Shown: one piece after another, positions 1-64,000 of the stretch | Layout of the letters: every line of letters starts with the position of its first letter | How positions within the stretch are numbered: position 1 is the stretch's first letter | Assembly (NCBI GenBank): GCA_016906335.1 | Contig: JADEYG010000002.1 | Coordinates: 1,178,001 to 1,242,000 of the forward strand | DNA: 64,000 nt | Origin: Novakomyces olei | Lineage: Eukaryota | Reading direction: 5' to 3' | Position numbers and translations under genes: made by a program | Notes under the pieces: generated by a model | The model's database searches: none | What the model saw: the letters and a program-made list of their open reading frames with translations, nothing else | What the model was told of the DNA's origin: nothing

Positions 1-712
1 TAGTACGAGACCATTTGGCCTCCGTGAGTGGCCAGGGCTGCCGAATATAGTGGGTATTGCGGGACTGGCACCATAATACCATCGTGTGAGCCCGTAATCA
101 GCAATTCACACAGAGTATGCACTCCAGCTGAAGCACCAGCAAGCAAAAAAACGTCGTCTGGATTAGCGGGCCCAGTTTTGGGCCCGTCTCTACTTTCAAT
201 CGCCTTGGCAACGGCACGCCTGGCAAATGGGATCCCCTGTGAGGCCGAATAGGCACCCGTGCTGCCAATTTGCGCAAGTAGAGTTCGAGCACGCTCTATT
301 GCATCGGGCGCAAAAAGCTGACGCGTCAATTGCTCGTTTTCCGGTCTCAGCAGTGGCGGGTACTCTGTCAGTGCGACAACCTGCCGTACAAAGGTGAGCG
401 GCTGCTGATCCAGCTGCTGAGGATTGCCAATATTGACGTTTACAACATCCTTAAAAGGCAGATCCGCGTCTTTCGACATCAGCTGTTCCCTTAATTGCTC
501 CGATCGGACCGCGATCGGCCCGCGTACTGCGTACTGCGCATTAACCACGTGCGGGTTGACAGTGCCCTTGTCGAGAACGTGGCGCCGGGAAGAGTAGGTA
601 CGAGCTGTGAGGTCAGTTTTGCAAAAGCACCGCTACTTTTATTGGCCTTACAATGCCTCGCCATTGCGATACAGGAACGTAGGACCGGGCGGCTCCAACT
701 CTGGGTTGCCAT
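1..712 (-). CDS. ALT1: Alanine aminotransferase, 5' part (3' end runs off the window); intron ~605-651
   Basis: Manual translation gives VNPHVVNAQYAVRGPIAVRSE...VNIGNPQQLDQQPLTFVRQV...GAYSASQG...GIMVPVPQYPLYSA, typical of fungal ALT. GTAAGG...CTGAC..CAG intron. Arg/Ser-rich N-terminus from ATG 712. Missed by the ORF track. Confidence 0.9.
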
Positions 713-1210
713 TACCCAGCAATTCTCCAGACTCGCAAGTAAGATTGGCGTGCAGCGAGTAAGGCGGTGCAAGTCTGATTTTGAGGCAGACGGGCAGACA
801 GACAGACAGAGATGGAGACAGACGGAATTGCCGTGCTACGAGTCAGAGATTGGAACGACCGGCTCAATACAGCAAATACCGCGCTTAAAGTATGCCTAAT
901 CAAAAGCTCGGCTTAAACATTATTTTATCCAACATCGCCGCCCGCCATGTAACGAATTAACGTGCGACTCGCGTATTTGTCTCATATTAACTATTGTTCT
1001 TTATACACTGTGTTTATTTCATATATCAGATACTTTGACTTTGGTTTGCTTTTATGTATTATCAGTTAATTTGGAGATTAATAGTACTCGAGTTTATAGT
1101 AATTATATTTATTATATAAATATAAATAAATAAAAAGATAAATAAATATAAATATAAATAAATATATCGCGTCTGACAGGTTGTTGCAAAGCCGAATTGT
1201 CGAGTTCCCA

Positions 1211-1584
1211 ATGGAATCAAAAGACAATGTGTCTCTGCTGCTACGGCTGCGCAGCGTGCTCGACCTATTTCCGCCTGTAGTTGACGCTGCCGGCGGAAAT
1301 TCCGGCTCTGATATGGACGCGGATGCGTTTCGACGTGCCAGTACGCAACAGCGAGCTCACATACGCAGTCTGCGGTCGCAATTGGAGCAGCGCCAGAGAG
1401 CTATAGACGGTGCGAATGAAGACGCTGCAGTAAGCCGAAACCTCGACGTACCCGACCAGCTTCTTTTGATTGCTGATTTGGAAGCTCGCGTTGCTTACCA
1501 AAAGTGAGAAATACATAATCTACCTTTGCTAACTTGAAAAGAGCACAAATTTCGACGCTAAAAGAGGCATTGGGGCCTGAATGA
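1211..1584 (+). CDS. Small coiled-coil protein, possibly Mediator subunit Med9/Cse2-like; intron ~1504-1541
   Basis: ORF from ATG 1211. GTGAGA..GCTAAC..AAG intron gives C-terminus DQLLLIADLEARVAYQKAQISTLKEALGPE*, which weakly resembles the Med9 C-terminal helix. Confidence 0.45.
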
Positions 1585-1937
1585 AGCCTGTCTACACTTT
1601 TGCGTTGCCATTTTATGATATAATGATACCCGGCTGGTTTGGTAAAGCATAAACACATTGTCTACAAGCACACAGGACATGTCCATGGTGGGGATACCGC
1701 GTAGAAGCATTGCCGAGAGCACTGTCTGACTGGTGTGAGTATACGGTGTGGACGAGCTCTTGAATGAATACTACTTATTGCAATTGCACAGACGGCAAAG
1801 CCCAATCCAATAGACTTTGTGAGACAAAAGCACGTTCGCAACTATAACTATTAAATAAATTATTTTCCAGTAGATTTACAGCCCTAGCAGGCTCTCAGGC
1901 ACTTGCTACTAAACACTATGATAAAGCAAAGCCTTTT

Positions 1938-2308
1938 CTAGGGGGAGGCAAGCAGCTTGTCCAGCTTGCCACTCTGTGCGAGCGACTGTAGATCAGAGTT
2001 TCCACCAATATGCTTATGGTCAATAAAGATATTGGGGACAGAGCGCTGGCCCGTCTTTTCTTCGAGATAGTCCTGGATCGCAGAGCCGTCGCTGATTTGG
2101 TCGAGCTCGAGTACAAAGGGATGTTGCCCTTTGTTGGCCAATGTATTCTTTGTCATGCGGCAGTAAGGGCTAGCGTGGTTAATACAATAAACAATACAGG
2201 GCAATTGAGTCTACAGGGCGCTTGAGTCACTTACCAGTAGCTCTTGGAGAACACCGCGATCGCATTTTCAGCGATATACTTGTCGACTTTAGACGCAATA
2301 GCAGACAT
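1938..2308 (-). CDS. GRX1: Dithiol glutaredoxin; intron ~2169-2234
   Basis: Spliced MSAIASKVDKYIAENAIAVFSKSYCPYC...TGQRSVPNIFI...GGNSDL: CPYC active site, VP and GG motifs. Confidence 0.93.
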
Positions 2309-2669
2309 ATTTGATCTCGTCCGTACAGTGAGTGGTTTGCCTAATGATCCCGTATATTGCGTAATCCCCGAATTTCTCGAGTATTATGGAAATGTAGCGC
2401 GTTTTGACAGTATCAGGCATAGTATTGTGCCTGCGCTGCGTCATGCATCATTCTGTATAATTTGGATTTTTAAGTATAATTAAAGAAAAAATAATACTAG
2501 AAAATAATACTAGAAAATAACACAAAAAAAAAGAACAAAAGAAACAAAAGAAAAACATAAACATAAAGAAAACAAAAAATAAACGACCCATACTGAACAA
2601 AGAAATGGGTATATAAGAAAAAATAAACTGACTCGCTAGCAATTTCCTCCTACTAAACAAACGGCTGGC

Positions 2670-5616
2670 ATGGAAACCGAGCCACATGTGGCTTTGGCGG
2701 CTGGCGAGGAAGCAGATGCGTCTAAAGATGTAACGATCTCTCGAGACCAGTCTGCTGCAGAGGCCATAGCAACAGAATCAGATACCCGGCTTGAACAGCC
2801 ATCCCCTGTCGCTAATACTAAGATCCATGATGAAGATGCTCAACCTTCTTTCCCCTCCTCCTCTTCCCTTCCTTCTTCTCACGCTAGCAATCCCATTGCG
2901 GCACCTGATAAGGCTGCAAATGAGCCCCTAACGGAAGCTGGAGCCGCTGGTCATCCTGACGCTTCCGCGAATGGCACAAACAATGACGGAAGCCACAATA
3001 CAGGTAATAATGCAGATGACCCCATTCCCAGGAATACTGCTTCTTCCACTGCGCTTCCTTCCATCCCGCGCTCACCTGACGTGGGAGAGAATCCTTCACG
3101 GCCATCGTCTACTGTGGCGGCAACATCGGCAGAGGGCCCAGCGGCGTCTGAAGGCAAAACTAATTTGCTAAAACGAAAAAGGCTACCGCAAGATACTGTC
3201 GGCCGACTGGAAGATAGTATTGAGCTAGATCCTTACAACGAAAAAAACTATTACGCTCTAATCCAAGAATACAAGGCTAAAGATAAATTCGACAGTTGTC
3301 GCAACGTGTACGAGCAGCTGCTCAAAATATTTGCTACCAGCGTATCGCCCCTCCTCTCTTTATTTACTTTGGTTTTGTTTTGATACATTTTATTTTAATC
3401 TGGCTTTATTCGCTTTTGATTAGGATGGGCTTTGATTATCTATTCTCACGGCGTTGTCTCTTGCCAACGCCAACTTTGCATGATCGAATACGACTAGATT
3501 ATTTAAATCTGATTGTTGTCGTTTGCTGCAGGGGTTCTTTCTCCTTCTTGATATATTATACAATTCCCACTATCCAAGTTTATTATTCGCACCAAAACCT
3601 TTTACAAACATTTAAGCTAAACCTGTTTTAACATTTGGTGTATAGTCACGAATCTGGATTGAGTATGTCAATTTCGAATTGAACAATGGCGAGTTCCAGC
3701 GCGCTGCCACACTTTTCTCCCGCTCCCTCCGTTCTGTTATATCTTTAGATTTGTGGAAGTGCTACTTGGACTTTGTAAGACGACGGCAGAACTTGGCTAC
3801 TGGTGGTGCTCAGGCAGCACAGGTCGTAGTCCAAGCGTTTGAATTTGTTTTGGCACACGTCGGTCTTGATCGAGAATCCACGATAGTCTGGCGCGAATAT
3901 ATCGACTTTCTCAAGTCGAACTCTTCTTCCTCAAACTGGGAAGAACAGCAGAAAAATGATCAACTACGGCGTACTTACCAGCGCGCTGTTGTATTACCCA
4001 TAATCGATGTTGAATCGCTTTGGCGTGATTATGACACGTTTGAGAATAGTGTGAACAGGTCCACGGCACGCAAAAATTTGTCCTCTAAATCACCAGCGTA
4101 CATGACGGCGAGGGCAACATTAAAAGAGCTGCTGTTTCTTACTGAAGATTTACATGTGAAAGCATTGCCTACAAGGCCAGTATGGGATGCACAGCAATTG
4201 GCGCTATTCCAACGGTGGAGGCGGTGGATTGACTGGGAAAAAAGCGACCCTCTTCAGCTAGAAGACGAGCAAGCTCTAACAGCGCGCGTCAAGTATGCTT
4301 ACCGTCAAGCTCTTATTACTCTGCGATTCTATCCGGAAATATGGTTTGATGCTTACACATACTGGACACAGCACGAAAAGCCTGGCGGCAACGAGGCTAT
4401 AGACATTCTACGACAAGGTGTGGCAGCCAATCCGACCAGTCTGCTTTTGAATGCCCGTCTTGCAGAAGCAGAAGAAGCGGTGCATCGGACACAAGAAGTA
4501 CGATCTATATTTGAAAAGCTGGTGAACAATTTTGTGAAGGAAGGCACTCGTAGAATAACACAGTATGAAATGGAAAAGGCACACGCCCTTGCGCCCAATG
4601 GGGCTGATGCAGATTCAACGGTATCTGCTGACGGAGGAGGTGGCAGTGCTGAAGATATCCGTCGGAGAGCAGCGGCAGCACAGTCCATTGATGCTCAGAG
4701 GGAAGCTTTTGAGACTGAATGGAGCCGTAAGAGCTCAATGGCCTGGTCAATGTACGTGAATGCAGTACGGAGAATGGAAGGAGTATCCGCAGCGAGACAG
4801 ATTTTCCGGACTGCCAGGTCATGCAAATTTCAATCATATTTGATCTATATCACGTCTGCTCTGATGGAGTACCACTGCAGCAAAGATCAAAACATTGCTG
4901 TGCGAATATTTGAGCTTGGGATGCGGCAGTACGGGTCGAGCGGACCGTACGTACTCGCCTACCTCGATTTTTACATTCGAATCAATGACGAAACAAGTAA
5001 GGCTGCTTAAAAAATGCGCTGTTTCAAAGCGGTTTAAATGTTTCTTAATTACTAACGATAAGACGCTAGGGCTCTGTATGAAAAGTCGCTTGCTAAATTG
5101 TCGGAGCAGGACGCCATGCCTGTCCACGAACTCTGGCTCTCCTATCAATCGTGGTTTGGCGATACTGTTGGAGTAATGAGAGAACTCGATCGTATGTCGT
5201 CAACTTATCCACAGCGATCCCGACTCGAAATTTTCCGTTCCCGTTTCGAAGTTTTACCGGGGTCGGATTCGACGTTTACGGGCGAAGTCTGTCCAAAAGA
5301 ACCGTTGATTGATCGTACTGCTGTGACGGTGGCGACTAGTGCACTTGAAAACGATGATCCTTATCACTTGGACGACGAGCCAGAGTATGTACCGGCAAGC
5401 AACGGCACCGAGGAGCCTGAGGACACGGTAAGCCGTGAACCTCCTCCACTGCCAGAGGCCCTTGTACAATTATTAGAAAAATTACCCCCGGCGGCAACTT
5501 TTACAGGTGCAACCTTTCAAGTCCCGAAGCTCATCGAGCTTGTTCGATATGCGCATGTGCCCATGCCGGCATGGTACGAGGAGGCTCAAGCAAACAAACG
5601 AACTCGCATCTCTTAA
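2670..5616 (+). CDS. RNA14: mRNA 3'-end processing factor Rna14/CstF-77 (HAT repeats); introns 3342-3645 and ~4997-5062
   Basis: HAT motifs LWKCYLDFVRR, LRRTYQRAVVLP, LWRDYDTFEN, ALMEYHCSKD, IFELGM. Canonical splice sites join the three ORFs in frame. Confidence 0.93.
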
Positions 5617-5983
5617 AGGAACCACTATTTAGCATGATATTATGACTACGCGGCTTTGCAATGTTGAAGGATCCATCAAGCTTGATACTATCGTATCATT
5701 TTTTCTTGCCTGTAATAGATCAAATTCAAGTCATCATGTTGCCTCATTAAATTACTGTCCATAAAGTATTATTAATATCAAATTCATGGGCTCCGTTTAC
5801 AGCTTCAAACTGACCTTGAAGACCCATCTGTAAATTTGCTTTCCTATCCCAATGCTATCCACACTGAATTATCAACCGTTTGAAATAAAAATAACACCCC
5901 AATAACAACCTGACCAGTCACTAAAGACTCTGGCATACTCGACGAAATCAAGTCGTGCAGAAATATAAAGTACATAAATATGT

Positions 5984-6492
5984 TTATATTGTCAAGTCTT
6001 CCGTAGCCATTTCATCTGCATTAGCAGGTCTGTTTTGCCCTGGGTCTGAAGGCGGCGGCGTCGGCGGTTCTTTTGTAAAATCAGGAAGCTTCACCAGCAT
6101 ACCAGCCGCAGCGTCCGCCTCCTCTTGTGTATAAGGAACTTCCTGTAAAACTTTTAGTCTGGTAGTTAGCAATTGCACCTTTTGAAAAAAGTAGATTGAA
6201 AATTCGATTGCTGCTAGTTTAAGCAAATTTACCTTTTCTTATGAGGTTTTGACCGGCAATGTTTCTGCAGAGCGTCTGCGCTTTCACAGTGCCGGGCGCA
6301 TTCAACACAATAATGCTGTCCCAGTCCAGGCAGGTCGAGATCAAGTGCCTGCTCGTGTTTCAACCGCCGAACATTAGCACGCGTGGCCAAGTCATTATGC
6401 ACTTGGTCCAGGTCACGGACATATCGTCTTGTGCGAAATTGAGCGTGATTGCCGTTGTGATGAGGCTTTCGTTTTCGCGCCTGCCGAGTCAT
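5984..6492 (-). CDS. BUD20: C2H2 zinc finger ribosome biogenesis protein Bud20/ZNF593; one intron ~6170-6232
   Basis: RTRRYVRDLDQVHNDL, DLPGLGQHYCVECARH, HCRSKPHKKR|LKVLQEVPYTQEEADAAAG. Confidence 0.92.
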
Positions 6493-6726
6493 CGAATTTT
6501 TGTATTTGCGATTAAATTTTTTCTAATAAAATCAATAGAATTTGCGCTCTATTTGATGTATTCTGTAAATAATAAAATAAATGGGATAAAAATTAAAAAA
6601 TTAAAACACTAAACATAAATAAATTATTAATAACAAAAAAACAATGCTTATCTTGGATACTAAAGTGTACTACAAAAAAAAAGTGACTAAATTGCGTCAA
6701 ACAGTGTCGTCTGTTTTACTTCAATC

Positions 6727-7224
6727 ATGTCGCAAGATCGACTGGAAAGCCTAACGAAAGCGTTTCAAAAGGCACAAACAGGTAACTTTTAATCTCAATC
6801 TCCTCAGTGTTTGCTAATTCTATAAAGAATTATCTTCCTCCGTAGAAGCTCGGCAAAAGTTGGAATCTCAATTACAGGAAAACCAGCAAGTGCTCGCCGA
6901 GTTTGGTCGCCTGGCCCCCGATGCCGGCGTATTCAAAAAGATTGGCCCAACTCTAGTGCGTCAAGAACGAGCTGGGGCACTGCAGCATGTAGAGAAACGA
7001 ATTGAATTTATCACAAAAGAAGTGTAAGTCTCTATTTGTATACGATTGTGGACTAAATTGGCAGTGAACGCGTAGAAGCGCTTATAAAAACCCACGGAGC
7101 AGCTGTGGAAAAGACACGTACAGAGGTAAAGTGGCAATCAAAAGCTGCAAGTATTGATCTAAAGGCTATACAAATCCAAGCGCAATTGCAGGCGGCAGGA
7201 CAATCTCCTGCTGCCGCGTCGTGA
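6727..7224 (+). CDS. YKE2: Prefoldin subunit 6 (Yke2/Gim1); three short introns
   Basis: Spliced translation ARQKLESQLQENQQVLAEF...VFKKIGPTLVRQE...VEKRIEFITKEVERVE. Missed by the ORF track. Confidence 0.9.
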
Positions 7225-7617
7225 TCGGAGGACGTGGCAAACAGACCACGGCTGTTCTCGCACTTTACTTGGCTTGATGTATGATTTATAAAGTAGGTTT
7301 GCTTCAATATCGTGATGCAGTGCTGGCACACAGTAATGGTTTATGATGCATGTTCATATTATTACTCTACTACCCCTAAATCCAGTGCTTTTGCCCGTTT
7401 GGCCGTGCGCCATACGAGAATACTATGAGCATCATGCTTCTTTTCTGCTTGCCCCAAAAATAGTCAATATCCCGCTATTATACATTTCGATATTCTTCTG
7501 CCCAATATCGGCTCCGTATGTTTGTATCTTTAAATGGCAATACATCTTTCCGAGTACGGAGATGCCAAGTATCATCAATCTCAATGGCGCACGTGTTCAT
7601 CACATTGTTTAACCGCA

Positions 7618-8333
7618 TTACAGCCCATTGGTTTTACCGTCAACAGACGTGTCGCCCTTAGACTTTTTCTTTGATTTGCTGCGCTTTTCGCTCGACCTGC
7701 GCTTCTCACCTTTTGGTGATGAATCACCATCATCGCCACCAGGATCTAGAGTGCCAGCGTCACCTTCACCAAACCCAATCGGCTTATAGCGCATATACAA
7801 ACCTTCTGGTTGAGGCATCCGTGGATGAACATATTTCCGTGGAGGCAGGCGTCTAATATCGAATTCCTGAACCAATGAAAACGAACGCGGTAACGAATTG
7901 GCCTCTGTTTAGATTAGCAACACTGATATATACCCTTTAGCCTAGGAATATCTTTAAAAAAATATCATTAAAAAAATATCATTAAAAAAATATCATTGGA
8001 AAAAAAGTCATTTCCCAAAGTTAATGTAGCGTTTTTCCTACCTGCTTGTTGGTAAGCTCCGTCCTGTTTAACAATAGCTCGTAACTCTGACAGCTGTTCC
8101 TGTCTGACAGGCAAGAGTCGCAGCTTATGCCCCTTTCTGTCAAATGCGGCACCAGCCTCCACGTCAAGGCGTGATAGACTTGACAGTTTTATTTCACGAG
8201 GAATTTTTATAATTATTGGCGAAGGGCTCTTGCCAGGCAAGCCAACGCCAAAAGTATTAGGATCCACTGTGCTCGAGCCCTCTACTGACTTGAAATCAGG
8301 AGGAACTCGCCAGCGAACACTGCTGTCGTCCAT
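7618..8333 (-). CDS. RPA34: RNA polymerase I subunit A34.5-like; intron 7905-8041
   Basis: N-terminal VPPDFK and IIKIP, C-terminal PQPEGLYMRYKPIGF motif and Lys-rich tail. Confidence 0.75.
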
Positions 8334-8415
8334 TGTAGACTGTTAAAGTGAAATATTGGTCATTTAGTATCGGCCAGCCCTACCTGGCGCGGTTAATTAA
8401 TTAATTAATTAATTA

Positions 8416-8453
<38 letters not shown>

Positions 8454-8616
8454 TTTCTTTTTTTTTTTTCAAACTAATAAAAAATAATTAATATGTATCC
8501 TGCAGCTCGGAGCACGATTTGTTTATATAGAAGGATATAATGAATGAATGCATTAACGCGCGCTGCCTACTAGAGACAAGTCGCGTAATCGACAGTGTAT
8601 TGCAAATTTGCCTCAG

Positions 8617-11600
8617 ATGGCGCAGCAAGTCGCGCGACGTCGAATCGCGTCTCGGCGCAGGTCGTCTTTACAAAATGACTCGAAATCTGATCGTGCGCGG
8701 CGCGTGACAAGGCGACACAGTTCAACCGCCCAAGATACTTTTCAACGAGAAAGCAGCCGACTGCCACGGGCTCGGCGACAGCGATTGTCGGTCGATGTTT
8801 CTGGACTGCGTGGATCAGTTGACAAGGCGGATGAATTATCACAGAGGTCTGAGGAATCGCCGACTAAACGTGTAAAGCTGGGGACGCGATCGGCATCGAG
8901 CGATGATACGTATACTGATACAATTGAGGCTCAAGAAAAGACGCCTCCTGACTCTGACGATTCAGGTTTTACTAGAGTGAAAATTGCTCACAATGTTCAA
9001 GTCGTGATTGACGCGGACGATGTGGAAAACGCAAAGTCTTTTATCAACCATGAGCCTAGTGAGTATGACGGTGATAGCTCTTCCCTTGACTACAGGACTG
9101 CGAGTGAAGCAAGTTCGGGCGATGCGGCTGAGAGATCCGAGGAAAATGCTGATTTAGACGACAGCAACGTTCCTGTTCATATTGAGCAGATTGAGGTTGA
9201 TATCGACAATGACGAAGCAGATGCAGATGCAGATGCACAAGATAAAAGCAGTACGAGCTCTGCGAGTGCTCAGACATTTGAGAGCCGCAGTAATTTAGAC
9301 GAGTCTGAGAAAGATGAAGAATCGTCTTCTTTGGCAGACGAACCCCATCGTGCGCAAACTGTGAAGCCGGCAAGTAAGAAAGCAGCTTCGTTTGAGATCC
9401 AATTGCTCCGCCAAAAGGAAATGCCCCTTATTGAACCTGCGCTAGGGCAGCCCTTTTGTCCACGAGCAGAATATTTTTCCGAGGACATTGGCGATGAGGG
9501 AGACCCTGGTCTGGTAATAGCATTAAAGCCAGAGCAGGTCATTCCAGTACGGGGTCTTTGTGAGATCCAAGTGCTCCGTGGCAAATTGGCGGTTGCAGGC
9601 CGTGTCCTTACTGCTCCATCCCCCTCTTTTCCCATTTTCGCCCCCGAGTGCAGAGCTCATCCAGTCCTCGTAGCCTTACCGTCAAGTGCAGAACAGGAGC
9701 TGGAGTCCAGTATTAAACTAGCAGTATCAGCAAAACTTGAGGCAGTGTTACAAAGACCTGCACTGGCGGACAAAATAGTGTTTACAGTGCGTAATTACAA
9801 CACATCTCTTTTGCAAATGGCAAACATTGCTCCTAAAGCTGGATCGCTTTGGAAGTACTACAGTCCTACACTAACATTTGCCATTGAGCCTGCTGCCAGC
9901 ACACAGGCACCGCCTTCGTCCTGGTCGAGCGTTGCCATCACTATTGCTCAACAGGCAGTGCTGCCTCAACATACAGGGCAAAGGCTAGTTGTTGCAGGGG
10001 CCAAACATACGGGCAAATCAACATTTTGCCGGTTCCTGGCCAACAGTCTGATTACACAAGGCATTACTCCTTACTTTTTGGATATAGATCCAGGCCAGCC
10101 TGTATTTGCTCCGCCAGGAAGACTGGCCTTGAACCGTTTGTCCCCTGAGCAAATATACGTTTCACCTTTCCAGGCTCCGGAGCAGGAGATTGCAGCCTTT
10201 TACTTTGGCGAGGTAACTCCGGCTGTAAACATGTCGCTGTACAAGCAATACGTTTGCGCCCTGTACGCAGCTTACGAAGTATCGTGCAAGGACGAGTTCG
10301 GTAGCCATGTGCTGATTGTCAATGGCACCGGGTGGATCAAAGGCTTTGGCAGGGAGTTGTTACTTGAAATGCTTGATTATGGGCATACAGACACCCTACT
10401 CTATGTGGGGGCCCGGGATCATGACCACAGCGGACTGCTTCAGCTGCCTGCGGCAATAAACGCCGAGTACTTTGACGGTCTCTTGCCGCTGGATACGAGT
10501 GTGAATGCCGCACAGTACCGTGAACTCGTTCTCAGCTTTTATCTTCACTCAAATGCAGAGCAGTGGGATGCTCGTCCTTTATCGCAGCACAATGTTCTCG
10601 TCGCAAGTTATGGAGAGAGAAGAGTTGATAAACAAATTGCCCAAGGCATGAAAAACATTGATGAAGAAAAGTCCGGGACACAAGAAATGGTACAGGAAAA
10701 GGCACAGGAAAGTGTTCAGGAAAATGTCCAGGAAAATGTGCAGGAAAATGTGCAGGAAAATGTGCAGGAAAATGTCCAGGAAAATGTCCAGGAAAATGTC
10801 CAGGAAAAGGCTCAGAAAAATGTTCAGGAAAAGGACGCCATTGAGGAGAATGATGCGAAAAAGAATGAGCACTCTGATGATACTGAACACATTAATGAAA
10901 ACAATAGTATCGAGAACAAAGATAATGTCGGTATTGCTGAGGCGGAAAATGAACCCGAAGATGGGACCAAACCTGTTGCAGGCAGTAATACTGGCAAAGC
11001 AAACGATAATCTTCACGATCGTGAGGATATCGAAAATGGCAATTCTGGTGACGATGAAAAAGAGACTGAACCGAGCAGTGAGAACATGGAAACAGTCGAA
11101 AACGGAAAAGACAGCAATATCCAAATTGACGTAAATAAAAACGGCGACATTGACAATATTGACGATAAAGTTTTTGACAATGAGAATAAAAATGAAAGTA
11201 ATAAGGACAATATAACTGTGACTAGAGACATTGATGCTGTCATCCTTCCACGCTCAGACATGCTAATTGATGACGCCATAAAGGCTCTGCCTGGTACAGT
11301 GGTAGGAGTGGTAACTTGTGACGCAGCCCACGCACAAAAAATACAGGATCAAATTGAGCACACACCGGAATTGCTGCCGATTATCACAATGAGCAGGCCT
11401 CAACTGCTTCCAAATTGGCTGACTGGGACACGGTGCTTGGGCCTTGCAGTGGTTCGGAACATTGATACTTCTTCTCAACGAATACTGCTTACTGGGCCAA
11501 TTGCACAGAAACAATTGCTGGATGCAAAATCAAGTGGCCAAAGGGTGTTTCTTATTCGTGGAAGCGGTTTGAATTTGCCGGCGTGGGAATTACATTGCAG

Positions 11601-11712
11601 TCCATATGATTACACTGCACCCGCTCCGTATGTATCTTTTACACCTATCATCGGAATCGGCAGAAGCTCGTGGCGTGTCCGGCATAATCTTGTGCGTGGA
11701 GCTGCCTCTTAA
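8617..11712 (+). CDS. GRC3: Polynucleotide 5'-hydroxyl kinase Grc3/Nol9 (Clp1 family)
   Basis: Walker A GAKHTGKST, DIDPGQP, IVNGTGWIKGFG, CLGLAVVRNID, C-terminal PYVSF...WRVRHNL. Long acidic N-terminus. Confidence 0.9.
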   Translation: MAQQVARRRIASRRRSSLQNDSKSDRARRVTRRHSSTAQDTFQRESSRLPRARRQRLSVDVSGLRGSVDKADELSQRSEESPTKRVKLGTRSASSDDTYTDTIEAQEKTPPDSDDSGFTRVKIAHNVQVVIDADDVENAKSFINHEPSEYDGDSSSLDYRTASEASSGDAAERSEENADLDDSNVPVHIEQIEVDIDNDEADADADAQDKSSTSSASAQTFESRSNLDESEKDEESSSLADEPHRAQTVKPASKKAASFEIQLLRQKEMPLIEPALGQPFCPRAEYFSEDIGDEGDPGLVIALKPEQVIPVRGLCEIQVLRGKLAVAGRVLTAPSPSFPIFAPECRAHPVLVALPSSAEQELESSIKLAVSAKLEAVLQRPALADKIVFTVRNYNTSLLQMANIAPKAGSLWKYYSPTLTFAIEPAASTQAPPSSWSSVAITIAQQAVLPQHTGQRLVVAGAKHTGKSTFCRFLANSLITQGITPYFLDIDPGQPVFAPPGRLALNRLSPEQIYVSPFQAPEQEIAAFYFGEVTPAVNMSLYKQYVCALYAAYEVSCKDEFGSHVLIVNGTGWIKGFGRELLLEMLDYGHTDTLLYVGARDHDHSGLLQLPAAINAEYFDGLLPLDTSVNAAQYRELVLSFYLHSNAEQWDARPLSQHNVLVASYGERRVDKQIAQGMKNIDEEKSGTQEMVQEKAQESVQENVQENVQENVQENVQENVQENVQENVQEKAQKNVQEKDAIEENDAKKNEHSDDTEHINENNSIENKDNVGIAEAENEPEDGTKPVAGSNTGKANDNLHDREDIENGNSGDDEKETEPSSENMETVENGKDSNIQIDVNKNGDIDNIDDKVFDNENKNESNKDNITVTRDIDAVILPRSDMLIDDAIKALPGTVVGVVTCDAAHAQKIQDQIEHTPELLPIITMSRPQLLPNWLTGTRCLGLAVVRNIDTSSQRILLTGPIAQKQLLDAKSSGQRVFLIRGSGLNLPAWELHCSPYDYTAPAPYVSFTPIIGIGRSSWRVRHNLVRGAAS
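10690..10831 (+). repeat. Coding 12-nt minisatellite (CAGGAAAATGTS)n encoding QENV repeats inside GRC3
   Basis: Directly visible tandem array, ~11 units including degenerate flanks. Confidence 0.95.
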
Positions 11713-12301
11713 AGCATGGTTCTATTCAGGTCTATTTTAGGGCTATTAAAGGCACAATTTCCGACATGTACCTGAGCCTGTACGAGACGAGTAGTGTATA
11801 GACATTATAATGTATCGAAAGGTTTCTACTCTCTGTTACTTCTACTCACTGTGTTGGTTTTAGCTTTTTATCATCGATTGTCTATTGTCTCTATCATGTA
11901 TTATTTCTCATTTATCAATTTGTAAGTATATATTTATATGATGATACTTTAATGTCTAATACTCTATCGTCAATATTTGATATTCGTTTTTTCAAGCATC
12001 ATTCTGTCGATTAACGTGTTACTGTGCACGTGTGTCCATATAAAATCAATTGTGTACATACGTCATCTTCGTATACGTAACGTTGGTATCATTATTGCTA
12101 TCATTGTACACGCTCACGGCGATTCAGTTGTAATTGCAATCTCTATTCCTTTAGTACTGATGAAATAAACCAGAAATTTTTACTGCATTATTATTGCATC
12201 ATTGGTATTGTGCACCTTCTTTCTCCACTAATCTTTGATATGTCAACATGTCATGGCGATAAGGCTTCCGTTTGGCCATCCCTACTCTGGCATTGCCAAA
12301 A

Positions 12302-13572
12302 TCATACAGTAGTATCTTCCCGTTTAACAGCAGCCTCCTCAATCTTGACTGCACCTTCAACGCCTTCGGGATACGCTCCATGCACAACGAGTTGATCAAC
12401 ATCGTTTGTTTCATATTTCAATGGTTTGCTCTCCACTTTCTCCTCGCCTTCCACCTTGCCATGCAGCAAATGAGGAGCCGCATTGGCTTTTGCCAGAAAA
12501 GGCCGTAACGGACACGTGCTGGCGTCAGACAGAGCGTGACGCGTAGAAGCTGCACAGCGCTGGCACGACTTTGCGTGCCGAATAAGCAGTATGTGCAAAG
12601 CGTATTTTACATCGTTCGGCACTCGCACATCTAAATGGTGATGAGCTTGGTCACGTGAAGCTCGAGCAGGCACCCAGCCAAGAGCACGTGTTAACCGGTA
12701 AACATGAGTATCAACGGCAAAAGAATCGCGTGCCAGACAAAACAGTAAAACGCAAGAAGCCGTTTTGGGTCCAATACCGTCAAAAGCAATGAGCTCCTCC
12801 ATAGCTTGCCTGTCCGAAAAAGTGGGCGAGTGCATATGATCCAGCGAGTATACTCCATAGCGAGAATAAACGGCCTTTAAGATTTCCTGGATACGACGGG
12901 CTTTGATGTTTGCCAGGCCGCCGCTTGCAATTGACTCTGCTACTTTTCCCACAGGAGCATTAGCAATTGCTTCCCAATTATGCCGTCCAAAGGCAGAGTC
13001 GAGTCCGAGTTTTGCACGTGAAGAGTTGGTATTGGTAGTCTGCACATTAGCAAAATGGTAAAAAAAAAAAAAAAAAAAAAAAATAGGCATAAACAGACTA
13101 AAATTGAATGGCAAACGAGTTGACAAACGAGCAAAATAACGAGTAAAATAACGAATTAGACAAACTGCAATAGTCCTAAACGTACATTTTGCGAAAGAAC
13201 AGTGCGCACTAGTGCGTCAAGCACAGACGGCACCTGACCACAATTGCCAGCGTCACTGTCTTCATGCTTCGTCAGAGCCTTTGCATCGGGTCGCTGAGGC
13301 ATTCCATGTCGGTCGACGAGGGCGCAAAGCACAGCGCGGCACTCTTGCGCTGATGGACGGGCGAATTCGGGGAAGGGAGATACGCCGAACGCATCGTCCA
13401 GTACTTTGAGTTTTTTATTACGCTGAGGCGAACTTTCGCCAATATTTGTGCGTGCACGTGAGCGTTTTGGCGACGCGACTAGAGCGGCTGTGGCCTTTGG
13501 AGCAGAAGAGGCAGCGGCGGCAGCGGCAGCGGCAGCGGCGGCGGCAGCTGCTTTCTGCCTTGTAACGGCCAT
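12302..13572 (-). CDS. HhH-GPD superfamily DNA glycosylase (endonuclease III-like); intron 13040-13185
   Basis: VLDALVRTVLSQN|TT, GGLANIKARRIQ, DGIGPKTASCVLLFCL, FAVDTHVYRL, HAKSCQRC...CPL. Confidence 0.9.
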
Positions 13573-14190
13573 TTGTCACATGGCTGTCTAATATTAATTA
13601 ATTATTACCAAATAAAAATAATTATGATGTCAAAATATTATTATTTACTAAATTCTTTCTTTATTCAGTCTACACTAAGCGATAAGATGGGCACAATATT
13701 GATTGGACTACGTTGCTCCATAATTTATTTCTTTCGTGATTAAAGCTCATGATTGAACTTTATTTCGAGCAGTTTTAGTTGACCATTTTGTCATTAATTT
13801 TGTCTCCTATTGTCTACACTCGTGTCCATCCACTCGTGTCCATCTACGCGTGTCTATTACTCGTATCTATTACTCGTGTCTATTACTTCGTGTCTGGGCT
13901 GTAATTCAGCTCTACTCATGATAAATACTCTCGTTACTTGATAATATTACCATATCAATATGCAATAAAAATAATTACATATCAAGTTGGTTTCAGACAG
14001 AAAAACTGAAGGAGCGAGATCAATAGATAGGTAATCGTTCGTCATACATTTACATGGCTAAAAGCCAATGTGGGGTACATAGAACGCGACGCGATCTTGA
14101 ATTGGCGCGCACAGCACAAAAGAACACAGCCAAACTATTCTGACGGCATAACTTTTACGACGAATATTTATTCAGTTTCCGAATGTTATA

Positions 14191-14813
14191 AGAGAGCGGA
14201 TCACCAATCTGGTGTACCACGAGATCGGGTAGATCGATCGGAGATATCTCAAAACTGAGCGTTGGCTGTATATATTATTATACAGATATTTAATCTTTTC
14301 AGATGCACACATAGCTATTATTATGGTAGGTCACTTGTCATTTATTCCACGCCCAAACAAGTAAGTATACAAGCGGTTTCCATTTATTATGAAACCGTTC
14401 TACGCTACAAGATTGCCACCAATGAATGATACACATATTATTCTGCGCTAGACAATCGAGGATGGTGGTGGTGACCAACGAGCCCCGAGGGCGTTACAGC
14501 TACATTGCACCTTTTGCGATATTGAAAAATCGCAATCGCAGTCAAGTGACGTCAAGACAATTTTGGGGACTTTATCAGCGTTTAGAAATGTTAAATATTT
14601 AGAAAAATTAAATATTGCGAAAGGTTAAATATTAAGAAAGATTAAATAATAAGAAAGGTTAAATATTAAGAAAGATTAAATAATAAGAAAGGTTAAATAT
14701 TAATATTAACGTTCGATGTCCACAGTAGAGGTTCGCCGTAGATTATGTGCACTCGTTTTTCGCGTGAATAATTTCCACGTGGTCGTCGTCTCCATATCGA
14801 TCGCGAGATCGAT
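14191..14813. promoter_or_regulatory. Candidate White Collar Complex (light/clock) elements upstream of frq
   Basis: GATC cluster at 14199, 14223, 14232, 14236 (GATCGA at 14232). Inverted repeat ATCGATC-N4-GATCGAT at 14796-14813. Function inferred from the Neurospora WCC GATCGA-type motif. Confidence 0.5.
14586..14708. repeat. AT-rich ~17-nt tandem repeat (AAGAAAGRTTAAATAWT) upstream of frq
   Basis: About 6-7 visible degenerate copies. Confidence 0.85.
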
Positions 14814-15492
14814 TAGTCGCCAAACTTGTTAATACATGATTTATCTATATTTAAGTATATGTACAGTTTACATTAGGAGTTATGTTACTTTTATACTAGT
14901 ATGCGAACCTGTATATAGGTAGAAATCTAGATTGTGATCCAGCAAGATCGTGCGACAAGGGACGCAATGCCGCCGTATGTATTGAGGACGGGGCAATAAA
15001 AGAAACGTGTTTAGACGTTTAACAAAGACAGCAGTATTGTACATTTGACATTTGCATATTGAGCATTGAATCATATCGAAAGGGCTGACTCGACGCAACC
15101 TTTTATCGGTACTCTGAAGCAGATTAAAATAATTAGCACGTCGTTCGGCCTACAACAAATCAGCCAAGTCAAGGATCAGTTGACAACAACATTATAAACC
15201 AATCGCTCGCTATTCAACGGTTGTTTTGTTAAACTAGAACGACACAGCCGACAAGTGGAAACAAAAGTTTGGCAGCGAAATCAAGTGATAACGTCCGTTG
15301 ACCCGCCGAAAAAGTCGTGAAATATTCTAAAACAGCTTCCGCTAGGATTCAAAGTCTATTTTAAACACTGACGGGTTTGCATATACGTCAAACTATATTT
15401 AGGGTTGCTCGACGCATTTATCCGAGTAAAGGCAAACTATTTTCGAATGATGACCAGCTCGTTCACTTGCTCCGATTAACATTTCTCTATCG

Positions 15493-18400
15493 ATGCAGGC
15501 TACGAACAACAGCTCTAGTCGGCCGAGTCGCCGTAGCGCACCAATCGAAGGCTTTAAGCCCGCCTTTCTTGATTTGGCCTCGCGCCCTCGCTTTGACCAT
15601 TCGCCTTTACCTTCAAGCGCTTTGCCCTCTACCAACTATACTTCGCTGCCTGCTGGATATGGCGTCACAACTGCTATTAGCAAACCTCATTTTTTCAGCA
15701 AAGACGATGCTCTTGGCTCGGTCACAGGGGTATCATTCATTATTTTTGATCAAATTTTAAGCTTATTTTTTTTTTTTTTTTTTCACTTTGACCTTTTCAT
15801 ACTAGGGACAATACTTACCCTTGAAGATGCCTAGCGAATACTATACGCAGCCTGCTCCTACGAGAAAATCCGAGGATTGGTTTGGCGATTTCAACTAGCC
15901 TGCCAATGTCCCAGAGACAATGCATCTTCCCGTCAGCTCAATCGATAAAGACAAGCCTTATTTTCAAAAGCACGTGACACAGCCAAAGAGTGGTCATAAA
16001 CGCCGAGCTCTCTCCTTCGAGTCGCGTGCTATGCGTCACCCGTCTCGGCAAAGTTCGTCATCAAAACGAAGTGCAGAGCCAAACGATGGACCAGTTGCTT
16101 TGGCGAGTAGTTCCGTTGCGGGTACGGCTTATAATGGATCAGAGCCAAGAGGCCGAGTACGGCGGAGAAGTGAGGAGGAAGAAGATGTTTACCGCAGTGT
16201 TATCGATGACTTGACTGTGAAAATCCAGCACATGCGTCGCAAAATCCGTAAACTGGAAAGCCGTGAGGCTCGACGGCTCAAACAGGATACACTGTTTGAA
16301 GTCCGTTTCCACCGTCTCGATAGTGAAAGTCGGGAAAGATTGGAGGAACTACTGCGCAATTTCACAGTCTCACTGCCCTCCAGTGCCGACATGAGTTTCA
16401 ATTCGAGTACGGCTAGGTCTGAAGATAGTGTACAGGCATCAAATTCTGGATCTTCAGCTATGATTACGCCATCTTCAGCACAACTTGGCAGACTTGTGGA
16501 AAGTAAACCGCAAACTGCTCCGGAATCGGCTGCTAGTGGATCACAATTCGATTCAGGGTTTTCGTCCATGTCTTCTGGCATGGAGGGGTATGGTGGCCGG
16601 GAAAGTACGCATTGTAATTTAGCGTCACAGATGGTGGATGATGCAGACCATAACTCTGACGTCAAAAAAGCGTATAAAATTATGTTGATGATCGAGATTG
16701 TCCTTTCCGAAGTAGCTACCGGCACCGACAGGGCGGTCGAGAGAGAAGTGCAAAAGAAGCCACACAGACAATTTAACCAGGAGGGCACGGAAAAGTCGTT
16801 TGGCGAAGCTTTACCATCCCCAAAGCCCGGCTTTCCACCCTTAAAAGTTCGGCTGAGCCTGGAGAAGCAAGAGAGTTTGAAGAAAATTGGCCTGCTCATC
16901 CCCTCGTTGCTGAACGGGGTGTACGAACGTTCCCTATCACCTTCTGGCCCGAGCTGGCTCGATCTCGCTTCAGTATGTGCAATTGCAAAGTCTTGCAATA
17001 TCAGCCTTTGCGAGTCGGATTTGCGTAACGCAATCTTGCGGTTTAGCAGGTCTCTCATCCTGAGTGCCGACAATAAGAGCGTGCGGTACGCAGGAACGCC
17101 CTTTGAGACAACCGGGTCAGCGGCCACTGACTCGAGAGGGTCAATGAGCACATACACTGGCGGCAGCAGCAGCAGCGGCGGCTTTTCCGATACGCAAAGG
17201 GCAAGAAGCCGTGTGCAACAACAGCCAAATGAACAAAAACCCCAGCCTGGAAATAAAAAAGACAGTACTCCCTTTGCCGTTAACGAAGCCGGCAGCCATG
17301 GAAGAGCCTCTCCACGATCAGCCTTGTCCGGAGCCGATGGAGGCAATCCCGTCATATACACTCCAGTACTGGCAAAATCTCAGCGGTCAGCTTCAACGCT
17401 GTCCGACACCGATTCTGGTTTCTCTGACAACGATGAAGAGGGTGCAGCGGCAGCGGCTACAGACACACACAGATCGTCGATAGACGCTCGTGTTTCAAAT
17501 GGCGGTGGCCCAGTAGTGTTTTTCAACTGCGGCCAGTTTTGTATAGACTTGTCGAGGCAGCCGGTCTCGCCACACGCACGGAGGTACTCGCCCGAGTATG
17601 AGCGGGTCTTTGTTGAAGAGCCATTAGGCTCTACAACACAGTCTCCTTTGCATTTAGCAGCTACCAGCGAGAAGGCAGGTGCCTTTCCCTTGCCCTTGCC
17701 CTCTACTTTTCCCTTTCTACCACTGACGCAGTCCGGTGTGGACGAGAGCCAGTTTGTACTTGTACCCGAGGCAGACGAGAAGCTGTGTGAAGTGAGGAAG
17801 CGAGCCTCCTTGGAGAGCAATTTCAAAGAGCCCAAAGAGCCCTACGCTCTTGCCGGCTTCAGTTTTCCTCCGCTCGAGTCTGGAGCCGTGGACACTCGCT
17901 ACATGCAGTCACTGCCGATGCAGGCTTACGGGACCTGTCTCCTCGTTGACCATCTCCAGTTCCATGTCGTTGACGAGTACTGCAAGATCCCAGTGGAGAC
18001 ATCTAGTGCTCATGTAATGGACAACCGAGTGCACAACGAGTTTCTTGCTGACAAGGGTATAAGGCATATGGTTTACGAGTACAGACTGGCGAATGCCTCG
18101 AGGCACAGGTTCGTTTTCCGTCAGCTGTTCAGTCTGCTGTTTCTGCTCCCGTCCTCTACGGGAGCAGCACTTGCCTCTGCAGCAAAGCGGCCCGTCTCCC
18201 TGGCCGAGCTGAGACAGGACTCGGACGGATCGCTGAGCGATGGGTTTGACTCGTTTGGATCCAGTGCTGCTTTAGAGGCAAAGCCGGACAGCAGCATCGA
18301 CTGTGATGCTCACAGTACACTGCCTGCAGGTCCTTTGGCTCCTATAGTGCCTTTGGCTCCTATAGTGCCTTTGGCTCCTATGGCTCCTATGGCTCCTATG

Positions 18401-19084
18401 GCTCCTATAGCCAATCGTGTAGGAAGCACGTCCAGTCGCAACGAGTATATCGACTCGAGCAAGCGGGACAGCGGGTCAATGACAGACATGGAAGTAGAGT
18501 CCTGCTCCTCTTCTTCTCAGCAGTCACTGTCCCTTCAGCCAAAGGCCGCTGATCGAGCAGTGCCAGTGGACAGGACAGCCACGACACAGAGCTCGCTTTC
18601 GTCTTCAAGGCAAAGCCGCAATATCCACGAGACACTGCTGGGCAAACTGGCACGTGAAAACAGCAAAAGGCAACAGCCGACTAGTCAGACTCTTGTTACA
18701 CACGAGAGCCTTGAACGGACGCCGACAGAGTCCTTTGGTGAAGGCGGTAGTGACCACTCCTCGGATTATTACGTGTCGGGCGCTCTGGCGGACAGGGTTT
18801 GTCCTCCAGACGCGAGTCTAATGCCCTCGAGTGCTGTTGAGAGCGGCCGAGATGGAGATAGTGCGGGAGAGCCTCCGAGTCTGCTCTCCAACATTGACGC
18901 AATGCGCCAGTTTAGGGATATAATGGGCCAGAGAGTCGTGCAAGCATCTCTGCAGTTTTCTCAGCAATGGACAGAGTCTCTGCATTTGCGGCCGACGCCA
19001 ACTGCCGCTCAACAAGGGCCGAACGAGACGGACGCAAGCATTGATGATGGATTTGACAGTAATGCCAGCGAGCGGTCTGCTTAG
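15493..19084 (+). CDS. frq: FREQUENCY circadian clock protein homolog. Uninterrupted ORF 15920-19084; upstream exon 15493-15729 and intron 15730-15805 are in frame but separated by TAG at 15896-15898
   Basis: FRQ motifs: PYFQK, YRSVIDDLTV coiled coil, LFEVRFHRL...LEELLRNF, LSADNKSVRY, GPVVFFNCGQFCIDLS, DHLQFHV. Ser-rich and largely disordered. Confidence 0.88.
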
Positions 19085-19267
19085 GGGGGTTTGTTTATTC
19101 CGGCAAAAGGTTTATGATGTTTATAATGATGATGGTGATGATGGTGATGATGATGATGATTAATGGTTGTGATTCGGTTTGCATCAGATTGAATCATACA
19201 AATACTATAATTTGGGTAGCATAAATAGCACATTATAATTACACCTTGGGTGATATTATACTTTGCA

Positions 19268-19786
19268 AGGGCGGTCTAGTAGATTAAGTTGGCTGACAAG
19301 GCAATTATTTGACAGTTATTTAGATTGGCCAGTAGATTCAAGTTGGCTAACAAGGCAGTTAATTTGACAGTTGTTTAGATTGGCCAGTAGATTCAAGTTG
19401 GCTAACAAGGCAGTTAATTTGACAGTTGTTTAGATTGGCTACTTTTAGATTGGCCAGTAGATTCAAGTTGGCTAACAAGGCAGTTAATTTGACAGTTGTT
19501 TAGATTGGCTACTTTTAGATTGGCCAGTAGATTCAAGTTGGCTAACAAGGCAATTAATTTGACAGTTGTTTAGAGTGGCTACTTTTAGATTGTCTACTTT
19601 TAGATTGGCCAGTAGATTCAAGTTGGCTAACAAGGCAATTAATTTGACAGTTGTTTAGAGTGGCTACTTTTAGATTGTCTACTTTTAGATTGGCCAGTAG
19701 ATTCAAGTTGGCTAACAAAGCAGTTAATTTGACAGCTGTTTAGATTGGCTACTTTTAGAGTGGCTAGTTTAGATTGGCTAGGGTTA
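19268..19786. repeat. Composite minisatellite: 55-nt unit x~7 interleaved with 15-nt TAGATTGGCTACTTT subunits, between convergent frq and aconitase 3' ends
   Basis: Units start at ~19268 (degenerate), 19321, 19376, 19446, 19516, 19601 and 19686. Confidence 0.95.
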
Positions 19787-19890
19787 TGGTTAGTAACGTT
19801 AACAAGTAGCGCTACTCAGGGTTAGGGTTATCATAAACATGAAGGCTGCAACAATCCTTCTCCTGCAGCACACAGCAGTCTAATCACTAT

Positions 19891-22869
19891 TTAAGCCAAT
19901 ATTTCAAGCTCGCTGATGCGCAGGACAGTGTACGGCTGTTTCTGTGGCACTGTGCGAATGTGCCGCCGCCTCTTTCGGTGGTTAATTTTTAGAATAAACT
20001 TTGACTTTGTCTGCTCAATCACAGTAGCAGTACAGCGGTACAAGCTCTCGCTGATAAAAGGCTTTCCGTGCAGCGTAAAGTCGCGCGTACCCAGCCGCGT
20101 TGCCTGTGTGAATCTGATACGCTGTCCCACACGGACTCTGCCACGTAAACGTACCGGCAGCGTTACTTGGTCGCCCCGGGTCACCATATACTTTTGCGAG
20201 TGCAGTTTTACCACAATGTACGGCTGCGGCTGTGCACGCATCCGCTCCAAGGCGCGCCTCAACGCCTCCTGAGCACCCGTGTCTCTTTCAGTACCCGTGT
20301 CTCTTTCAGTACCCGTGTCTCTTTCAGTACCCGTGTGCCTTTCAGTACCCGTGTGCCTTTCAGTACCCGTGTCTCTTTCAGTACCCGTGTCTCTTTCAGT
20401 ACCCGTGTCTCTTTCAGCTCTGGCGGCAGTGTGCATCTGCCTTTTGGCCAAATTGGCTGCTTGTGGAGCACTACCGACTCGCTGCGTTTGGGCACGGTTA
20501 CGGATACTATTCAGCGCGGAACCGGCGCGGAAAAACTCGAGCTGATCGGGCGACATTGTATGCTGTACCGGGATGGTAAACTCCACCTTATTTCCGTCAC
20601 GTTCACCTTCCACACATAAGGACACGGGCCCCGTGCCCTTATTGACAAGGCTAACGAGCCCGAGTGTACGCACCCGGTCTCCGGCACGGAGCACATCAAA
20701 GTCCGCCTCGTTGGCAAACGTGAGAGGCAGCATTCCCTGCTTTTTCAGGTTTGTTTCATGGATACGGGCAAAAGATTTTGCCAAAACTGCTTTGCCATTC
20801 ATAGCCCTGGGCTGTAAGGCAGCATGCTCTCTCGCACTGCCTTCGCCATAGTTGTGCTCTGCCACAACCAGCCAGGGCTGGCCACGGTCTTTTAACCGCC
20901 ACAGCCAGTCTGGAATCGAGAGCTTTTCTCTTGTGTTTGCCTCCGAATCATAGGCAGTATTAACCTCTCCCGTCTCTGCGTTTACGGCACCGATAAGCGT
21001 ATTGTTGCAAATATTGCTCAAATGGCCCTTGTACTTGAGCCATTTTCCGGCTGCTGAAATATGGTCAGTCGTGCACTTGCCTTTTACCCTCAGTGCCACT
21101 ACCAGATCCAGCTCTGCACCCGTCCAGGCGGGGAAAGGCTGCAGCAACTCGAGCCGGTCGCTGGCCGGATCCACCGCCACAATGACACTCGCGTCCCCTG
21201 ACGCAGGCGCAGCAGCCGGCAGGTAAGCAATATTGCCAGCATCAAACCCGGCACTCGGCAGTTGCGTGCCCCGCGGTGGGCGGAAGCGGAACTCGCTGCC
21301 GTCCGGAGCCACAAGGGAATCATTCACCGGATCAAAGCCCAAATCAGAGGCAAATATCTTGGCCGCCACTATCTCGGGACTGGCTAAAAAATTCATTGTC
21401 TTGGCATTGCCGTCGTTACGGGCCCGGAAATTACGGTTGAAGGAGGTCAGGATAGCATTGGTTCCTTGCTCGCTCTCGTCGGGTTTTCCGTCGGGTTTTC
21501 CATCGGGTTTTCCGTCGGGTTTTCCGTCGATTTTTCTGTCCCACATGCCGATACAGGGCCCACAAGCGTTGGCCAGCACGGTTGCGCCTGCCTCACGGAG
21601 CTGTGCGGTTAGGCCGTCGCGTTCAATAGTAGACCGGATCTGTTCCGATCCGGGCGTAACCAAGAACGGCGTCTTTGCCTTTAGGCCGGCAGCGGTTGCC
21701 TGGGCAACCACGTCAGCCACACGAGTCATATCTTCATAGGAGGAATTGGTACAGGACCCAATCAGCCCGGCGCTGAGCTGCTGAGGCCACTTGTTGGCCT
21801 CAATCGCTTTGCGAAAGCCGCTGAGAGGCGTTGTCAAGTCAGGCGTAAAGGGCCCATTCACGTGCGGCTCTAACCGGCTCAAATCTACATGGATGACATC
21901 ATCGTACTCGGCTCCCTCGTCGGCAGTGAGGTAGTTGTGGTCCGTGTGAGCTTTACGTGCCGCCTCTGCCACTGGCGCTCGTCCCGTAGAGTGCAAGTAA
22001 GCTTCCATGCTGCCGGTAAAGGGAAACACGGAGGTGGTAGCGCCAACTTCTGCACCCATATTGCACACTGTCGCCATCCCCGTGGCACTCAGCGTCTCCA
22101 CTCCAGGGCCACAGTACTCGAGGATTCGGCCAGTGCCGCCACGGACGCTTAGCCGGCCGGCGAGAGTGAGAATGAGATCCTTGGGCGCTGCCCAGCCGGA
22201 CAGCTGCCCCGTCAAATGCACTCCAACGACTTTAGGGCATTTAAGCTCCCACGGGGTCGCTGTCATTGCGTCAACGGCATCGGCTCCTCCGACGCCGATG
22301 GCAATCATGCCCAGTCCACCGGCATTGGGAGTGTGAGAATCCGTGCCCAGCATCAAGCCGCCAGGCGCAGCATAGTTCTCAAGCACAATCTGGTGGATAA
22401 TACCCGAGCCAGGGCCCCAAAACTGTATACCGTAGCGGCGAGCACAGGACTGTAGGAAATCAAAGATCTCCTGATTGCTGGCAATCGCGTCCCGCAAATC
22501 TTGAGCGCCTCCTTCCCGTCCAACGATAAGGTGGTCGCAGTGGATTGAGGCATCCACGAGCGTCCGATCGAGACCACAGGTCATAAATTGTAAGAGTGCC
22601 ATCTGTGCAGACGCGTCCTGCATTGCCACTCGATCAGGGCGCAGTTTCAAGTAAGACTCGCCACGCGGAGCGGCAGCTGCTTCGGACGAGTCCCACAGGT
22701 GGGCAAACAGGATTTTTTCCGCCAGCGTCAGCCGCCGCGGGCCAAGTACTCGGCGAACTTGAGCCAATTTGGCTCCCAGCCGTTTGTAGGGAGGCGTAAT
22801 GCGCCCATAGTCTGGCGCCGGCGCCAGCTGCGCCATTGAGCGGGCACCGCTGCGTGAAAGAGCCTGCAT
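19891..22869 (-). CDS. ACO2: Mitochondrial aconitase-family protein (Aco2/homocitrate dehydratase type) fused in frame to C-terminal mitoribosomal protein bL21m
   Basis: DRVAMQDASAQMA, HCDHLI, GTDSHTPNAGG, GSCTNSSYED, ACGPCIG, WLKYKGHL (Aco2-type K). The last ~115 aa (YIVVKLHSQKYMVTRGD...GTRDFTLHGKPFI...YTVLRISEL) match the bL21/Mrpl49 pattern. Confidence 0.93.
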   Translation of the reverse strand: MQALSRSGARSMAQLAPAPDYGRITPPYKRLGAKLAQVRRVLGPRRLTLAEKILFAHLWDSSEAAAAPRGESYLKLRPDRVAMQDASAQMALLQFMTCGLDRTLVDASIHCDHLIVGREGGAQDLRDAIASNQEIFDFLQSCARRYGIQFWGPGSGIIHQIVLENYAAPGGLMLGTDSHTPNAGGLGMIAIGVGGADAVDAMTATPWELKCPKVVGVHLTGQLSGWAAPKDLILTLAGRLSVRGGTGRILEYCGPGVETLSATGMATVCNMGAEVGATTSVFPFTGSMEAYLHSTGRAPVAEAARKAHTDHNYLTADEGAEYDDVIHVDLSRLEPHVNGPFTPDLTTPLSGFRKAIEANKWPQQLSAGLIGSCTNSSYEDMTRVADVVAQATAAGLKAKTPFLVTPGSEQIRSTIERDGLTAQLREAGATVLANACGPCIGMWDRKIDGKPDGKPDGKPDGKPDESEQGTNAILTSFNRNFRARNDGNAKTMNFLASPEIVAAKIFASDLGFDPVNDSLVAPDGSEFRFRPPRGTQLPSAGFDAGNIAYLPAAAPASGDASVIVAVDPASDRLELLQPFPAWTGAELDLVVALRVKGKCTTDHISAAGKWLKYKGHLSNICNNTLIGAVNAETGEVNTAYDSEANTREKLSIPDWLWRLKDRGQPWLVVAEHNYGEGSAREHAALQPRAMNGKAVLAKSFARIHETNLKKQGMLPLTFANEADFDVLRAGDRVRTLGLVSLVNKGTGPVSLCVEGERDGNKVEFTIPVQHTMSPDQLEFFRAGSALNSIRNRAQTQRVGSAPQAANLAKRQMHTAARAERDTGTERDTGTERDTGTERHTGTERHTGTERDTGTERDTGTERDTGAQEALRRALERMRAQPQPYIVVKLHSQKYMVTRGDQVTLPVRLRGRVRVGQRIRFTQATRLGTRDFTLHGKPFISESLYRCTATVIEQTKSKFILKINHRKRRRHIRTVPQKQPYTVLRISELEILA
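20273..20417 (-). repeat. Coding 18-nt repeat x8 (ERDTGT/ERHTGT) in the aconitase-bL21 linker
   Basis: Visible array TTTCAGTACCCGTGTSYC on the + strand. Confidence 0.95.
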
Positions 22870-23500
22870 TATAGCGTTAGTTGTTGGAGCTGTAGCTCTG
22901 CTGCCTTACCGCTCTGCCACGCAGTGCCGACATTGCGTTGTGTCTGGCAATGGTTTATTTGAAAAATTGTTTTTTTATTGTTTATTATTCTTGTTTGTCT
23001 AATATTCTTTTTATTATTACTGTTTTATATTACTATTTTTTATTGCTATATTTTATTACTATGTTTTATTACTATCTCTTATTTAATTAAACCTTGGGAT
23101 TACCACCAATTGTGTCATATAATATACAAAATAATCATAGATTTAAAAGAAATTGCTGCATAAATAATTCTACGACATTTATTGCCTTTTTTTTTTCTGC
23201 CAAAGTTGCACTTGAAATTGTACCGTCGGCAGCTTTTATACGTAGTTTTAAAGGATTAGTACTCGTGTGTATGGTGGAAATAAATCTGTCTGACTGAAAC
23301 AGCGAACCACATTGAGCCTAACAATAGACAGTGAATAGACAATGAGAATAGTAGCAAAGCACAGTAAACCAGTTGACAGCTGCTGGCATTGCTGGCAAGA
23401 ATAAGGAAGGGCGCCTTGTCTAGAAGGAAAATTATCGATGTTAGGCTACAAGGGAAACAACGATAATGGAATATTGACGTTATTACTGTGCAGTTGGCAG

Positions 23501-23711
23501 TATTATATAGTGTACAGCTTATTATATAGTGTACAGCTTATTATAGTGTACAGCTTATTATATAGTGTACAGCTTATTATATAGTGTACAGCTTATTATA
23601 TAGTGTACAGCTTATTATATAGTGTACAGCTTATTATATAGTGTACAGCTTATTATATAGTGTACAGCTTATTATATAGTGTACAGCTTATTATATAGTG
23701 TACAGCTTATA
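23501..23711. repeat. 19-nt tandem repeat (TTATATAGTGTACAGCTTA) x~11
   Basis: Directly visible, in the divergent intergenic region. Confidence 0.95.
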
Positions 23712-23949
23712 CAGATGTAAAGTGCAGTTTAGTGTTTTTGGCTTTTGGTGCTATTACCGTCTCGAGTTTAGCGTAACGCGGTCCCCTTCAGTTGGGACGC
23801 ACTCGGCTTACTTTTGTTTGGCCAATGAAGTGGTGTGGCGGCGAGTAAACTACGGTTGTATAGTCGTGTCGCAACTTTGCTGGGCCCACAGTTACTGGCG
23901 TCAGGCATTGCTGTTGGACTGATAGCTGCAGCCATATGATCAGGGCACA

Positions 23950-24424
23950 ATGAGCTACCTCGTTCAAAGGATCCCGAACCGTGGCAATATGGCTCGCGAT
24001 CTAATGGCACTGGAACGGACGTACCTTTCGTGGATTCGGCAGGCTGTTTTATGCTGTACAGTCGCACTGTCAATGTACTCGGTCTTTGAAATTCAGGTCT
24101 ACACTGCCGCGTTTCCCGGGATGGCTCGCGCTATTCACGCCGTTACTTGTTCGTTTGCTGCTCTTTCAGCTCTAATGGCGATTCATTCACTGGAAAGGTA
24201 TTTGCTCTCGCGCTTTGCTTGGTGTCTCATGCGTTAGGTACATTGTGTCGGAGCCAATTCTCATTGAGCAAAACGTTTTCACCTATTTTCCCCTCGCAAT
24301 AATCGGTCTTGCGGCTTTGCTTTTAATGGTAGGCGTATCTGGTTTCGTTGCTGACCTAGAGATGGATGTTGCCGTGTTCATTCTTGCCGTATTCTCGACT
24401 AATAGCTTGCACGAAACTTTATAG
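23950..24424 (+). CDS. DUF202 (YidH/Vtc1-like) small membrane protein; intron ~24198-24237, possible second short intron
   Basis: IPNRGNMARDLMALERTYLSWIR motif followed by three hydrophobic segments. Confidence 0.75.
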
Positions 24425-25069
24425 CCTCCTAGTGCTCCTGTGGATTCGAGCCCAATCGGCTTGGGAGCGCCGTGTGACTGGCTGGGGCTATGTTTGATCG
24501 CGCTGATGCGCTAGCGTTCCAATTTGGGGTTAGCTGATTGCCTCAGATATAGTTTCTTCAGAGATTCAGAGATGTACATTTTCTACACTTTTTGTTTTTG
24601 TCTGTATATTGTTTTGGTCTATTTGTTTTGTCGGTTGGTTGGTTGGTTGGTTTGCTTGACGGTGTCTAGATTCGCATTTTGTACAGCAACGATCCGGGTT
24701 TGCTCGTGTTTTACTTTTAAAATGTTTTAATCGCAGCAGTAAATGTTTAACGCTTTAACCAGAATCCCTCTATATTATGACGAAAATTATATATATATAT
24801 ATATGAATGCATTGAGCCGACACTCCACAATCATCCATGCGGCTGATTTAACAGGTATGAGACTATTACCGAAAACACAAGCATAAAGCACAGTTTGCAG
24901 CAGTCGTCGGAATCTCCATTTCCTCACTCAAATCCCAAATGAAATGGTTCTCCCCCACCGCCTGCCTACTCCCTTCCCAGGCCAGCTTGGCGTAGCAGCC
25001 TTTGGCAAACGTCCCTGGACTATTGCCATTTGAGAGCTTGAAAACTCAATAAGAGTAACTCTTCCTTGT

Positions 25070-26722
25070 TCACCGACCTTGAACCCGGCGCACCTTTTTC
25101 CACCAATCAGGCTCAAAATTCTCGCCGTAGTTGATCCAGTCGGGTAAGAACCGGTGCACGCTGCGTTTGAACGCCCACGTTTCTGGTCTGCCATCCCACG
25201 CCCAAAACTGGTGGTTAGAATTAATCTTGATATAGAGATGGAAAGTGAGACGCGTAGCCCAATCTTGAAGGCTTGTTGCCGCGCATTGAACAATGTAACA
25301 GGGTAAAAAGAGCAGAACAAAATGAGGAGCGAATAAAATTAAGGAGCGAACAAAATAAAGAGCAAACAAAAACAAAGAGCAAACAAAAACAAAGAGCAAA
25401 CAAAAACAAAGAGCAAACAAAAACAAAGAGCAAACAAAAACAAAGAGCAAACAAAAACAAAGAGCAAACAAAAACAAAGAGCAAACAAAAACAAAGAGCA
25501 AACAAAAACAAAGAGCAAACAAAAACAAAGAGCAAACAAAAACAAACACATATACGTGACTTACGAGAGGGGGAATAATTGTAAAAGACTTCAACTTTCC
25601 AGCAGTAATATGCTGCAAAATGCTAATATCCAATTTGAAAGGAAGCCATTCATTCAGTTCAATGAGCATACTGCGAGCTGCGCTCTGAGTAAACACGTAG
25701 GCGGTAGCGCACAGCGGGTTGCGCGACCGGACAATAAGCCGGCGAGGGGTTCGATCGTGAAAGTACTTCTCCAGAATCTCGTACACCCAGTCGACCGAGA
25801 AAGGCTGAACGTTTTCCCGGTCAGCGGGCACTTCCTGGTACACTTCCGACATGGGCAGCCCACGGACACGCTGTTCGCCGTGCTCAAAAGGCTGTTCATA
25901 GCAAGCGCCCAAGTGCAGCATGTCCCACAGAGGATAGGTAAACGCAGAGTCAATGTCGCCACTGACACGGCGGAGAACAGGGCGCAGCTGAGTAACGATA
26001 CGGCGTATATTCAAGTCAAAATCCACATCGCCTTCCAGGACAAGAGCATTGGGCAAATTTAGCTGCACCATTGTACGCCAGACAGCAGCATGACTTAGGA
26101 ACTGGGCATAGTCAGATCCCTGCATGCCCATTGCTGCCGTATCAACTGCGTCAGGAAGGGCATTCGTGTCTGAAGCTGCTGCCGCCGGTGGCACTGCTGG
26201 CACTAGCGTCACATTGAGCCCAGCAGCAGACGCAGACAGCACCATATCGTCCACCAGATCCGGCCGCAGAGTATCGTATATTACGTATATCGCAGAAAAC
26301 CCTAAGGTTGAGTTCGACAGGGGAAGAATGGACATATAGTCGGCCTGCTCGCTCGAAACTGCCTCGGGCTTGACGAACCGAACTTTTGGTTTTCTCGGGC
26401 CGACGACGTGCACGTCGTCGTCGGCGTCGTCAGCGTCGTACCGACGGCGAAGCCGACTGTGCACTGTGCCATTGTGGCCGAGCTCAAACATATAGAGCAG
26501 CATGCAGACTGTGACTACCACTGCCGCCAGGGAAAACGCTAGCCGCCGCTGATTACGGGCTCTCTGGAGCCACAGGGTGAAGCCTCGCCATTGCGACCGT
26601 AGCCTGTGACCTGAAGCCAGTTTTTTAGAGCTTTTGCTTTCAGAGCTGTACGGGTCCGCTCCGGGGCTGTGTACGCTCCGGCTCGAACTCTCGCCGCCAC
26701 CAAACTGCGGCCTCACGCTCAT
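25070..26722 (-). CDS. Type II membrane glycosyltransferase, GT25-like; intron 25208-25564
   Basis: N-terminal TM anchor; SNSTLGFSAIYVI, SHAAVWRTMV, ALVLEGDVDFD, WDMLHLGAC, PLCATAYVFT, IIPPL|FWAW. Confidence 0.8.
   Translation of the reverse strand: MSVRPQFGGGESSSRSVHSPGADPYSSESKSSKKLASGHRLRSQWRGFTLWLQRARNQRRLAFSLAAVVVTVCMLLYMFELGHNGTVHSRLRRRYDADDADDDVHVVGPRKPKVRFVKPEAVSSEQADYMSILPLSNSTLGFSAIYVIYDTLRPDLVDDMVLSASAAGLNVTLVPAVPPAAAASDTNALPDAVDTAAMGMQGSDYAQFLSHAAVWRTMVQLNLPNALVLEGDVDFDLNIRRIVTQLRPVLRRVSGDIDSAFTYPLWDMLHLGACYEQPFEHGEQRVRGLPMSEVYQEVPADRENVQPFSVDWVYEILEKYFHDRTPRRLIVRSRNPLCATAYVFTQSAARSMLIELNEWLPFKLDISILQHITAGKLKSFTIIPPLVSHVYVFVFVCSLFLFALCFCLLFVFVCSLFLFALCFCLLFVFVCSLFLFALCFCLLFVFVCSLFLFALYFVRSLILFAPHFVLLFLPCYIVQCAATSLQDWATRLTFHLYIKINSNHQFWAWDGRPETWAFKRSVHRFLPDWINYGENFEPDWWKKVRRVQGR
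25349..25547. repeat. 17-nt tandem repeat (AAACAAAAACAAAGAGC) x~11 inside the GT25 intron
   Basis: Directly visible array. Confidence 0.95.
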
Positions 26723-26847
26723 GGCCCAGTGTGTCTCCTGTATTATTGTCAAATTAATACGAGCATACTATTTTCACGCGAGTCGGAAAGGTTCGCACGT
26801 GGTGGATCTGTATTATATTCAGACTGCACTATGCTAACACTGTCGTT

Positions 26848-26906
26848 TTAGGGTTAGGGTTAGGGTTAGTTAGGGTTATCTTAGGTTTTATAATTAGTTA
26901 GGGTTA
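26848..26906 (+). repeat. Interstitial telomere-like TTAGGG cluster
   Basis: Three perfect tandem TTAGGG plus two more nearby. Similar clusters elsewhere (see findings). Confidence 0.85.
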
Positions 26907-27061
26907 TTATTGTCAATACTAGGGAAAAAGGCGGTAAAAGCGACGCATGGCAATGGCCAAAGAGTCGCTGCAGGTGCACAGCTGTGTACACGAGAATATA
27001 CGGATTAGGGACCTAGTTACAGTTACTACTCTACACAAAATAAACTAGTGTTTTGGCACTA

Positions 27062-28872
27062 TTATGCCTGTTTTTCCATGGCGCTCTCAGCAGTGCTTTC
27101 AGCAGGGCTCTCAGCGGTCTCCTTCCCTTGGGGGCAATATGTTCCATCTGGCTGCAGCACACCGAGTCGGTCGTACAGCGTACGTGCACGAACATACTTG
27201 TCCAGTATCCAATACTGTAATCCCAACACGCGTGCCACATTACTACGCTTTTGTGCGTGGGGCGAATCAAGTGTCGTTGACCGTTCAGAGGCCCATCTAA
27301 TAGTCAAATCCTCATATTGCTTGTAGTACGCACTGCGCTCACGCAAGATTTCATCACGGCGCTTTGTGTCCTCCTGGGCCTCGTTCTCGCCCGGCTGAGG
27401 CTCTGGGTATTCGTAGCTCCAGTTCATTGGACCACCCAGCTCCTTGATAATCTCACTAGGCTCAATAAACTTGCCGAGATCATTCAAGTTGCGAGTAAAT
27501 TGGATCTTGCTCGCCACGACAGGATCAAGCCATCCTTTAATGATATTCCAAACGCCCTGGAATACCCACGGCGCCTTGTGAATGAGCAAGACGCCAAGCG
27601 ACTCGGGGTAATGCGCTTCAAAACATTTTATTATAAAGCGTACAGGATTGTAGTCCATGTTGGCCAGCTTGTAGAGTTAGCAAAGACTTGCAACAAAAGA
27701 TTTGATGGGTAATCGTTGGCAGAGTCTTTCGTATAGCCACATCGAAATAACAACAAAAAAAAAAAAAAAAAAAAAAAACCAAATATTTTACTCACCGAAA
27801 AGTCAGTCATATCGAAAATAACGCACGCAGTGTCAACCGGAGGTTTAAGCATGAGCCTCCCCGTCTCCATTACGTAAACGGTAAACTTTTCAATCGTGGC
27901 ATCGTCCTGTTCCTTTGGTTTGTGCAGGCGGACACGCACATAGCACAGAGGCCGGCCACGTTTGTCCGTGCCGTGGAAGAAGCTTTTGCCTACACGCATC
28001 TGTTGTAGGAAAGGCTCATCCTTGTCCAATGCGCCTTCCTCGCCCGTCCGGAGAATAGCATCAACGTCAAGAACCTTGACTCGCCAATGCATAGACGCCA
28101 CCATCATGACTACAGCTTCGCCAACGTCCCATTTGCGAGCGCGTAAAAACCGAAGCAGCAGCGAATCTGGATCATCGCACTTTACCAGGCTCCAAAACGT
28201 CTGCCGCAGCTCTTCCGGAGACTGATTTTCCAAAGCTTCGAGGTACTCGAGCCGAGACTGGTACTTTTCTTCCTGTTGCAACGCGCCCACTGTACTGGCC
28301 TCACTGCGGTTTGAAGAGGCAACCGAAGTCGCAGCTGAAGTAGCGGTTGAGCCAGTATTACGTCTCAGCAGTCCACGGCGACGTCGAGCTGGACTCTTTT
28401 CTTCAGGCACTCCAAGCGTACCGTCAGAGAGCCCATAATTCGCTCCGTTTTCTTCTCCGTCTTCGCCCATTGCACGTTTACGCTCGTCAGCTGCATCAGG
28501 CCGCCCAAATATTTGCAGTACTCGGGCCCACATGTCCTTCAGAGCCTCGTTCTGCTCTACTGTTAAATGACCAGGCCTGCCTTCCGCGACCAGCGGTGCC
28601 GGCCCACTGTCGTCATCCAGACGAATTGCTCCTCCCGCACCAAAAACGAGCGGGAGCGCAGCGGCAAAGTACCAGTAGCGTGAGCTGCCATACCCTCGAT
28701 CATGGTGAGCAGTACTTTCACGGTGCCTGATCTGATCGCTGTGCGGTCTGCAAGCATACCCTACCGTCGTCGCTGCCGCTGCAGAGCCGGCAATTAGTGG
28801 CAGCGCTACGCGCCCACGCGCCACTGAGGCGCTACGCGCCGCAATTGCTGTCCGCACTGCTCCGCTAGACAT
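27062..28872 (-). CDS. CSR1: Sec14/CRAL-TRIO phosphatidylinositol transfer protein, Csr1/Sfh2-like; intron 27668-27795
   Basis: PDSLLLRFLRARKWDV, GTDKRGRPLCYVRVRLH, FDMTDFS|LANMDY, EAHYPESLG, WLDPVVASKIQFT, YWILDKYVRARTLYDR. Confidence 0.85.
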
Positions 28873-28989
28873 ACATGCCCTGCCTCTGGCGGCTGTTAAT
28901 ACAGTATCTATGATGTATACACCTAATTATAGGTACTATTCTTAACGGTGCCACTTTTATACTTTATTTTATTGTATATATACATATAT

Positions 28990-29096
28990 TTTATATATAC
29001 TTTATATATACTTTATATATACTTTATATATACTTTATATATACTTTATATATACTTTATATATACTTTATATATACTTTATATATACTTTATATA
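28990..29096. repeat. 11-nt tandem repeat (TTTATATATAC) x~10
   Basis: Directly visible, in the CSR1/HNT1 divergent promoter. Confidence 0.95.
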
Positions 29097-29318
29097 TGAT
29101 CTAACTTGATTTAATTTAATTAACTCAATTCAATTCATTTTAATAAATTAATTAATTAATTAATTAATTTAATATATACTTTGCATTATCGGTTCAAGTC
29201 TATTCCTCTTACTTGGCCGTCGACACTATTAGGGCAGTGAAGGATCCCCTCATCCACCTCACCGGCGTGTAACCCGATACTCCACGCGGCCGACCGAACC
29301 TGTCCGGAGAAGTCTACA

Positions 29319-29998
29319 ATGTCGTGCATCTTTTGCCGCATTATCAAAGGTATATTGGCTCCTTGCGGTCGTGCATTTGCTGATCCGTGTGCTTTTGCCG
29401 GTCGCTTTGCCCAATGAGAGGAGGGCAGAGTACCGGACTGGAGCATTTACAAATAGGTGAAATTCCCTCGTACAAATTGCTCGAGACGGACAAGACGTAA
29501 GCTCGGGAACGAAGACGGAAATATAATGCGATCAGCGCTAATGTCGCCAGCTACTCTTTCCTCGACATTGGTCCTCTGAGTGAGGGTCATTCTGTAGGAT
29601 ATAATGCTGACTCGCTTTGCTGATTGCCAGCTGGTTATCCCGAAAGAACACGCGCAATTCTTGCATGACCTTTCAGACGAATCACTAAAGGATATTCTGC
29701 CAGTTGCGAAGCGTCTGGCGACCGCTATTGGTGCGGAAAACTACAACATTCTCCAGGTAGGCATTGATTGGCATTACGACGCTAAAGCTAATTTCTAGAG
29801 TATGTGTGGCCCACACCGGTTTGACCATCTAACACTATAGACAATGGCCGCTTGGCACATCAGGTTGTCGACCATGTGCACTTCCATATCATTCCGAAAC
29901 CTGACCAGGCTCAGGGACTCGGGATCGGGTGGCCTACTAAGCCTGCCGACCAGACACAGCTCAAGGAGCTCGCTGAAAGGCTGAAAGAAAAACTGTAG
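29319..29998 (+). CDS. HNT1: HIT-family adenosine monophosphoramidase Hnt1; five introns including a 1-nt exon at 29799
   Basis: Spliced MSCIFCRIIKGEIPSYKL...FLDIGPLSEGHSLVIPKEH...YNILQNNGRLAHQVVDHVHFHIIPK, with the HxHxH triad. Confidence 0.93.
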
Positions 29999-30099
29999 TT
30001 TAACCAAGCACGGACTTGACAGCTTCAAGTGTTGGCTTCCTCCTAGTACTCCAACTCAGCCAGCCGAGCGTATACTTGAATATGACTGTACAATCAAAC

Positions 30100-30734
30100 C
30101 TAACTGCCCCTGACTGGTCTTGTACCCCTAAACCCACCTCGTGTAGGAGCCCCACGTCCGCGCGTTGAAGCCGTTGGTGTAGTATAACCCCTGCCACGGC
30201 CACGGCCACGCGTGCTTGCGGCAGTACGCGTTGGCACAGCAGAGGCCTGTCGCGCTGGAGGCCGTTCCACAAAGGACGCGTCGTTTGTTAAGAACGTCGC
30301 GTCTTCTTCATAGGCGTTTAAAGGTACGTGAGCGATAGGGTTTGCCGCCGCTGCGGCGGCACGGGCATCCTCAATCGTGTACCGCTCCAGAGCCCGTTGT
30401 AACGCGTCTGTGGAGGGCGCCTTTTGATATTAATGTGATTCTATCCAAACCATCATACCTCTGGGAAATCACTGCAAAAGGCGTTCATGTTGAGGCCGTA
30501 CAGGAAACTTGCAAAACTCTCGTTGAACTCTGTTAGACTGGTGGAGACCATATTGAGCAAATTCAAGTTTTCAACAACATCGGCAAAGTTGTCTGTTAAT
30601 TCGGCAAAAACAGGCTCAAAAGTGTCAAGCGGATGGCTCAAGTCTTCGGTATTGGTCCGCGATGCTGATAGTCGGCCAATTGAGCCTTTTTCAAATCGTC
30701 TTAGCGGCGTAGTCGGCCGCGAGTTACGCGACAT
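30100..30734 (-). CDS. DAM1: DASH/Dam1 kinetochore complex subunit Dam1; one short intron
   Basis: RPTTPLRR, FNESFASFLYGLNMNAFCSDFPE|AP, DATFLTNDASFV, RG-rich tail. Confidence 0.9.
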
Positions 30735-31446
30735 TGTTTGTATTTGCACGGCAACACGTGGATAAATCATTACTTTCCATAATACTTGCATTAACCCTAA
30801 CTAACCCTGTTTTTGTATTATCAACCCTAACCCTATCCGGCAGTTACACCAACTCTGCTGTGTAGCGCACGCTGATACGCGCACTCGTTTCGGTCCATGG
30901 TCTTTACGCCCTTTTCGCCGTCAAACAACGCTTATATACAAGACGGACTGCCTTTTCGCGACAGCATTTACAATTACCGTATTATGTTTATTATATTTGC
31001 CAGTTGACTCGTCGTCGCCATAGACTGTAACAAAAATCCAAAAAATACAGCAACACCCAATCGTCTATGAGCCAAACGTCTACGGGCCAAAGCATATTTA
31101 AAATATGAATACAGTGTAACTACGAGAGCAAACAACACAGCCCGGTCTCTGCGAATGATGAAACCATAAATGTACAGAATCGCTGATGGCCCTGTAAAGC
31201 CTTTGCCGTATACTGAGCGAAAACGTACGTATCGGCCCTATCGCAAGCGCTACAATAATATTTACGAAAACCCTGTAATTTTCTTGTGTGGGGGCCGAGC
31301 ACTGCCCACCGATAAGCAATGGCCCCCACCAGCAATGGCCCCCACACAACGATATAAATAGACGCTCGCGCACAGCCGCAGAGTAATCGCCGACCTGTCG
31401 ATTGCAGTACTGAACCCGTATCGAGCATCGTCCGTCCAACATACAA

Positions 31447-32775
31447 ATGGCAAACACCGATCCCGGATACCAAAAGGACGCCAATGCGTTGCGGCCAGAC
31501 TTGCTAGAGTACCTCGATCCTGTATATATAAAGCATCACAACACCCATCAAGGTACGCAGCCCGGGACAGGCTTGTCAGTGCTACTTTTGCTATTCTCTT
31601 GCATGCTCTTTCAATCTATCGCCACCTTCAATCTTTGCCACTTTTAATCTAATACCGCTTTTTCAATCTATCGTCACTTTCAATCTATCGTCACTTTCAA
31701 TCTATCGTCACTTTCAATCTAATGTCACTTTCAATCTATCGTCACTTTCAATCTAATGCCGATCTATTGCCAATCTATTGCCAATATGCTAACTCGTCTA
31801 GTCGACAGGCTTATGGCCCACCAGGTGCCTTATGAAGAATTTGCACGCAACGAGAGCTTTTATCGGGTCAAGGCCGGAGTAGAGCCAGTCGAGTCCAAAC
31901 ACGCTGTCCGGCACGAGCGGGTTCCTGTAACGCACCCCGACATGGATATCGGCGTGGACGTGTATACCCCACCCGGCGACGGGCCTTTCCCCTGCCATAT
32001 TAACCTTCACGGAGGCGGATGGGTCATTGGCGGACTGGAGGACGATGCCCAGTGGTGCCGCACTATTACGGTCAAGGCAGCCTGTGTCGTAGTCAACGTC
32101 GACTACCGTCTGGCCCCCACTTACCCTTTCCCCACAAGTAATCGTGACTGTGTGGTGGCCCTGCACTACGTGTTGGACAATGCGGAGCGGCTAAAAGTTG
32201 ATGCCTCCCGTATCTCTGTCGGTGGCCTCTCTGCGGGTGGACATTTAGCCGCCTTTATCTCAATCTACGCTCGCGACAACAATATCCCGCTTGTACTGCA
32301 AATGCTCACGGTACCCGTGTGTGACGTGAGATACATACCTGTGTCACGTGAACAAGGTGCCTTGAAGGAGGCTAAAAACCCGTACAAGAGCTACCATTTG
32401 TTTGAGCATGCGCCTTGCTTGCCTCTGGCCCGAATGCAATGGTTTGCTGATCTCTGGCTGGGCACGAGCCCAGAGGCACGTGCTCAAGCAGAGTCGTGGG
32501 AGGCGAGTGTTATTACCCACCCTGACTTGCGCAACGTTGCTCCTGCCATTTTCTTGATTGCCAACGTTGATCCCCTGCGAGACGAGGCTCTCGCTTACGC
32601 GGAGAAGCTGAAGGAGGCAGGAGTGCCTACTGACGTGCACGTGTTTGAGGGGGTACCACATCCTTTTGCTCACTGGACGGCCGTACTGGACCAGGCTCGG
32701 CAGTACAATGAAATCACAATCAACGCTCTAAACAAGGCTTACTACCACGAGTCGCCAGACAAGAAGGAGGAGTAG
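31447..32775 (+). CDS. Alpha/beta hydrolase, HSL-like esterase/lipase; intron 31553-31801
   Basis: HGGGW, VDYRLAP, GLSAGG nucleophile elbow, DPLRDE, HPF. Confidence 0.9.
31611..31785. repeat. 17-nt tandem repeat (CAATCTATCGTCACTTT) in the esterase intron
   Basis: About 9 perfect or degenerate copies visible. Confidence 0.9.
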
Positions 32776-33569
32776 TCGTCTCGTATACGTAGGGAATTAT
32801 AAAGCACGGATCACTCTATAGCAATTTAATGTACTCTCCTTTGAAATTTGGCCAGTTAGGGTCGAGATTGGACACTCGCAAGATTTGAATACAAGTTTAG
32901 GGTTAACAAGTGTAGGGTTAACAAGTGTAGGGTTAATCTTGGGGGTTAATCTTGGACCAAGACGGAGCACATTCTGTGCCGTTGCCGTCCGCTAAACCCG
33001 GCATACGTCGAGTAATGCAATTCTTGTAAAGTGTCACATTAATGTACAAATCCAGTCCCATCATGCATAGTTTCTAAATACATTGTATAATTCCAAGAAC
33101 AGCGTCGTCAATATCGCCAAACAGACTACCTGTGCCGAGCAGAATAATCGTCCAAACTACCTTTAAAATGCATCGTCTATTACATTGCTCATACATATTG
33201 CACACAATCTTTCGGCGGGTAACATTGCCAAGCAGAAAAATTTTGGTCACCTCAAAACCCGTACACACACAGAAAGAAGATACAAATAGAATAAAATTAA
33301 AAAAAATGAAAAATAAAAAATAAATATAAAAAACAAATATAAAATTAAAATTAAAATTAAAAATAAATAATAAAAAATAATAAATAAATAAAAAAAAAAC
33401 AAATACAAATACAAATACAAGTACAATACAAGAAAATGGTAATACTAAAGAAAAGAATTATAGAGGCAAAAACTACGATCCAAAGTAGCCGTAGACACAA
33501 TAGCGGTAAGCTGGTCCAAACATTTTGTACAACGACAAAAACGCTTCACGCAATCCAGGAAAGGTGGGC

Positions 33570-36394
33570 CTAATTCTTTGAGGAAGTATTCACCCAGTAC
33601 TCGGCGTCCCCCGGGCTATCAGACCCCCGTAGCCTCGAGTCGTCTGTCGTGGCCAGAGGCGAAGCCGTTGAGGCCAGACTGCTTGTAGCAGTACCACTAG
33701 CGGCACTAGCGCTAGCGGCACCACCCCGCCGAGCATTATTACCAGCCCCGGCTGTTTCAGTATCAGGACTGGCACTGCTATTCCTGCTAGAACCGTTGCC
33801 CTTACTTCCTCGGCGCTGGAGCACCATCAGCTTAGCCAAACGCAGTCCGCAGCTGTTGCACAAGGAATGCTTTCCGTCCGGATCGCGTCGCCACTCGGGC
33901 GTCTCACTGCGCCCACAGTTTGCACAAACACGATTAGACTGCCTTTGGTGCCGTACCTGCTGGTGACGGATATTGTTGGAGGTAATTCCATCAATTTCCT
34001 GCTGTAATCGCCGATTGGCCAGCCGCAGATGCTGAATCTCATACTGCCAGCTGGTGGACCGTGTGGCTTCCAGCTCCATGTATATACTCTCATCAAGACT
34101 ATGCTCCTCAACGCTCATTGACCGCAGCTGCGGCCTGACAAAGGCAACATGCTTCGACATTCCGGCTGCTGAAGCCGAGTCCATCAGGCTCTTGGGCAGT
34201 TGGCTCACTGGCGAAGCTTTGGATCGTGAGTCAGGGAGTGCCGCAGTACTATCCGCATTTGCCTCACTCAGCTTTCTTCCTGGTTCCCCATTGGCCGCCA
34301 GTTCTTGTTCAACGGAAGGGTTCATTTCTCTACAGCGCATTATTATCGTACGCACACTACTGCTCAATGGCTTGTCAGAGTCAGGGTAAAGGGTTGTCAG
34401 TACTTCAACGCTCTTGCCACTTTTACAGTTCAGCAGGTGCCGGACGTTTACTATCTTGCCCCGCCGAGCTCGTCGGAGAGCCTTGTCAATTCTTTCTTCG
34501 CCCTCTCCACGTGAAACTTCTTTTACATTGAGACCGTACAAGTCTCGACTCTCAAAGTCAATGAAGCGACTGCACGTAGACGCAACAAAGAGCATTATTC
34601 CATCCGCTGAAATCTTGGCCCAAAACTCATTCTCCTGTATCTGCGATTTTTGCAAGACATCACGCCATGTGAGCGAGACAAGAGGCCGCTGCCTGCCAGC
34701 AAGAACTATACATTTACGGCCTCGTCCAGGCTCAATATTGAGCCGCCCTACGCTCTCGAGCCACATGTAGCTCGAATTCTTGCGATGGACACGAAACAGA
34801 AAGCTTACCGCGTCACTGCTCGAAGACGCGTCCCTTAGAATTCGCATTACAGAGACAATATCGCTCGGGTGGCAGATGGAGGATAAGCCCAGGCCAGTTA
34901 TTTCGTCCGACTCGTACTCCAGGATATTGCGACAGGAGGGAGAGGCGTACAGGATAACGCCTTTCAGAGAGAGAATATAAATAAAATCATCCGCCTGCTG
35001 TAAGACTGCCTCGTACTCTTTGCCTCCAGACATGGATACGTTCATCGGCGATTTGCCGTCTGTCCGTGCATCGCGCCGTTTCCGTTTCGTTTGGAATTGG
35101 GGCAGCGGCTCCAGTTCTTTGGGGAACGACGTCATTTGGTAGTTGACGGCGTACGTGCCATCTAATCGTTAGCCGTGGGAAAAGTAGGGAAACAGAAATA
35201 GAATAAATTAACGAGAAAGAATCAAGATAAAAGCTATCAACGAAGATTCGATGGACAACAAGACAGACAGGCAATGCACAAATCGAATTCCAGATATAAT
35301 AAACAAAAACAATGATACACGCAATACGTACCCTTCATACGGTTCATAATAGACTCTGGCTGCTCGACTAAATCAACCTGAAACCCCACGAAAAACGAAA
35401 CCTCTCCGTCAATATGGGTGCTGACGGGGATAATAGTGAGCAAATTTATAAAAGGCTGTCCAGATTTGCGATAGTTTATAAGCGACACTTGAGCCTCATC
35501 ACCAACATTTTGCTGATGTTTGAGAAAGGATACGGCACTTTCGTCGGTGTATATCCGTTTTGAGCCCTTTGTGACATTACCATCTGGTGCTTGCAGAAAT
35601 CGGCAATTCTTCCCCACAATCTCATCCATAGTGTAGCCCGTTAGCTTTTCAAAGTTAGGGCTAGCATAAACAATTGGAAAATCGGGTTCCCGGGCGGAAG
35701 AAACAACAAACGAACAAGACATGTCGACCGGACCAATATTGATTTTCGGGTCCCGACGCATTGCTACTCGCATCTAAAAATTAGTACTATAAAACCGTCC
35801 GCCAAAACTTACGAGAATGCCCAACAGATCAAACCCGGTAGAGGAGTACATGCCTGCAAACCCTGGCCGATCAAGACCCAATGGCTGAGCGACATTCTGA
35901 GCCCCGTCAATATGTAAATTCTGCTTTTTTTGCTGCTGCTGCTGCTGCTGCTGTTGTTGCGTATGCAAATCAACACCTTCAGTAAAAGGCGAGTCCGGGT
36001 AAGAGCTTTGCCGGCTCAATAGAGCGTCTGAAGTAGCAACGCTCGACTCCTCGTCCTGCACGCCTGCACGAACAGCAGACGCGATGGGCCGCCTGTACTG
36101 CATTTTTAAAGGATCACGGTCAGCTGAGTGCGTCGCGGGCAGAGTATGATCGTCGTGGGCGGAAAGGCTGTCACGCTGATTGTTGGTAAAGAACGGATTA
36201 GCACTCGGCCCATCGTCTTCAAAATTCTCAACAAACAACGAAAAGTCTTCATCCTCGGCACTGCCGTCGCCCACAGTCGGATCGGGAGCAGCGGCAATGC
36301 CGAAGCCGTCTCGGAGACTCCGATCGGGTTCCTCTCCGTCGCTGCCGCTGTTGGCAGCGACAGAGAAAATCTCGTCGGCTGATAAATTCAGCAT
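33570..36394 (-). CDS. wc-1: White Collar-1 blue-light photoreceptor/transcription factor (LOV, PAS-B, PAS-C, GATA zinc finger); introns 35774-35812 and 35162-35331
   Basis: YSSTGFDLLGIL|MRVAMRRDPKINIGPVDMSCSF, GKNCRFLQ photo-cysteine motif, INYRKSGQPFINLLTIIP, CHPSDIVSVMR, TSWQYEI, CANCGRSETPEWRR...LCNSCGLR, poly-Q. Confidence 0.96.
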
Positions 36395-37020
36395 TAAAGC
36401 TGCCGCTGTTCAGAGCCCGTTAAATGCGCAGATCAAGGGAGGAGCCTTACCTGAGCCGGCAGCGGGCAAAGCGAAACCTGGGACTGTCGCTCTCTCGACT
36501 CCCAACCCGCTCTGTCGGGCAAAGATGGGGCAAGTTTTGTGCAGAGAGAGCGACGACCAATTAACTATACACAGCAGCTGTATGACTATGAAAAGCCGCT
36601 GCCAGTTTCGCTGCCACGTTAGACTGACGACCCAGAAACTCGCGGTCTCCAAAGGTGCCGCTCCCGCCAGAGGGAAAATGTGGCACTAACTTTTGGCACT
36701 CGAGCGGCAAGCTCTTTGCACAGCGAACAGGGGCAAATCAATATGTGTCCGTATTCGTGTGCCTATGCATTGTGTATACCGGCTCGCAGACTGGTACTGT
36801 TCCTGACCAAGTAATGGTAGACGTATCGCGTCGGCTAGTTGTATCTGGCGTGCTGGCAGAGTCGTCCACAAGTCATACTATGGACAGCTAGTCACAGTTA
36901 AATGACTAGTTAGCTGCCCACCTATTGCGTCGTATTATAGCGAACGAGTTTACGTAGAGCCAACAGATTTATTTATATACATAAAAATATATAATTAAAA
37001 TATATAATTAAAATAGAAAT

Positions 37021-37268
37021 AAAAATGAAAATGAAAATGAAAATGAAAATGAAAATGAAAATGAAAATGAAAATGAAAATGAGAATGAAAATAAAATAAA
37101 ATAAAATAAAATAAAATAAAATAAAATAAAATAAAATAAAATAAAATAAAATAAAATAAAATAAAATAAAATAAAATAAAATAAAATAAAATAAAATAAA
37201 ATAAAATAAAATAAAATAAAATAAAATAAAATAAAATAAAATAAAATAAAATAAAATAAAATAAAATA
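37021..37268. repeat. Compound microsatellite (AAAATG)n-(AAAAT)n in the wc-1/UPF0047 divergent promoter
   Basis: About 11 hexamers followed by ~35 pentamers. Confidence 0.97.
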
Positions 37269-37344
37269 ATATAATATAATATAGAAATAATATAAATATA
37301 AATACAATTTATATTGCGTCAGTTTAAAAGTGTCGGCCGCGAGT

Positions 37345-37970
37345 ATGAGCTGGGACCAGCGGACCGTATGTGGCGTACGCTGTTTGTGACTAATACGCAA
37401 AGATTTCTCTCTCTACGCGATCAAAGGGTTTCTATATCGTAACCGATGAAATTGTATCGCAGCTGCCTGAGCTACGTCATTACCGTACGGGGCTTTTGAA
37501 CCTCTTTCTCCAGGTAGGAGCGCCGTTTGGTGAAGAGACTCATTCAGGTAGCACACGTCCGCGGCATTGACTATTAACGAAAGTAAGAAAAAAAAGTCGC
37601 TGACTTGTTTTGTCTAATGTACAGACTGGGACAGCGATACGCGCCTCGACCTTTCCGACTCTATGGACAGAGTAGTGCCCGAGTCCTGGAATTATCGCCA
37701 CTCTGCCGAAGGCGCGGACGATATGGTAGACTCGTTGTGTGGAGGTAGTGCTAATTTCTAGCCCGCACACGTTAAATCATCATTGCTTGGACCCAGCCTT
37801 ACAGTGCCTATTACGAATGGTAGACTGAACCTTGGTACATGGCAAGATATTCAGCTTGTACGTAACCACCTTCTCTTGTAATGGCCGCTGACGAGTATTT
37901 CAAGGCCGAGTTTCGGCGTATGAAGCACACGCGTAAAGTCGTAGCCACTATTCAGGGCTCGAAAGCGTAA
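37345..37970 (+). CDS. UPF0047/YjbQ family protein; five short introns
   Basis: Spliced [21 protein letters not shown]...[21 protein letters not shown]...[11 protein letters not shown]. Missed by the ORF track. Confidence 0.88.
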
Positions 37971-38317
37971 CGCTTACGCTGACCGATGGTCATTCATTGA
38001 GGTGTACGCAATGCTTTTATGGGAGACTGTCTACTTTAATGCTGCTACGAGGACAGAGTCTGTTTAGTGTCCTAAATTAGGCTCTATTTCGTGTCCTAAA
38101 TTAGGATAATTAGGATAGTTGTATAGTCAATTAATTAGCAACCAGCTGATTGGGTTCCTTGCACGCACAATAAATTGAAAAACTCGAGCTGTCAACACGA
38201 CATTTGTCTGCAAATGCCCTTTGCTGTCGGCCAGTCGTCTATGCTATAAACACGTCGTATTTACACTAATACAATACCATAAAGTAAACGGTCCGCTAAC
38301 GGGTCTACACGAAAGCC

Positions 38318-41300
38318 TCATTGCTGCGAAGTAGCATCGGTTTTACTCGTGCTGTCTCCGGCACCACTCCACTCCTGCTCAAGTGCCGCTAACAGTACGG
38401 GTAAGCGTCCATGTGCATTGTAATCGGCCTCGGACTGGATAACCTCACCCTGCGCAGTTGTAGTTACTACCGGCAAAGGCGCTTTCTGGTGTGTCATTGC
38501 TGCAGAAACGGCCTCATCCGAACCGGAAAAACAAACCGCTGAATATTCAGGTCGGCCATATGGTAAATGCTCCTCAAAGAAACCCACAGTCGGACCAGAA
38601 GGCGGAGCCTTTGCAGCCGCTATCGGAATACTGCCACGCACATCCGACTCACTGAACGAATGATCTTCTGGATCTTGCACGGAAGGATGAACAGTAACAG
38701 GGCCTTTAGCAGCAGCAAAAGCATTATCCACTGGAGCGGTAAAACTGGCACGACGAAGTGTATCCACAGGCTCTTCTTTCATGCGTACAGGCTCGTCAAA
38801 ATAGTACAGTGGGGGTCCGTTTGACACTGCGTTTTGCACCTTATCACCGGCAGGTCCTGAAGAACCAGCACGATTCCGGTCTGCATGTAATACGGGTTTG
38901 CCATTGTCGCCTGCGGTAGGAGACGAGGATACGCGGGGTTCATCGTCGGATTTCTTCAGATTTTTAATATAAAAATTCTTGATTTGTGTAGCCGTCTTTG
39001 TCGTGAGTTCTTGTGCGATCGCAGTGAAATCCGTGCCATGCTGAGCAACCAAGGCTTTTAGACTATCAATCTCCGGATGTGACCAATAAGAGGACTTGTT
39101 TGCACGCTTTACTGGTTTATGTCCACCCGGCTTGGAGTCTGGACCTGAAGTCTCGGCATTTTCTTGAACAGCCACGCCTGCCGCCGAGCTTTGATCCATA
39201 TTGGTTGGCCGATCAGATGTATCAAAAGAATCTACCGCAGGTTTCACACTATTCCTGCGCTTTGAAACGCGTTCCGGCCCTGGTGTTTCCGGACTAGAAT
39301 TGAATTTGCTTCCCGATTTAACTGCCTGATCATTGCCGCCAGCTTCACTTGCTGATTTGTTATTGTTATTGCTATTTATATTAATATTATTATTATTATT
39401 GTTATTATTATTATTGCTGCTGGTGGTAGTCGAGCTTTGTGCTGCCTCTGTGGTATCATTCCCCGATACTTCTACTGCATCTTCCTGGAAATCTTCAACT
39501 GGAGCAGCAGCAGCAATGTCTGTCATTAAAGCCGAGCCCTTTGATTTCTTGCGTTGCAAAGGAACTCGGCCAGACTTGCCGCCTGCAGAAGATGCTGCCT
39601 TCTTTCGTTTACGCATGCCTCGCTCGCGTAATTTGGATCGGTACTGCTCTTGCTTCTTTGTCATGTAATAATGCAAAATGCACTGCGACGTTGTTTTGTT
39701 TGGAAGGTACTCTGCAATCTTACCAAACTGCTTTGCAAATTCCGAAAATCTCTGTTTAAAGATCTCATGCTCTTCATCCGTCCAAATGTCGATTGGTCCG
39801 TTATAGTGATAATGGGTCATGGGATCGTTAACCACCCGATTCCTATCGTCAAACCATAGGGAAACTTTAAGATCATTATCTAGAATCATGTCAGGAATAT
39901 CAGCAGTAGTTCGTTTTAAAAAGTCTTCTGTGCTTTCAGCGGCAGTTTCGCGCTCCAAGTTGGCAAGAATCTCTAGAAACTCAGCCTCAGAGCGGACTGC
40001 GTCGCCATGGGCAAAGGAGCCTCCACCAACACCTCCACCACGACGTGAACTGCGTCCAACCGTTGCTGAATATGGGGTATCGTCAGCCAAGGCGGGTTGT
40101 GCCATTTCCCGCTCATTACGTTCTTTTTGCCTATCGAGCTTCCGAGTGTACGCTTTCCAATCTCGATAAATGCTTTTGTACTCTTCACTGAGCAAACGAA
40201 CTTTTGAGCGCAACGCTTCTTCATGCTCGGATAAGTAGCCATACAGCTTTGGCAGTAATGCTTCATAGTCCTCCTGCTCTTTCCGGAAAAAATCGTACCT
40301 GTCCACAAAGCTAAGCTGCTTATTGGTAATTTGATACTGCTGAGCATCATTTTCTAGTTTGATTTTCTTATTGCATTTGTAGATGTCTGCAATAATATCT
40401 TCTTCCTGATCACCGGTAGCCTTGTCTGTACTCGCCGTGGGACTGGTAGCTTCTTCACATATCGGCACGCTTTCAGAAACGAGTGCAGTAACACTGGATT
40501 TCGGTGAAGATTTCGGTGAAGGTTTCGGTGGACTTTCTTCCGTGGCTTGTAACAGATTTCCCTTGCCGTCCAACTGGCGGTCCTTCTCGGTATATCCTGT
40601 CTCTGTATCTATAGCGGATTCTGCATCAACCTTCCTCTCCAATTCTGAGCGTACTTGCCCATCTGCAGTCGGAAGCAAGTCTGGCTTCGAATCCAAGTCT
40701 TTGCGCTCCATGTCAGTTGCCATCGGCTCTGAAATTGGCTCCTTTGAGGGTACACACGCCTGTCCTGTCGCATCACTTAAAATTCCAGACGACGAGGCAT
40801 CCGGCAGTTGTGCCTTTGCGTCCAGTCCAGGCTCACCAGCTTGATCCGGCTCATAAAGCAATTGTGGTTCAGTCTTTATTGCAACATCATCCTGCTTTTG
40901 TACACTAGTTTGGGAGGAGGGCAAACTTTGTTCCGGTGCACCAGCCTGTTTTTTGAGCATATCGCCTTCATCCCGTACCCGCCGCTCTCTCACACCACCG
41001 TCTTCAAGAGCCTCCCTCTTTTTGTCAAAAGAGGCTCGTGCAAAAGAGACTCGTGCAGAGGAGGCTCGTGCAAAAGGGACTCGTGCAGATTCGGTTTCCG
41101 CCAACTGCACTTTCCCGCTTGGTGTAAAAGATCTAGCACTGGCCCTGTCTGTCCCAAAACTCCTTTCTGGCCCCGAGTAGCCCCGGGGCCGAGTTGGCGG
41201 ATTATCTGGATACGGATACTTGCCACGCACACCGTCTGAAGCAGAGCTGTACGCTCTAGACTCCGTATTTGCTCGATCAGAGAACGAGTCCTTGTGGTCA

Positions 41301-41874
41301 TAGTGTCGCCGTCTATCGCGCTGTGAGTCGTACAGTTTGCTCCTTTCCGGTGTACGCGTATGCAGTGACCGAAAAGTGTTGTACAACCGAGGACCCGTTG
41401 GAATCCCGTTACTTGACGATGAGCCAGGCAATGGCCTTGAGGCCGTAGCTGTACTCGCACTGTCTCGATTGCTCAGCACAGGTCTTTGCTCAGCTTCTCG
41501 GTGCCAATTCGGCGATTGCGATTGCGATTGCGATTGCGGCCGCGGCACTGTCCGCCGCCTTGGAGCGGAGGGAAGAGGGCCACTGGGACCACTGGGAGTC
41601 GGAACGTACGAGTCGTACGCACTAGAGCCGCGGTCAGTGCTTCGAGGACGGTCTTCGTTACGGAACGGCAGCGATCGGCTACGCGAATACGCACGGTACC
41701 TTCTGCACACGAGGGAGGTCAGCGGTTATTCGGACTCGCAGTAAAATGAAATTGATCTCTTTTCTTTTCCAGCACATACCCTGACGAAGGAGGAGACGGA
41801 GGCCGTCGGTACCGCTCAGACGAGCGACCACCGTCCTCCGTAGAGGCGGACGCGTTAGCGTAGCGCTGCGCCAT
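38318..41874 (-). CDS. SNT1: SANT/Myb-domain corepressor Snt1 (Set3C, NCoR-like); intron 41703-41779
   Basis: GDAVRSEAEF, SANT1 WTDEEHEIF...KQFGKIAEYLPNKTTSQCILHYYMTKK, SANT2 SSYWSHPE...HGTDFTAIA...KTATQIKNFY. Confidence 0.88.
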
Positions 41875-42390
41875 AATTGTATATTGCGTACTAACGGTCG
41901 TCCATTCCGCAGCAACCTTGTTGCGACCGTATTTTGCAAGAATTATTGCAGGCAGACTCGTCGCATTAGTCTTGCGGGTTATTATCCTATTTATTGTTAT
42001 TATCATCAATTTCTATACTTTTACATGTACATTATGCTTAAAACATGATATTACCGTCAATGTACTCGTATTAGTTTTCTGAGGTTTACAAGATTACTTG
42101 ATTTAGTTAAAACTTTATAGAAGTAATAAATAAATAAATAAATAAATAAAATAAATAGATAAATAAATAAATAAATAAATAATTTAATTAATTAATTAAT
42201 TAATTATTTATTTAATTAAACGTTTATTAATATGAACCAGTTTTATAGTATTGTGTCAGTATGTTCTACGATTTACTTTGCACGCTGTCTGCTATACATA
42301 TAATCTAATAAAACGAGTACAACTCGGCCAAAGTGTACGTCGTCGGTCCGTGTAAGATTGTGGTTGAACGGCTCCAGTCTCGTCCGCGTC

Positions 42391-43727
42391 ATGGTAAGTT
42401 GAGCATACAAGACTTTGGCAGTCTAACGGTATAGTTTGGTGGATACTTTGACGAGTTTGAAAGCGGTGGGTTCCCTATGCACCCTGCACTTGAACGGCAT
42501 TTACGGGCGCAGCGAGAAGCGGCTGCGAACCAGCGGTTTGAGGCACGATACCGCTGCTTTTCCGTCAATACAATGTCTGGCAGTGAACGTGAAAACGTAA
42601 ATTTTGGCGGGAAATGCATTTTGCCCCCGTCAGCGTTAGAGAAGCTCAGTATGCCTTGATACACTGTTCATTCCTTATTGATTGCGTCATCCTGGATTTG
42701 TCACTGACCCAACTCTAGCGCGACTTAATATAAGTTATCCAATGCTCTTTGAACTACGTAATGATGCAGTGCCAGAGCGCCGCAGCCATCTTGGTGTGCT
42801 TGAGTTTATTGCGGAAGAGGGCCGGATCTATCTTCCTCAATGGGTAAGTTTATTTTTTGATTATGACTTTGTGTCGAAAGTATGGCTCACCTGGAAAGAT
42901 GATGAACAATTTGGAATTGGAGCAAGGCGATATGTTGCATGTACTAAGCACAGAAGTTCCACTGGGCAATTTTGTGCGGCTGCAGCCACAGTCCCCGGAC
43001 TTTCTTGAAATAAGCGACCCTAAAGCTGTGTATGACTCTTTCCCTCACAAATACCCTTCCATCTCTCTCTTTATATGGCTGACCATGGCGCAGTTTAGAA
43101 AATGTGTTACGGAATTTCTCTACGCTTACACAGGGCGATGTTTTCCAGTTTAAATACGTTGACAAGATATTTGAGGTGGCAGTCTTGGATGTGCAACCCG
43201 GATCAAGCTCAAATTCGATCTGTGTCGTGGAAACCGACTTGGAGGTCGACTTTGCTACGCCTGTTGGATACGTGCCCCCTGAACCACAGGCAAAAAAACC
43301 CGCCCACGGTGGCCACATTCGAACACAGGCGGGAATGGCAGCTAAACTAGACTTTCAGGCTTTAGTGGCAGGCGGTATTGCTCGTGCAATGGAGAAAAGC
43401 AAGCCGTTGTATGCCCGCAGTGGTGGACAAAAGCTGTCGGGAAAAGCTGTATCAGAGCCAGCAGTGCCTCTGGATAAAGCGTTGCACGAAACAGTAGCAG
43501 ACGAGCAGGCAATTCATGCCGTGCCGACACCATTGCGAGTTCCGTTTGGAACTCTTTTCTTTGGATATGACTACAAGCCGCCACCTTCTACAGAGTCTTT
43601 GGAGGAAACGGAGAGCAGTAATAGTGCAAACAAGTTTTCTGGCTCGGGCCAAAAGCTGAGAACCAGGCGAAACGAGTCCCAGCCGGCCGCTGGAGCATCG
43701 ACCGACAGCCCTATTGAGATTGATTAG
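42391..43727 (+). CDS. UFD1: Ubiquitin fusion degradation protein Ufd1; first coding exon is the ATG only; four introns
   Basis: [75 protein letters not shown]. Confidence 0.95.
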
Positions 43728-44329
43728 ATGGAAGGCTTTGTATATAGGCGCATAGATAAGAGGATAAACTGGTAGCATATTACTTTTGCAAGTGGACATG
43801 ACGCATGCCACCTTGGACACTGAACTGTAATCGTTGAATACATTTGAATAATGACATACACTATAACTATTTCATCTCAGTTGTTTTACAATTACTCACC
43901 TCTATTTCTATTGCTCCACGTTACGTTGCACAACGCAAAGCATGTTAAGACGGACAGGACAGTATATTTGGGTAGTCTATATGGGCTATTTGTATGTGTT
44001 TGCTTGCTTCAACCAATCCAGGTTTGCCAAACTAACCCCAGCTAACTCTAGCTAACCCTAAACCTAACATAAGTTTGGGTTCCACCATAACACAGCACGT
44101 ATCGTTATTCGCAGTAATATATTATCATGTAAATCACTCGTAATGACCATTACGTGTATGGATGGCATGGACAAATAACCAAGTAAACGGAACCTGAGAT
44201 ACTCTGTGGAAAAAACAATAAATGTGCTGGCGCTAACAGTCCCTAATTATTGCACTGCATTCACACGTATACTATAAATTTTCAAACCATCCGACGATTA
44301 CGAGGCGCCTCGGAGCTCGAGTCTGAGCC

Positions 44330-44936
44330 ATGAACTCTCAAATTTTTTCGCTGGCCATCGTGCTTGGCAGTATGCAGCTGGCTAAGCGTGTCAATTTTGA
44401 CCAGCCTGAGAACCTGCTGGCGTTACGTATCATGTACGGCCTGAGCAATTTGATCATCTTTGGTGCAATGTTCTACATAAAGTACAAGATCGAAAAGGCG
44501 AACGGTAGGGTTTACTTGCTGGTTTTCAACCTTATTAATTGTAGATTTAACGACGATAAAGTACGTTGAGCCCGCGTCTTCAATGTCGGGTCGCGAAACT
44601 GATACGCTCGTGACCACTACCGTCAAGGAATACGACGAGAGCAAGCTTAAAGAGGCACAGCGCACTGTCCTCATGGGCGTGGCTATGATGGCCTTTATGC
44701 ACTTGTATATGAAGTACTCGCAGCCGTTATTGGTACAGTCTATTATGCCAGTCAAGACAATCGTGGACAACAAGCTGTTCCAGATCCACGTCCTCGGCAA
44801 AGTATCTGAAGATTTGAAACGCCCGTTCAAGAACCCTCCTGGTTTGTTTGGTGGCGCAGCCAACGCGGGCGTCAAGACGGACAAGAAGAGCATCCAGGAG
44901 CTCGAGGCCAAGGCTACTATTAAGAAGGACGAGTAA
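44330..44936 (+). CDS. PHO88: Pho88/Snd3 ER targeting protein; intron ~44505-44544
   Basis: TTVKEYD, MMAFMHLYMKYSQPLLVQSI, DLKRPFK, KTDKKSI. Confidence 0.9.
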
Positions 44937-45224
44937 ACTTGTCTATTTCGCTTTTGCCGGCCTTACCTTTTATAGCCTTTTGATAAAGTTCTTCCAAGAC
45001 ACCTTTAATAGTAAATTATACATGTATACCAAATGCTCATGGAAAGTGCAGTCTGCAGATTAGAATACAAGAGGTGGGCCGGATTGTCGAGCTAATAAAA
45101 GACTGCCATTTATGACTAATATTGATTGAAATACCGTCATTGACTGCACGACCATCATTGATCCGGCCAATATACCTGTTTAAATTGCCCGTAGAAAAAT
45201 CTTTTTATATTACAAAATGTTATT

Positions 45225-46478
45225 TTAAGTTTTATTGGCAATCTCACAGCCCTGTTTAATGGCCGCAATCATTGCGGTAAGCTGAATTTTCTCGGACGCA
45301 CCTGAGCTTAGACGGTGCTCAATCAGAGCAAGCTGATCCAGCACGAACACGCGCATCTGTGCAGGCAGTTGTAGATCGTCAAGAGCCTCGAAAACACCGC
45401 CTAGTATGTCTTGCAGAGCCAAGCCTTTGTCCTTTTTCATCGCGCTCAGTCCTGAAAGAAATTAGGCACAGCAAACAAAGATAATAATTAGAAGTGTAAA
45501 AGCTTTGAGCGTACGCTGAGAACACGAAACGAAATCATCGTTCATGGTAGAATGCACGATTGCCTCTAAATCATCTGGATGCGGATTACCCACACAGTTG
45601 TATACAGCGTCGACATCAACCGTATCGTATGCAGCACTGCAGGCCTGCAGAATATTTAAAGCCTTGCGCATATCGCCCTTGCTCAATTTTAAGAGTGCCG
45701 CTTTTGCCTCGGGCGAGATGTTTACATGCTCATTAGCAATTACATAGTCTAGCCGCACCTCAATATCATGAATTGGCAGTGGCTGGAAGCGAAACTTTGT
45801 GCATCGCGACTGTATAGCAGGTGCAATTTTGTTGATGTAGTTGCAAATCAAACAGAACCGTACGTTTCGCGTGTATTTTTCGATAACTAGAATTAGATCC
45901 AATGACCATGAAGAGGCAGTGAACAAAATAAACAGTGAACCAAATAAACAGTAGGGAAGCATACTCCGCCGTAACGCGTTCTGTGCAGCCAAAGTCATAG
46001 CATCCGCCTCGTCGAGAATAATGAGCTTAAATTTGCTTTCGAATATCTGCCGTGTACTAGCAAATGTTTTTATCTGTTCGCGAACGACATCAATACCGCG
46101 ATCATCAGAGGCATTGAGCTCCATCACTTGATTACGAAAGCTCTTCCCATAAATGCGTCGAGCCAAAGCCAAAATGGTTGTCGTCTTTCCGGTACCGGGT
46201 GGCCCATAGAACAGCAGGTGCGGTATCCGGCCCGTATCCACAAACCGTTCCACTGCGGGATTAGCGGCGTACTGCGTTGGACTTACGCGTAGACAATATA
46301 TCCTGGTGCGCGACAACCTGCTCTAACGCCTGCGGACGGTACTTTTCCACCCTGTTCATGTTAGTGCTATGACGTATACGCACGCATACCAAGGCAGATC
46401 GGAATCTTCGGGGCTGACAAAGCCATTGTCGGATTTGCCTTTGCCTTTACGCGCGTCATTCGCGCTCTCCGACGCCAT
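45225..46478 (-). CDS. RFC3: Replication factor C small subunit (yeast Rfc3/human RFC5 type); four introns
   Basis: LPWVEKYRP, PHLLFYGPPGTGKT, ELNASDDRGIDVVREQIK, ILDEADAMT, SRCTKFRF, KGLALQDI. Confidence 0.93.
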
Positions 46479-46905
46479 TACTTTTGGTTCTCTTACAATT
46501 AATTAATTTTATTTATTATACCATAAATATTTGCAGCTGTACGGAGCGATAATACATAGAATAAGAGAAATGGCGAGTCTTATGATATTAGCGCCAATAT
46601 TAGTAGTCGTTGCCTGAATAATATGTAGACAATATAAATAATCCTTTTTCACACAGTATATGTATATAAATTAATAAATAAAAAATTGTAAATATTGTTA
46701 TAAATGTTAATAATTGAATAAATTTATAATATTTTCTACTGACTATAAATTAAAAAGTATATTTGTTGTAAATTAATAGTCGCTGACTGCACGAAAATCA
46801 CACTACAATTATACCGATCTATCTGCCTATATTTTAAAAGGCCATTCTCAACACGCCACGCGCCAGCCTTGAAACAGGCGGCTATTGAACGGCAATTGGC
46901 TCAAC

Positions 46906-48281
46906 ATGATCCGTGCACGGGTGGCAAGGCTTACATCTGTCGCCCGACACTGTAGACTTGTTACGGCTGGCCAGTCTGTACGAAGCTTTTCACGCACGCA
47001 CTCGCCTGCTCGACGAGGGCGGGTGGCGTGGTCTCTGGCGATTGCAGCGCTCAGCGTCTCTGGAGCCCTCTATGCCAGCAGTGTACTAGCCCTGTTTTGT
47101 TTTTAATTAATTAGTTATTTATTTATTTATTTCGTTTATTAATTAATTAATTAATTTAATTTGTATATTTTTTAATTGCTCTTGCTAACGGAAAGGCGGG
47201 CACAGCGGTACAGTGCGACTCGAGACTAGAGGATGAGCAACAGGTACACACTTCTTGGGAAAGCTTACTTGCTAAAGTAAAAGACGGCAGTTGTTGCGGA
47301 AAAGCCGCTGATGCGTCAGCGTATGGAACAGTTTGTCAAGGATAAACAAAAGGAAATCGTAGAAGCGATCGAGCAGGTGGATGGCGGCAAGTTTCGTGTC
47401 GACACATGGAGGAGAAACGAGGGCGGTGAAGGCGTAAGCTGTGTATTGCAGGACTCAAACGTCTTTGAAAAAGCCGGTGTCAATGTCAGCGTTGTGCATG
47501 GCCAACTTGGTCCTCAAGCAATTGAAAAAATGAGAGCTGACCACCGCAGTTTGCACGTCGAGGCAGGAAAGACCCTACCTTTCTTTGTTGCTGGTATCAG
47601 TCTCGTTATGCATCCACGTAACCCAAATGCGCCAACAGTGCATTTAAATTATCGATACTTTGAAGTGGAAAACGAGGACGGGTCCCCGCGCGCTTGGTGG
47701 TTTGGCGGCGGGTCTGATTTGACACCGAGCTATTTGTATGACGAAGATGCTATTCTGTTCCATCGCCTACTTAAAGAAGCGTGTGACCGCCATGACAAAG
47801 CTTATTACCCGCGATTCAAGGCCTGGTGTGATAAGTATTTTTGGATTAAACATCGCGATGAGGCTCGCGGTATTGGTGGTATTTTCTTTGACGACTTGGA
47901 CGACAAGGATCCAGAACAATTATTTTCTTTTGTACAGGATTGTGCAAACGCATTCCTGCCTGCATACGTGCCTTTAATGAACAAGCGAAAGGTACGTGTA
48001 TTAATCATACACATTCGTACGTACTAAATGCTAATTACTAGGACATGCCTTTTGGACCAGAGGATAAAAAATTCCAGCAAATTCGTAGAGGTCGGTACGT
48101 TGAGTTCAACCTGGTACATGATCGAGGAACTGCTTTTGGATTGCATACGCCTGGAGCAAGAATCGAAAGTATTCTCATGTCCCTGCCCCTCACGGCTGCC
48201 TGGTATTATGAACATGTACCATCAACCCTCCAAGAGCAGCGGCTCATGAGCGTCTTGCGGCAGCCCAAGGAATGGGTGTAA
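46906..48281 (+). CDS. HEM13: Oxygen-dependent coproporphyrinogen III oxidase with N-terminal targeting peptide and TM segment; three introns
   Basis: [64 protein letters not shown]. Confidence 0.96.
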
Positions 48282-48434
48282 AATTAAAGTAGTCTTTTGA
48301 CCTTATAGACCCATATGTACATCTTAAAAAGAGAAAAGATTTTGAATATTTTGTTACAAATTATTCGAAGATTAGGCCGTAGTCGAGTTTATTGCATCTG
48401 AAATGCGATAAATCAACTAAAATGAAGATTATTT

Positions 48435-50252
48435 TCATGGCCTGTCTGGACGAAAAGCATTGTAGCGCCGATTTTCCGATCGTTTTGACTTCATTTCGTG
48501 AGCACGCTCGCGTGGATCAATAACTTCCAATTCTTCTTCAGCTTTTTGCTGTCTATATGCCAGATCTTTTCCAAGCTTTTCCGCAGGTGCCGCAAAACGA
48601 TGACCTGCCCATGACAAAGAATTGTCATCTTCCTCAGCATCGTCTGCTCCATTTTCCCCGCCTAGACATGATTTACAGCCAGGGATATTATGCAATTTAC
48701 ACTCCGTTCCCGATGCCGTTTCCTGCTCATCTGTCTCGTCTTGTTGAGATGAAAGCATCCGCTGAAAATTCGAAAGCTTTTTCATTGTCTAAAAATTAGT
48801 ATAATGGATCAAAAGTGAAGCAAAAAAATAAATAAAAAAGAATGATTGAACAAATAAATAAATAAACACACAAATAATACATTAACTATAAATAAATTTA
48901 AATAAAAAACTAAAAGACAGTTCCCCCTTTTACCTCTTCCTCACTAAAATCCGGCATGGAGCCATTCTTTTTCCGACTGCCTACTAGAGCACGGCTATTC
49001 GATTTGTAACGAGCCCGTTCTTGCTCAAGAAGCGAGAGCTTGCCCCGCGGTGTTTTTGCTTTGTCTTGCTTAGATTGTCCCTCGAATGATAACTCAGACT
49101 TGAGCGCTTCGATATGCTCTTTGACGGAAAGAGGCGCCTTCTTCTGTACTTCACTCTGAGCATTGGCGGCGCTTTTACTCGATTTCTGATTAGCTACTTG
49201 CCTTTCACCGACTGGATTTGCACTCTCCCTTTGCTTCTCCAATGACTTTGTTGGTTTGCTTATTTCTCGGTCAGAACTGGAACCTCGGGCTTGAGCCGTT
49301 AGCTTGTCTTTATCTTCCAGCGCTGTTTGAGGGCGACTAGATTCAGCCAACAGTCGTGAATCAGTGCCCACATCGTGGCTGCTTTTAAATTTTTTCTTGG
49401 GCACGATAGGCGCTTCTGCGCCTTCCTCATCCTCTTCTCCATCAGCACCAGCAAAACTGAGCAGTTTAGAGCTTTTCTTGGACAGCTTTGCCAGATTTTG
49501 TTGCTGCCGCTTCTTCTCTTCTGCCTGTGCTTGGCGCATGCGTTCTTCGCGTTGAGCGCGAGTGCTTCGCAGCTTTATGTCATCAAACGGATTTTCCTCT
49601 ACCTTTGTGCTTAATACACGAGCTGGGTACACCGGCCGGTCGTCGGCTCCCAGCTCGAGCTCTCCAATAGCTACTACATTATATATAGTATCGCCAACAA
49701 CACGTCCAAAAAGCGTATTGTGATTTTGAAGTTCTGGTGTTGCGTCCAATGTAATGAAAAACTGAGATCCATTATCGTTCTTGCCCGCATTAGCCATGCC
49801 TAAAAGCCCGCGCCTTGTATAACGCAATCGTGAATGAAACTCGTCGGCAAAAGGTTCGTCCCATGCAGACTGGCCTCCATGACCGGAACCCGTAGGATCT
49901 CCGCCCTGAATAATAAAACCTGGTACCACACGATGGAACAAAGTATCGTCATAATAACCTTCCAGGCCTTGTACATTAGTCGCGACAAACGCAAAGAGAC
50001 AAGCAAAGAAAAAAAAGTGGTTGAGCCTTACAAAGTTGAATGAAATTTCGGCATGCAAGTGGGCACTCTTTGCCCCACAGTTCGAGGTCTATAGGCCCTC
50101 GCGTTGTTTCAAGGACCACGCGAGCACTGGCGCAGGTTAGAATACGTTATCGCTTCATATCTCACGTACGTTGGCACTGGCTCTAGACTATATATAGACT
50201 GAGGGTATTAGCAAAGACAAGCGCTAAAGCTTTAAAAGGCAATTACCGACAT
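48435..50252 (-). CDS. CWC27: Spliceosomal cyclophilin Cwc27; four introns
   Basis: [74 protein letters not shown]. Confidence 0.93.
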
Positions 50253-50577
50253 GGCGTCTGCTCGAGGCCAGGGCTCGAGATGAGTGTGGATTAGTGGCAC
50301 AGGCGCACAGGCAAATTTGGCTATTTTTCATATATTATTGTAGTTACTTCTATTGTAATTTCTTCAACTGTATTTCCTTCAATTGTAAGCGTAAAGTGTG
50401 CTCGAGTAAACGAGTAACTTTGTATTTAGTAACACTGTGAAAGTTACAATGTTTGATTCATTTTACATGTGTATAACTTTATATCTCACACTTCTTATTT
50501 TATCCAATCCTTCTAGTTTATCAGAGTCGAAACTTTTTTGACAGTTGCAAACTGCAGCAAAAGTTGTGGCCCAGACT

Positions 50578-51452
50578 ATGCCGGCTATTGGAACGCAAAA
50601 GCGCAAAGCGCGCAGCAGTACAGAAACTGATGAGACAAATACCGAAGCACGTAACAAAGCATCTCGAGCTGATGCCGCGGCTGATGGAGCGATAAAAGAT
50701 ACTGAACATGATAAAACCGCGTCGCAGGCCTCAACGGACGCGCAAGAAAACCCTTCGACCACGAAGGATCAGAGACTAATAGTTGTACTGGACAAGGCAT
50801 GCCTTGAAATTTTCAAAGCCGGCAGCAGCAGCGGTGGCGAAACAAAGTACCAATTGCTTAACTGCGACGACCACCAAGGCATTCTAAAGAAAATGGGACG
50901 AGATATAGCTGATGCGCGGCCAGATATTTGCCATCAGTGCTTATTAACTTTGCTCGACTCACCTTTAAATAAAGCAGGAAAATTGCAGGTCTACATTCAT
51001 ACTGCGCAAAACGTGTTGATTGAGGTTAACCCTGCTGTGCGTATTCCACGGACTTTTAAACGATTTTCAGGATTAATGGTCCAGCTGCTTCACCGTCTAA
51101 GTATTCGTGGAGTAGGCGGGAATGACAAACTGCTAAAGGTTATAAAGAACCCCATCACCGACCATTTGCCTCCAAACTGCAAAAAAATTAGTAAGTTTTC
51201 CAGATTTGCGATTGTACTAATGCCGAAGCACTCTCATTCGACGCGGAGCCTGTCCGGCTTACAAAGTATATCCCACAGCTAGAACCAGGCCAGTCGATTT
51301 GTGTTGCTATTGGTGCAATGGCCCACGGATCAGACGATTTTGCGGATAGTTGGGTTGATGAAAAAATTGCTGTTAGCGAATACAGCCTCTCTGCTTCCGT
51401 GGCGGCGAGCAAGTTTGTACACGCGTGTGAAGAAGTTTGGGACATTCTATAG
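50578..51452 (+). CDS. EMG1: 18S rRNA pseudouridine N1-methyltransferase Emg1/Nep1; one intron ~51191-51228
   Basis: [60 protein letters not shown]. Confidence 0.95.
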
Positions 51453-51753
51453 TGAAATGTGATGTAAACAGACGGCTCATATTACAAAAAGTGCACGGAG
51501 AAATGGGGATAGAAGGTACCGTGCCTTTATACCGTCTTTGACCTAGTTTGAATGAATAATCGCAGAGATTGCGAAGAGAATTAGGAAATTCAGGGCACAA
51601 TGAGCATCATTACATAGGATCTTGTGTACGTACGAGCCATGCTTACTAAGCTTTTATATCCTTGGTACCCAATACCGACAGGATTATGAACAAACCTTTG
51701 GGAAAGCTCGTCCCAGAGATTTTATCTGACTTTATACAGCATACAGTAAATAA

Positions 51754-53087
51754 TCACAAAGAATAAAACCCACGTTTATCCATAAACACTTTGTGCCTTG
51801 CCGGGCAAAACCCTGGGCCAAATACCACATCAAAATAAACAGATTTGGCGCTAGACACGGGAGCCTCGGCATCCTCGCCTTCCCGTGGTGGAAGCACGTC
51901 TTCCTCCTTATATTTTCGATAGGGCACCATGAAAATACGAGCGTGAATGCAATTGCTCCAGGACATTGAACCAAAACTGCGCTGATTTGAGCGTCCTAGC
52001 GGGGCTGACACGTATCTGTTTTGAAAATCTAGAGAAAGATCATGCTCTTCCATAGAGTGGCCACCAGACTGCCGCACCTGATTAACGACAACAACAGCAA
52101 TATTGTATTTAAGAGCCAGTCGTCGTAATGCGCTTGAAATAGAGATAAAATGCCTTCGTCGATGAGCCAGTTTCGCTGTGCCCTCTCCATCAGTATCAGT
52201 TTGGTTGGCCGCTAAACTATCGAGTACGACTACGCCAATCGAACGTTGCTGGATATACGTCTCTAGTGCATACGAAATAAGGTTAAATTCGCGTGTAGCA
52301 TCTAAACACTCGACCGCATCGATACCGTCAAGGACATGAACCTCCGGCTGCCTACCTTTGGCAATCTGTAGCAACCGCTGTGTGCTCCATCCACCCTCTG
52401 TGCATATTATTAGCGCACGTTTCCCAAGGCCTCCTGCTTCACGTGGCAATTGCGCACATACACACAATTGCAAGGCAAAAGTCGATTTCCCCACTGCCCT
52501 GCAGCGTTTAGTGAGTCTTGACGCAAAAAAGATGGAACCAAAATACATAAACCAAAGAAAGTGAACCAATTGTAAAGTATCCAACTTGTAATTTGCTGCT
52601 GAAACTTGACACCAAAAGAACAATTACAAAATAATTCCAGAATAATTCCATAATAATTATAGAAAAGAAAAGAGAAGAATAACAAAATACAGGGAGGAGC
52701 CGAGTTTAAACATACGCTTCGCCACATATTTCCGTGATTGCTCGCGTCGGTATGCCACCGCCAAGGTGCTTATCCAACGACGCGTCGCCAGTCGTAAAGT
52801 ACGCGACTTGGTCAAGGTACGTGAGCGCGTTTACCGGTGGCAACGCGGTCGCCGACAACGACCGCTGAACCTGGTCAATGAGCGCCCGTGCGTCAAGGAT
52901 AGGGAGTTTTGCTCGCTGTGCCAATGCTTCGACCCCCAATGATAGAATATCGAGGCAGGTTATGTTTGCTTCATGTATCAATATCGAATTACAAAGTCAA
53001 AAGTATATGACACGTACCCTCTGCGCAAACATGTGCAACACGCTCGGAAAACGGTGGCGATTGATCCACAAACTGGGAAACGTCCAT
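51754..53087 (-). CDS. RAD57: Rad51 paralog, Rad57/XRCC3-like; two introns
   Basis: FTTGDASLDKHLGGGIP, ITEICGEA|AVGKST, LQLCVCAQLP..GGL, VVVLDSLAA, AVVVVNQV, WSNCIHARI. Confidence 0.8.
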
Positions 53088-53271
53088 TGCCTAGAAAGCC
53101 ATTTTTACCATATGCCAGGCGCCATCTCTTGTGCAAACATCTGTTTCGCTCTAGTACCGATTTCCAATACAAACTGTAGCAGCTATATTGCTCAATTTAA
53201 TTTATTTAGCAAATAAATAAATAAATAATCAATTAATTAATCAATTAATTAATTAATTGCTAGCAAGAAGC

Positions 53272-53752
53272 ATGTTGGGCTGGGGCGACGGCAGTACTAG
53301 CCGCGAGGTTCCTCCACAAGCTGCCGCAAATGCACCTGTGCCTCATGAACAGGATCGGCCTGCTGCCGATGTTTTGGATTTTGTTAAGATGCCAGAAGAG
53401 CCTTGTGCACTAAGGGTAGGAGTAGCAGCAACTTTACTTCAATGTTGACAATGTTGAGACTAATGTCATGTTTTAGCATTATTTTGATGAAATGCTCATG
53501 TGCTATACGCCAGCATCTCAATTAAGGTACTATTATCGCTACGGCGGAAGCAAACCGTGCGGGAAAGCGTGGAAGGATTGGATGTGGTGTATGTCTACGC
53601 AGACACAGTCAGACCCGGACGAGCAAGAAAGTTTAAGGCAGCGCCGGTTAGATCAATGGTCGCAGCTCCGCCAGGGACCGAACAGCGAAAATGTCTGGAC
53701 CGTCCGGACAGAGCCGATTCTACCGGGCTGGCGCGAAGATAATATGGAATAG
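53272..53752 (+). CDS. EMI1: Emi1-like (DUF3128) small Cys-containing protein; one intron
   Basis: FDEMLMCY, QLRYYYRYG, CGKAWKDWMWCM, GPNSENVWTVRTEP. Confidence 0.75.
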
Positions 53753-54211
53753 ATCTGAAAAGATCTTTTTTCTAGTGGATTGATAAATAGTATGATTCAG
53801 GCGCGATTGAATTATGGTCCATGACTTGTATAATCTAGTGTTGAAACAGTATCTATCCATTTAAATGTGAGGAGCAAAAACGAGAAGCCTGCTTCACAGC
53901 TTTTTGCCTCTGCTCCACTCAAAGAAATCGCGTTTCTGGGACTACACAACAATCATCATAGAGGGATACGTGCAGCTCTTACGATGATCTATGCTTATAA
54001 AGCGCTCATGTACATTTTTCCTTCATTTCCAGCCCTCTGTAGCGACTGTCCATAGTTCTTTTGCCATCAAACAAAGAGGCACAAGGTTCATGCCTAATTA
54101 TTAGTACCGTAAAGATACTCTATGACTCAAATAAAATGCCATTTGCTCGTATTGTGCTGTAATCGGTATTGTGCATTTTCATTTGCAAGCTAGTGTCTGT
54201 GCAAATCCAAG

Positions 54212-54958
54212 CTACATCAGCAAACCGAGATACTCGGTACGAGGGTATCGGCGATGCAGTTCTGGCCATTGCACGATCATACGGTCTGCTACGCGTAGCA
54301 TCAACACCAATTTTCCAGTAAGAGAGAGTTTGCTTACGCGCGCAAAAGATTCAACGTAAATAATAGAGACACGTTTGCCCAAAGCATACTGTGCGGGTTA
54401 GCATTAAAATCACAATTAGCTTTAATTACCTGTACAAGACGGGCGGCAAGGCACAGCATGAGACAGCTTCCTGGACCGTTACACAAAATTAGATCAGGAG
54501 CGCCAAACCTGTTTTGGCATAAAGGGCCAAAGCAGGCAAATAGTGACACTAGAGTAGTAAAAGGTGTAGTGGTCCATGGCTGTAGCACTCTGCGAGCTCT
54601 TGGGATAGTGATAACCTGGAACGCATGCTCCTGAACATTGGGCTGCTTCTTCTCGAACTGCTCAACTTTTGTGCGGCTCAGCTGATCACCTGATGACAGC
54701 ACATATGAACGTGGATAAAACTCACATCCACTTTGCTGCTTGTCACCATGCAAATAGCTTAAAAGTGTCAGCATTTCCGTTGTATGTCCGCCTAAATTGT
54801 TGGTAAAGTTCAACGGTACATTTAACCTTACCCGACCCGATGAAAATGGCGGTATGGATATATTGGCTCCGCACCTGCTTGCGCCTAATTTGTGTCGCGG
54901 AGAGCCACACTGCGGTTCCCACGAGGGCCACAATTAGGAGCACAAAAGCCTTCAGCAT
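54212..54958 (-). CDS. ALG14: UDP-GlcNAc transferase subunit Alg14; two introns
   Basis: N-terminal TM, GSGGHTTEM, IPRARRVLQP, PDLILCNGPG, IYVESFARV, LSLTGK, VQWPEL. Confidence 0.93.
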
Positions 54959-55485
54959 TGCGCATGGCCCAATGCTTGGAGATTGCTCTTATTACCGCAA
55001 AAAAGATGATTTTTTACGTATTACAGACTGCAAAGGTTTCAGCATTTATCCAATGCAATGCTCAACGCGCCACTGGCCTCTGCACATGTACGCATGGTGG
55101 TAAAGGCCTCTGGACTTATATCGGTCTATATCATGTGTGCACGGGCTACAATATTGACCCTAACAAACCCTAATTTATGTGCTTATCACTTCATTCACGC
55201 TCCGAAAAATCATCTTAATATAGTATATGTAAAGCTGATTCTCTAACCTTTTAGTTGTTGAGCATCAGAAACCTTACGATTGTCAAACCCAAACAACCAA
55301 AAGGCAAATTTGTCCATAATTTAAGGCTACATGACCTGACCCGCGAAGCTGATTATCGAGTAAAAGCTTGTCAAGTGATGCTTTAAAGCACGCGAAAAAG
55401 GTACTATGATATGCCATAATTCTGCTTGATCGACTGGTCAAACATTATTCAGAGTCCGTATTCAACACTATCTAGATTCTAGGCC

Positions 55486-56083
55486 CTACAGTGACTTGAT
55501 TTTGTCTATAACTTTGCCCAATAAAAAGCCATCTAATTTCATAACTCCATCGGTGGTCACTGCACGGTAGGCCTGATCCATTGGCGTATAAGTCCCAGGC
55601 ACCATATGACCATCATCGACACGTATGCTTCCAAGAATATCTTCTGGTGCAGGAATTCGACCGTACGGCGGGGGATTTCGTTCATCAGGCACATGCATGT
55701 ATCCTGTCTTTTGAAAGGCTGCCATTGTCTGTAACAGTGGATCATTAGGGGCCTCTTGGCCAATTACATTTTGGACAAGAGCAACAAACTCTGGATTAAC
55801 CTGCACGTGCTCTGGAATACTTAGATCAATATCAGATCCCAACGCAGTTAAAGGTGCCCAGCCAAGAACGCCGGTAGTCTTTGATGGCGGTCTGGCCGTG
55901 AACGTGATAGCGGCCACATCGCGTTGATTACAGGCAAGACCAGGGAAAAAATGCTGTGGCGTTCAGTAATCGTTATGACAAGACGAGATAACTTACAACA
56001 TGTGGCTGTGTAGCAGAAGTTATGAACCGCGCACCTATTGGCCGCTTACACAACAAATTCCTTCTGCAAGTAGCAAACAGCAT
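55486..56083 (-). CDS. Uncharacterised conserved-looking fungal protein, probably mitochondrial; one intron
   Basis: Arg-rich N-terminus MLFATCRRNLLCKRPIGARFITS. Core GYMHVPDERNPPPYGRIPAPEDILGS resembles a fungal hypothetical family (from memory). Confidence 0.65.
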
Positions 56084-56494
56084 TGTGGACGTCATTGAGG
56101 ACTCGGTCAAACTCATTACAATTCATGTGACTAAAAGAACCAGTCAAGTCACGTGCCGAATATATATATATTATCCTATGGAAAGGGCACAGTAAATATA
56201 TATTTCGCGTTTATATTCGTACGATTTATATTACTGCAGAAACCTCGGGGCAGCAATTAAACCCTAACCCTTGTAGGTCGATGAAACGCTGATAAGCATG
56301 GCTTTAAAGGCGTCGCACAAGGCCGGATAGCAAAGTGCTGTTTAATTTACGAGCCTGCAGGATGCCTGTACCTTGGGCGCTCATTACTGCTATTAAACAG
56401 AGTCAACATTAAATCTAAAGGCACACGTGACTTTTGCGCAACGTATCATGGGAAGATTGAATCTGAGGCCTCGACTGGCCGCAAACCAAAAGCT

Positions 56495-56872
56495 ATGGTC
56501 CACCGTTATCGAAAGCAGACGCAGTACATAGTAGTTGCTTCAGCAGAAAATCTACGGCAGATACTTAACGAAAACGAAAGCGTTGTTGTTCAAGTCTGCA
56601 CACACCACACAGAGTCGCTGGTCGTGAATTTTATGGACAATGTTGACAAAATGAGCAATCACTTCCCAAACTATGTGTTTGTCCTGCTCAATATCGACCG
56701 TGTCACAGACTGGGAGCTTTCCCACTCAATCCAGGGTACACCGCTTACCATAATCTATCACAATGGCGAGCTCGTGCATCGATTGCCCGGGGCGATGCCT
56801 ACGGCTATCATAGACTGTTTGCAAAAATACAAAACACCCAAACCGCCTAAAAGACGCTGCATCATCAGTTGA
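56495..56872 (+). CDS. Thioredoxin-fold protein lacking CxxC, with C-terminal polybasic + CaaX motif
   Basis: Trx-like pattern (VVVQV, FVLLNID, IQGTPLTIIYHNG, GA) ending KTPKPPKRRCIIS. Confidence 0.65.
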   Translation: MVHRYRKQTQYIVVASAENLRQILNENESVVVQVCTHHTESLVVNFMDNVDKMSNHFPNYVFVLLNIDRVTDWELSHSIQGTPLTIIYHNGELVHRLPGAMPTAIIDCLQKYKTPKPPKRRCIIS

Positions 56873-57548
56873 GATGATTTGAAAGCGTACAACGCTGTAT
56901 TTTATGCTTATCGGCCGCTCAGCATACCCACGCCATCATCTCGTGAAGTCACAGACAAAAAAAGGCAATGCCACATTTTGCATTTCAGTTGGGATTTAAT
57001 TTACCTGGCTGGTGATAGAAGCCTAAAGAACAGAGGCAGAACTTTAATCAATTACAAGTCCTGTCCTGCGACTCAGACTCCGAATTTCTTTGATCTCTTG
57101 AGATTCGTCAACAGAGAGGATTATTACGACAGCTTACTACGGTCTTCAATTAGCATTAGTAATCTCGACAGAATTATTATTATAAATGATTGCACTCGTG
57201 TTGACAAGACGGGAAACACACTACGTCATCGGCTCCATAATACCAGCCTGTGCGAAGATGGGCTGTGCCGTTTATATTAAATGTATGATTCATAAGCAAT
57301 GCTTGACATTTATAATCCATTGAACTAGAAGGATCCGTCTCATCTCTCATACACATAACATAAATATATATATATATATATAAAAGTATATATACGTCGA
57401 TAAAGTTCTCTAACCTTAACCGCACAGCCCACAAACCTACATCAGTCTGGCAGCCCTACGCAGTTCGTGGAGGACTATTGCTATCGCCCATACCAATTCA
57501 CTAAAGCAGCCCTTCGTCAGCCGTGCTTTTACTACCTCACTAAACAGA

Positions 57549-57866
57549 ATGGGAGGTGTCAGCGTTATCGCTAATGCTGCCGAGTTCGACAAGATCAAGG
57601 CAAGCGACAAACTTGTAGTGGTCGACTTTTTCGCCACCTGGTGCGGACCGTGCAAGGCGATCGCACCGCAAATCGTCAAGTTCAGCGACAAGTACGAGTC
57701 TGCAGATTTTTACAAGCTGGACGTTGACGAGGTCTCGGAAGCTGCCTCTGCCGAAGGTATCAAGGCTATGCCTACTTTCAAGCTCTACCGTTCCGGTAAA
57801 GTGGTCGCTGAAGTAGTTGGCGCCAATACCAAAGCCATCGAGGAGGCGATCAAATCAAATCTTTAG
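57549..57866 (+). CDS. TRX1: Thioredoxin
   Basis: VVVDFFATWCGPCKAIAP, KLDVDE, AMPTF, VVGAN. Confidence 0.97.
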   Translation: MGGVSVIANAAEFDKIKASDKLVVVDFFATWCGPCKAIAPQIVKFSDKYESADFYKLDVDEVSEAASAEGIKAMPTFKLYRSGKVVAEVVGANTKAIEEAIKSNL

Positions 57867-58383
57867 ATCCGGATCTTGATTCGCGGAATCTTTTCCAAGT
57901 TTAGTTCTAAATTTTTTCTTGAATATTTCTCTACAGCTTAGACGTAGCCGCATGGCATCGAATTAACGGATGTACATACACAAATTTGCTATCTGTCGGG
58001 TGCTTTTAGTAGTTGGACTTTAGTATCGTAGAGTTAATGGGCAAAGAATATCTGCAGAGCGAGCTAAAAGCACGGTTATCCAGTAATATATAGTTTTAGC
58101 AATGAACATAGACTGTGAATTTGCCACTCTTTATAAGATTAGGAGGAGTAGGAACAGGAAAGATTATGGTAAACTAAAATCAAAACTATCAAAATATCAA
58201 AAGAATAAATTGAACAAAAGCCATAGACCCAGGGTATAATTAAGGACTGTGGCCCTCTGTCCACTATTAGTGGCACCAGAGCATTTATAAAGGCTGCTCG
58301 CTTGCTCGACGATATTTTACAAATACGTACCCGCAAGCATACAGTAGAAAAGCTTCTTGAACACCCTCTGACGAGTTCATCAG

Positions 58384-60839
58384 CTAACTTGAGACGGGAC
58401 CAGGACTATGCTGGGCCTCGTCTGGCATCGCTTTCTTGTACAGCGTCTCCACCATTTGCTGAATGTGTTTGACTTTCTCTTCCACACTAGCAATACGGTC
58501 AGAAGGCTCATCGATCCCGGATTGACTGTCGCTTGCAACCTCTTCATCAAGCTCGTATTCCAGATTATTGCCCGGACTTTCTTCGATTAAAGGCCCTTGA
58601 GAATGTCCGTATTCCGCTACGGGCAGTATTGATCCGACTCCAGCGCCCACACCTTGGAACCCTGCACCACCAGCACGCATAATGACCCGGCGGTTAGTTC
58701 GCGACTGTTTCTTGGCTCGATAAAGCTTCCTCTGCGTAACGTTAGACGGGCGATTGGGAACACGATTTTGAAGATGCTGAGCATGCTCAACCAGTCTGAT
58801 TAATAGTGCCAATGGCCCATGTGTAATGTACAGAATCCAGAGTTTTGCCTTGAGAAATACGGGATGATCATCGCTCACGAACGCCCCGACAGGCACGAAT
58901 ATGACTTCCAAAAGGTTAAATGGCGGGTACAGGCACACGAGATGATCCGATTTTGTTGCTTCCAAGACCATTGTCGAGAACTAGAAAGGGGACCATTTAG
59001 CCGAGTCAGAACGATAACGTAAGCTAAATTAAAATAGGGCATTATTAAATCTCTTTGCTTTTACATCCCAGTATCTTACCACAAACTCATACTCTTGCCT
59101 TGCGTTTGACATAACTTTGGCAAAAGTGTTTGACAAAATCGAAATGAGCACCTTGCCAAATGTTAGCTGACAGAAATCAATGTATTGAATCCTTACCGTG
59201 CCCATAAGGATATTTGTAAGAATTATGTAGAGCATCTGCAATTAGTTTGAACTCTGGAACGCATTTATTTTGTACCATCACAGGCGGGCCAAACACAGGA
59301 TGGATCCGAAACATGTTATCAAACCCGTCACTGGCACCACCAAAAAACACATCAAGCATCAGCATGAAAACGTCTTTGCGGGCTATGTCTCCCCAAGCCT
59401 ATATCGAATTAGTGTACAGAATTGAAGGAGGTTATTGTCCATACCAAAGCCCTGAAGCAGACAAAGAAGCCTAAAAATAGAGCAATAATCATGCCCATGA
59501 ACTTTATAAAGTCCGCCATCAGATGCCGAACGCAGGGCAAGAGGGTACCAAAGTAAGGCAAGACAGAGAACAATGAGAGTATCCTGGAGAACAAAATAAA
59601 GGGAAACGTAGGTTAGTTTATCGGTTTATTGATCGGTCTCTTATGCGCCCTTACCTGGGTATCAGGAACAAACCCTCCAGCGAAAGAATATCGTACGGAA
59701 GCCCAGGCGAACCCAAATCGTGTCCCAGCAAAGCTATGGTCCTCGTAACAATCCAGGCTAGGAAAATAACAACAATTGACATATCAAACAAAGCCCAGAA
59801 ATCTTCTACATAGAAAGAAAGGTGACCGGCTTCCGCAATCTCCTCTATTTCGCCCCAAATAAATGCAGAAAAGTACACATCAAGAAGGATTTCTAGCCAG
59901 AGAGATGCTGCTGATCTGCGAGACAGAACGAGAGTGTAAAGCGCAAACAGTATACAATAATTTACACTTTGTATAGCCAGATTGTATTTCGGTACGCGTA
60001 AACGACTGTAGCTCGAAACCAGACCATGATGAGCCGCAGCATCGTAAAAGGCCGCTCTTTTAACCGCCTGTGTCTCAATGTCGTTCCAAAATACAATGTC
60101 ACCTGCAATTTAGTTTTGTTTATGGGTAAAGCCTGTCGGCCGTATTTTATTCCTGCACTATTCCTTCGATGAATTTCGTATGATATGCTCGGCCTTGTGC
60201 CTTTGTACCTACCCCGCCAGATGCCGTCAATAACTTTTTGAACGTACGGAGACGATATGAATAGTTTAGCTTCCGCTAGTAAAGCAATTTCGAGGCTTGA
60301 AAAAGTTTCAATGCGTCGTAGCAAGCCACTGATCTCTTCGTCGGATCCTATCTCATCTTCATGCTCATCGTCTTGTTCGTGTCCTTGTTCGTTCCCGCTG
60401 GAAAAAGACGAAAGCTCGGGAAACTCGGTCGTTAATACGCGTAAGCGAGCTTCCTGTTTATAGTACCGCAAAACACGGATGGCAATAATCTCGGCCGCCC
60501 AAGCTCTGTTTATTAATATGCCAATAATTGACTCTTCAATCATTACCTTGCTGCCTGGCTGCTTCGACCGTTTTCCGAGTCCAAACCCTCGCCGTCCTGT
60601 AGCCGCAACCAGATCAGAACAAAGACAGAATCGGCACGACCAAGGGCCGCTACTGCCTTGACAATTGGCAGGATCAAGTCGTTCGCTAACGGCGCTGTCC
60701 GTAAGTCGTCCAAGGAATAGACATTGTTCCCAATGGCTCTTTGCAGCACAGACGCCAGGCTCAGTGCAAACTGCGGAGTCGGCGCTTGGCCCTGCAGCCG
60801 CGACAGACTCGCTTTTGTCTTTAAAAAGGTGCGCGACAT
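58384..60839 (-). CDS. YVC1: Vacuolar TRP cation channel, Yvc1/TRPY1-like; multiple introns
   Basis: AEIIAIR, SSLEIA..EAKLFIS..VQKVIDGIWRG, SRLRVPKY, PYFGTL, GPPVM, LISILSNTF, PPFNLLE. Confidence 0.82.
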
Positions 60840-61100
60840 TGCCCGGAAGCCGACAGTGTAAAGTGATGTTATTTGAGGGACGGAAGACAAGAGTCTATTG
60901 TGCTTTACAATTCTATAGATACATTTCAGAGTCAATTCTTCTTTACTCTAACAACGCTTACTATAAACACATTTACAGAGCCAATTGTAGAGCCAATCCA
61001 TAAGAGAAATACACCTTTGACGCGAAATGACGAGGCTCGTGACGCGAACGCTGTTGGAACAGAATAATTGTCGTGCGTGACACTGCTTACTAGTCGTATA

Positions 61101-61270
61101 ATTAAAATAATTGTTAAAATAATTGTTAAAATAATTGTTAAAATAATTGTCAAAATAATTGTTAAAATAATTGTTAAAATAATTGTTAAAATAATTGTTA
61201 GATTTGTTAAAATAATTGTTAAAATGCTCGTAAAATAATTGTTAAATATTGTTAAATAATTGTTACAATA
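61101..61270. repeat. 12-nt tandem repeat (TTAAAATAATTG)n in the YVC1/LEA1 divergent promoter
   Basis: About 8 near-perfect copies plus several degenerate ones. Confidence 0.93.
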
Positions 61271-61393
61271 ATAATATCTAAAGCATAATAATAAATGGAA
61301 TTATACTATTATTGCTTTACAAAAGAGAAAATAATATATAACATTCGCTGCGTATTCTACAGAGACGAGGTATTGCCGGCAGCGTCTCCAGCA

Positions 61394-62125
61394 ATGCGGC
61401 TGAATCCTGATGTGCTGCTCGCAACGCCTTCTTATATAAACCCGCTGCATGACCGCGAACTAGATTTGCGGGGTAAACATGTGCAGGTTATTGAGAATTT
61501 TGGTGTTGTCCGTGAGCAGAATGGCGCTATTGATCTAACAGACAACGATGTTCGCCATCTCACAAATTTCCCCTTTTCCCTGCGTTTGACGACACTCCTC
61601 CTCGGGCACAATCGCATTACAACCGTCTCTCAAAATTTGGGCCAAACTCTGCCGAATTTGCGGATACTCGTTCTGTCAGACAATGAGATTGCACAGCTCG
61701 CCGACTTGGACGGGCTGCGCGAGTGTAAACGATTAGAGTACCTGTGCGTCACGGAAAACCCTATCACACAAATGGACCACTACCGGCTATGGCTGATTTG
61801 GCGGCTGCCTCAGCTGCGGTTCCTCGACTATGCAAAGATCAGGCTCCGCGAGCGCGAGGCCGCACAAAATTTGTTTGGCACGGAGGAGGCACCGACGGGG
61901 CTGACAGAACAGATAATTGGGCTTAAATCACGGGTATTCGATGTTGAAGCTACAGGCGCATTGCCAAGCAATGGTGCTGCTCCTAAGCGTAGTGCCAACA
62001 GGCTCTCGCCTGAAGAGCGAAAGCGTATTGAAGACGCGATCAAGGCAGCTTCTACTATGGAGGAAATTAGTCGTCTTGAAAGTATGCTACTAGAAGGAAA
62101 GATACCAGTCGGCGCCGCCGTCTAA
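61394..62125 (+). CDS. LEA1: U2 snRNP A' leucine-rich repeat protein
   Basis: INPLHDRELDLRG, IDLTDND, LRRs, YRLWLIWRLPQLRFLDY, ASTMEEISRLE. Confidence 0.93.
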   Translation: MRLNPDVLLATPSYINPLHDRELDLRGKHVQVIENFGVVREQNGAIDLTDNDVRHLTNFPFSLRLTTLLLGHNRITTVSQNLGQTLPNLRILVLSDNEIAQLADLDGLRECKRLEYLCVTENPITQMDHYRLWLIWRLPQLRFLDYAKIRLREREAAQNLFGTEEAPTGLTEQIIGLKSRVFDVEATGALPSNGAAPKRSANRLSPEERKRIEDAIKAASTMEEISRLESMLLEGKIPVGAAV

Positions 62126-62401
62126 CCCAGGCCTATACCTCAAACATGGAAAAAATTAAAAGGAAAAAATATAAAGGAAATTGTAGTAGTCTAGAATAAA
62201 AATTAGGTATAATGCGGTCCCGTACGTAGTATTGCCGATACGGCATAGCGGTAGACATTTTAAATAACCATCCACGGTGACGAGCACACGGCTGCGACAG
62301 TGCTTTAGTGGAATTTTCTAACGTGACTACGACGCTATTAATCTCAATTGAACAATTTCCTGATCATTCCTATACTTGCGTTTAGCAATTTTCATCTATA
62401 C

Positions 62402-64000
62402 TCAATACACGTGAACGAGCGCATCGCCCGTTTCCTCCACAGGGCGGCCCTGGCGCTGGCACGAGACCTTCCACCGGATACGGATGCCTGCTGCCTTGTC
62501 AACCACCCCAGAAACAGTCAAAGACTGCTTGATCCCATTCGACTGACGAGGCAAAAGATCGCGGCCAGACTGGGGCTGCATCTGCAAAGTCATTGTCTTT
62601 GGAACTGCCATCTGGAACCAGAGATCAGAGATACGGTCTGTGGGGGAGTTGTTTCCAAAACTAGCCTCCATTGTCACTGTAGTACCTTGCGGCCTTGAAG
62701 CGGTAATCTTTGCCGAAAGCCAGTCGGATTGGAAAATCACGGTTTCCGCGTCTAGATGTTAGGGATTAAAAAAAATAATAATTTCTAAACAAAAAATTAC
62801 TAAATAAAAACAATTTTCACATCTTGAACTGCAATCAATACAAAATGATTTGTAAACTTACTGCTGACTGGCGACTGGTACCCGCCCATAAAGTCGCCCA
62901 TTAGGTCGGACGAAGGTGCCGGTGGCTGAGGGGAAGGCTGTGAGCTGGGAGTCATGGAAGCCGACGAGGAGCCGAAAAGAGAGCCCAGATTATCAAAAGC
63001 AGCATTGTGGCCGTGTGGGGCAGGTGTAGCGGCAAAAGGGGCAGGTGAGGCTGTGCCCGTAGCTGCAGGCGAAGAGCCTAATGAAAGATTCGAAAGGCCC
63101 TCGAGGGCAGAGTAGTTGGGCCGGTTTGAGGGAGCAGCGGAGGGCCCAGAGGTGCCTGATGGCTGTACAGTAGTAGAGCTGCTCATAAGCCCTCCGAGGT
63201 CGTTTGCCTGGGAGGCCGATTGAGCTCCTCCACCGAGACTGATACTGCCTCCCATACCAAACGGATTGCTCTGAGCAGCCTCGTCCGTGAAAGAAAGCCC
63301 GAGCAAGTCGTCCGAATGGTTTTCCGACTGGGCTGGTTTGGGTGCTGAACTGCTTGAACTCTCTGCCCTGCCAGTTTCTGCTGCCGGTTGCTGGGCACTA
63401 TCGCCCAGTCCAAACTCCATATCAATCAGTGACTGTGAGCCTCCAATATCACGAGGAGCAGAGGTGATATCCGTGGGCAAACGAGCCTTGATCTCTTGTG
63501 CCTTGGCGAAATCGCCGTCTCGCAGAGCATGATACTGTTCGTCCAGAGTATTAATAAGATCATTAAGCGCAAGCATCTTGCTCACGGCCTCCTGGTCATC
63601 AGACTCCTCCTGGCACATCTTTTGTATTTTGGGCTGCGCAGTACGAATCTGAGCTGTCATTTCCTCGTAAATGTCCCCATTGCCAATCTTATCAGATGCC
63701 TTCACGCCAGCCAGCATTTCACCAAGCAATGTAGCCTTCCTGCGTACTTTGTCCAGGTCCTGGGCCGCCTTGGCACGGTAGTCAGTCTTGCGAGACTGAT
63801 CATAGCCGGCCATTAGCTTCATGAGCCGATTAGCCTCCTGCAAATCGTGCGTTGTGCCACGGCGAATAAGTTCCTGAAGCTTTGCAGCGTTAGCATTACG
63901 GTCCTCCTCTTCAAGCTCTTCCGGAGATTTCAACGAATCAGAAGGGTTCAGCACGGCTGCCTCGTCCTCCTGAACTTCGGGGAACTTGTAGCCCTTGTAG
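62402..64000 (-). CDS. GGA2: GGA clathrin adaptor, 3' part (GAT and GAE domains); intron 62752-62861; 5' end outside the window
   Basis: KGYKFP, LKSPEELEEEDR..AKLQELIRRGT..DLQEANRLMK, AQPKIQKM; GAE FQMAVPK..LQMQPQSG. Confidence 0.88.

Follow-up and report, generated by a model that had tools for sequence, protein, structure and literature searches.

The gene at this locus is frq, as the preliminary description had proposed: in the window (the whole 64,000-nucleotide stretch of DNA analysed), the 1054-aa ORF starting at ATG 15920 matches the Pfam FRQ family PF09421 with an E-value of 7.4e-22 and a score of 77.8 bits (cut-off 26.6), the best stretch being profile positions 117–254 of 983, and it has homologues in the protein library (see below). 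Upstream of it, ATG 15493, the exon 15493–15729 (79 codons from the ATG by direct translation), a 76-nt AT-rich intron-like stretch at 15730–15805, and positions 15806–15895 make up a frame of 109 codons. This frame joins the 1054-codon FRQ ORF, and its sole break is TAG 15896–15898. Translation from 15806 reads GQYLPLKMPSEYYTQPAPTRKSEDWFGDFN-TAG-PANVPETMHLPVSSIDKDKPYFQK and then runs on into the FRQ ORF; seven codons, or a gap of 21 nt, lie between the TAG and the in-frame ATG 15920. The coordinates and translation thus agree with the earlier account, in which both exons were in frame with FRQ and interrupted once only. The two starts differ in context, with A at −3 for ATG 15920 versus T at −3 for ATG 15493. 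The features of the region are listed in Table 1.

Table 1. Features of the frq start region (positions in the window).
Feature	Position	Strand	Basis and remarks
Exon 1, putative ancestral long-FRQ extension	15493..15729	+	ATG (weak context, T at −3) and 79 codons; SRRSAP; coding score; alignment
Putative intron, 76 nt	15730..15805	+	GTATCA...T18...TTGAC...TAG; +1 frame shift would put exon 1 in the FRQ frame; splicing predicted
Second part of extension, 30 codons	15806..15895	+	Ends in conserved FRQ motif EDWFGDFN (15872–15895); in-frame ATG 15827
In-frame TAG followed by C (UAG-C)	15896..15898	+	Family-variable position; TAG present in contigs of X1 and X2
Out-of-frame ATG (weak context) with 23-codon ORF overlapping the FRQ start	15906..15977	+	ORF and context reading
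FRQ body, 1054 codons, ending in TAG	15920..19084	+	ATG context good (A at −3); PYFQK, YRSVIDDL and FCIDLS-type family motifs
Predicted hairpin, A15897 as last loop base	15876..15907	+	MFE fold; no more stable than shuffled sequence

The TAG in the DNA and the structure of the upstream frame

The TAG was compared with independent Logan contigs. A contig of run X1 (depth about 1100, possibly from the source sample) covers 15840–18361, and a contig of run X2 (depth about 4, from a separate study) covers 15797–16783; each shows 0 differences from the window along its whole covered stretch, including 15896–15898, where no variant is listed. The coverage of X3 is confined to 15922–16072 and two other pieces, with the TAG outside, and X4 holds next to nothing of the frq stretch. 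X1 and X2 agree fully across some 4 kb and may therefore represent one strain. An assembly slip is excluded, as two samples, each from a different study, have DNA contigs that show the TAG. The neighbouring T run at 15766–15783 does break contigs, and no support was found for the alternative raised earlier, that the true codon is a sense codon and the TAG a sequencing or assembly error; this alternative is refuted by the two contigs, and its residual probability is negligible.

The stretch 15730–15805 had been described as a canonical intron. It is indeed intron-like, with TTGAC..TAG and a G+C content of 20%, but GTATCA is not the usual 5' splice site here, as three other intron-like elements in the window begin with GTAAGT or GTGAGT, and the TTGAC branch compares with the GTAAGT...TACTAAT pattern of these other elements. 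T-run introns occur elsewhere in the window too. In-frame splicing could use donor 15721 or 15730 and acceptor 15805 or 15826, and retention of the intron would give a uORF of 113 codons ending at 15832–15834. A short intron excising the TAG was considered and dismissed: from the W codon as far as the TAG, a GT is found at 15880 alone, and acceptors 15898, 15914 and 15916 would give introns of only 19, 35 and 37 nt from it, with the motif deleted or a TGA reached.

As a stop codon, TAG is an ordinary terminator in the window, where it ends 5 of the 14 long ORFs, frq included; reassignment of TAG was rejected on this count. No tRNA gene was found in the window. Reading through TAG creates extra ORFs of at least 250 aa, and the three that were checked look like introns or noise. 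The WC-1-like and EMG1-like candidates have intron-like signals at the TAG or break, and the candidate at 59962–60924 (minus strand), whose TAGs fall within the first 10 residues, matches Pfam only below threshold. A fourth TAG-lengthened ORF, at 39916–40773 (minus strand), overlaps the ORF 38318–40960 and was outside the three checked.

The host looks like a Taphrinomycotina-type ascomycete, a placement drawn from one gene, aconitase: the aconitase in the window groups with those of Taphrina, Schizosaccharomyces, Savitreella and Saitoella, and has the bL21m fusion in common with Schizosaccharomyces.

Homology and coding character of the upstream frame

A homology search returned 304 library proteins with E ≤ 0.001; the top match reached 4.9e-29 and spanned query residues 20–612. 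With phmmer, the alignments of P0126 (E 4.9e-29) and of P0127 from Kalaharituber pfeilii (E 5.2e-24) both start at query residues 20–21 and cross the stop at residue 31. The nearest FRQ relatives belong to the Pezizomycetes and Orbiliomycetes, with about 30% identity, and are aligned across the stop. A W[FY]...N motif is present in 77 of the 153 FRQ-like proteins examined, and the alignment sets RKSEDWFGDFN of the window on it. In all six frames of the window, WF...N occurs 3 times in 127,996 positions, and the extended form [DE]xWF...N has a single occurrence, at the 15872–15895 site. The motifs WF...N, PPF/PYF and YRSVIDDL (coiled coil) are all found in that order, with WF...N upstream of the TAG. 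Additionally, SRRSAP of exon 1 aligns with the N-terminal RR.[AP]P motif of the relatives, in which about 100–190 residues precede the WF motif. These homologues replace the comparison with Neurospora in the preliminary description.

The composition of the upstream frame is also FRQ-like. The coding scores of its two exons are +0.12 and +0.15 bits per codon, with 0.139 for the FRQ ORF and a maximum of 0.045 among 875 off-frame windows. Exon 1 and FRQ both have a G+C content of 53%, as against 20% for the intron and 40% for the DNA upstream. The 109 codons contain no second lesion, and their codon usage and G+C content resemble those of FRQ. If they were unconstrained, such a lesion-free state would be expected only if the TAG dates back less than about 0.04–0.07 neutral substitutions per site, assuming an indel rate of 0.1–0.2 of the substitution rate. 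On this estimate, either the TAG would be very young or the upstream frame would still be under selection.

Since the family-wide WF..N motif lies upstream of the stop, the N-terminal extension is coding now or was so until recently, and judged from sequence the upstream frame is the true FRQ N-terminus. The earlier claim that the motif is conserved ahead of the stop and that the extension is or recently was under selection is supported as regards coding, by the motif, the alignments and the codon usage. What carries the case for homology is the full-length alignments together with the motif and where it lies, and not a broad N-terminal HMM. When this HMM (50 relatives) was run against 2438 six-frame peptides of the window, exon 1 received no score, and the 30-aa piece 15806–15895 alone scored 5.1 bits (E 4.4).

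These HMM results would suit an incorrect exon-intron model, with exon 1 unrelated or untranslated and the motif present only in a 23-codon ORF from ATG 15827. The splice signals GTATCA and TTGAC, unlike those of the other intron-like elements, would suit it too, as would the confinement of the likeness between exon 1 and the relatives to SRRSAP and a Pfam score barely moved by adding the upstream part (78.3 versus 77.8 bits). However, exon 1 is a 79-codon open frame within an AT-rich region and has FRQ-like G+C content and codon usage, with 76 nt at 20% G+C between it and the next exon; several in-frame splice choices exist, T-run introns are found elsewhere in the window, and the relatives carry a comparable number of residues ahead of the motif. 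An error of this kind in the model is therefore judged very improbable.

At the TAG position, 77 relatives have N (20), R (14), E (13), K (10), Q (6), Y (1) and other residues, and none has W. An in-frame Met between the WF motif and the PPF/PYF motif is found in 22 of 76 relatives, as in the window. Other searches added no close relative: a word-indexed protein search with the read-through protein gave 3 weak hits at 6% coverage, and a metagenome scan with the FRQ ORF gave 55 pattern matches, of which 0 were confirmed. A degenerate DNA pattern for EDWF.D[LF]N, scanned against metagenomes, matched at least 119 stretches; among the 119 listed, none had a downstream PPF or RSVIDDL, and these are chance matches.

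Interpretation of the interrupted frame

The reading that we prefer, and to which we give about an even chance, is that the TAG is a nonsense codon, recent or tolerated, with short FRQ still made from ATG 15920. The gene would be the frq of an early-diverging, Taphrinomycotina-like ascomycete, whose ancestor probably made long FRQ from ATG 15493 through exon 1, the 76-nt T-rich intron and an exon 2 with EDWF.D.N. The single genomic TAG would now close the long frame seven codons ahead of ATG 15920, from which the 1054-aa FRQ body would be translated, and the organism would make mainly or only a short-FRQ-type protein. The former extension may persist as a 109-codon upstream ORF, either as a recent relic or as a de facto uORF on transcripts starting upstream of 15493. 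The sequence, the TAG in the DNA of two samples, and the homology and coding-like composition of the upstream frame are observed; we infer that 15730–15805 is spliced out, that translation begins at ATG 15920 and that recoding is not efficient.

A nonsense codon is consistent with the absence of differences at the TAG in X1 and X2 and with the homologous, coding-like upstream frame. Additionally, as a Met lies between WF and PPF in more than a quarter of the relatives compared, a short form starting there would be within family practice. Against a nonsense codon stand the lesion-free, FRQ-like state of the frame, the C at +4 and the location of the stop at a residue-tolerant site. Moreover, five AUGs (15493, 15659, 15707, 15827 and 15906) would precede 15920 on any transcript started upstream, so that translation of the short form would then call for a downstream transcription start. 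The readings that the preliminary description kept in reserve, a uORF or a nonsense allele, are judged likelier than its recoding switch.

As a maintained recoding site, the TAG would allow long FRQ only by UAG-C readthrough or, less likely, by UGG editing; the isoform ratio would be set at decoding, in place of the start-codon splicing of Neurospora, and the lesion-free, codon-optimised 109-codon frame would be kept by selection for it. We regard this as rather unlikely. The form based on leaky or programmed readthrough, in which a near-cognate tRNA (Gln, Tyr or Lys) would decode the TAG in a fraction of ribosomes from ATG 15493 and add low, possibly condition-dependent amounts of long FRQ to the short FRQ made from ATG 15920, is likewise unlikely. 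The upstream frame is intact and coding-like, as this form would have it, and the TAG sits at a variable position where the near-cognate tRNA residues Q, K and Y are tolerated (6, 10 and 1 of the 77 relatives). The C at +4 is its sole readthrough-friendly feature, shared by just 1 of the 14 normal ORF stops in the window; the available part of PMC6614816 describes C as the leakiest +4 base in yeast, where it doubles leakiness, and yeast tRNA-Tyr and tRNA-Gln as able to decode UAG-C. No readthrough hexamer is apparent after the TAG, where the next codons are CCU GCC. In leaky UAG codons of the plant-virus type, the signal lies in the two codons after the stop, and CCU GCC does not resemble that signal. 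No stable structure follows, since the downstream 120 nt (15896–16015) fold with a z-score of +1.18 and 183 of 200 shuffles are at least as stable. Basal readthrough is usually low and would supply very little long form. With C at +4 only, no apparent hexamer and no downstream structure, the long/short switch by readthrough that had been suggested finds little support. Restorative A-to-I editing, which would turn UAG into UIG and have it decoded as UGG (Trp) in the manner of the premature-stop-correction (PSC) genes of Sordariomycetes, would confine long FRQ to a stage such as sexual development, and is very unlikely. An in-frame TAG in an intact, conserved gene is the PSC signature: the consulted portion of PMC10776026 reports 71 such genes, otherwise intact, in Fusarium graminearum, with TAGs often derived from non-TGG codons. 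The U at −1 and G at +1 of the TAG fit the preference of fungal editing, given as U at −1, A/G at +1 and A/G at +3 in the consulted portion of PMC11156358, and A15897 lies in a predicted loop. In contrast, the base at +3 is C, and W, the residue that editing would produce, occurs in 0 of 77 relatives at this position. The weak hairpin noted earlier around the TAG is present in the MFE fold (15876–15907), but it is not significant, with a z-score of 0.02 and 89 of 200 shuffles folding at least as well. PMC11156358 also states that mRNA editing is absent in budding and fission yeasts, the latter belonging to the Taphrinomycotina, and reports it only in Pezizomycotina, whereas the host groups with Taphrinomycotina; the three TAG-lengthened ORFs checked in the window were introns or noise. 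The editing switch put forward before thus finds little support in view of the base at +3, the residues of the relatives and the Taphrinomycotina-like host.

It is also possible, though quite improbable, that the 109-codon ORF is itself kept by selection, either as a regulatory uORF that would gate FRQ translation from ATG 15920, the weak-site intron serving as its switch, or as a free-standing N-terminal FRQ peptide in a split gene. The intact, coding-like frame and a stop just 21 nt ahead of ATG 15920 would fit both forms. The weak GTATCA site would suit regulated splicing, with retention producing the 113-codon ORF that ends at 15832–15834, and the frq genes of Pyronema and Neurospora are alternatively spliced near the start codon, according to the available part of PMC3778014. 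On the other hand, a uORF role would not need a conserved peptide motif. Reinitiation after an ORF of 109 codons is normally inefficient in eukaryotes, which argues against the uORF form. A search of shorter proteins over residues 1–300 gave 0 hits among 4019 candidates and found no split FRQ, which argues against the split gene.

Comparison with known systems and significance

In the best-studied fungal clock, FRQ acts as the central negative element, and the balance of period and temperature range is tuned by its long and short forms. The arrangement in the window resembles that of l-FRQ and s-FRQ in Neurospora crassa, where only the long form has the extension and the short one arises from another in-frame start (available part of PMC10140173). 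According to the same source, the short isoform, which lacks the first 99 aa, is normal and functional, and residues 71–99 of the extension are required for long-form function. In relatives of the Sordariomycete type, as in the window, the WF motif precedes and PPF follows the internal Met. Neurospora has an intron near the start region, as the window putatively does, and in Neurospora temperature-dependent splicing of an intron lying over the first AUG decides the start (available part of PMC3778014). There are two differences. Both starts of Neurospora lie in one uninterrupted frame, whereas in the window the genomic TAG 15896–15898 lies between ATG 15493 and ATG 15920; and the Neurospora intron covers the first AUG, whereas the putative intron 15730–15805 lies inside the extension, 237 nt downstream of ATG 15493, and leaves the first AUG uncovered.

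The frq of Pyronema confluens (Pezizomycetes), likewise from an early-diverging ascomycete, encodes a long N-terminus and has a regulated intron close to the start, with light-dependent alternative splicing over the start codon; the part of PMC3778014 consulted describes no in-frame stop, and the nearest relatives of the window sequence are about 30% identical. The PSC genes PUK1 and AMD1 of Fusarium graminearum, so far as the excerpts consulted describe them, share with the window an in-frame TAG in an otherwise intact gene, a largely disordered protein, U at −1 and G at +1. They differ in that the host lineage of the window is not known to edit mRNA, neither the +3 base nor the structure fits, and a downstream ATG in the window would give a near-complete protein without editing. 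The leaky UAG-C of Saccharomyces cerevisiae has the same tetranucleotide (available part of PMC6614816); the window has neither an extended 3' signal nor a structure, and its stop lies internally, in the N-terminal part, and not where an ORF ends. An FRQ-like sequence in Saitoella complicata (Taphrinomycotina), attributed to Montenegro-Montero et al. 2015 in the available part of PMC7013081 and known here from this citing text only, indicates that frq outside Pezizomycotina was noted earlier. In the literature on FRQ and Taphrinomycotina, where the search was not targeted at this point alone, no description of an in-frame stop in frq was found.

If the stop were read through or edited, this would be the first clock isoform switch by recoding, and editing, if true, would extend fungal mRNA editing beyond Pezizomycotina. 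If, as we prefer, the TAG is a tolerated nonsense codon, this early-diverging ascomycete lineage would be a natural experiment with short FRQ only, which may be used to probe the function of the WF motif region.

Organization of the frq locus

The frq gene occupies positions 15493–19084 of the forward strand. The FRQ ORF matches the Pfam FRQ family (PF09421) with an E-value of 7.4e-22, over profile positions 117–254 only, and the frame from 15806 onward is that of this ORF, with the in-frame TAG as its sole break (see table). The translation and the single in-frame stop in the preliminary description were reproduced exactly when the sequence was read again. ATG 15920 lies 7 codons past the TAG and has an A at −3, and ATG 15493 has a T at −3. 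A 388-codon ORF antisense to frq (16189–17355, −) is probably a by-product of the codon composition of the gene.

Features of the frq gene and of intron-like elements elsewhere in the window
Feature	Position	Strand	Coding score (bits per codon)	G+C	Remarks
Upstream DNA	15000–15492			40%	
Predicted exon 1	15493–15729	+	+0.12	53%	ATG 15493 opens 79 codons
Candidate intron	15730–15805	+		20%	76 bases, GTATCA ... T18 ... TTGAC ... TAG
Segment before the stop	15806–15895		+0.15		
In-frame stop	15896–15898	+			TAG, next base C
FRQ ORF	ATG 15920 to TAG 19082–19084	+	0.139	53%	1054 codons
T-run intron	27668–27795	−			GTGAGT ... T24 ... GCTAAC ... AG
Short intron-like element	35812–35774	−			GTAAGT ... 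TACTAAT ... AG
Short intron-like element	about 51191–51228				GTAAGT ... TACTAAT ... AG

A White Collar-1-like gene (33570–36394, −) is located about 14.5 kb from frq and encodes a LOV-type PAS_9 domain with NCRFLQ, one further PAS domain and a GATA zinc finger; its predicted 39-nt intron (35812–35774) ends in an in-frame TAG. A single 992-codon ORF (19891–22869, −) encodes a fusion in which a DTGTER-type hexapeptide repeat links aconitase to the mitochondrial ribosomal protein bL21; the fusion is also present in the Schizosaccharomyces matches and absent from the Taphrina or Saitoella matches. Upstream of frq are an AT-rich tandem repeat (about 14590–14710) with units like GGTTAAATATTAAGAAAGATTAAATAATAAGAAA, and two clusters of GATCGA-type repeats (14221–14250 and 14795–14816, at distances of about 1.27 and 0.69 kb from ATG 15493), which may resemble White Collar Complex binding sites. 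Four of the 23 GATCGA matches of the window fall within 14232–14812, and the total is not above chance (24.2 expected).

Coding character of the upstream frame

The coding scores of both upstream segments are comparable to that of the FRQ ORF, and the maximum among 875 off-frame windows is 0.045 bits per codon; together with the G+C contents, these values support the upstream exons as coding. An exhaustive phmmer search with the protein read through the stop returned 304 proteins at E ≤ 0.001, none of them closer than about 30% identity, and neither further protein searches nor the matches listed from metagenome scans contained a close relative. The best matches, the FRQ-like proteins P0126 (E 4.9e-29) and P0127 from Kalaharituber pfeilii (E 5.2e-24), have alignments that start at query residues 20–21, ahead of the stop (residue 31), and extend to about residue 610; among named relatives, Rhizina undulata (Pezizomycetes) and Dactylella cylindrospora (Orbiliomycetes) come next. 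A W[FY]...N motif is present within the first 400 residues in 77 of the 153 FRQ-like proteins examined, and most of the other 76 start near the coiled coil, resembling short or truncated models. RKSEDWFGDFN of the window aligns on this motif, whose counterparts are EDWFSDLNR in P0126 and RKSAAEDWFNTFNC in another relative, P0149. WF...N occurs three times in the 127,996 six-frame positions of the window, and only once, at the frq site, is it preceded by acidic residues. The likeness of exon 1 to relatives is short, limited to SRRSAP versus an RR.[AP]P motif. With a broad HMM built from 50 N-termini, the isolated 30-residue piece scored only 5.1 bits (E 4.4) and exon 1 gave no match, and adding the upstream part left the Pfam FRQ score nearly unchanged (78.3 versus 77.8 bits); neither result adds to the case. 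The alignments across the stop, the WF motif and the composition support the earlier proposal of an extension that still codes or did so until recently.

The segment 15730–15805 is a putative intron. It had been described as canonical; T-run introns do occur elsewhere in the window, but GTATCA and TTGAC are weak splice signals beside those of the other elements. Alternative in-frame splice sites are available (donor 15721, acceptor 15826), and with the intron retained the ORF from 15493 would stop at TAG 15832–15834 after 113 codons; a wrong exon–intron model seems highly improbable. Long T runs (18–24) lie on the coding strand within intron-like elements at 15766–15783 (+), 27755–27778 (−) and 13060–13083 (−), and may be a habit of the longer introns of this genome, the short ones (38–39 nt) being free of them.

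Origin and reading of the TAG codon

Four public sequencing runs (X1–X4), all DNA, were compared over 14500–19500. Contigs of X1 (15840–18361, depth about 1100) and X2 (15797–16783, depth about 4) cross the TAG with 0 differences, X1 possibly being the source sample and X2 coming from another study under another organism label. Near the TAG, X3 covers 15922–16072 only, leaving the codon outside, and X4 contains almost nothing of the region. The whole gene is free of listed variants in this comparison; therefore, the stop is present in the DNA, and a sequencing or assembly error, refuted by both contigs, is extremely unlikely. Since X2 equals the window over all 12 pieces compared, the two samples may be one strain, and their agreement has no bearing on fixation of the TAG in the species. 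Besides the break at the T run, the X1 contigs also break at 15840/15869; a 60-nt piece in this region (15810–15869) has a lower depth (947 versus 1106) and no listed variant.

The 109 upstream codons contain no second lesion. Of their 981 possible single-base changes, 39 create a stop, and the lesion-free state has a probability below 5% beyond about 0.04–0.07 neutral substitutions per site, assuming, as we do, indels at 0.1–0.2 of the substitution rate. Thus, unless the TAG arose recently, the frame would still be under translation and selection, whether by way of readthrough, in the role of a regulatory uORF or as a peptide of its own. Selection of the upstream ORF as a uORF or split peptide seems quite unlikely. 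Reassignment of TAG was rejected, as it terminates 5 of 14 long ORFs, frq included.

The recoding switch proposed in the preliminary description was neither supported nor refuted. Leaky readthrough of UAG-C, which we consider unlikely, has the C at +4 as its sole favorable feature: in yeast, this base is described as impairing eRF1 about two-fold, with tRNA-Tyr and tRNA-Gln reading UAG-C (excerpt of PMC6614816), and it follows just 1 of 14 ordinary ORF stops of the window, a small sample. Downstream of the stop, 120 nt fold less stably than shuffled sequences (z +1.18). For A-to-I editing, which is very unlikely, the flanking U (−1) and G (+1) match the preference known from fungi but the C at position +3 falls outside it (excerpt of PMC11156358), and Trp stands at the TAG position in 0 of 77 relatives. 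The hairpin suggested around the codon is present in the predicted fold (15876–15907, with A15897 in the loop), but shuffled sequences fold equally well (z 0.02). According to the same review, mRNA editing is apparently confined to Pezizomycotina, budding and fission yeasts (Saccharomycotina, Taphrinomycotina) being without it. The neighboring aconitase, whose best named matches come from Taphrina, Schizosaccharomyces, Savitreella and Saitoella (64–67% identity) and which shares the bL21 fusion with Schizosaccharomyces, gives the host a Taphrinomycotina-like placement, from one gene. The gene resembles those with premature-stop-correction editing (PMC10776026), but its host lineage and local context do not fit.

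Implications for FRQ isoforms

We put at about an even chance that the TAG is a tolerated, probably recent nonsense codon and that only the short form is made. The stop falls on the residue right after the N of the motif, a variable position occupied in the 77 relatives by N (20), R (14), E (13), K (10), Q (6) or one of nine other residues, and one base change suffices to turn an E, K or Q codon into TAG. Of 76 relatives, 22 likewise have a Met in the interval that separates the WF motif from the PPF motif. The layout is functionally similar to long and short FRQ of Neurospora, and is also similar to Pyronema frq, which is alternatively spliced close to its start codon (passages of PMC3778014), but two defining features of the Neurospora system, the single open frame with two starts and the intron over the first AUG, are absent here. 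Since FRQ-like sequence has previously been noted in one species of Taphrinomycotina (passage in PMC7013081), finding frq in such a fungus is not new in itself. Because five AUGs precede 15920 on any transcript including 15493, efficient synthesis of the short form would need a putative downstream transcript start. On the simplest reading, that of a tolerated nonsense codon, a short-type FRQ would be made from ATG 15920 with the long-form extension cut off; in Neurospora, short FRQ starting at the corresponding Met is described as a normal isoform (excerpt of PMC10140173).

Follow-up and report, generated by a model that had tools for sequence, protein, structure and literature searches.

A frequency homolog and a complete white collar-1 gene 14.5 kb apart in a Taphrinomycotina fungus

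Genes at the locus

The window analysed here, a stretch of 64 kb from Novakomyces olei, carries a frq homolog on the forward strand and a wc-1 gene on the reverse strand. The two are convergent and their stop codons are separated by 14,485 bp, in agreement with the spacing of about 14.5 kb given in a preliminary description of this DNA. wc-1 is composed of three exons on the reverse strand (36394-33570). Exon 1 (35813-36394) begins at the ATG at 36394 and provides 194 codons including a run of 11 Q, exon 2 (35332-35773) encodes a LOV domain whose flavin loop is of the long fungal kind, and exon 3 (33570-35161) encodes PAS-B, a putative, weak PAS-C and a GATA zinc finger, and closes with the stop codon. 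Of the introns flanking exon 2, one is 39 nt long (GTAAGT...TAG) and the other 170 nt (GTACGT...GCTAAC...TAG), and the spliced exons (2616 nt) contain no internal stop and encode 871 aa. The complete WC-1 ending at 33570 that had been announced is thus confirmed.

The LOV domain matches Pfam PAS_9 (E 5.6e-19) and contains the adduct-forming cysteine motif NCRFLQ; its best solved relative is VVD (2.1e-32), the alignment being ungapped across the flavin loop. PAS-B matches PAS_3 (E 2.1e-11), the PAS-C region gives a weak PAS_4 match (E 0.055, 14.1 bits for a cut-off of 23.1), and the GATA finger is found at residues 415-446 of exon 3 (Pfam, E 5.5e-14). Neighbours in the Atlas are annotated 'White collar 1' (0.98) and 'BLR1' (0.97). 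Judged from its sequence, this WC-1 combines a canonical flavin-binding LOV photoreceptor with a GATA transcription factor. It resembles Neurospora crassa WC-1 in its poly-Q, its LOV domain with NCRFLQ and the long fungal flavin loop, its PAS domains and its C-terminal GATA finger, but is shorter than the 1167 aa of the latter (PMC9144814). No second PAS-GATA gene was detected among the 36 + 23 ORFs scanned in the 64-kb window, nor were wc-2, frh or vvd encountered there.

The genes lying between frq and wc-1 are indeed unrelated to them, as previously described, although the count of seven was not reproduced: six have Pfam matches and are accompanied by a few unassigned ORF stretches. Next to frq, a single open frame (19894-22905, reverse strand) joins a mitochondrial aconitase of Aco2 type to the ribosomal protein bL21, with Pfam matches to Aconitase (3.4e-140), Aconitase_C and Ribosomal_L21p (2.6e-14). 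It is followed by a gene fragment for a DUF202 membrane protein (23926-24237, forward; 9.2e-09), a glycosyltransferase family 25-like (GT25) gene (25070-26767, reverse; 7.3e-08), a two-exon gene for a CRAL-TRIO lipid-transfer protein of CSR1 type identified with Pfam (27062-28926, reverse), the first exon of the DASH complex subunit Dam1 (30453-30800, reverse; 1.1e-20) and an alpha/beta hydrolase gene (Abhydrolase_3; 31723-32775, forward; 9e-54). Against the PDB, the CRAL-TRIO protein matches CSR1 (7wvt, 4.9e-23) far better than SEC14 (1aua, 7.7e-06). In N. crassa, frq has a sec14 gene next to it; this was consequently rejected as an ortholog of the window's CSR1-type gene and is a paralog.

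The aconitase-bL21 protein has its best matches in the fusion proteins of Schizosaccharomyces japonicus and S. cryophilus (67% identity), and shares with the Schizosaccharomyces Aco2-bL21m (Mrpl49) fusion its single-frame organization; it differs in having two tandem peptide repeats in the linker. In an aconitase tree the source falls inside a Taphrinomycotina clade (SH-aLRT 99), where Schizosaccharomyces is its sister (SH-aLRT 94; the branch is long). The tree bears out the earlier suggestion of an early-diverging ascomycete. To our knowledge, fission yeasts have neither frq nor wc-1.

A divergent FRQ and its upstream region

The main frq coding region (15920-19084, forward) starts at the first ATG of an uninterrupted frame of 1061 codons (15899-19084) and specifies 1054 aa. 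This ORF matches the Pfam FRQ family PF09421 with E 1.6e-20 (73.4 bits, cut-off 26.6) and, in two colinear blocks, a custom FRQ HMM with E 6.8e-35; the latter was built from 9 Pezizomycotina FRQs, the window's own row being excluded. PF09421 is also carried by all 21 matches to the window FRQ with E <= 1e-3. The protein is nevertheless remote from its relatives: it displays 17-22% identity to the other FRQs (about 20% to that of N. crassa) and an Atlas score of 0.82, and in a search of 1.84 billion cluster representatives none reached E 1e-30, the best match having 29% identity. These sequence comparisons establish a divergent but genuine homolog, and the FRQ homolog ending at 19084 in the preliminary description stands.

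As in N. crassa FRQ, a coiled-coil block and conserved downstream blocks can be recognized: the coiled coil at about residues 91-155, an FCD2-like block at about 350-400 and an FCTDLSGD-like block at about 537-552. In a ten-row FRQ alignment, the residues invariant in all ten rows of the coiled-coil region include R99, V101-T106, F133, E134, H138 and L140, and those downstream include W353, L356, A363, G537, F547, D550 and L551. The FCD2-like block can be aligned, W353, L356 and A363 being its invariant residues; the window protein has not kept the block that aligns to the consensus KKKLVVRRLEQ. FCD1 and FCD2 are the CK1-interaction motifs of FRQ, and the neighbourhood of the SGLGGV..DNF block corresponds to the FRH-binding region. 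In this last region (alignment columns 970-1000) the window FRQ aligns poorly, only G653 and P658 being conserved, and neither FCD1 nor the FRH-binding region of N. crassa FRQ shows recognizable conservation in the alignment.

Residues 88-172, modelled as a homodimer, scored 0.45, against 0.01 for the best of three controls. At least 55% of the contacts agreed between runs, and the pLDDT of the partner was at least 70. This mark was reached by 21 of 30 proteins solved as same-chain pairs and by none of 23 solved as single chains; for eukaryotes the corresponding figures were 17 of 29 and 0 of 30. According to the model, contacts are register-parallel and involve residues 91-126. Together with the conserved residues, they argue that the N-terminal coiled-coil dimerization domain has probably been retained.

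The frame of frq begins directly 3' of an in-frame TAG (15896-15898), which also differs from the situation in N. crassa. FRQ homology runs on upstream, past this stop located inside the conserved N-terminus. In the same frame, a segment carrying the FRQ N-terminal WF motif (15806-15898, forward) ends in the TAG and is colinear across it with positions 72-104 of the FRQ profile, at 5.3 bits; none of 500 shuffled controls scored as high (319 reported, maximum 1.1). Translation had been proposed to start at 15493. An ATG is indeed present there and opens a possible upstream exon of 79 codons (15493-15729, forward), predicted from sequence; it lies, however, in another frame than the main ORF, and a putative intron of 169 nt, from GT (15730) to AG (15898), would be required to join it in phase to 15899.

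The region upstream of frq is unusually long. It includes two candidate elements of WCC type (GATA factor), neither assigned to a strand: one at 14223-14240, about 1.7 kb upstream of frq, with four GATCG/CGATC sites, and one at 14798-14812, about 1.1 kb upstream, with the near-palindrome TCGATC-GCGA-GATCGA. This region represents 3.7% of the window and has 9 of its 93 GATCG sites and two of its four clusters of at least three GATCG sites within 40 bp. Across the whole window GATCGA is not enriched (23 found, 24.19 expected), the total of GATCG clusters falls inside the shuffle range (P 0.13), and no GATCGA occurs upstream of wc-1 (36395-38320). We regard both GATC-type elements as candidates only, a lead for further work.

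Linkage of frq and wc-1 in other fungi

Linkage elsewhere was judged from published locus tags, whose steps do not equal physical distance. In N. crassa, as in the window, the same two gene families occupy one chromosome; there, frq (NCU02265), flanked by the classical markers oli (NCU02250) and for (NCU02274), is separated from wc-1 (NCU02356) by 91 tag numbers, compared with 14.5 kb here. In Sordaria macrospora the two genes are also on one chromosome, 178 tags apart (SMAC_03705 and SMAC_03527). Botrytis cinerea provides the second linked class, with bcfrq1 (Bcin02g08360) and bcwcl1 (Bcin02g07400) both on chromosome 2 at 96 tag steps, a linkage about tenfold looser in gene number than in the window. 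On the other hand, frq and wc-1 are on separate chromosomes in Verticillium dahliae (Chr1g01960a and Chr2g01990a) and thousands of tags apart in Fusarium oxysporum (FOXG_07759 and FOXG_03727) and Pyronema confluens (PCON_09365 and PCON_03119), the last being a member of Pezizomycotina, outside which the window lineage falls. Thus, three species in two sister classes are linked and three are unlinked or tag-distant, and Neurospora, Sordaria and Botrytis may perhaps count as one ancestral observation. The literature searched contained no statement that Neurospora and Botrytis both have frq and wc-1 about 90-100 genes apart.

The N. crassa tags of four other window genes were checked, namely coproporphyrinogen oxidase (NCU01546), U2A' (NCU06622), RNA14 (NCU09435) and a UFD1-like gene (NCU06856/NCU05582), none of which lies near NCU02265-NCU02356; judged from these genes, there is no wider conserved block. 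Since the intervening genes are also unrelated, the earlier notion of a clock module holding co-adapted alleles is not sustained. That of ancestral synteny fares better: it agrees with N. crassa, S. macrospora and B. cinerea and fails in V. dahliae, F. oxysporum and P. confluens. This mixed record across Pezizomycotina makes an old, loose linkage plausible.

Origin and meaning of the frq-wc-1 pair

According to the explanation that we tentatively prefer, to which we grant somewhat less than an even chance, this relative of the fission yeasts in Taphrinomycotina has retained both core genes of the FRQ/White-Collar oscillator. By homology, WC-1 would pair with WC-2, which is absent from the window, and the complex would activate frq via the GATC-type elements of its long upstream region. 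The very divergent FRQ, which retains two other conserved blocks besides its parallel coiled-coil dimer domain, would exert feedback on the White Collar Complex, its CK1- and FRH-binding motifs being weakly or not conserved. The spacing of 14.5 kb would have no mechanistic role and would be a passive remnant of an old one-chromosome linkage, kept short in a compact genome, surviving loosely in Sordariales and Helotiales, at about 90-180 genes, and broken in other lineages. Because frq is reported to predate Dikarya in the available text of PMC9508176, its vertical inheritance into the source lineage is expected, and the locus would represent another instance of an already known clock system.

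Chance offers a quite credible alternative: the genes would be true orthologs, and their closeness here and moderate closeness in Neurospora and Botrytis independent accidents. For one pair named in advance, falling within 14.5 kb should have a probability of only about 0.2-0.5% (for about 14 Mb and 4,000-6,000 genes), and falling within about 100 genes of about 10,000 one of about 2%, yet the latter is met in two classes. The small p-value is, however, biased because this pair was flagged for being close, picked post hoc from many possible core-clock pairs and many scanned windows. The unlinked or tag-distant species and the absence of any other checked window gene from the N. crassa neighbourhood are also in keeping with accident. 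The closeness is real and mildly surprising, and is no demonstration of a working gene cluster. A selected supergene or shared regulatory domain, favouring matched frq and wc-1 alleles or common chromatin control, might be evoked since this is the tightest such arrangement found in the literature searched, the genes are convergent and the frq upstream region is long. We consider it most improbable: frq is parted from wc-1 by no fewer than six unrelated housekeeping genes, some on each strand, the region upstream of wc-1 is devoid of GATCGA, the linkage is easily lost in other fungi, and the convergent layout makes a shared promoter impossible.

It is rather unlikely, though worth weighing, that the FRQ homolog no longer belongs to a clock, having been coopted into a different function in light response or development, or being in decay, so that the pair would tell nothing about an oscillator. 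Its low identity and Atlas score, the lack of any cluster representative at E 1e-30, the unrecognizable FCD1 and FRH-binding region and the TAG in the conserved N-terminus go in this direction, as does V. dahliae frq, mostly unresponsive to light according to the available text of PMC9508176. Against this reading stand the open frame, the invariant residues kept in the coiled coil and in two downstream blocks, and a predicted dimer that passes its controls.

A functional clock has been demonstrated in B. cinerea, a filamentous Leotiomycete. If the present lineage does run an FRQ/WCC loop, the oscillator would be placed in the fission-yeast subphylum, where its absence is assumed. The fungus would then also give access, within a small and compact genome, to a minimal and very divergent FRQ, whose surviving blocks (coiled coil, FCD2-like, FCTDLSGD-like) point to indispensable parts. 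Combined with the Neurospora and Botrytis linkage, the tight pair makes old linkage testable with public genomes; were the closeness due to chance, the finding would amount to no more than the occurrence of both known genes in an additional lineage.

A more speculative proposal, to which we lend limited credence, is that frq and wc-1 were already neighbours in the ancestor of Ascomycota, the two arms of the clock travelling linked, an arrangement kept here and decaying in Pezizomycotina. A further bold proposal would see in the in-frame TAG, located 3' of the WF motif and 5' of the ATG at 15920, a built-in switch between long and short forms of FRQ. Neurospora frq has two start codons, at a position comparable to that of this TAG.

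A divergent FRQ homolog

The main open frame of frq (15899-19084, forward strand, 1061 codons) matches the Pfam FRQ family (PF09421) at E 1.6e-20, scoring 73.4 bits where the curated cut-off is 26.6, the match being restricted to the coiled-coil part of the profile. The window protein was also aligned with nine FRQs, named or unnamed, from the first homolog search, and an HMM built from those nine alone was run against 15300-19090, translated in its three forward frames with the stop codons masked. It matched the frq frame only (E 6.8e-35), in two colinear blocks covering profile positions 104-264 and 446-673.

In this alignment, R99, V101-T106, F133, E134, H138 and L140 form a coiled-coil island invariant in all ten rows. 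Further conserved islands comprise W353, L356, A363, S389 and D391, facing the consensus GWVYLNLL...DGRKVRW, then Y487 and P489, and finally G537, F547, D550 and L551, facing GPIIFYN..FCTDLSGD. Identity to the other FRQs is only 17-22%. A filter-free HMMER search of 1.84 billion cluster representatives returned 310 proteins at E <= 1e-3; 68 of these had E <= 1e-10 and not one had E <= 1e-30. The top match, at 29% identity, covers query residues 15-583. Searching with a profile of alignment A2 retrieved 19 Pezizomycotina FRQs, none of them among the representatives closest to this FRQ (P0149-P0158), and a protein-language-model atlas ranked three FRQ clusters first, with a score of 0.82 that counts as a lead only. 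Judged from its sequence, and given the HMM and Pfam matches together with the low identities and this atlas score, the predicted protein is a real FRQ homolog, albeit a very isolated one.

A two-copy model of residues 88-172 gave a register-parallel dimer with a score of 0.45, versus 0.01 for the best of three controls; model runs share at least 55% of contacts and the partner pLDDT is at least 70. The pass mark is one reached by 21 of 30 proteins whose solved structures are same-chain pairs and by none of 23 whose solved structures are single chains (eukaryotes: 17 of 29 versus none of 30). The modelling supports a predicted pairing through the FRQ coiled coil.

Within the coding region, a 9/18-bp repeat at 18331-18408 encodes the peptide run PLAPIVPLAPIVPLAPMAPMAPMAP, in a region without counterpart in other FRQs. 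An in-frame intron near 18056, in an insertion of frq, was considered and rejected, as it displays neither branch site nor pyrimidine tract.

The 5′ end of frq and its upstream region

The main frq frame is directly preceded by a TAG (15896-15898), and the first ATG of that frame lies at 15920. Just upstream, and in the same frame, 15806-15895 encodes a peptide containing the WF motif. Read through the TAG, this peptide follows the FRQ profile colinearly over positions 72-104, a stretch running from KWFDqSN to DnDPPFF; the alignment across the TAG reaches 5.3 bits, a value attained by none of 500 shuffles (319 reported, maximum 1.1). FRQ homology thus extends 5′ of the stop codon, and the TAG divides the conserved N-terminus, leaving the WF motif on its 5′ side and the PPF-type motif with the first ATG of the main frame on its 3′ side.

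Several explanations of this stop are possible. It may be a sequencing error or a strain-specific nonsense change, or it may be read through in translation. Alternatively, the downstream ATG alone may be used, giving a short form only. The start codon of the Neurospora frq short form occupies a comparable position, between the WF and PPF-type motifs. It is also possible that a splice from GT 15730 to AG 15898 joins an exon of 79 codons starting at ATG 15493, in phase, to 15899 and skips the WF segment.

Whichever ATG is taken as the first of frq (15493 or 15920), the gap from the end of the previous ORF (13575) is long for so compact a window. The White Collar Complex (WCC) of Neurospora binds GATC-type repeats. 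The gap represents 3.7% of the window and holds 9 of its 93 GATCG/CGATC sites, as well as two of its four GATCG clusters, defined as at least three sites within 40 bp: GAGATCGGGTAGATCGATCGG at 14221-14241 and TCGATCGCGAGATCGA at 14797-14812. Across the whole window GATCGA is not enriched (23 found, 24.19 expected), and the number of GATCG clusters stays within that of shuffles (P 0.13). Local clustering 5′ of frq is modest, and these candidate WCC-type sites are offered as a lead only. A 34-bp-unit array (14584-14703) sits between the two clusters.

wc-1, the genes in between and the lineage

The wc-1 gene is read on the reverse strand from three exons. Exon 1 (36394-35813) encodes a run of 11 glutamines; exon 2 (35773-35332) carries the LOV domain (PAS_9, 5.6e-19), and exon 3 (35161-33570) both a PAS domain, clearly matched (PAS_3, 2.1e-11), and a zinc finger of GATA type (5.5e-14). 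Intron 1 (35774-35812), 39 nt long and in frame, reads GTAAGT...ACTAAT...TAG, and naive read-through of it meets a stop codon inside the intron; intron 2, between exons 2 and 3, is 170 nt long (GTACGT...GCTAAC...TAG). The joined exons amount to 2616 nt without internal stop, or 871 aa. Neurospora VVD is the closest solved relative of the LOV domain (2.1e-32), and the two align gap-free across both the NCRFLQ cysteine motif and the long flavin loop seen in fungal LOV domains. The stretch expected to form the third PAS domain falls below the cut-off (E 0.055). Among named atlas clusters, 'White collar 1 protein family' (0.98) comes nearest, followed by 'Blue light photoreceptor BLR1' (0.97). As predicted from these features, the gene encodes a complete WC-1. 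Upstream of it and on the same strand, an ORF of 1135 codons (38321-41725) displays Myb_DNA-binding (3.1e-20) and Myb_DNA-bind_7 (4.7e-08) domains.

Since frq is read rightward and wc-1 leftward, the two genes converge, with 14,485 bp from stop to stop; the preliminary description, which had placed a frq and a complete wc-1 in this orientation about 14.5 kb apart, is borne out. It had also counted seven genes between them, a number that is not firm; Pfam recognizes six: a fusion of aconitase with the ribosomal protein bL21 (22905-19894, reverse), a DUF202 protein (23926-24237, forward), a GT25-like glycosyltransferase (26767-25070, reverse), a CSR1-type CRAL-TRIO protein (28926-27062, reverse, also from structure matches), Dam1 (30800-30453, reverse) and an Abhydrolase_3 esterase (31723-32775, forward). 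The few other ORF stretches, of 60-145 codons, are without match, and of 23 small ORFs scanned, 22 gave no family. None of the six families is known to be linked to light or clock function.

A minisatellite built of 55-85-bp units (19278-19781, about 500 bp) takes up most of the space from the frq stop to the aconitase 3′ end. Short-unit tandem arrays, with periods of 5-34 bp and up to 56 copies, are found in nearly every intergenic gap; arrays lie at 13818-13895, 14584-14703, 23501-23710, 25307-25546, 28984-29097, 31608-31755 and 37009-37302. The window contains about 30 protein-coding genes, at a density near one per 2 kb; most are housekeeping genes, among them those for Rna14, Grc3/NOL9, UFD1, RFC, HEM13, cyclophilin, EMG1, a Rad51-like protein, Alg14, thioredoxin, U2A' and GGA, while ARAGORN detected no tRNA gene in the whole 64 kb.

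The aconitase, of Aco2 type, and the mitochondrial ribosomal protein bL21 share a single frame of 1004 codons. Its best aconitase matches, from Schizosaccharomyces japonicus (67% identity) and S. cryophilus (66%), are both aconitase/ribosomal-protein fusions, followed by those of Taphrina (65%), Savitreella (66%) and Saitoella (64%); the bL21 domain is present in 3 of the 120 aconitase matches listed, and none in the protein collection is closer than 67-68% identity. A tree was built with 23 rows, chosen from these 120 for being named, together with the five best unnamed ones, the window row being limited to its first 830 residues. It places the window within a Taphrinomycotina clade (SH-aLRT 99), with the Schizosaccharomyces fusions as its sister group (SH-aLRT 94), although this position is unsure, with a long window branch (0.55) and a single gene. 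The proposed early-diverging ascomycete origin agrees with this tree. The fusion itself may not be unique to the clade, since the N. crassa table (PMC4169166 Table S1) gives one gene both the names mrp-57 and aconitate hydratase. The linker of the window fusion contains an 18-bp repeat (7.9 copies, 20275-20417, peptide TERDTG), and a 12-bp repeat lies inside the aconitase (5.3 copies, 21477-21540, peptide DGKP).

Linkage in other fungi and the meaning of closeness

For comparison with other fungi we used locus tags printed in papers, which give differences in tag number and not physical distances. The two tags are 91 numbers apart in N. crassa (frq NCU02265, wc-1 NCU02356) and 178 in S. macrospora (SMAC_03705, SMAC_03527); in B. 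cinerea, chromosome 2 carries both genes at an interval of 96 tag steps (Bcin02g08360, Bcin02g07400). By contrast, they are on different chromosomes in V. dahliae JR2 (Chr1g01960a, Chr2g01990a), and their tag numbers differ by thousands in F. oxysporum (FOXG_07759, FOXG_03727) and P. confluens (PCON_09365, PCON_03119). N. crassa wc-1 lies on linkage group VII. N. crassa frq is on LG VII (PMC3140994), and tags near it follow map order (oli NCU02250, for NCU02274); physical coordinates of the two genes were not found in the open-access text available. According to these tags, two sister classes have frq and wc-1 on one chromosome, moderately far apart, and at least one further lineage, probably three, has the pair separated.

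Wider synteny with N. crassa was considered, as the same table (PMC4169166 Table S1) places sec14 (NCU02263) two tags from frq and the tca-3 aconitase (NCU02366) ten from wc-1. Both were rejected as orthologous synteny: the window CRAL-TRIO protein is of CSR1 type (7wvt, 4.9e-23, versus 7.7e-06 for SEC14), and the window aconitase is of Aco2 type, with ACO2 and homocitrate dehydratase among its named best matches, tca-3 being annotated only as 'aconitase'. The two window genes appear to be paralogs, not orthologs, of sec14 and tca-3. Four other window genes have N. crassa tags distant from the frq-wc-1 neighbourhood, and the names alg14, nep1 and grc3 gave no match in that table. From these distant tags and the merely paralogous sec14, what is conserved between the window and N. 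crassa is the frq-wc-1 pair alone, without a block.

How such closeness arose can be weighed by rough reckoning. A pair named in advance would lie this close by chance in some 0.2-0.5% of cases, a figure inflated by selection, since its closeness was the reason for reporting this pair; a pair within 100 genes of 10,000 would be met by chance in about 2%. The linkage in Neurospora and Botrytis is free of that selection bias, and may go back to a single ancestral event. Ancestral synteny, as had been suggested, finds some footing in the moderate linkage of two sister classes, but the pair is separated elsewhere and no block accompanies it. On balance we place passive retention of an old frq-wc-1 linkage slightly ahead of pure chance. 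A selected module, or co-adapted alleles inherited together, comes well behind both and is not supported, as nothing beyond the pair itself is shared with N. crassa as a block.

In the open-access text available we found neither a report of FRQ or frq in Taphrinomycotina or its genera nor any mention of linkage between frq and wc-1; as of 2013, Pyronema frq was given as the case most distant from Neurospora (PMC3778014). Presence of frq in Taphrinomycotina would be expected from vertical descent with many losses. The window carries two genes of a known system, not of a new kind of system, and frq and wc-1 are arranged unusually tightly.

Follow-up and report, generated by a model that had tools for sequence, protein, structure and literature searches.

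A likely one-nucleotide exon between two short introns of a fungal HNT1 gene

We found that the HNT1 gene in a 64,000-nucleotide stretch of fungal DNA (the window) is best read as having six exons, one of which would be a single nucleotide. The gene lies at 29319-29998 on the forward strand and encodes a protein of the HIT family. Its proposed fifth exon is the A at position 29799, which would supply the first base of the codon AAC for Asn81. This codon sits within the conserved sequence LQNNG, and it is probably interrupted by two introns. Judging from the reading frame and the splice signals, we consider it quite likely that A29799 is a real spliceosomal exon. The coordinates of the gene, and of some other features of the window, are given in Table 1.

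When A29799 is included, the joined exons of HNT1 form a coding sequence of 399 nt (132 amino acids). We compared the two large exons with the Pfam profile for the HIT domain (PF01230, 98 positions). Exon 4 exceeded the cut-off, matching profile positions 30-71 with E = 4e-5; the last exon matched profile positions 77-95 with E = 4e-4 (on its own, the last-exon fragment scores 21.4 bits, and the cut-off is 21.5). Membership in the HIT family requires both the domain and the triad HxHxHxx, and the last exon contains the triad as HVHFHIIP. The best 120 of the longer homologues are fungal Hnt1 or adenosine 5'-monophosphoramidase proteins, with 61-75% identity across the last exon. We also aligned the 132-residue model with the 87 full-length homologues (those of 125-140 amino acids among the best 120). 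The alignment is gap-free at all five junctions, and the best identity is 70%. Compared to the Hnt1/HINT branch of PF01230, the protein is ordinary: its length is typical, both large exons match HIT, and the HVHFH triad is present. Only the structure of the gene is unusual. The locus is best explained as a working gene that would encode a Hint-type histidine-triad enzyme.

Table 1. Coordinates of the HNT1 gene model and of selected other features in the window
Feature	Positions	Strand	Description
HNT1 exon 1	29319..29349	+	ATG at 29319; MSCIFCRIIK plus the first base of G11; matches the N-termini of homologues in the alignment
HNT1 intron 1	29350..29456	+	107 nt, phase 1, GTATAT...AAATAG; junction gap-free relative to homologues
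HNT1 exon 2	29457..29496	+	40 nt; alignment with homologues
HNT1 intron 2	29497..29550	+	54 nt, phase 2, GTAAGC...CTAATGTCGCCAG; alignment with homologues
HNT1 exon 3	29551..29593	+	43 nt; alignment with homologues
HNT1 intron 3	29594..29630	+	37 nt, phase 0, GTAGGA...CTGATTGCCAG; junction GHS/LVIPK gap-free
HNT1 exon 4	29631..29756	+	126 nt; LVIPKEH...AENYNILQ; Pfam HIT match
HNT1 intron 4	29757..29798	+	42 nt, phase 0, GTAGGC...GCTAATTTCTAG; CTAAT at 29788-29792; acceptor TTTCTAG
Proposed one-nucleotide HNT1 exon	29799..29799	+	A, the first base of AAC, Asn81 of LQNNG; basis is the sequence
HNT1 intron 5	29800..29840	+	41 nt, phase 1, GTATGT...TCTAACACTATAG; CTAAC at 29829-29833; acceptor ACTATAG
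HNT1 last exon	29841..29998	+	Starts ACAATGGCCGC; AC plus NGRLAHQVVDHVHFHIIPK...KEKL plus TAG at 29996-29998; HIT triad HVHFH
PAS_9 (LOV-type) domain	35240-35773	-	White-collar-1-like gene
PAS and GATA zinc finger	within 33570-35168	-	White-collar-1-like gene
Candidate 39-nt intron	35774-35812		White-collar-1-like gene; ORF bridging

The need for A29799 comes from the reading frame. Exon 4 ends with ...AAC ATT CTC CAG, in which CAG encodes Gln80, and the last exon starts with AC AAT GGC. The last exon is in frame +2, and from 29843 it reads NGRLAHQVVDHVHFHIIPK...KEKL followed by a stop codon. If position 29756 is joined straight to 29841, then the translation continues as TMAAWHIRL... for 47 residues, until a TGA at 29982-29984, and it lacks the HIT triad. 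If the A is retained, then CTCCAG + A + ACAATGG gives CAG AAC AAT GGC, which is translated as LQNNG. This sequence is found in 119 of the 120 best homologues, and the one exception (P0106) is missing an entire segment at this point. Similarly, L[QE]NN occurs in 38 of the 40 short fragments that we examined. The initial annotation of this region had claimed that including the A rebuilds the conserved Hnt1 sequence and that skipping it shifts the frame ahead of the HIT triad. We agree on both points, and every coordinate and motif that it gave is present in the sequence.

We then asked which other junctions might do the same. We listed the single introns that start at 29740-29774, end at 29820-29855, and restore the frame of the HIT domain, and none of the 388 introns in this list has GT-AG ends. 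We also listed every pair of GT-AG or GC-AG introns within 29740-29856. There were seven two-intron solutions, and LQNNG arises only from the one with the one-nucleotide exon, as the other six add 1-5 wrong residues. Introns with AT...AC ends were rejected because conserved residues would be removed or replaced; such ends also bear little resemblance to U12-type sites. Across this full listing of junctions, the predicted one-nucleotide exon is the sole canonical splicing solution that would rebuild the conserved protein.

The sequence between Gln80 and Asn81 also has the signals that two introns would need. The initial annotation stated that both introns have their own donor, branch point, and acceptor, and the complete sets can indeed be read in the sequence: each has a GT donor, a CTAAY branch motif, and a YAG acceptor. 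In intron 4 (CTAAT-TTCTAG), the predicted branch A is at 29791, 7 nt before the end of the intron, and in intron 5 (CTAAC-ACTATAG), it is at 29832, 8 nt before the end. The intron 4 donor, GTAGGC, is no strong match to the donor consensus. The single base is flanked directly by AG and GT, with a putative branch site and a workable intron length on both sides.

How often would such an arrangement arise by chance? We searched both strands of the window (128 kb in total) for the composite signal CTAAY-N3-5-YAG-N-GTRNGY and found just one match, which is the HNT1 site. In 100 shuffled sequences, the mean number of matches was 0.06, and six of the shuffles had at least one match. By rough arithmetic from the shuffle mean, the composite signal is expected at about 5e-7 per position. 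A usable composite site within a given 84-nt intron would then have a chance of around 1e-5, or around 3e-6 if the base must be A; this is our own rough estimate from the shuffles, and it assumes about 25 positions that leave each half with at least 30 nt. The branch-acceptor motif alone had 32 matches in the window, as compared to 21.3 expected, and the acceptors of confirmed introns are among these matches. The window gave no hint of additional microexons: when the spacing between acceptor and donor in the composite signal was widened to 0-15 nt, there were two matches, as compared to 1.01 expected.

Intron length, by contrast with these signals, does not help to decide. The initial annotation described 41-42 nt as the typical intron size, but these lengths are at the short end of the local range, which is 37-146 nt. 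The other introns of HNT1 are 107, 54, and 37 nt. Elsewhere in the window, the continuity of Pfam domains identifies a 41-nt intron at 54389-54429 on the reverse strand, which joins positions 8-115 and 121-171 of the Alg14 profile, and a 50-nt intron at 47992-48041 on the forward strand, which joins positions 1-217 and 218-295 of the coproporphyrinogen oxidase profile exactly. In the latter intron, the branch A is 7 nt from the intron end, the same as in HNT1 intron 4. Further candidate introns that bridge ORFs in the window are 39-146 nt; this catalogue is heuristic and noisy, so we relied only on the two introns that were confirmed by Pfam and on those of HNT1 itself. Introns of 41-42 nt are thus plausible in the window, judging from these sequences. 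However, a single intron of 84 nt would also have an ordinary length here, so length gives no weight to two introns. We prefer the one-nucleotide exon because the internal signals and the reading frame decide the matter.

Could an ordinary 84-nt intron be removed instead? The assembly might have lost one base at an exon edge (CAGA/GT... or ...AG/AACAAT), in which case the intron at 29757-29840 would suffice. Such an intron would be within the local length range, and none of the relatives that we examined has an intron at Gln80/Asn81. But this explanation needs an indel confined to one or two particular sites outside homopolymer runs, and the assembly does not appear to be riddled with indels: 14 stop-free frames of at least 300 amino acids cover 25,152 nt of the window (although at least one of these frames is probably antisense noise). 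It also needs the internal series of branch site, acceptor, single base, and donor to have arisen by chance (roughly 1e-5) and the base to happen to be the A that Asn requires. We consider an assembly error to be very unlikely. The same intron could be removed if the frameshift is genuine and the locus is a recent pseudogene or a null allele. The product would be the first 80 amino acids of Hnt1 followed by 47 unrelated residues; the direct join does leave an open shifted frame, which ends at the TGA at 29982-29984. HNT1 is not known to be essential in yeast, which would make its loss easier to accept. Yet the rest of the gene is intact, from the ATG and the other four junctions, which are exact, to the HIT triad and the stop codon, and the protein aligns to its homologues without gaps and with up to 70% identity. 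Here too, chance would have to account for the internal splice signals. A recent loss of function strikes us as highly improbable.

The remaining alternative is a different junction that preserves the frame. In the full listing, the single introns that come closest are a GC-AG intron at 29761-29840 (donor GCATTG), which gives LQVDNG, and a non-canonical shift of the donor or acceptor by one base, which gives LQDNG. Both would alter or lengthen LQNNG, which nearly all of the best homologues retain, and GCATTG is a poor donor, while the options with a one-base shift lack GT-AG ends. This is the least probable of the explanations that we considered for the junction. We also rejected two possible sources of the intron pair itself: introns 4 and 5 are unlike each other (global alignment score of -3), and neither one is repeated elsewhere in the window, which speaks against both a tandem duplication and an introner-like element.

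If A29799 is an exon, then how might its flanking introns be removed? Short fungal introns are recognized across the intron itself (intron definition), and introns 4 and 5 would each be recognized in this way. The acceptor AG of intron 4 (29797-29798) would lie within the stretch of the intron 5 donor that pairs with U1 (from -3 to +6), and the putative branch A of intron 4 would be only 9 nt before the intron 5 donor. Because of the shared bases and this close spacing, two spliceosomes could hardly assemble at once, so removal of the two introns probably proceeds in sequence, in either order. Removing intron 4 first would give the intermediate ...CUCCAG-A/GUAUGU, and removing intron 5 first would give ...UUUCUAG/A-ACAAUGG; both would keep a canonical site. 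Catalysis should be unproblematic because each spliceosome would see the unspliced neighbor as an "exon." The final mRNA would read CUCCAG-A-ACAAUGG, and the process would resemble recursive splicing with one base retained. As for the RNA itself, we found no special fold at 29745-29855 (z = -0.17 relative to shuffles), and there were no matches to Rfam families and no tRNAs in the window.

A broader proposal is that the 84-nt unit is the most compact among the cases that we compared, that it has an obligatory splicing order and shares bases between an acceptor and a U1-pairing stretch, that it may be a natural minimal substrate, and that a measurable share of the mRNA may be skipped and inactive and may tune the level of Hnt1. 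We view this proposal as tentative, with a probability somewhat short of even. If it is true, then the 84-nt unit could be used to test the minimal spacing of two spliceosome assembly sites under intron definition.

The initial annotation went further and suggested that skipping would be a simple on/off switch, which amounts to regulating Hnt1 by whether the A is included. Skipping would pair the canonical donor at 29757 with the canonical acceptor at 29840 and would destroy the active site, and there is a precedent in plants, as VPS55 has isoforms with and without a one-nucleotide exon (PMC8831610). On the other hand, the predicted fold around the site is unremarkable and the window has no Rfam match, as noted above, and the skipped form might be mere splicing noise. 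Also, the stop codon reached in the shifted frame is only 14 nt short of the normal one and is within the last exon, which means that no exon junction would follow it in the skipped mRNA. Junction-dependent nonsense-mediated decay (NMD) would therefore probably not remove this mRNA, and quantifying the skipped form in an NMD mutant, as the initial annotation had proposed, would be a weak test. Overall, regulated switching seems unlikely.

Comparisons to relatives provide little help with intron 4 and intron 5. No close relative was found among the public proteins: matches to the last exon have at most 73% identity in the class of 28-90 amino acids, and 75% for a partial match in the class of 91-2000 amino acids. 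Nor did the protein matches in these two size classes include a public gene model for the HNT1 of the window. We also scanned metagenome contigs and obtained 80 loci, with a best identity of 67%. Most of these loci are intronless, and when they were compared with the model by tblastn, none of the 80 had a break at residues 80/81. (The alignment for one locus, L018, begins at residue 80, but this is the edge of the contig and is uninformative about an intron.) LQNNG is also contiguous in the short genomic fragments that we examined. In contrast to this junction, six eukaryotic metagenome loci (L020-L022, L025, L029, and L034) have a break near residue 11, which is the position of intron 1, and four of them (L020-L022 and L034) also have a break near residues 24-28, which is the position of intron 2. 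These two intron positions may therefore be old, as far as the alignments indicate. Because the relatives that we examined are distant and have no intron at Gln80/Asn81, the arrangement there is without comparative support, and within the sampled relatives the intron pair appears to be lineage-specific. It may have originated by the gain of a second intron one base away from an older one. Alternatively, cryptic sites within an older intron may have rescued the loss of one base, which has been proposed for Fusarium (PMC12940212).

Separately, the homologue that lacks LQNNG, which is the public Hnt1 model from Kickxella alabastrina (P0106), jumps from ...KKIA to NNGRL. This suggests that it is a mis-spliced gene model, with its error in this part of the protein.

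Other genes in the window give an indication of the host. A frame of 1004 amino acids at 19891-22905 on the reverse strand encodes aconitase fused to a ribosomal L21 domain. The same fusion is found in Schizosaccharomyces, where it is annotated as "aconitate hydratase/ribosomal protein subunit L49," and the twelve best-scoring matches of the window's aconitase, among them proteins from Schizosaccharomyces, Taphrina, Savitreella, and Saitoella, are 67-70% identical to it. Given these identities and the shared fusion, the host looks like an ascomycete near Taphrinomycotina. We also noticed a 1061-amino-acid open frame at 15899-19084 on the forward strand whose N-terminal part matches the Pfam family FRQ (frequency clock protein) with E = 1.6e-20; FRQ is known mostly from Pezizomycotina. 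About 15 kb from this frame, at 33570-36409 on the reverse strand, is what looks like a White-collar-1-like gene (Table 1).

The window has unusually many tandem arrays with short units (34 rows in the TRF output, whose periods range from 4 to 155 nt). One of these, with 7.9 copies of an 18-nt unit (20275-20417), is in the linker between the aconitase and L21 domains. Between the FRQ-like frame and the aconitase gene, a complex array at 19278-19778 has unit lengths of 55, 70, and 85 nt and TRF scores that reach 499, and it supplies four of the matches to the branch-acceptor motif (as CTAAC...CAG). Some arrays are within long open frames, such as 11.7 copies of a 12-nt unit at 10693-10832, in a CLP1-like frame, and 14.2 copies of a 17-nt unit at 25307-25546.

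Exons of one nucleotide have already been documented in plants and in fungi, so HNT1 is not the first case, and it implies no new mechanism: such exons are proven in plants and are supported by reads in fungi. The statement in the initial annotation that they are extremely rare and are overlooked by gene predictors agrees with four reports (PMC12940212, PMC12230235, PMC4674806, and PMC8831610). Among the papers listed by our literature search, none paired HNT1 or "histidine triad" with a microexon; the supplements of PMC12230235 and PMC12940212 may contain more genes with one-nucleotide exons. If the HNT1 exon is confirmed, then nuclear one-nucleotide exons would be known from one more gene family, the third, and from a Taphrinomycotina-like lineage of ascomycetes that diverged early, and it would follow that these exons can sit between two introns of near-minimal size. 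In practical terms, a gene predictor would be expected to return a truncated or frameshifted model of this HNT1. Similar cases might be sought with a simple rule: exon edges that are out of phase around a conserved motif, with an internal AG-N-GT.

Some related systems involve the same juxtaposition of splice sites. In a stwintron, the donor, branch site, or acceptor of the external intron is split by an internal intron (described in Lipomyces; PMC7138796), and at a recursive splice site, the acceptor abuts the donor, so that there is a 0-nt exon and nothing is kept in the mRNA (PMC13149111). Both resemble the predicted HNT1 arrangement: an acceptor stands immediately beside a donor, and two splicing reactions in succession remove the interval. 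We rejected the idea that the HNT1 introns form a stwintron because their donors, branch motifs, and acceptors are uninterrupted and one base is retained. Likewise, the site is not a 0-nt recursive site, because the base that the frame requires lies between the AG at 29797-29798 and the GT at 29800-29801.

The closest precedents are one-nucleotide exons in plants and in other fungi. In Arabidopsis, the one-nucleotide exon of APC11 was demonstrated with cDNA and with mutated minigenes (Guo & Liu 2015, PMC4674806), and the one-nucleotide exons of APC11 and VPS55 are conserved across land plants and were confirmed by RT-PCR (Yu et al. 2022, PMC8831610). As proposed for HNT1, the exon of APC11 is a single A between AG and GT; the reading frame depends on it, and annotation had overlooked it. 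However, the plant exons are flanked by long introns (333 nt upstream in APC11), whereas in HNT1 there would be about 41 nt on both sides, as read from the sequence. In Coprinopsis cinerea, an annotation based on long reads includes 13 one-nucleotide exons in 13 genes (PMC12230235). This annotation shows that one-nucleotide exons are a recurring feature of intron-rich fungi whose introns are short, and that gene models break if such exons are left out; C. cinerea is a basidiomycete, while the host of HNT1 looks like an ascomycete. A similar case is CYP621A of Fusarium, in which the exon is shared by 20-24 orthologues and supported by 18 SRA reads (Nelson & Syed 2026, PMC12940212). It too is a nuclear gene of a fungus, its one-nucleotide exon lies within a conserved motif, and the exon was deduced from exon boundaries that are out of phase and from an AG-N-GT inside the apparent intron. 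CYP621A retains a G (AGGGT) in an interval of 139 nt, whereas HNT1 would retain an A in an interval of 84 nt, and the two genes belong to different families and lineages. The argument for HNT1 is of the same kind as the one for CYP621A before transcript data were added to it.
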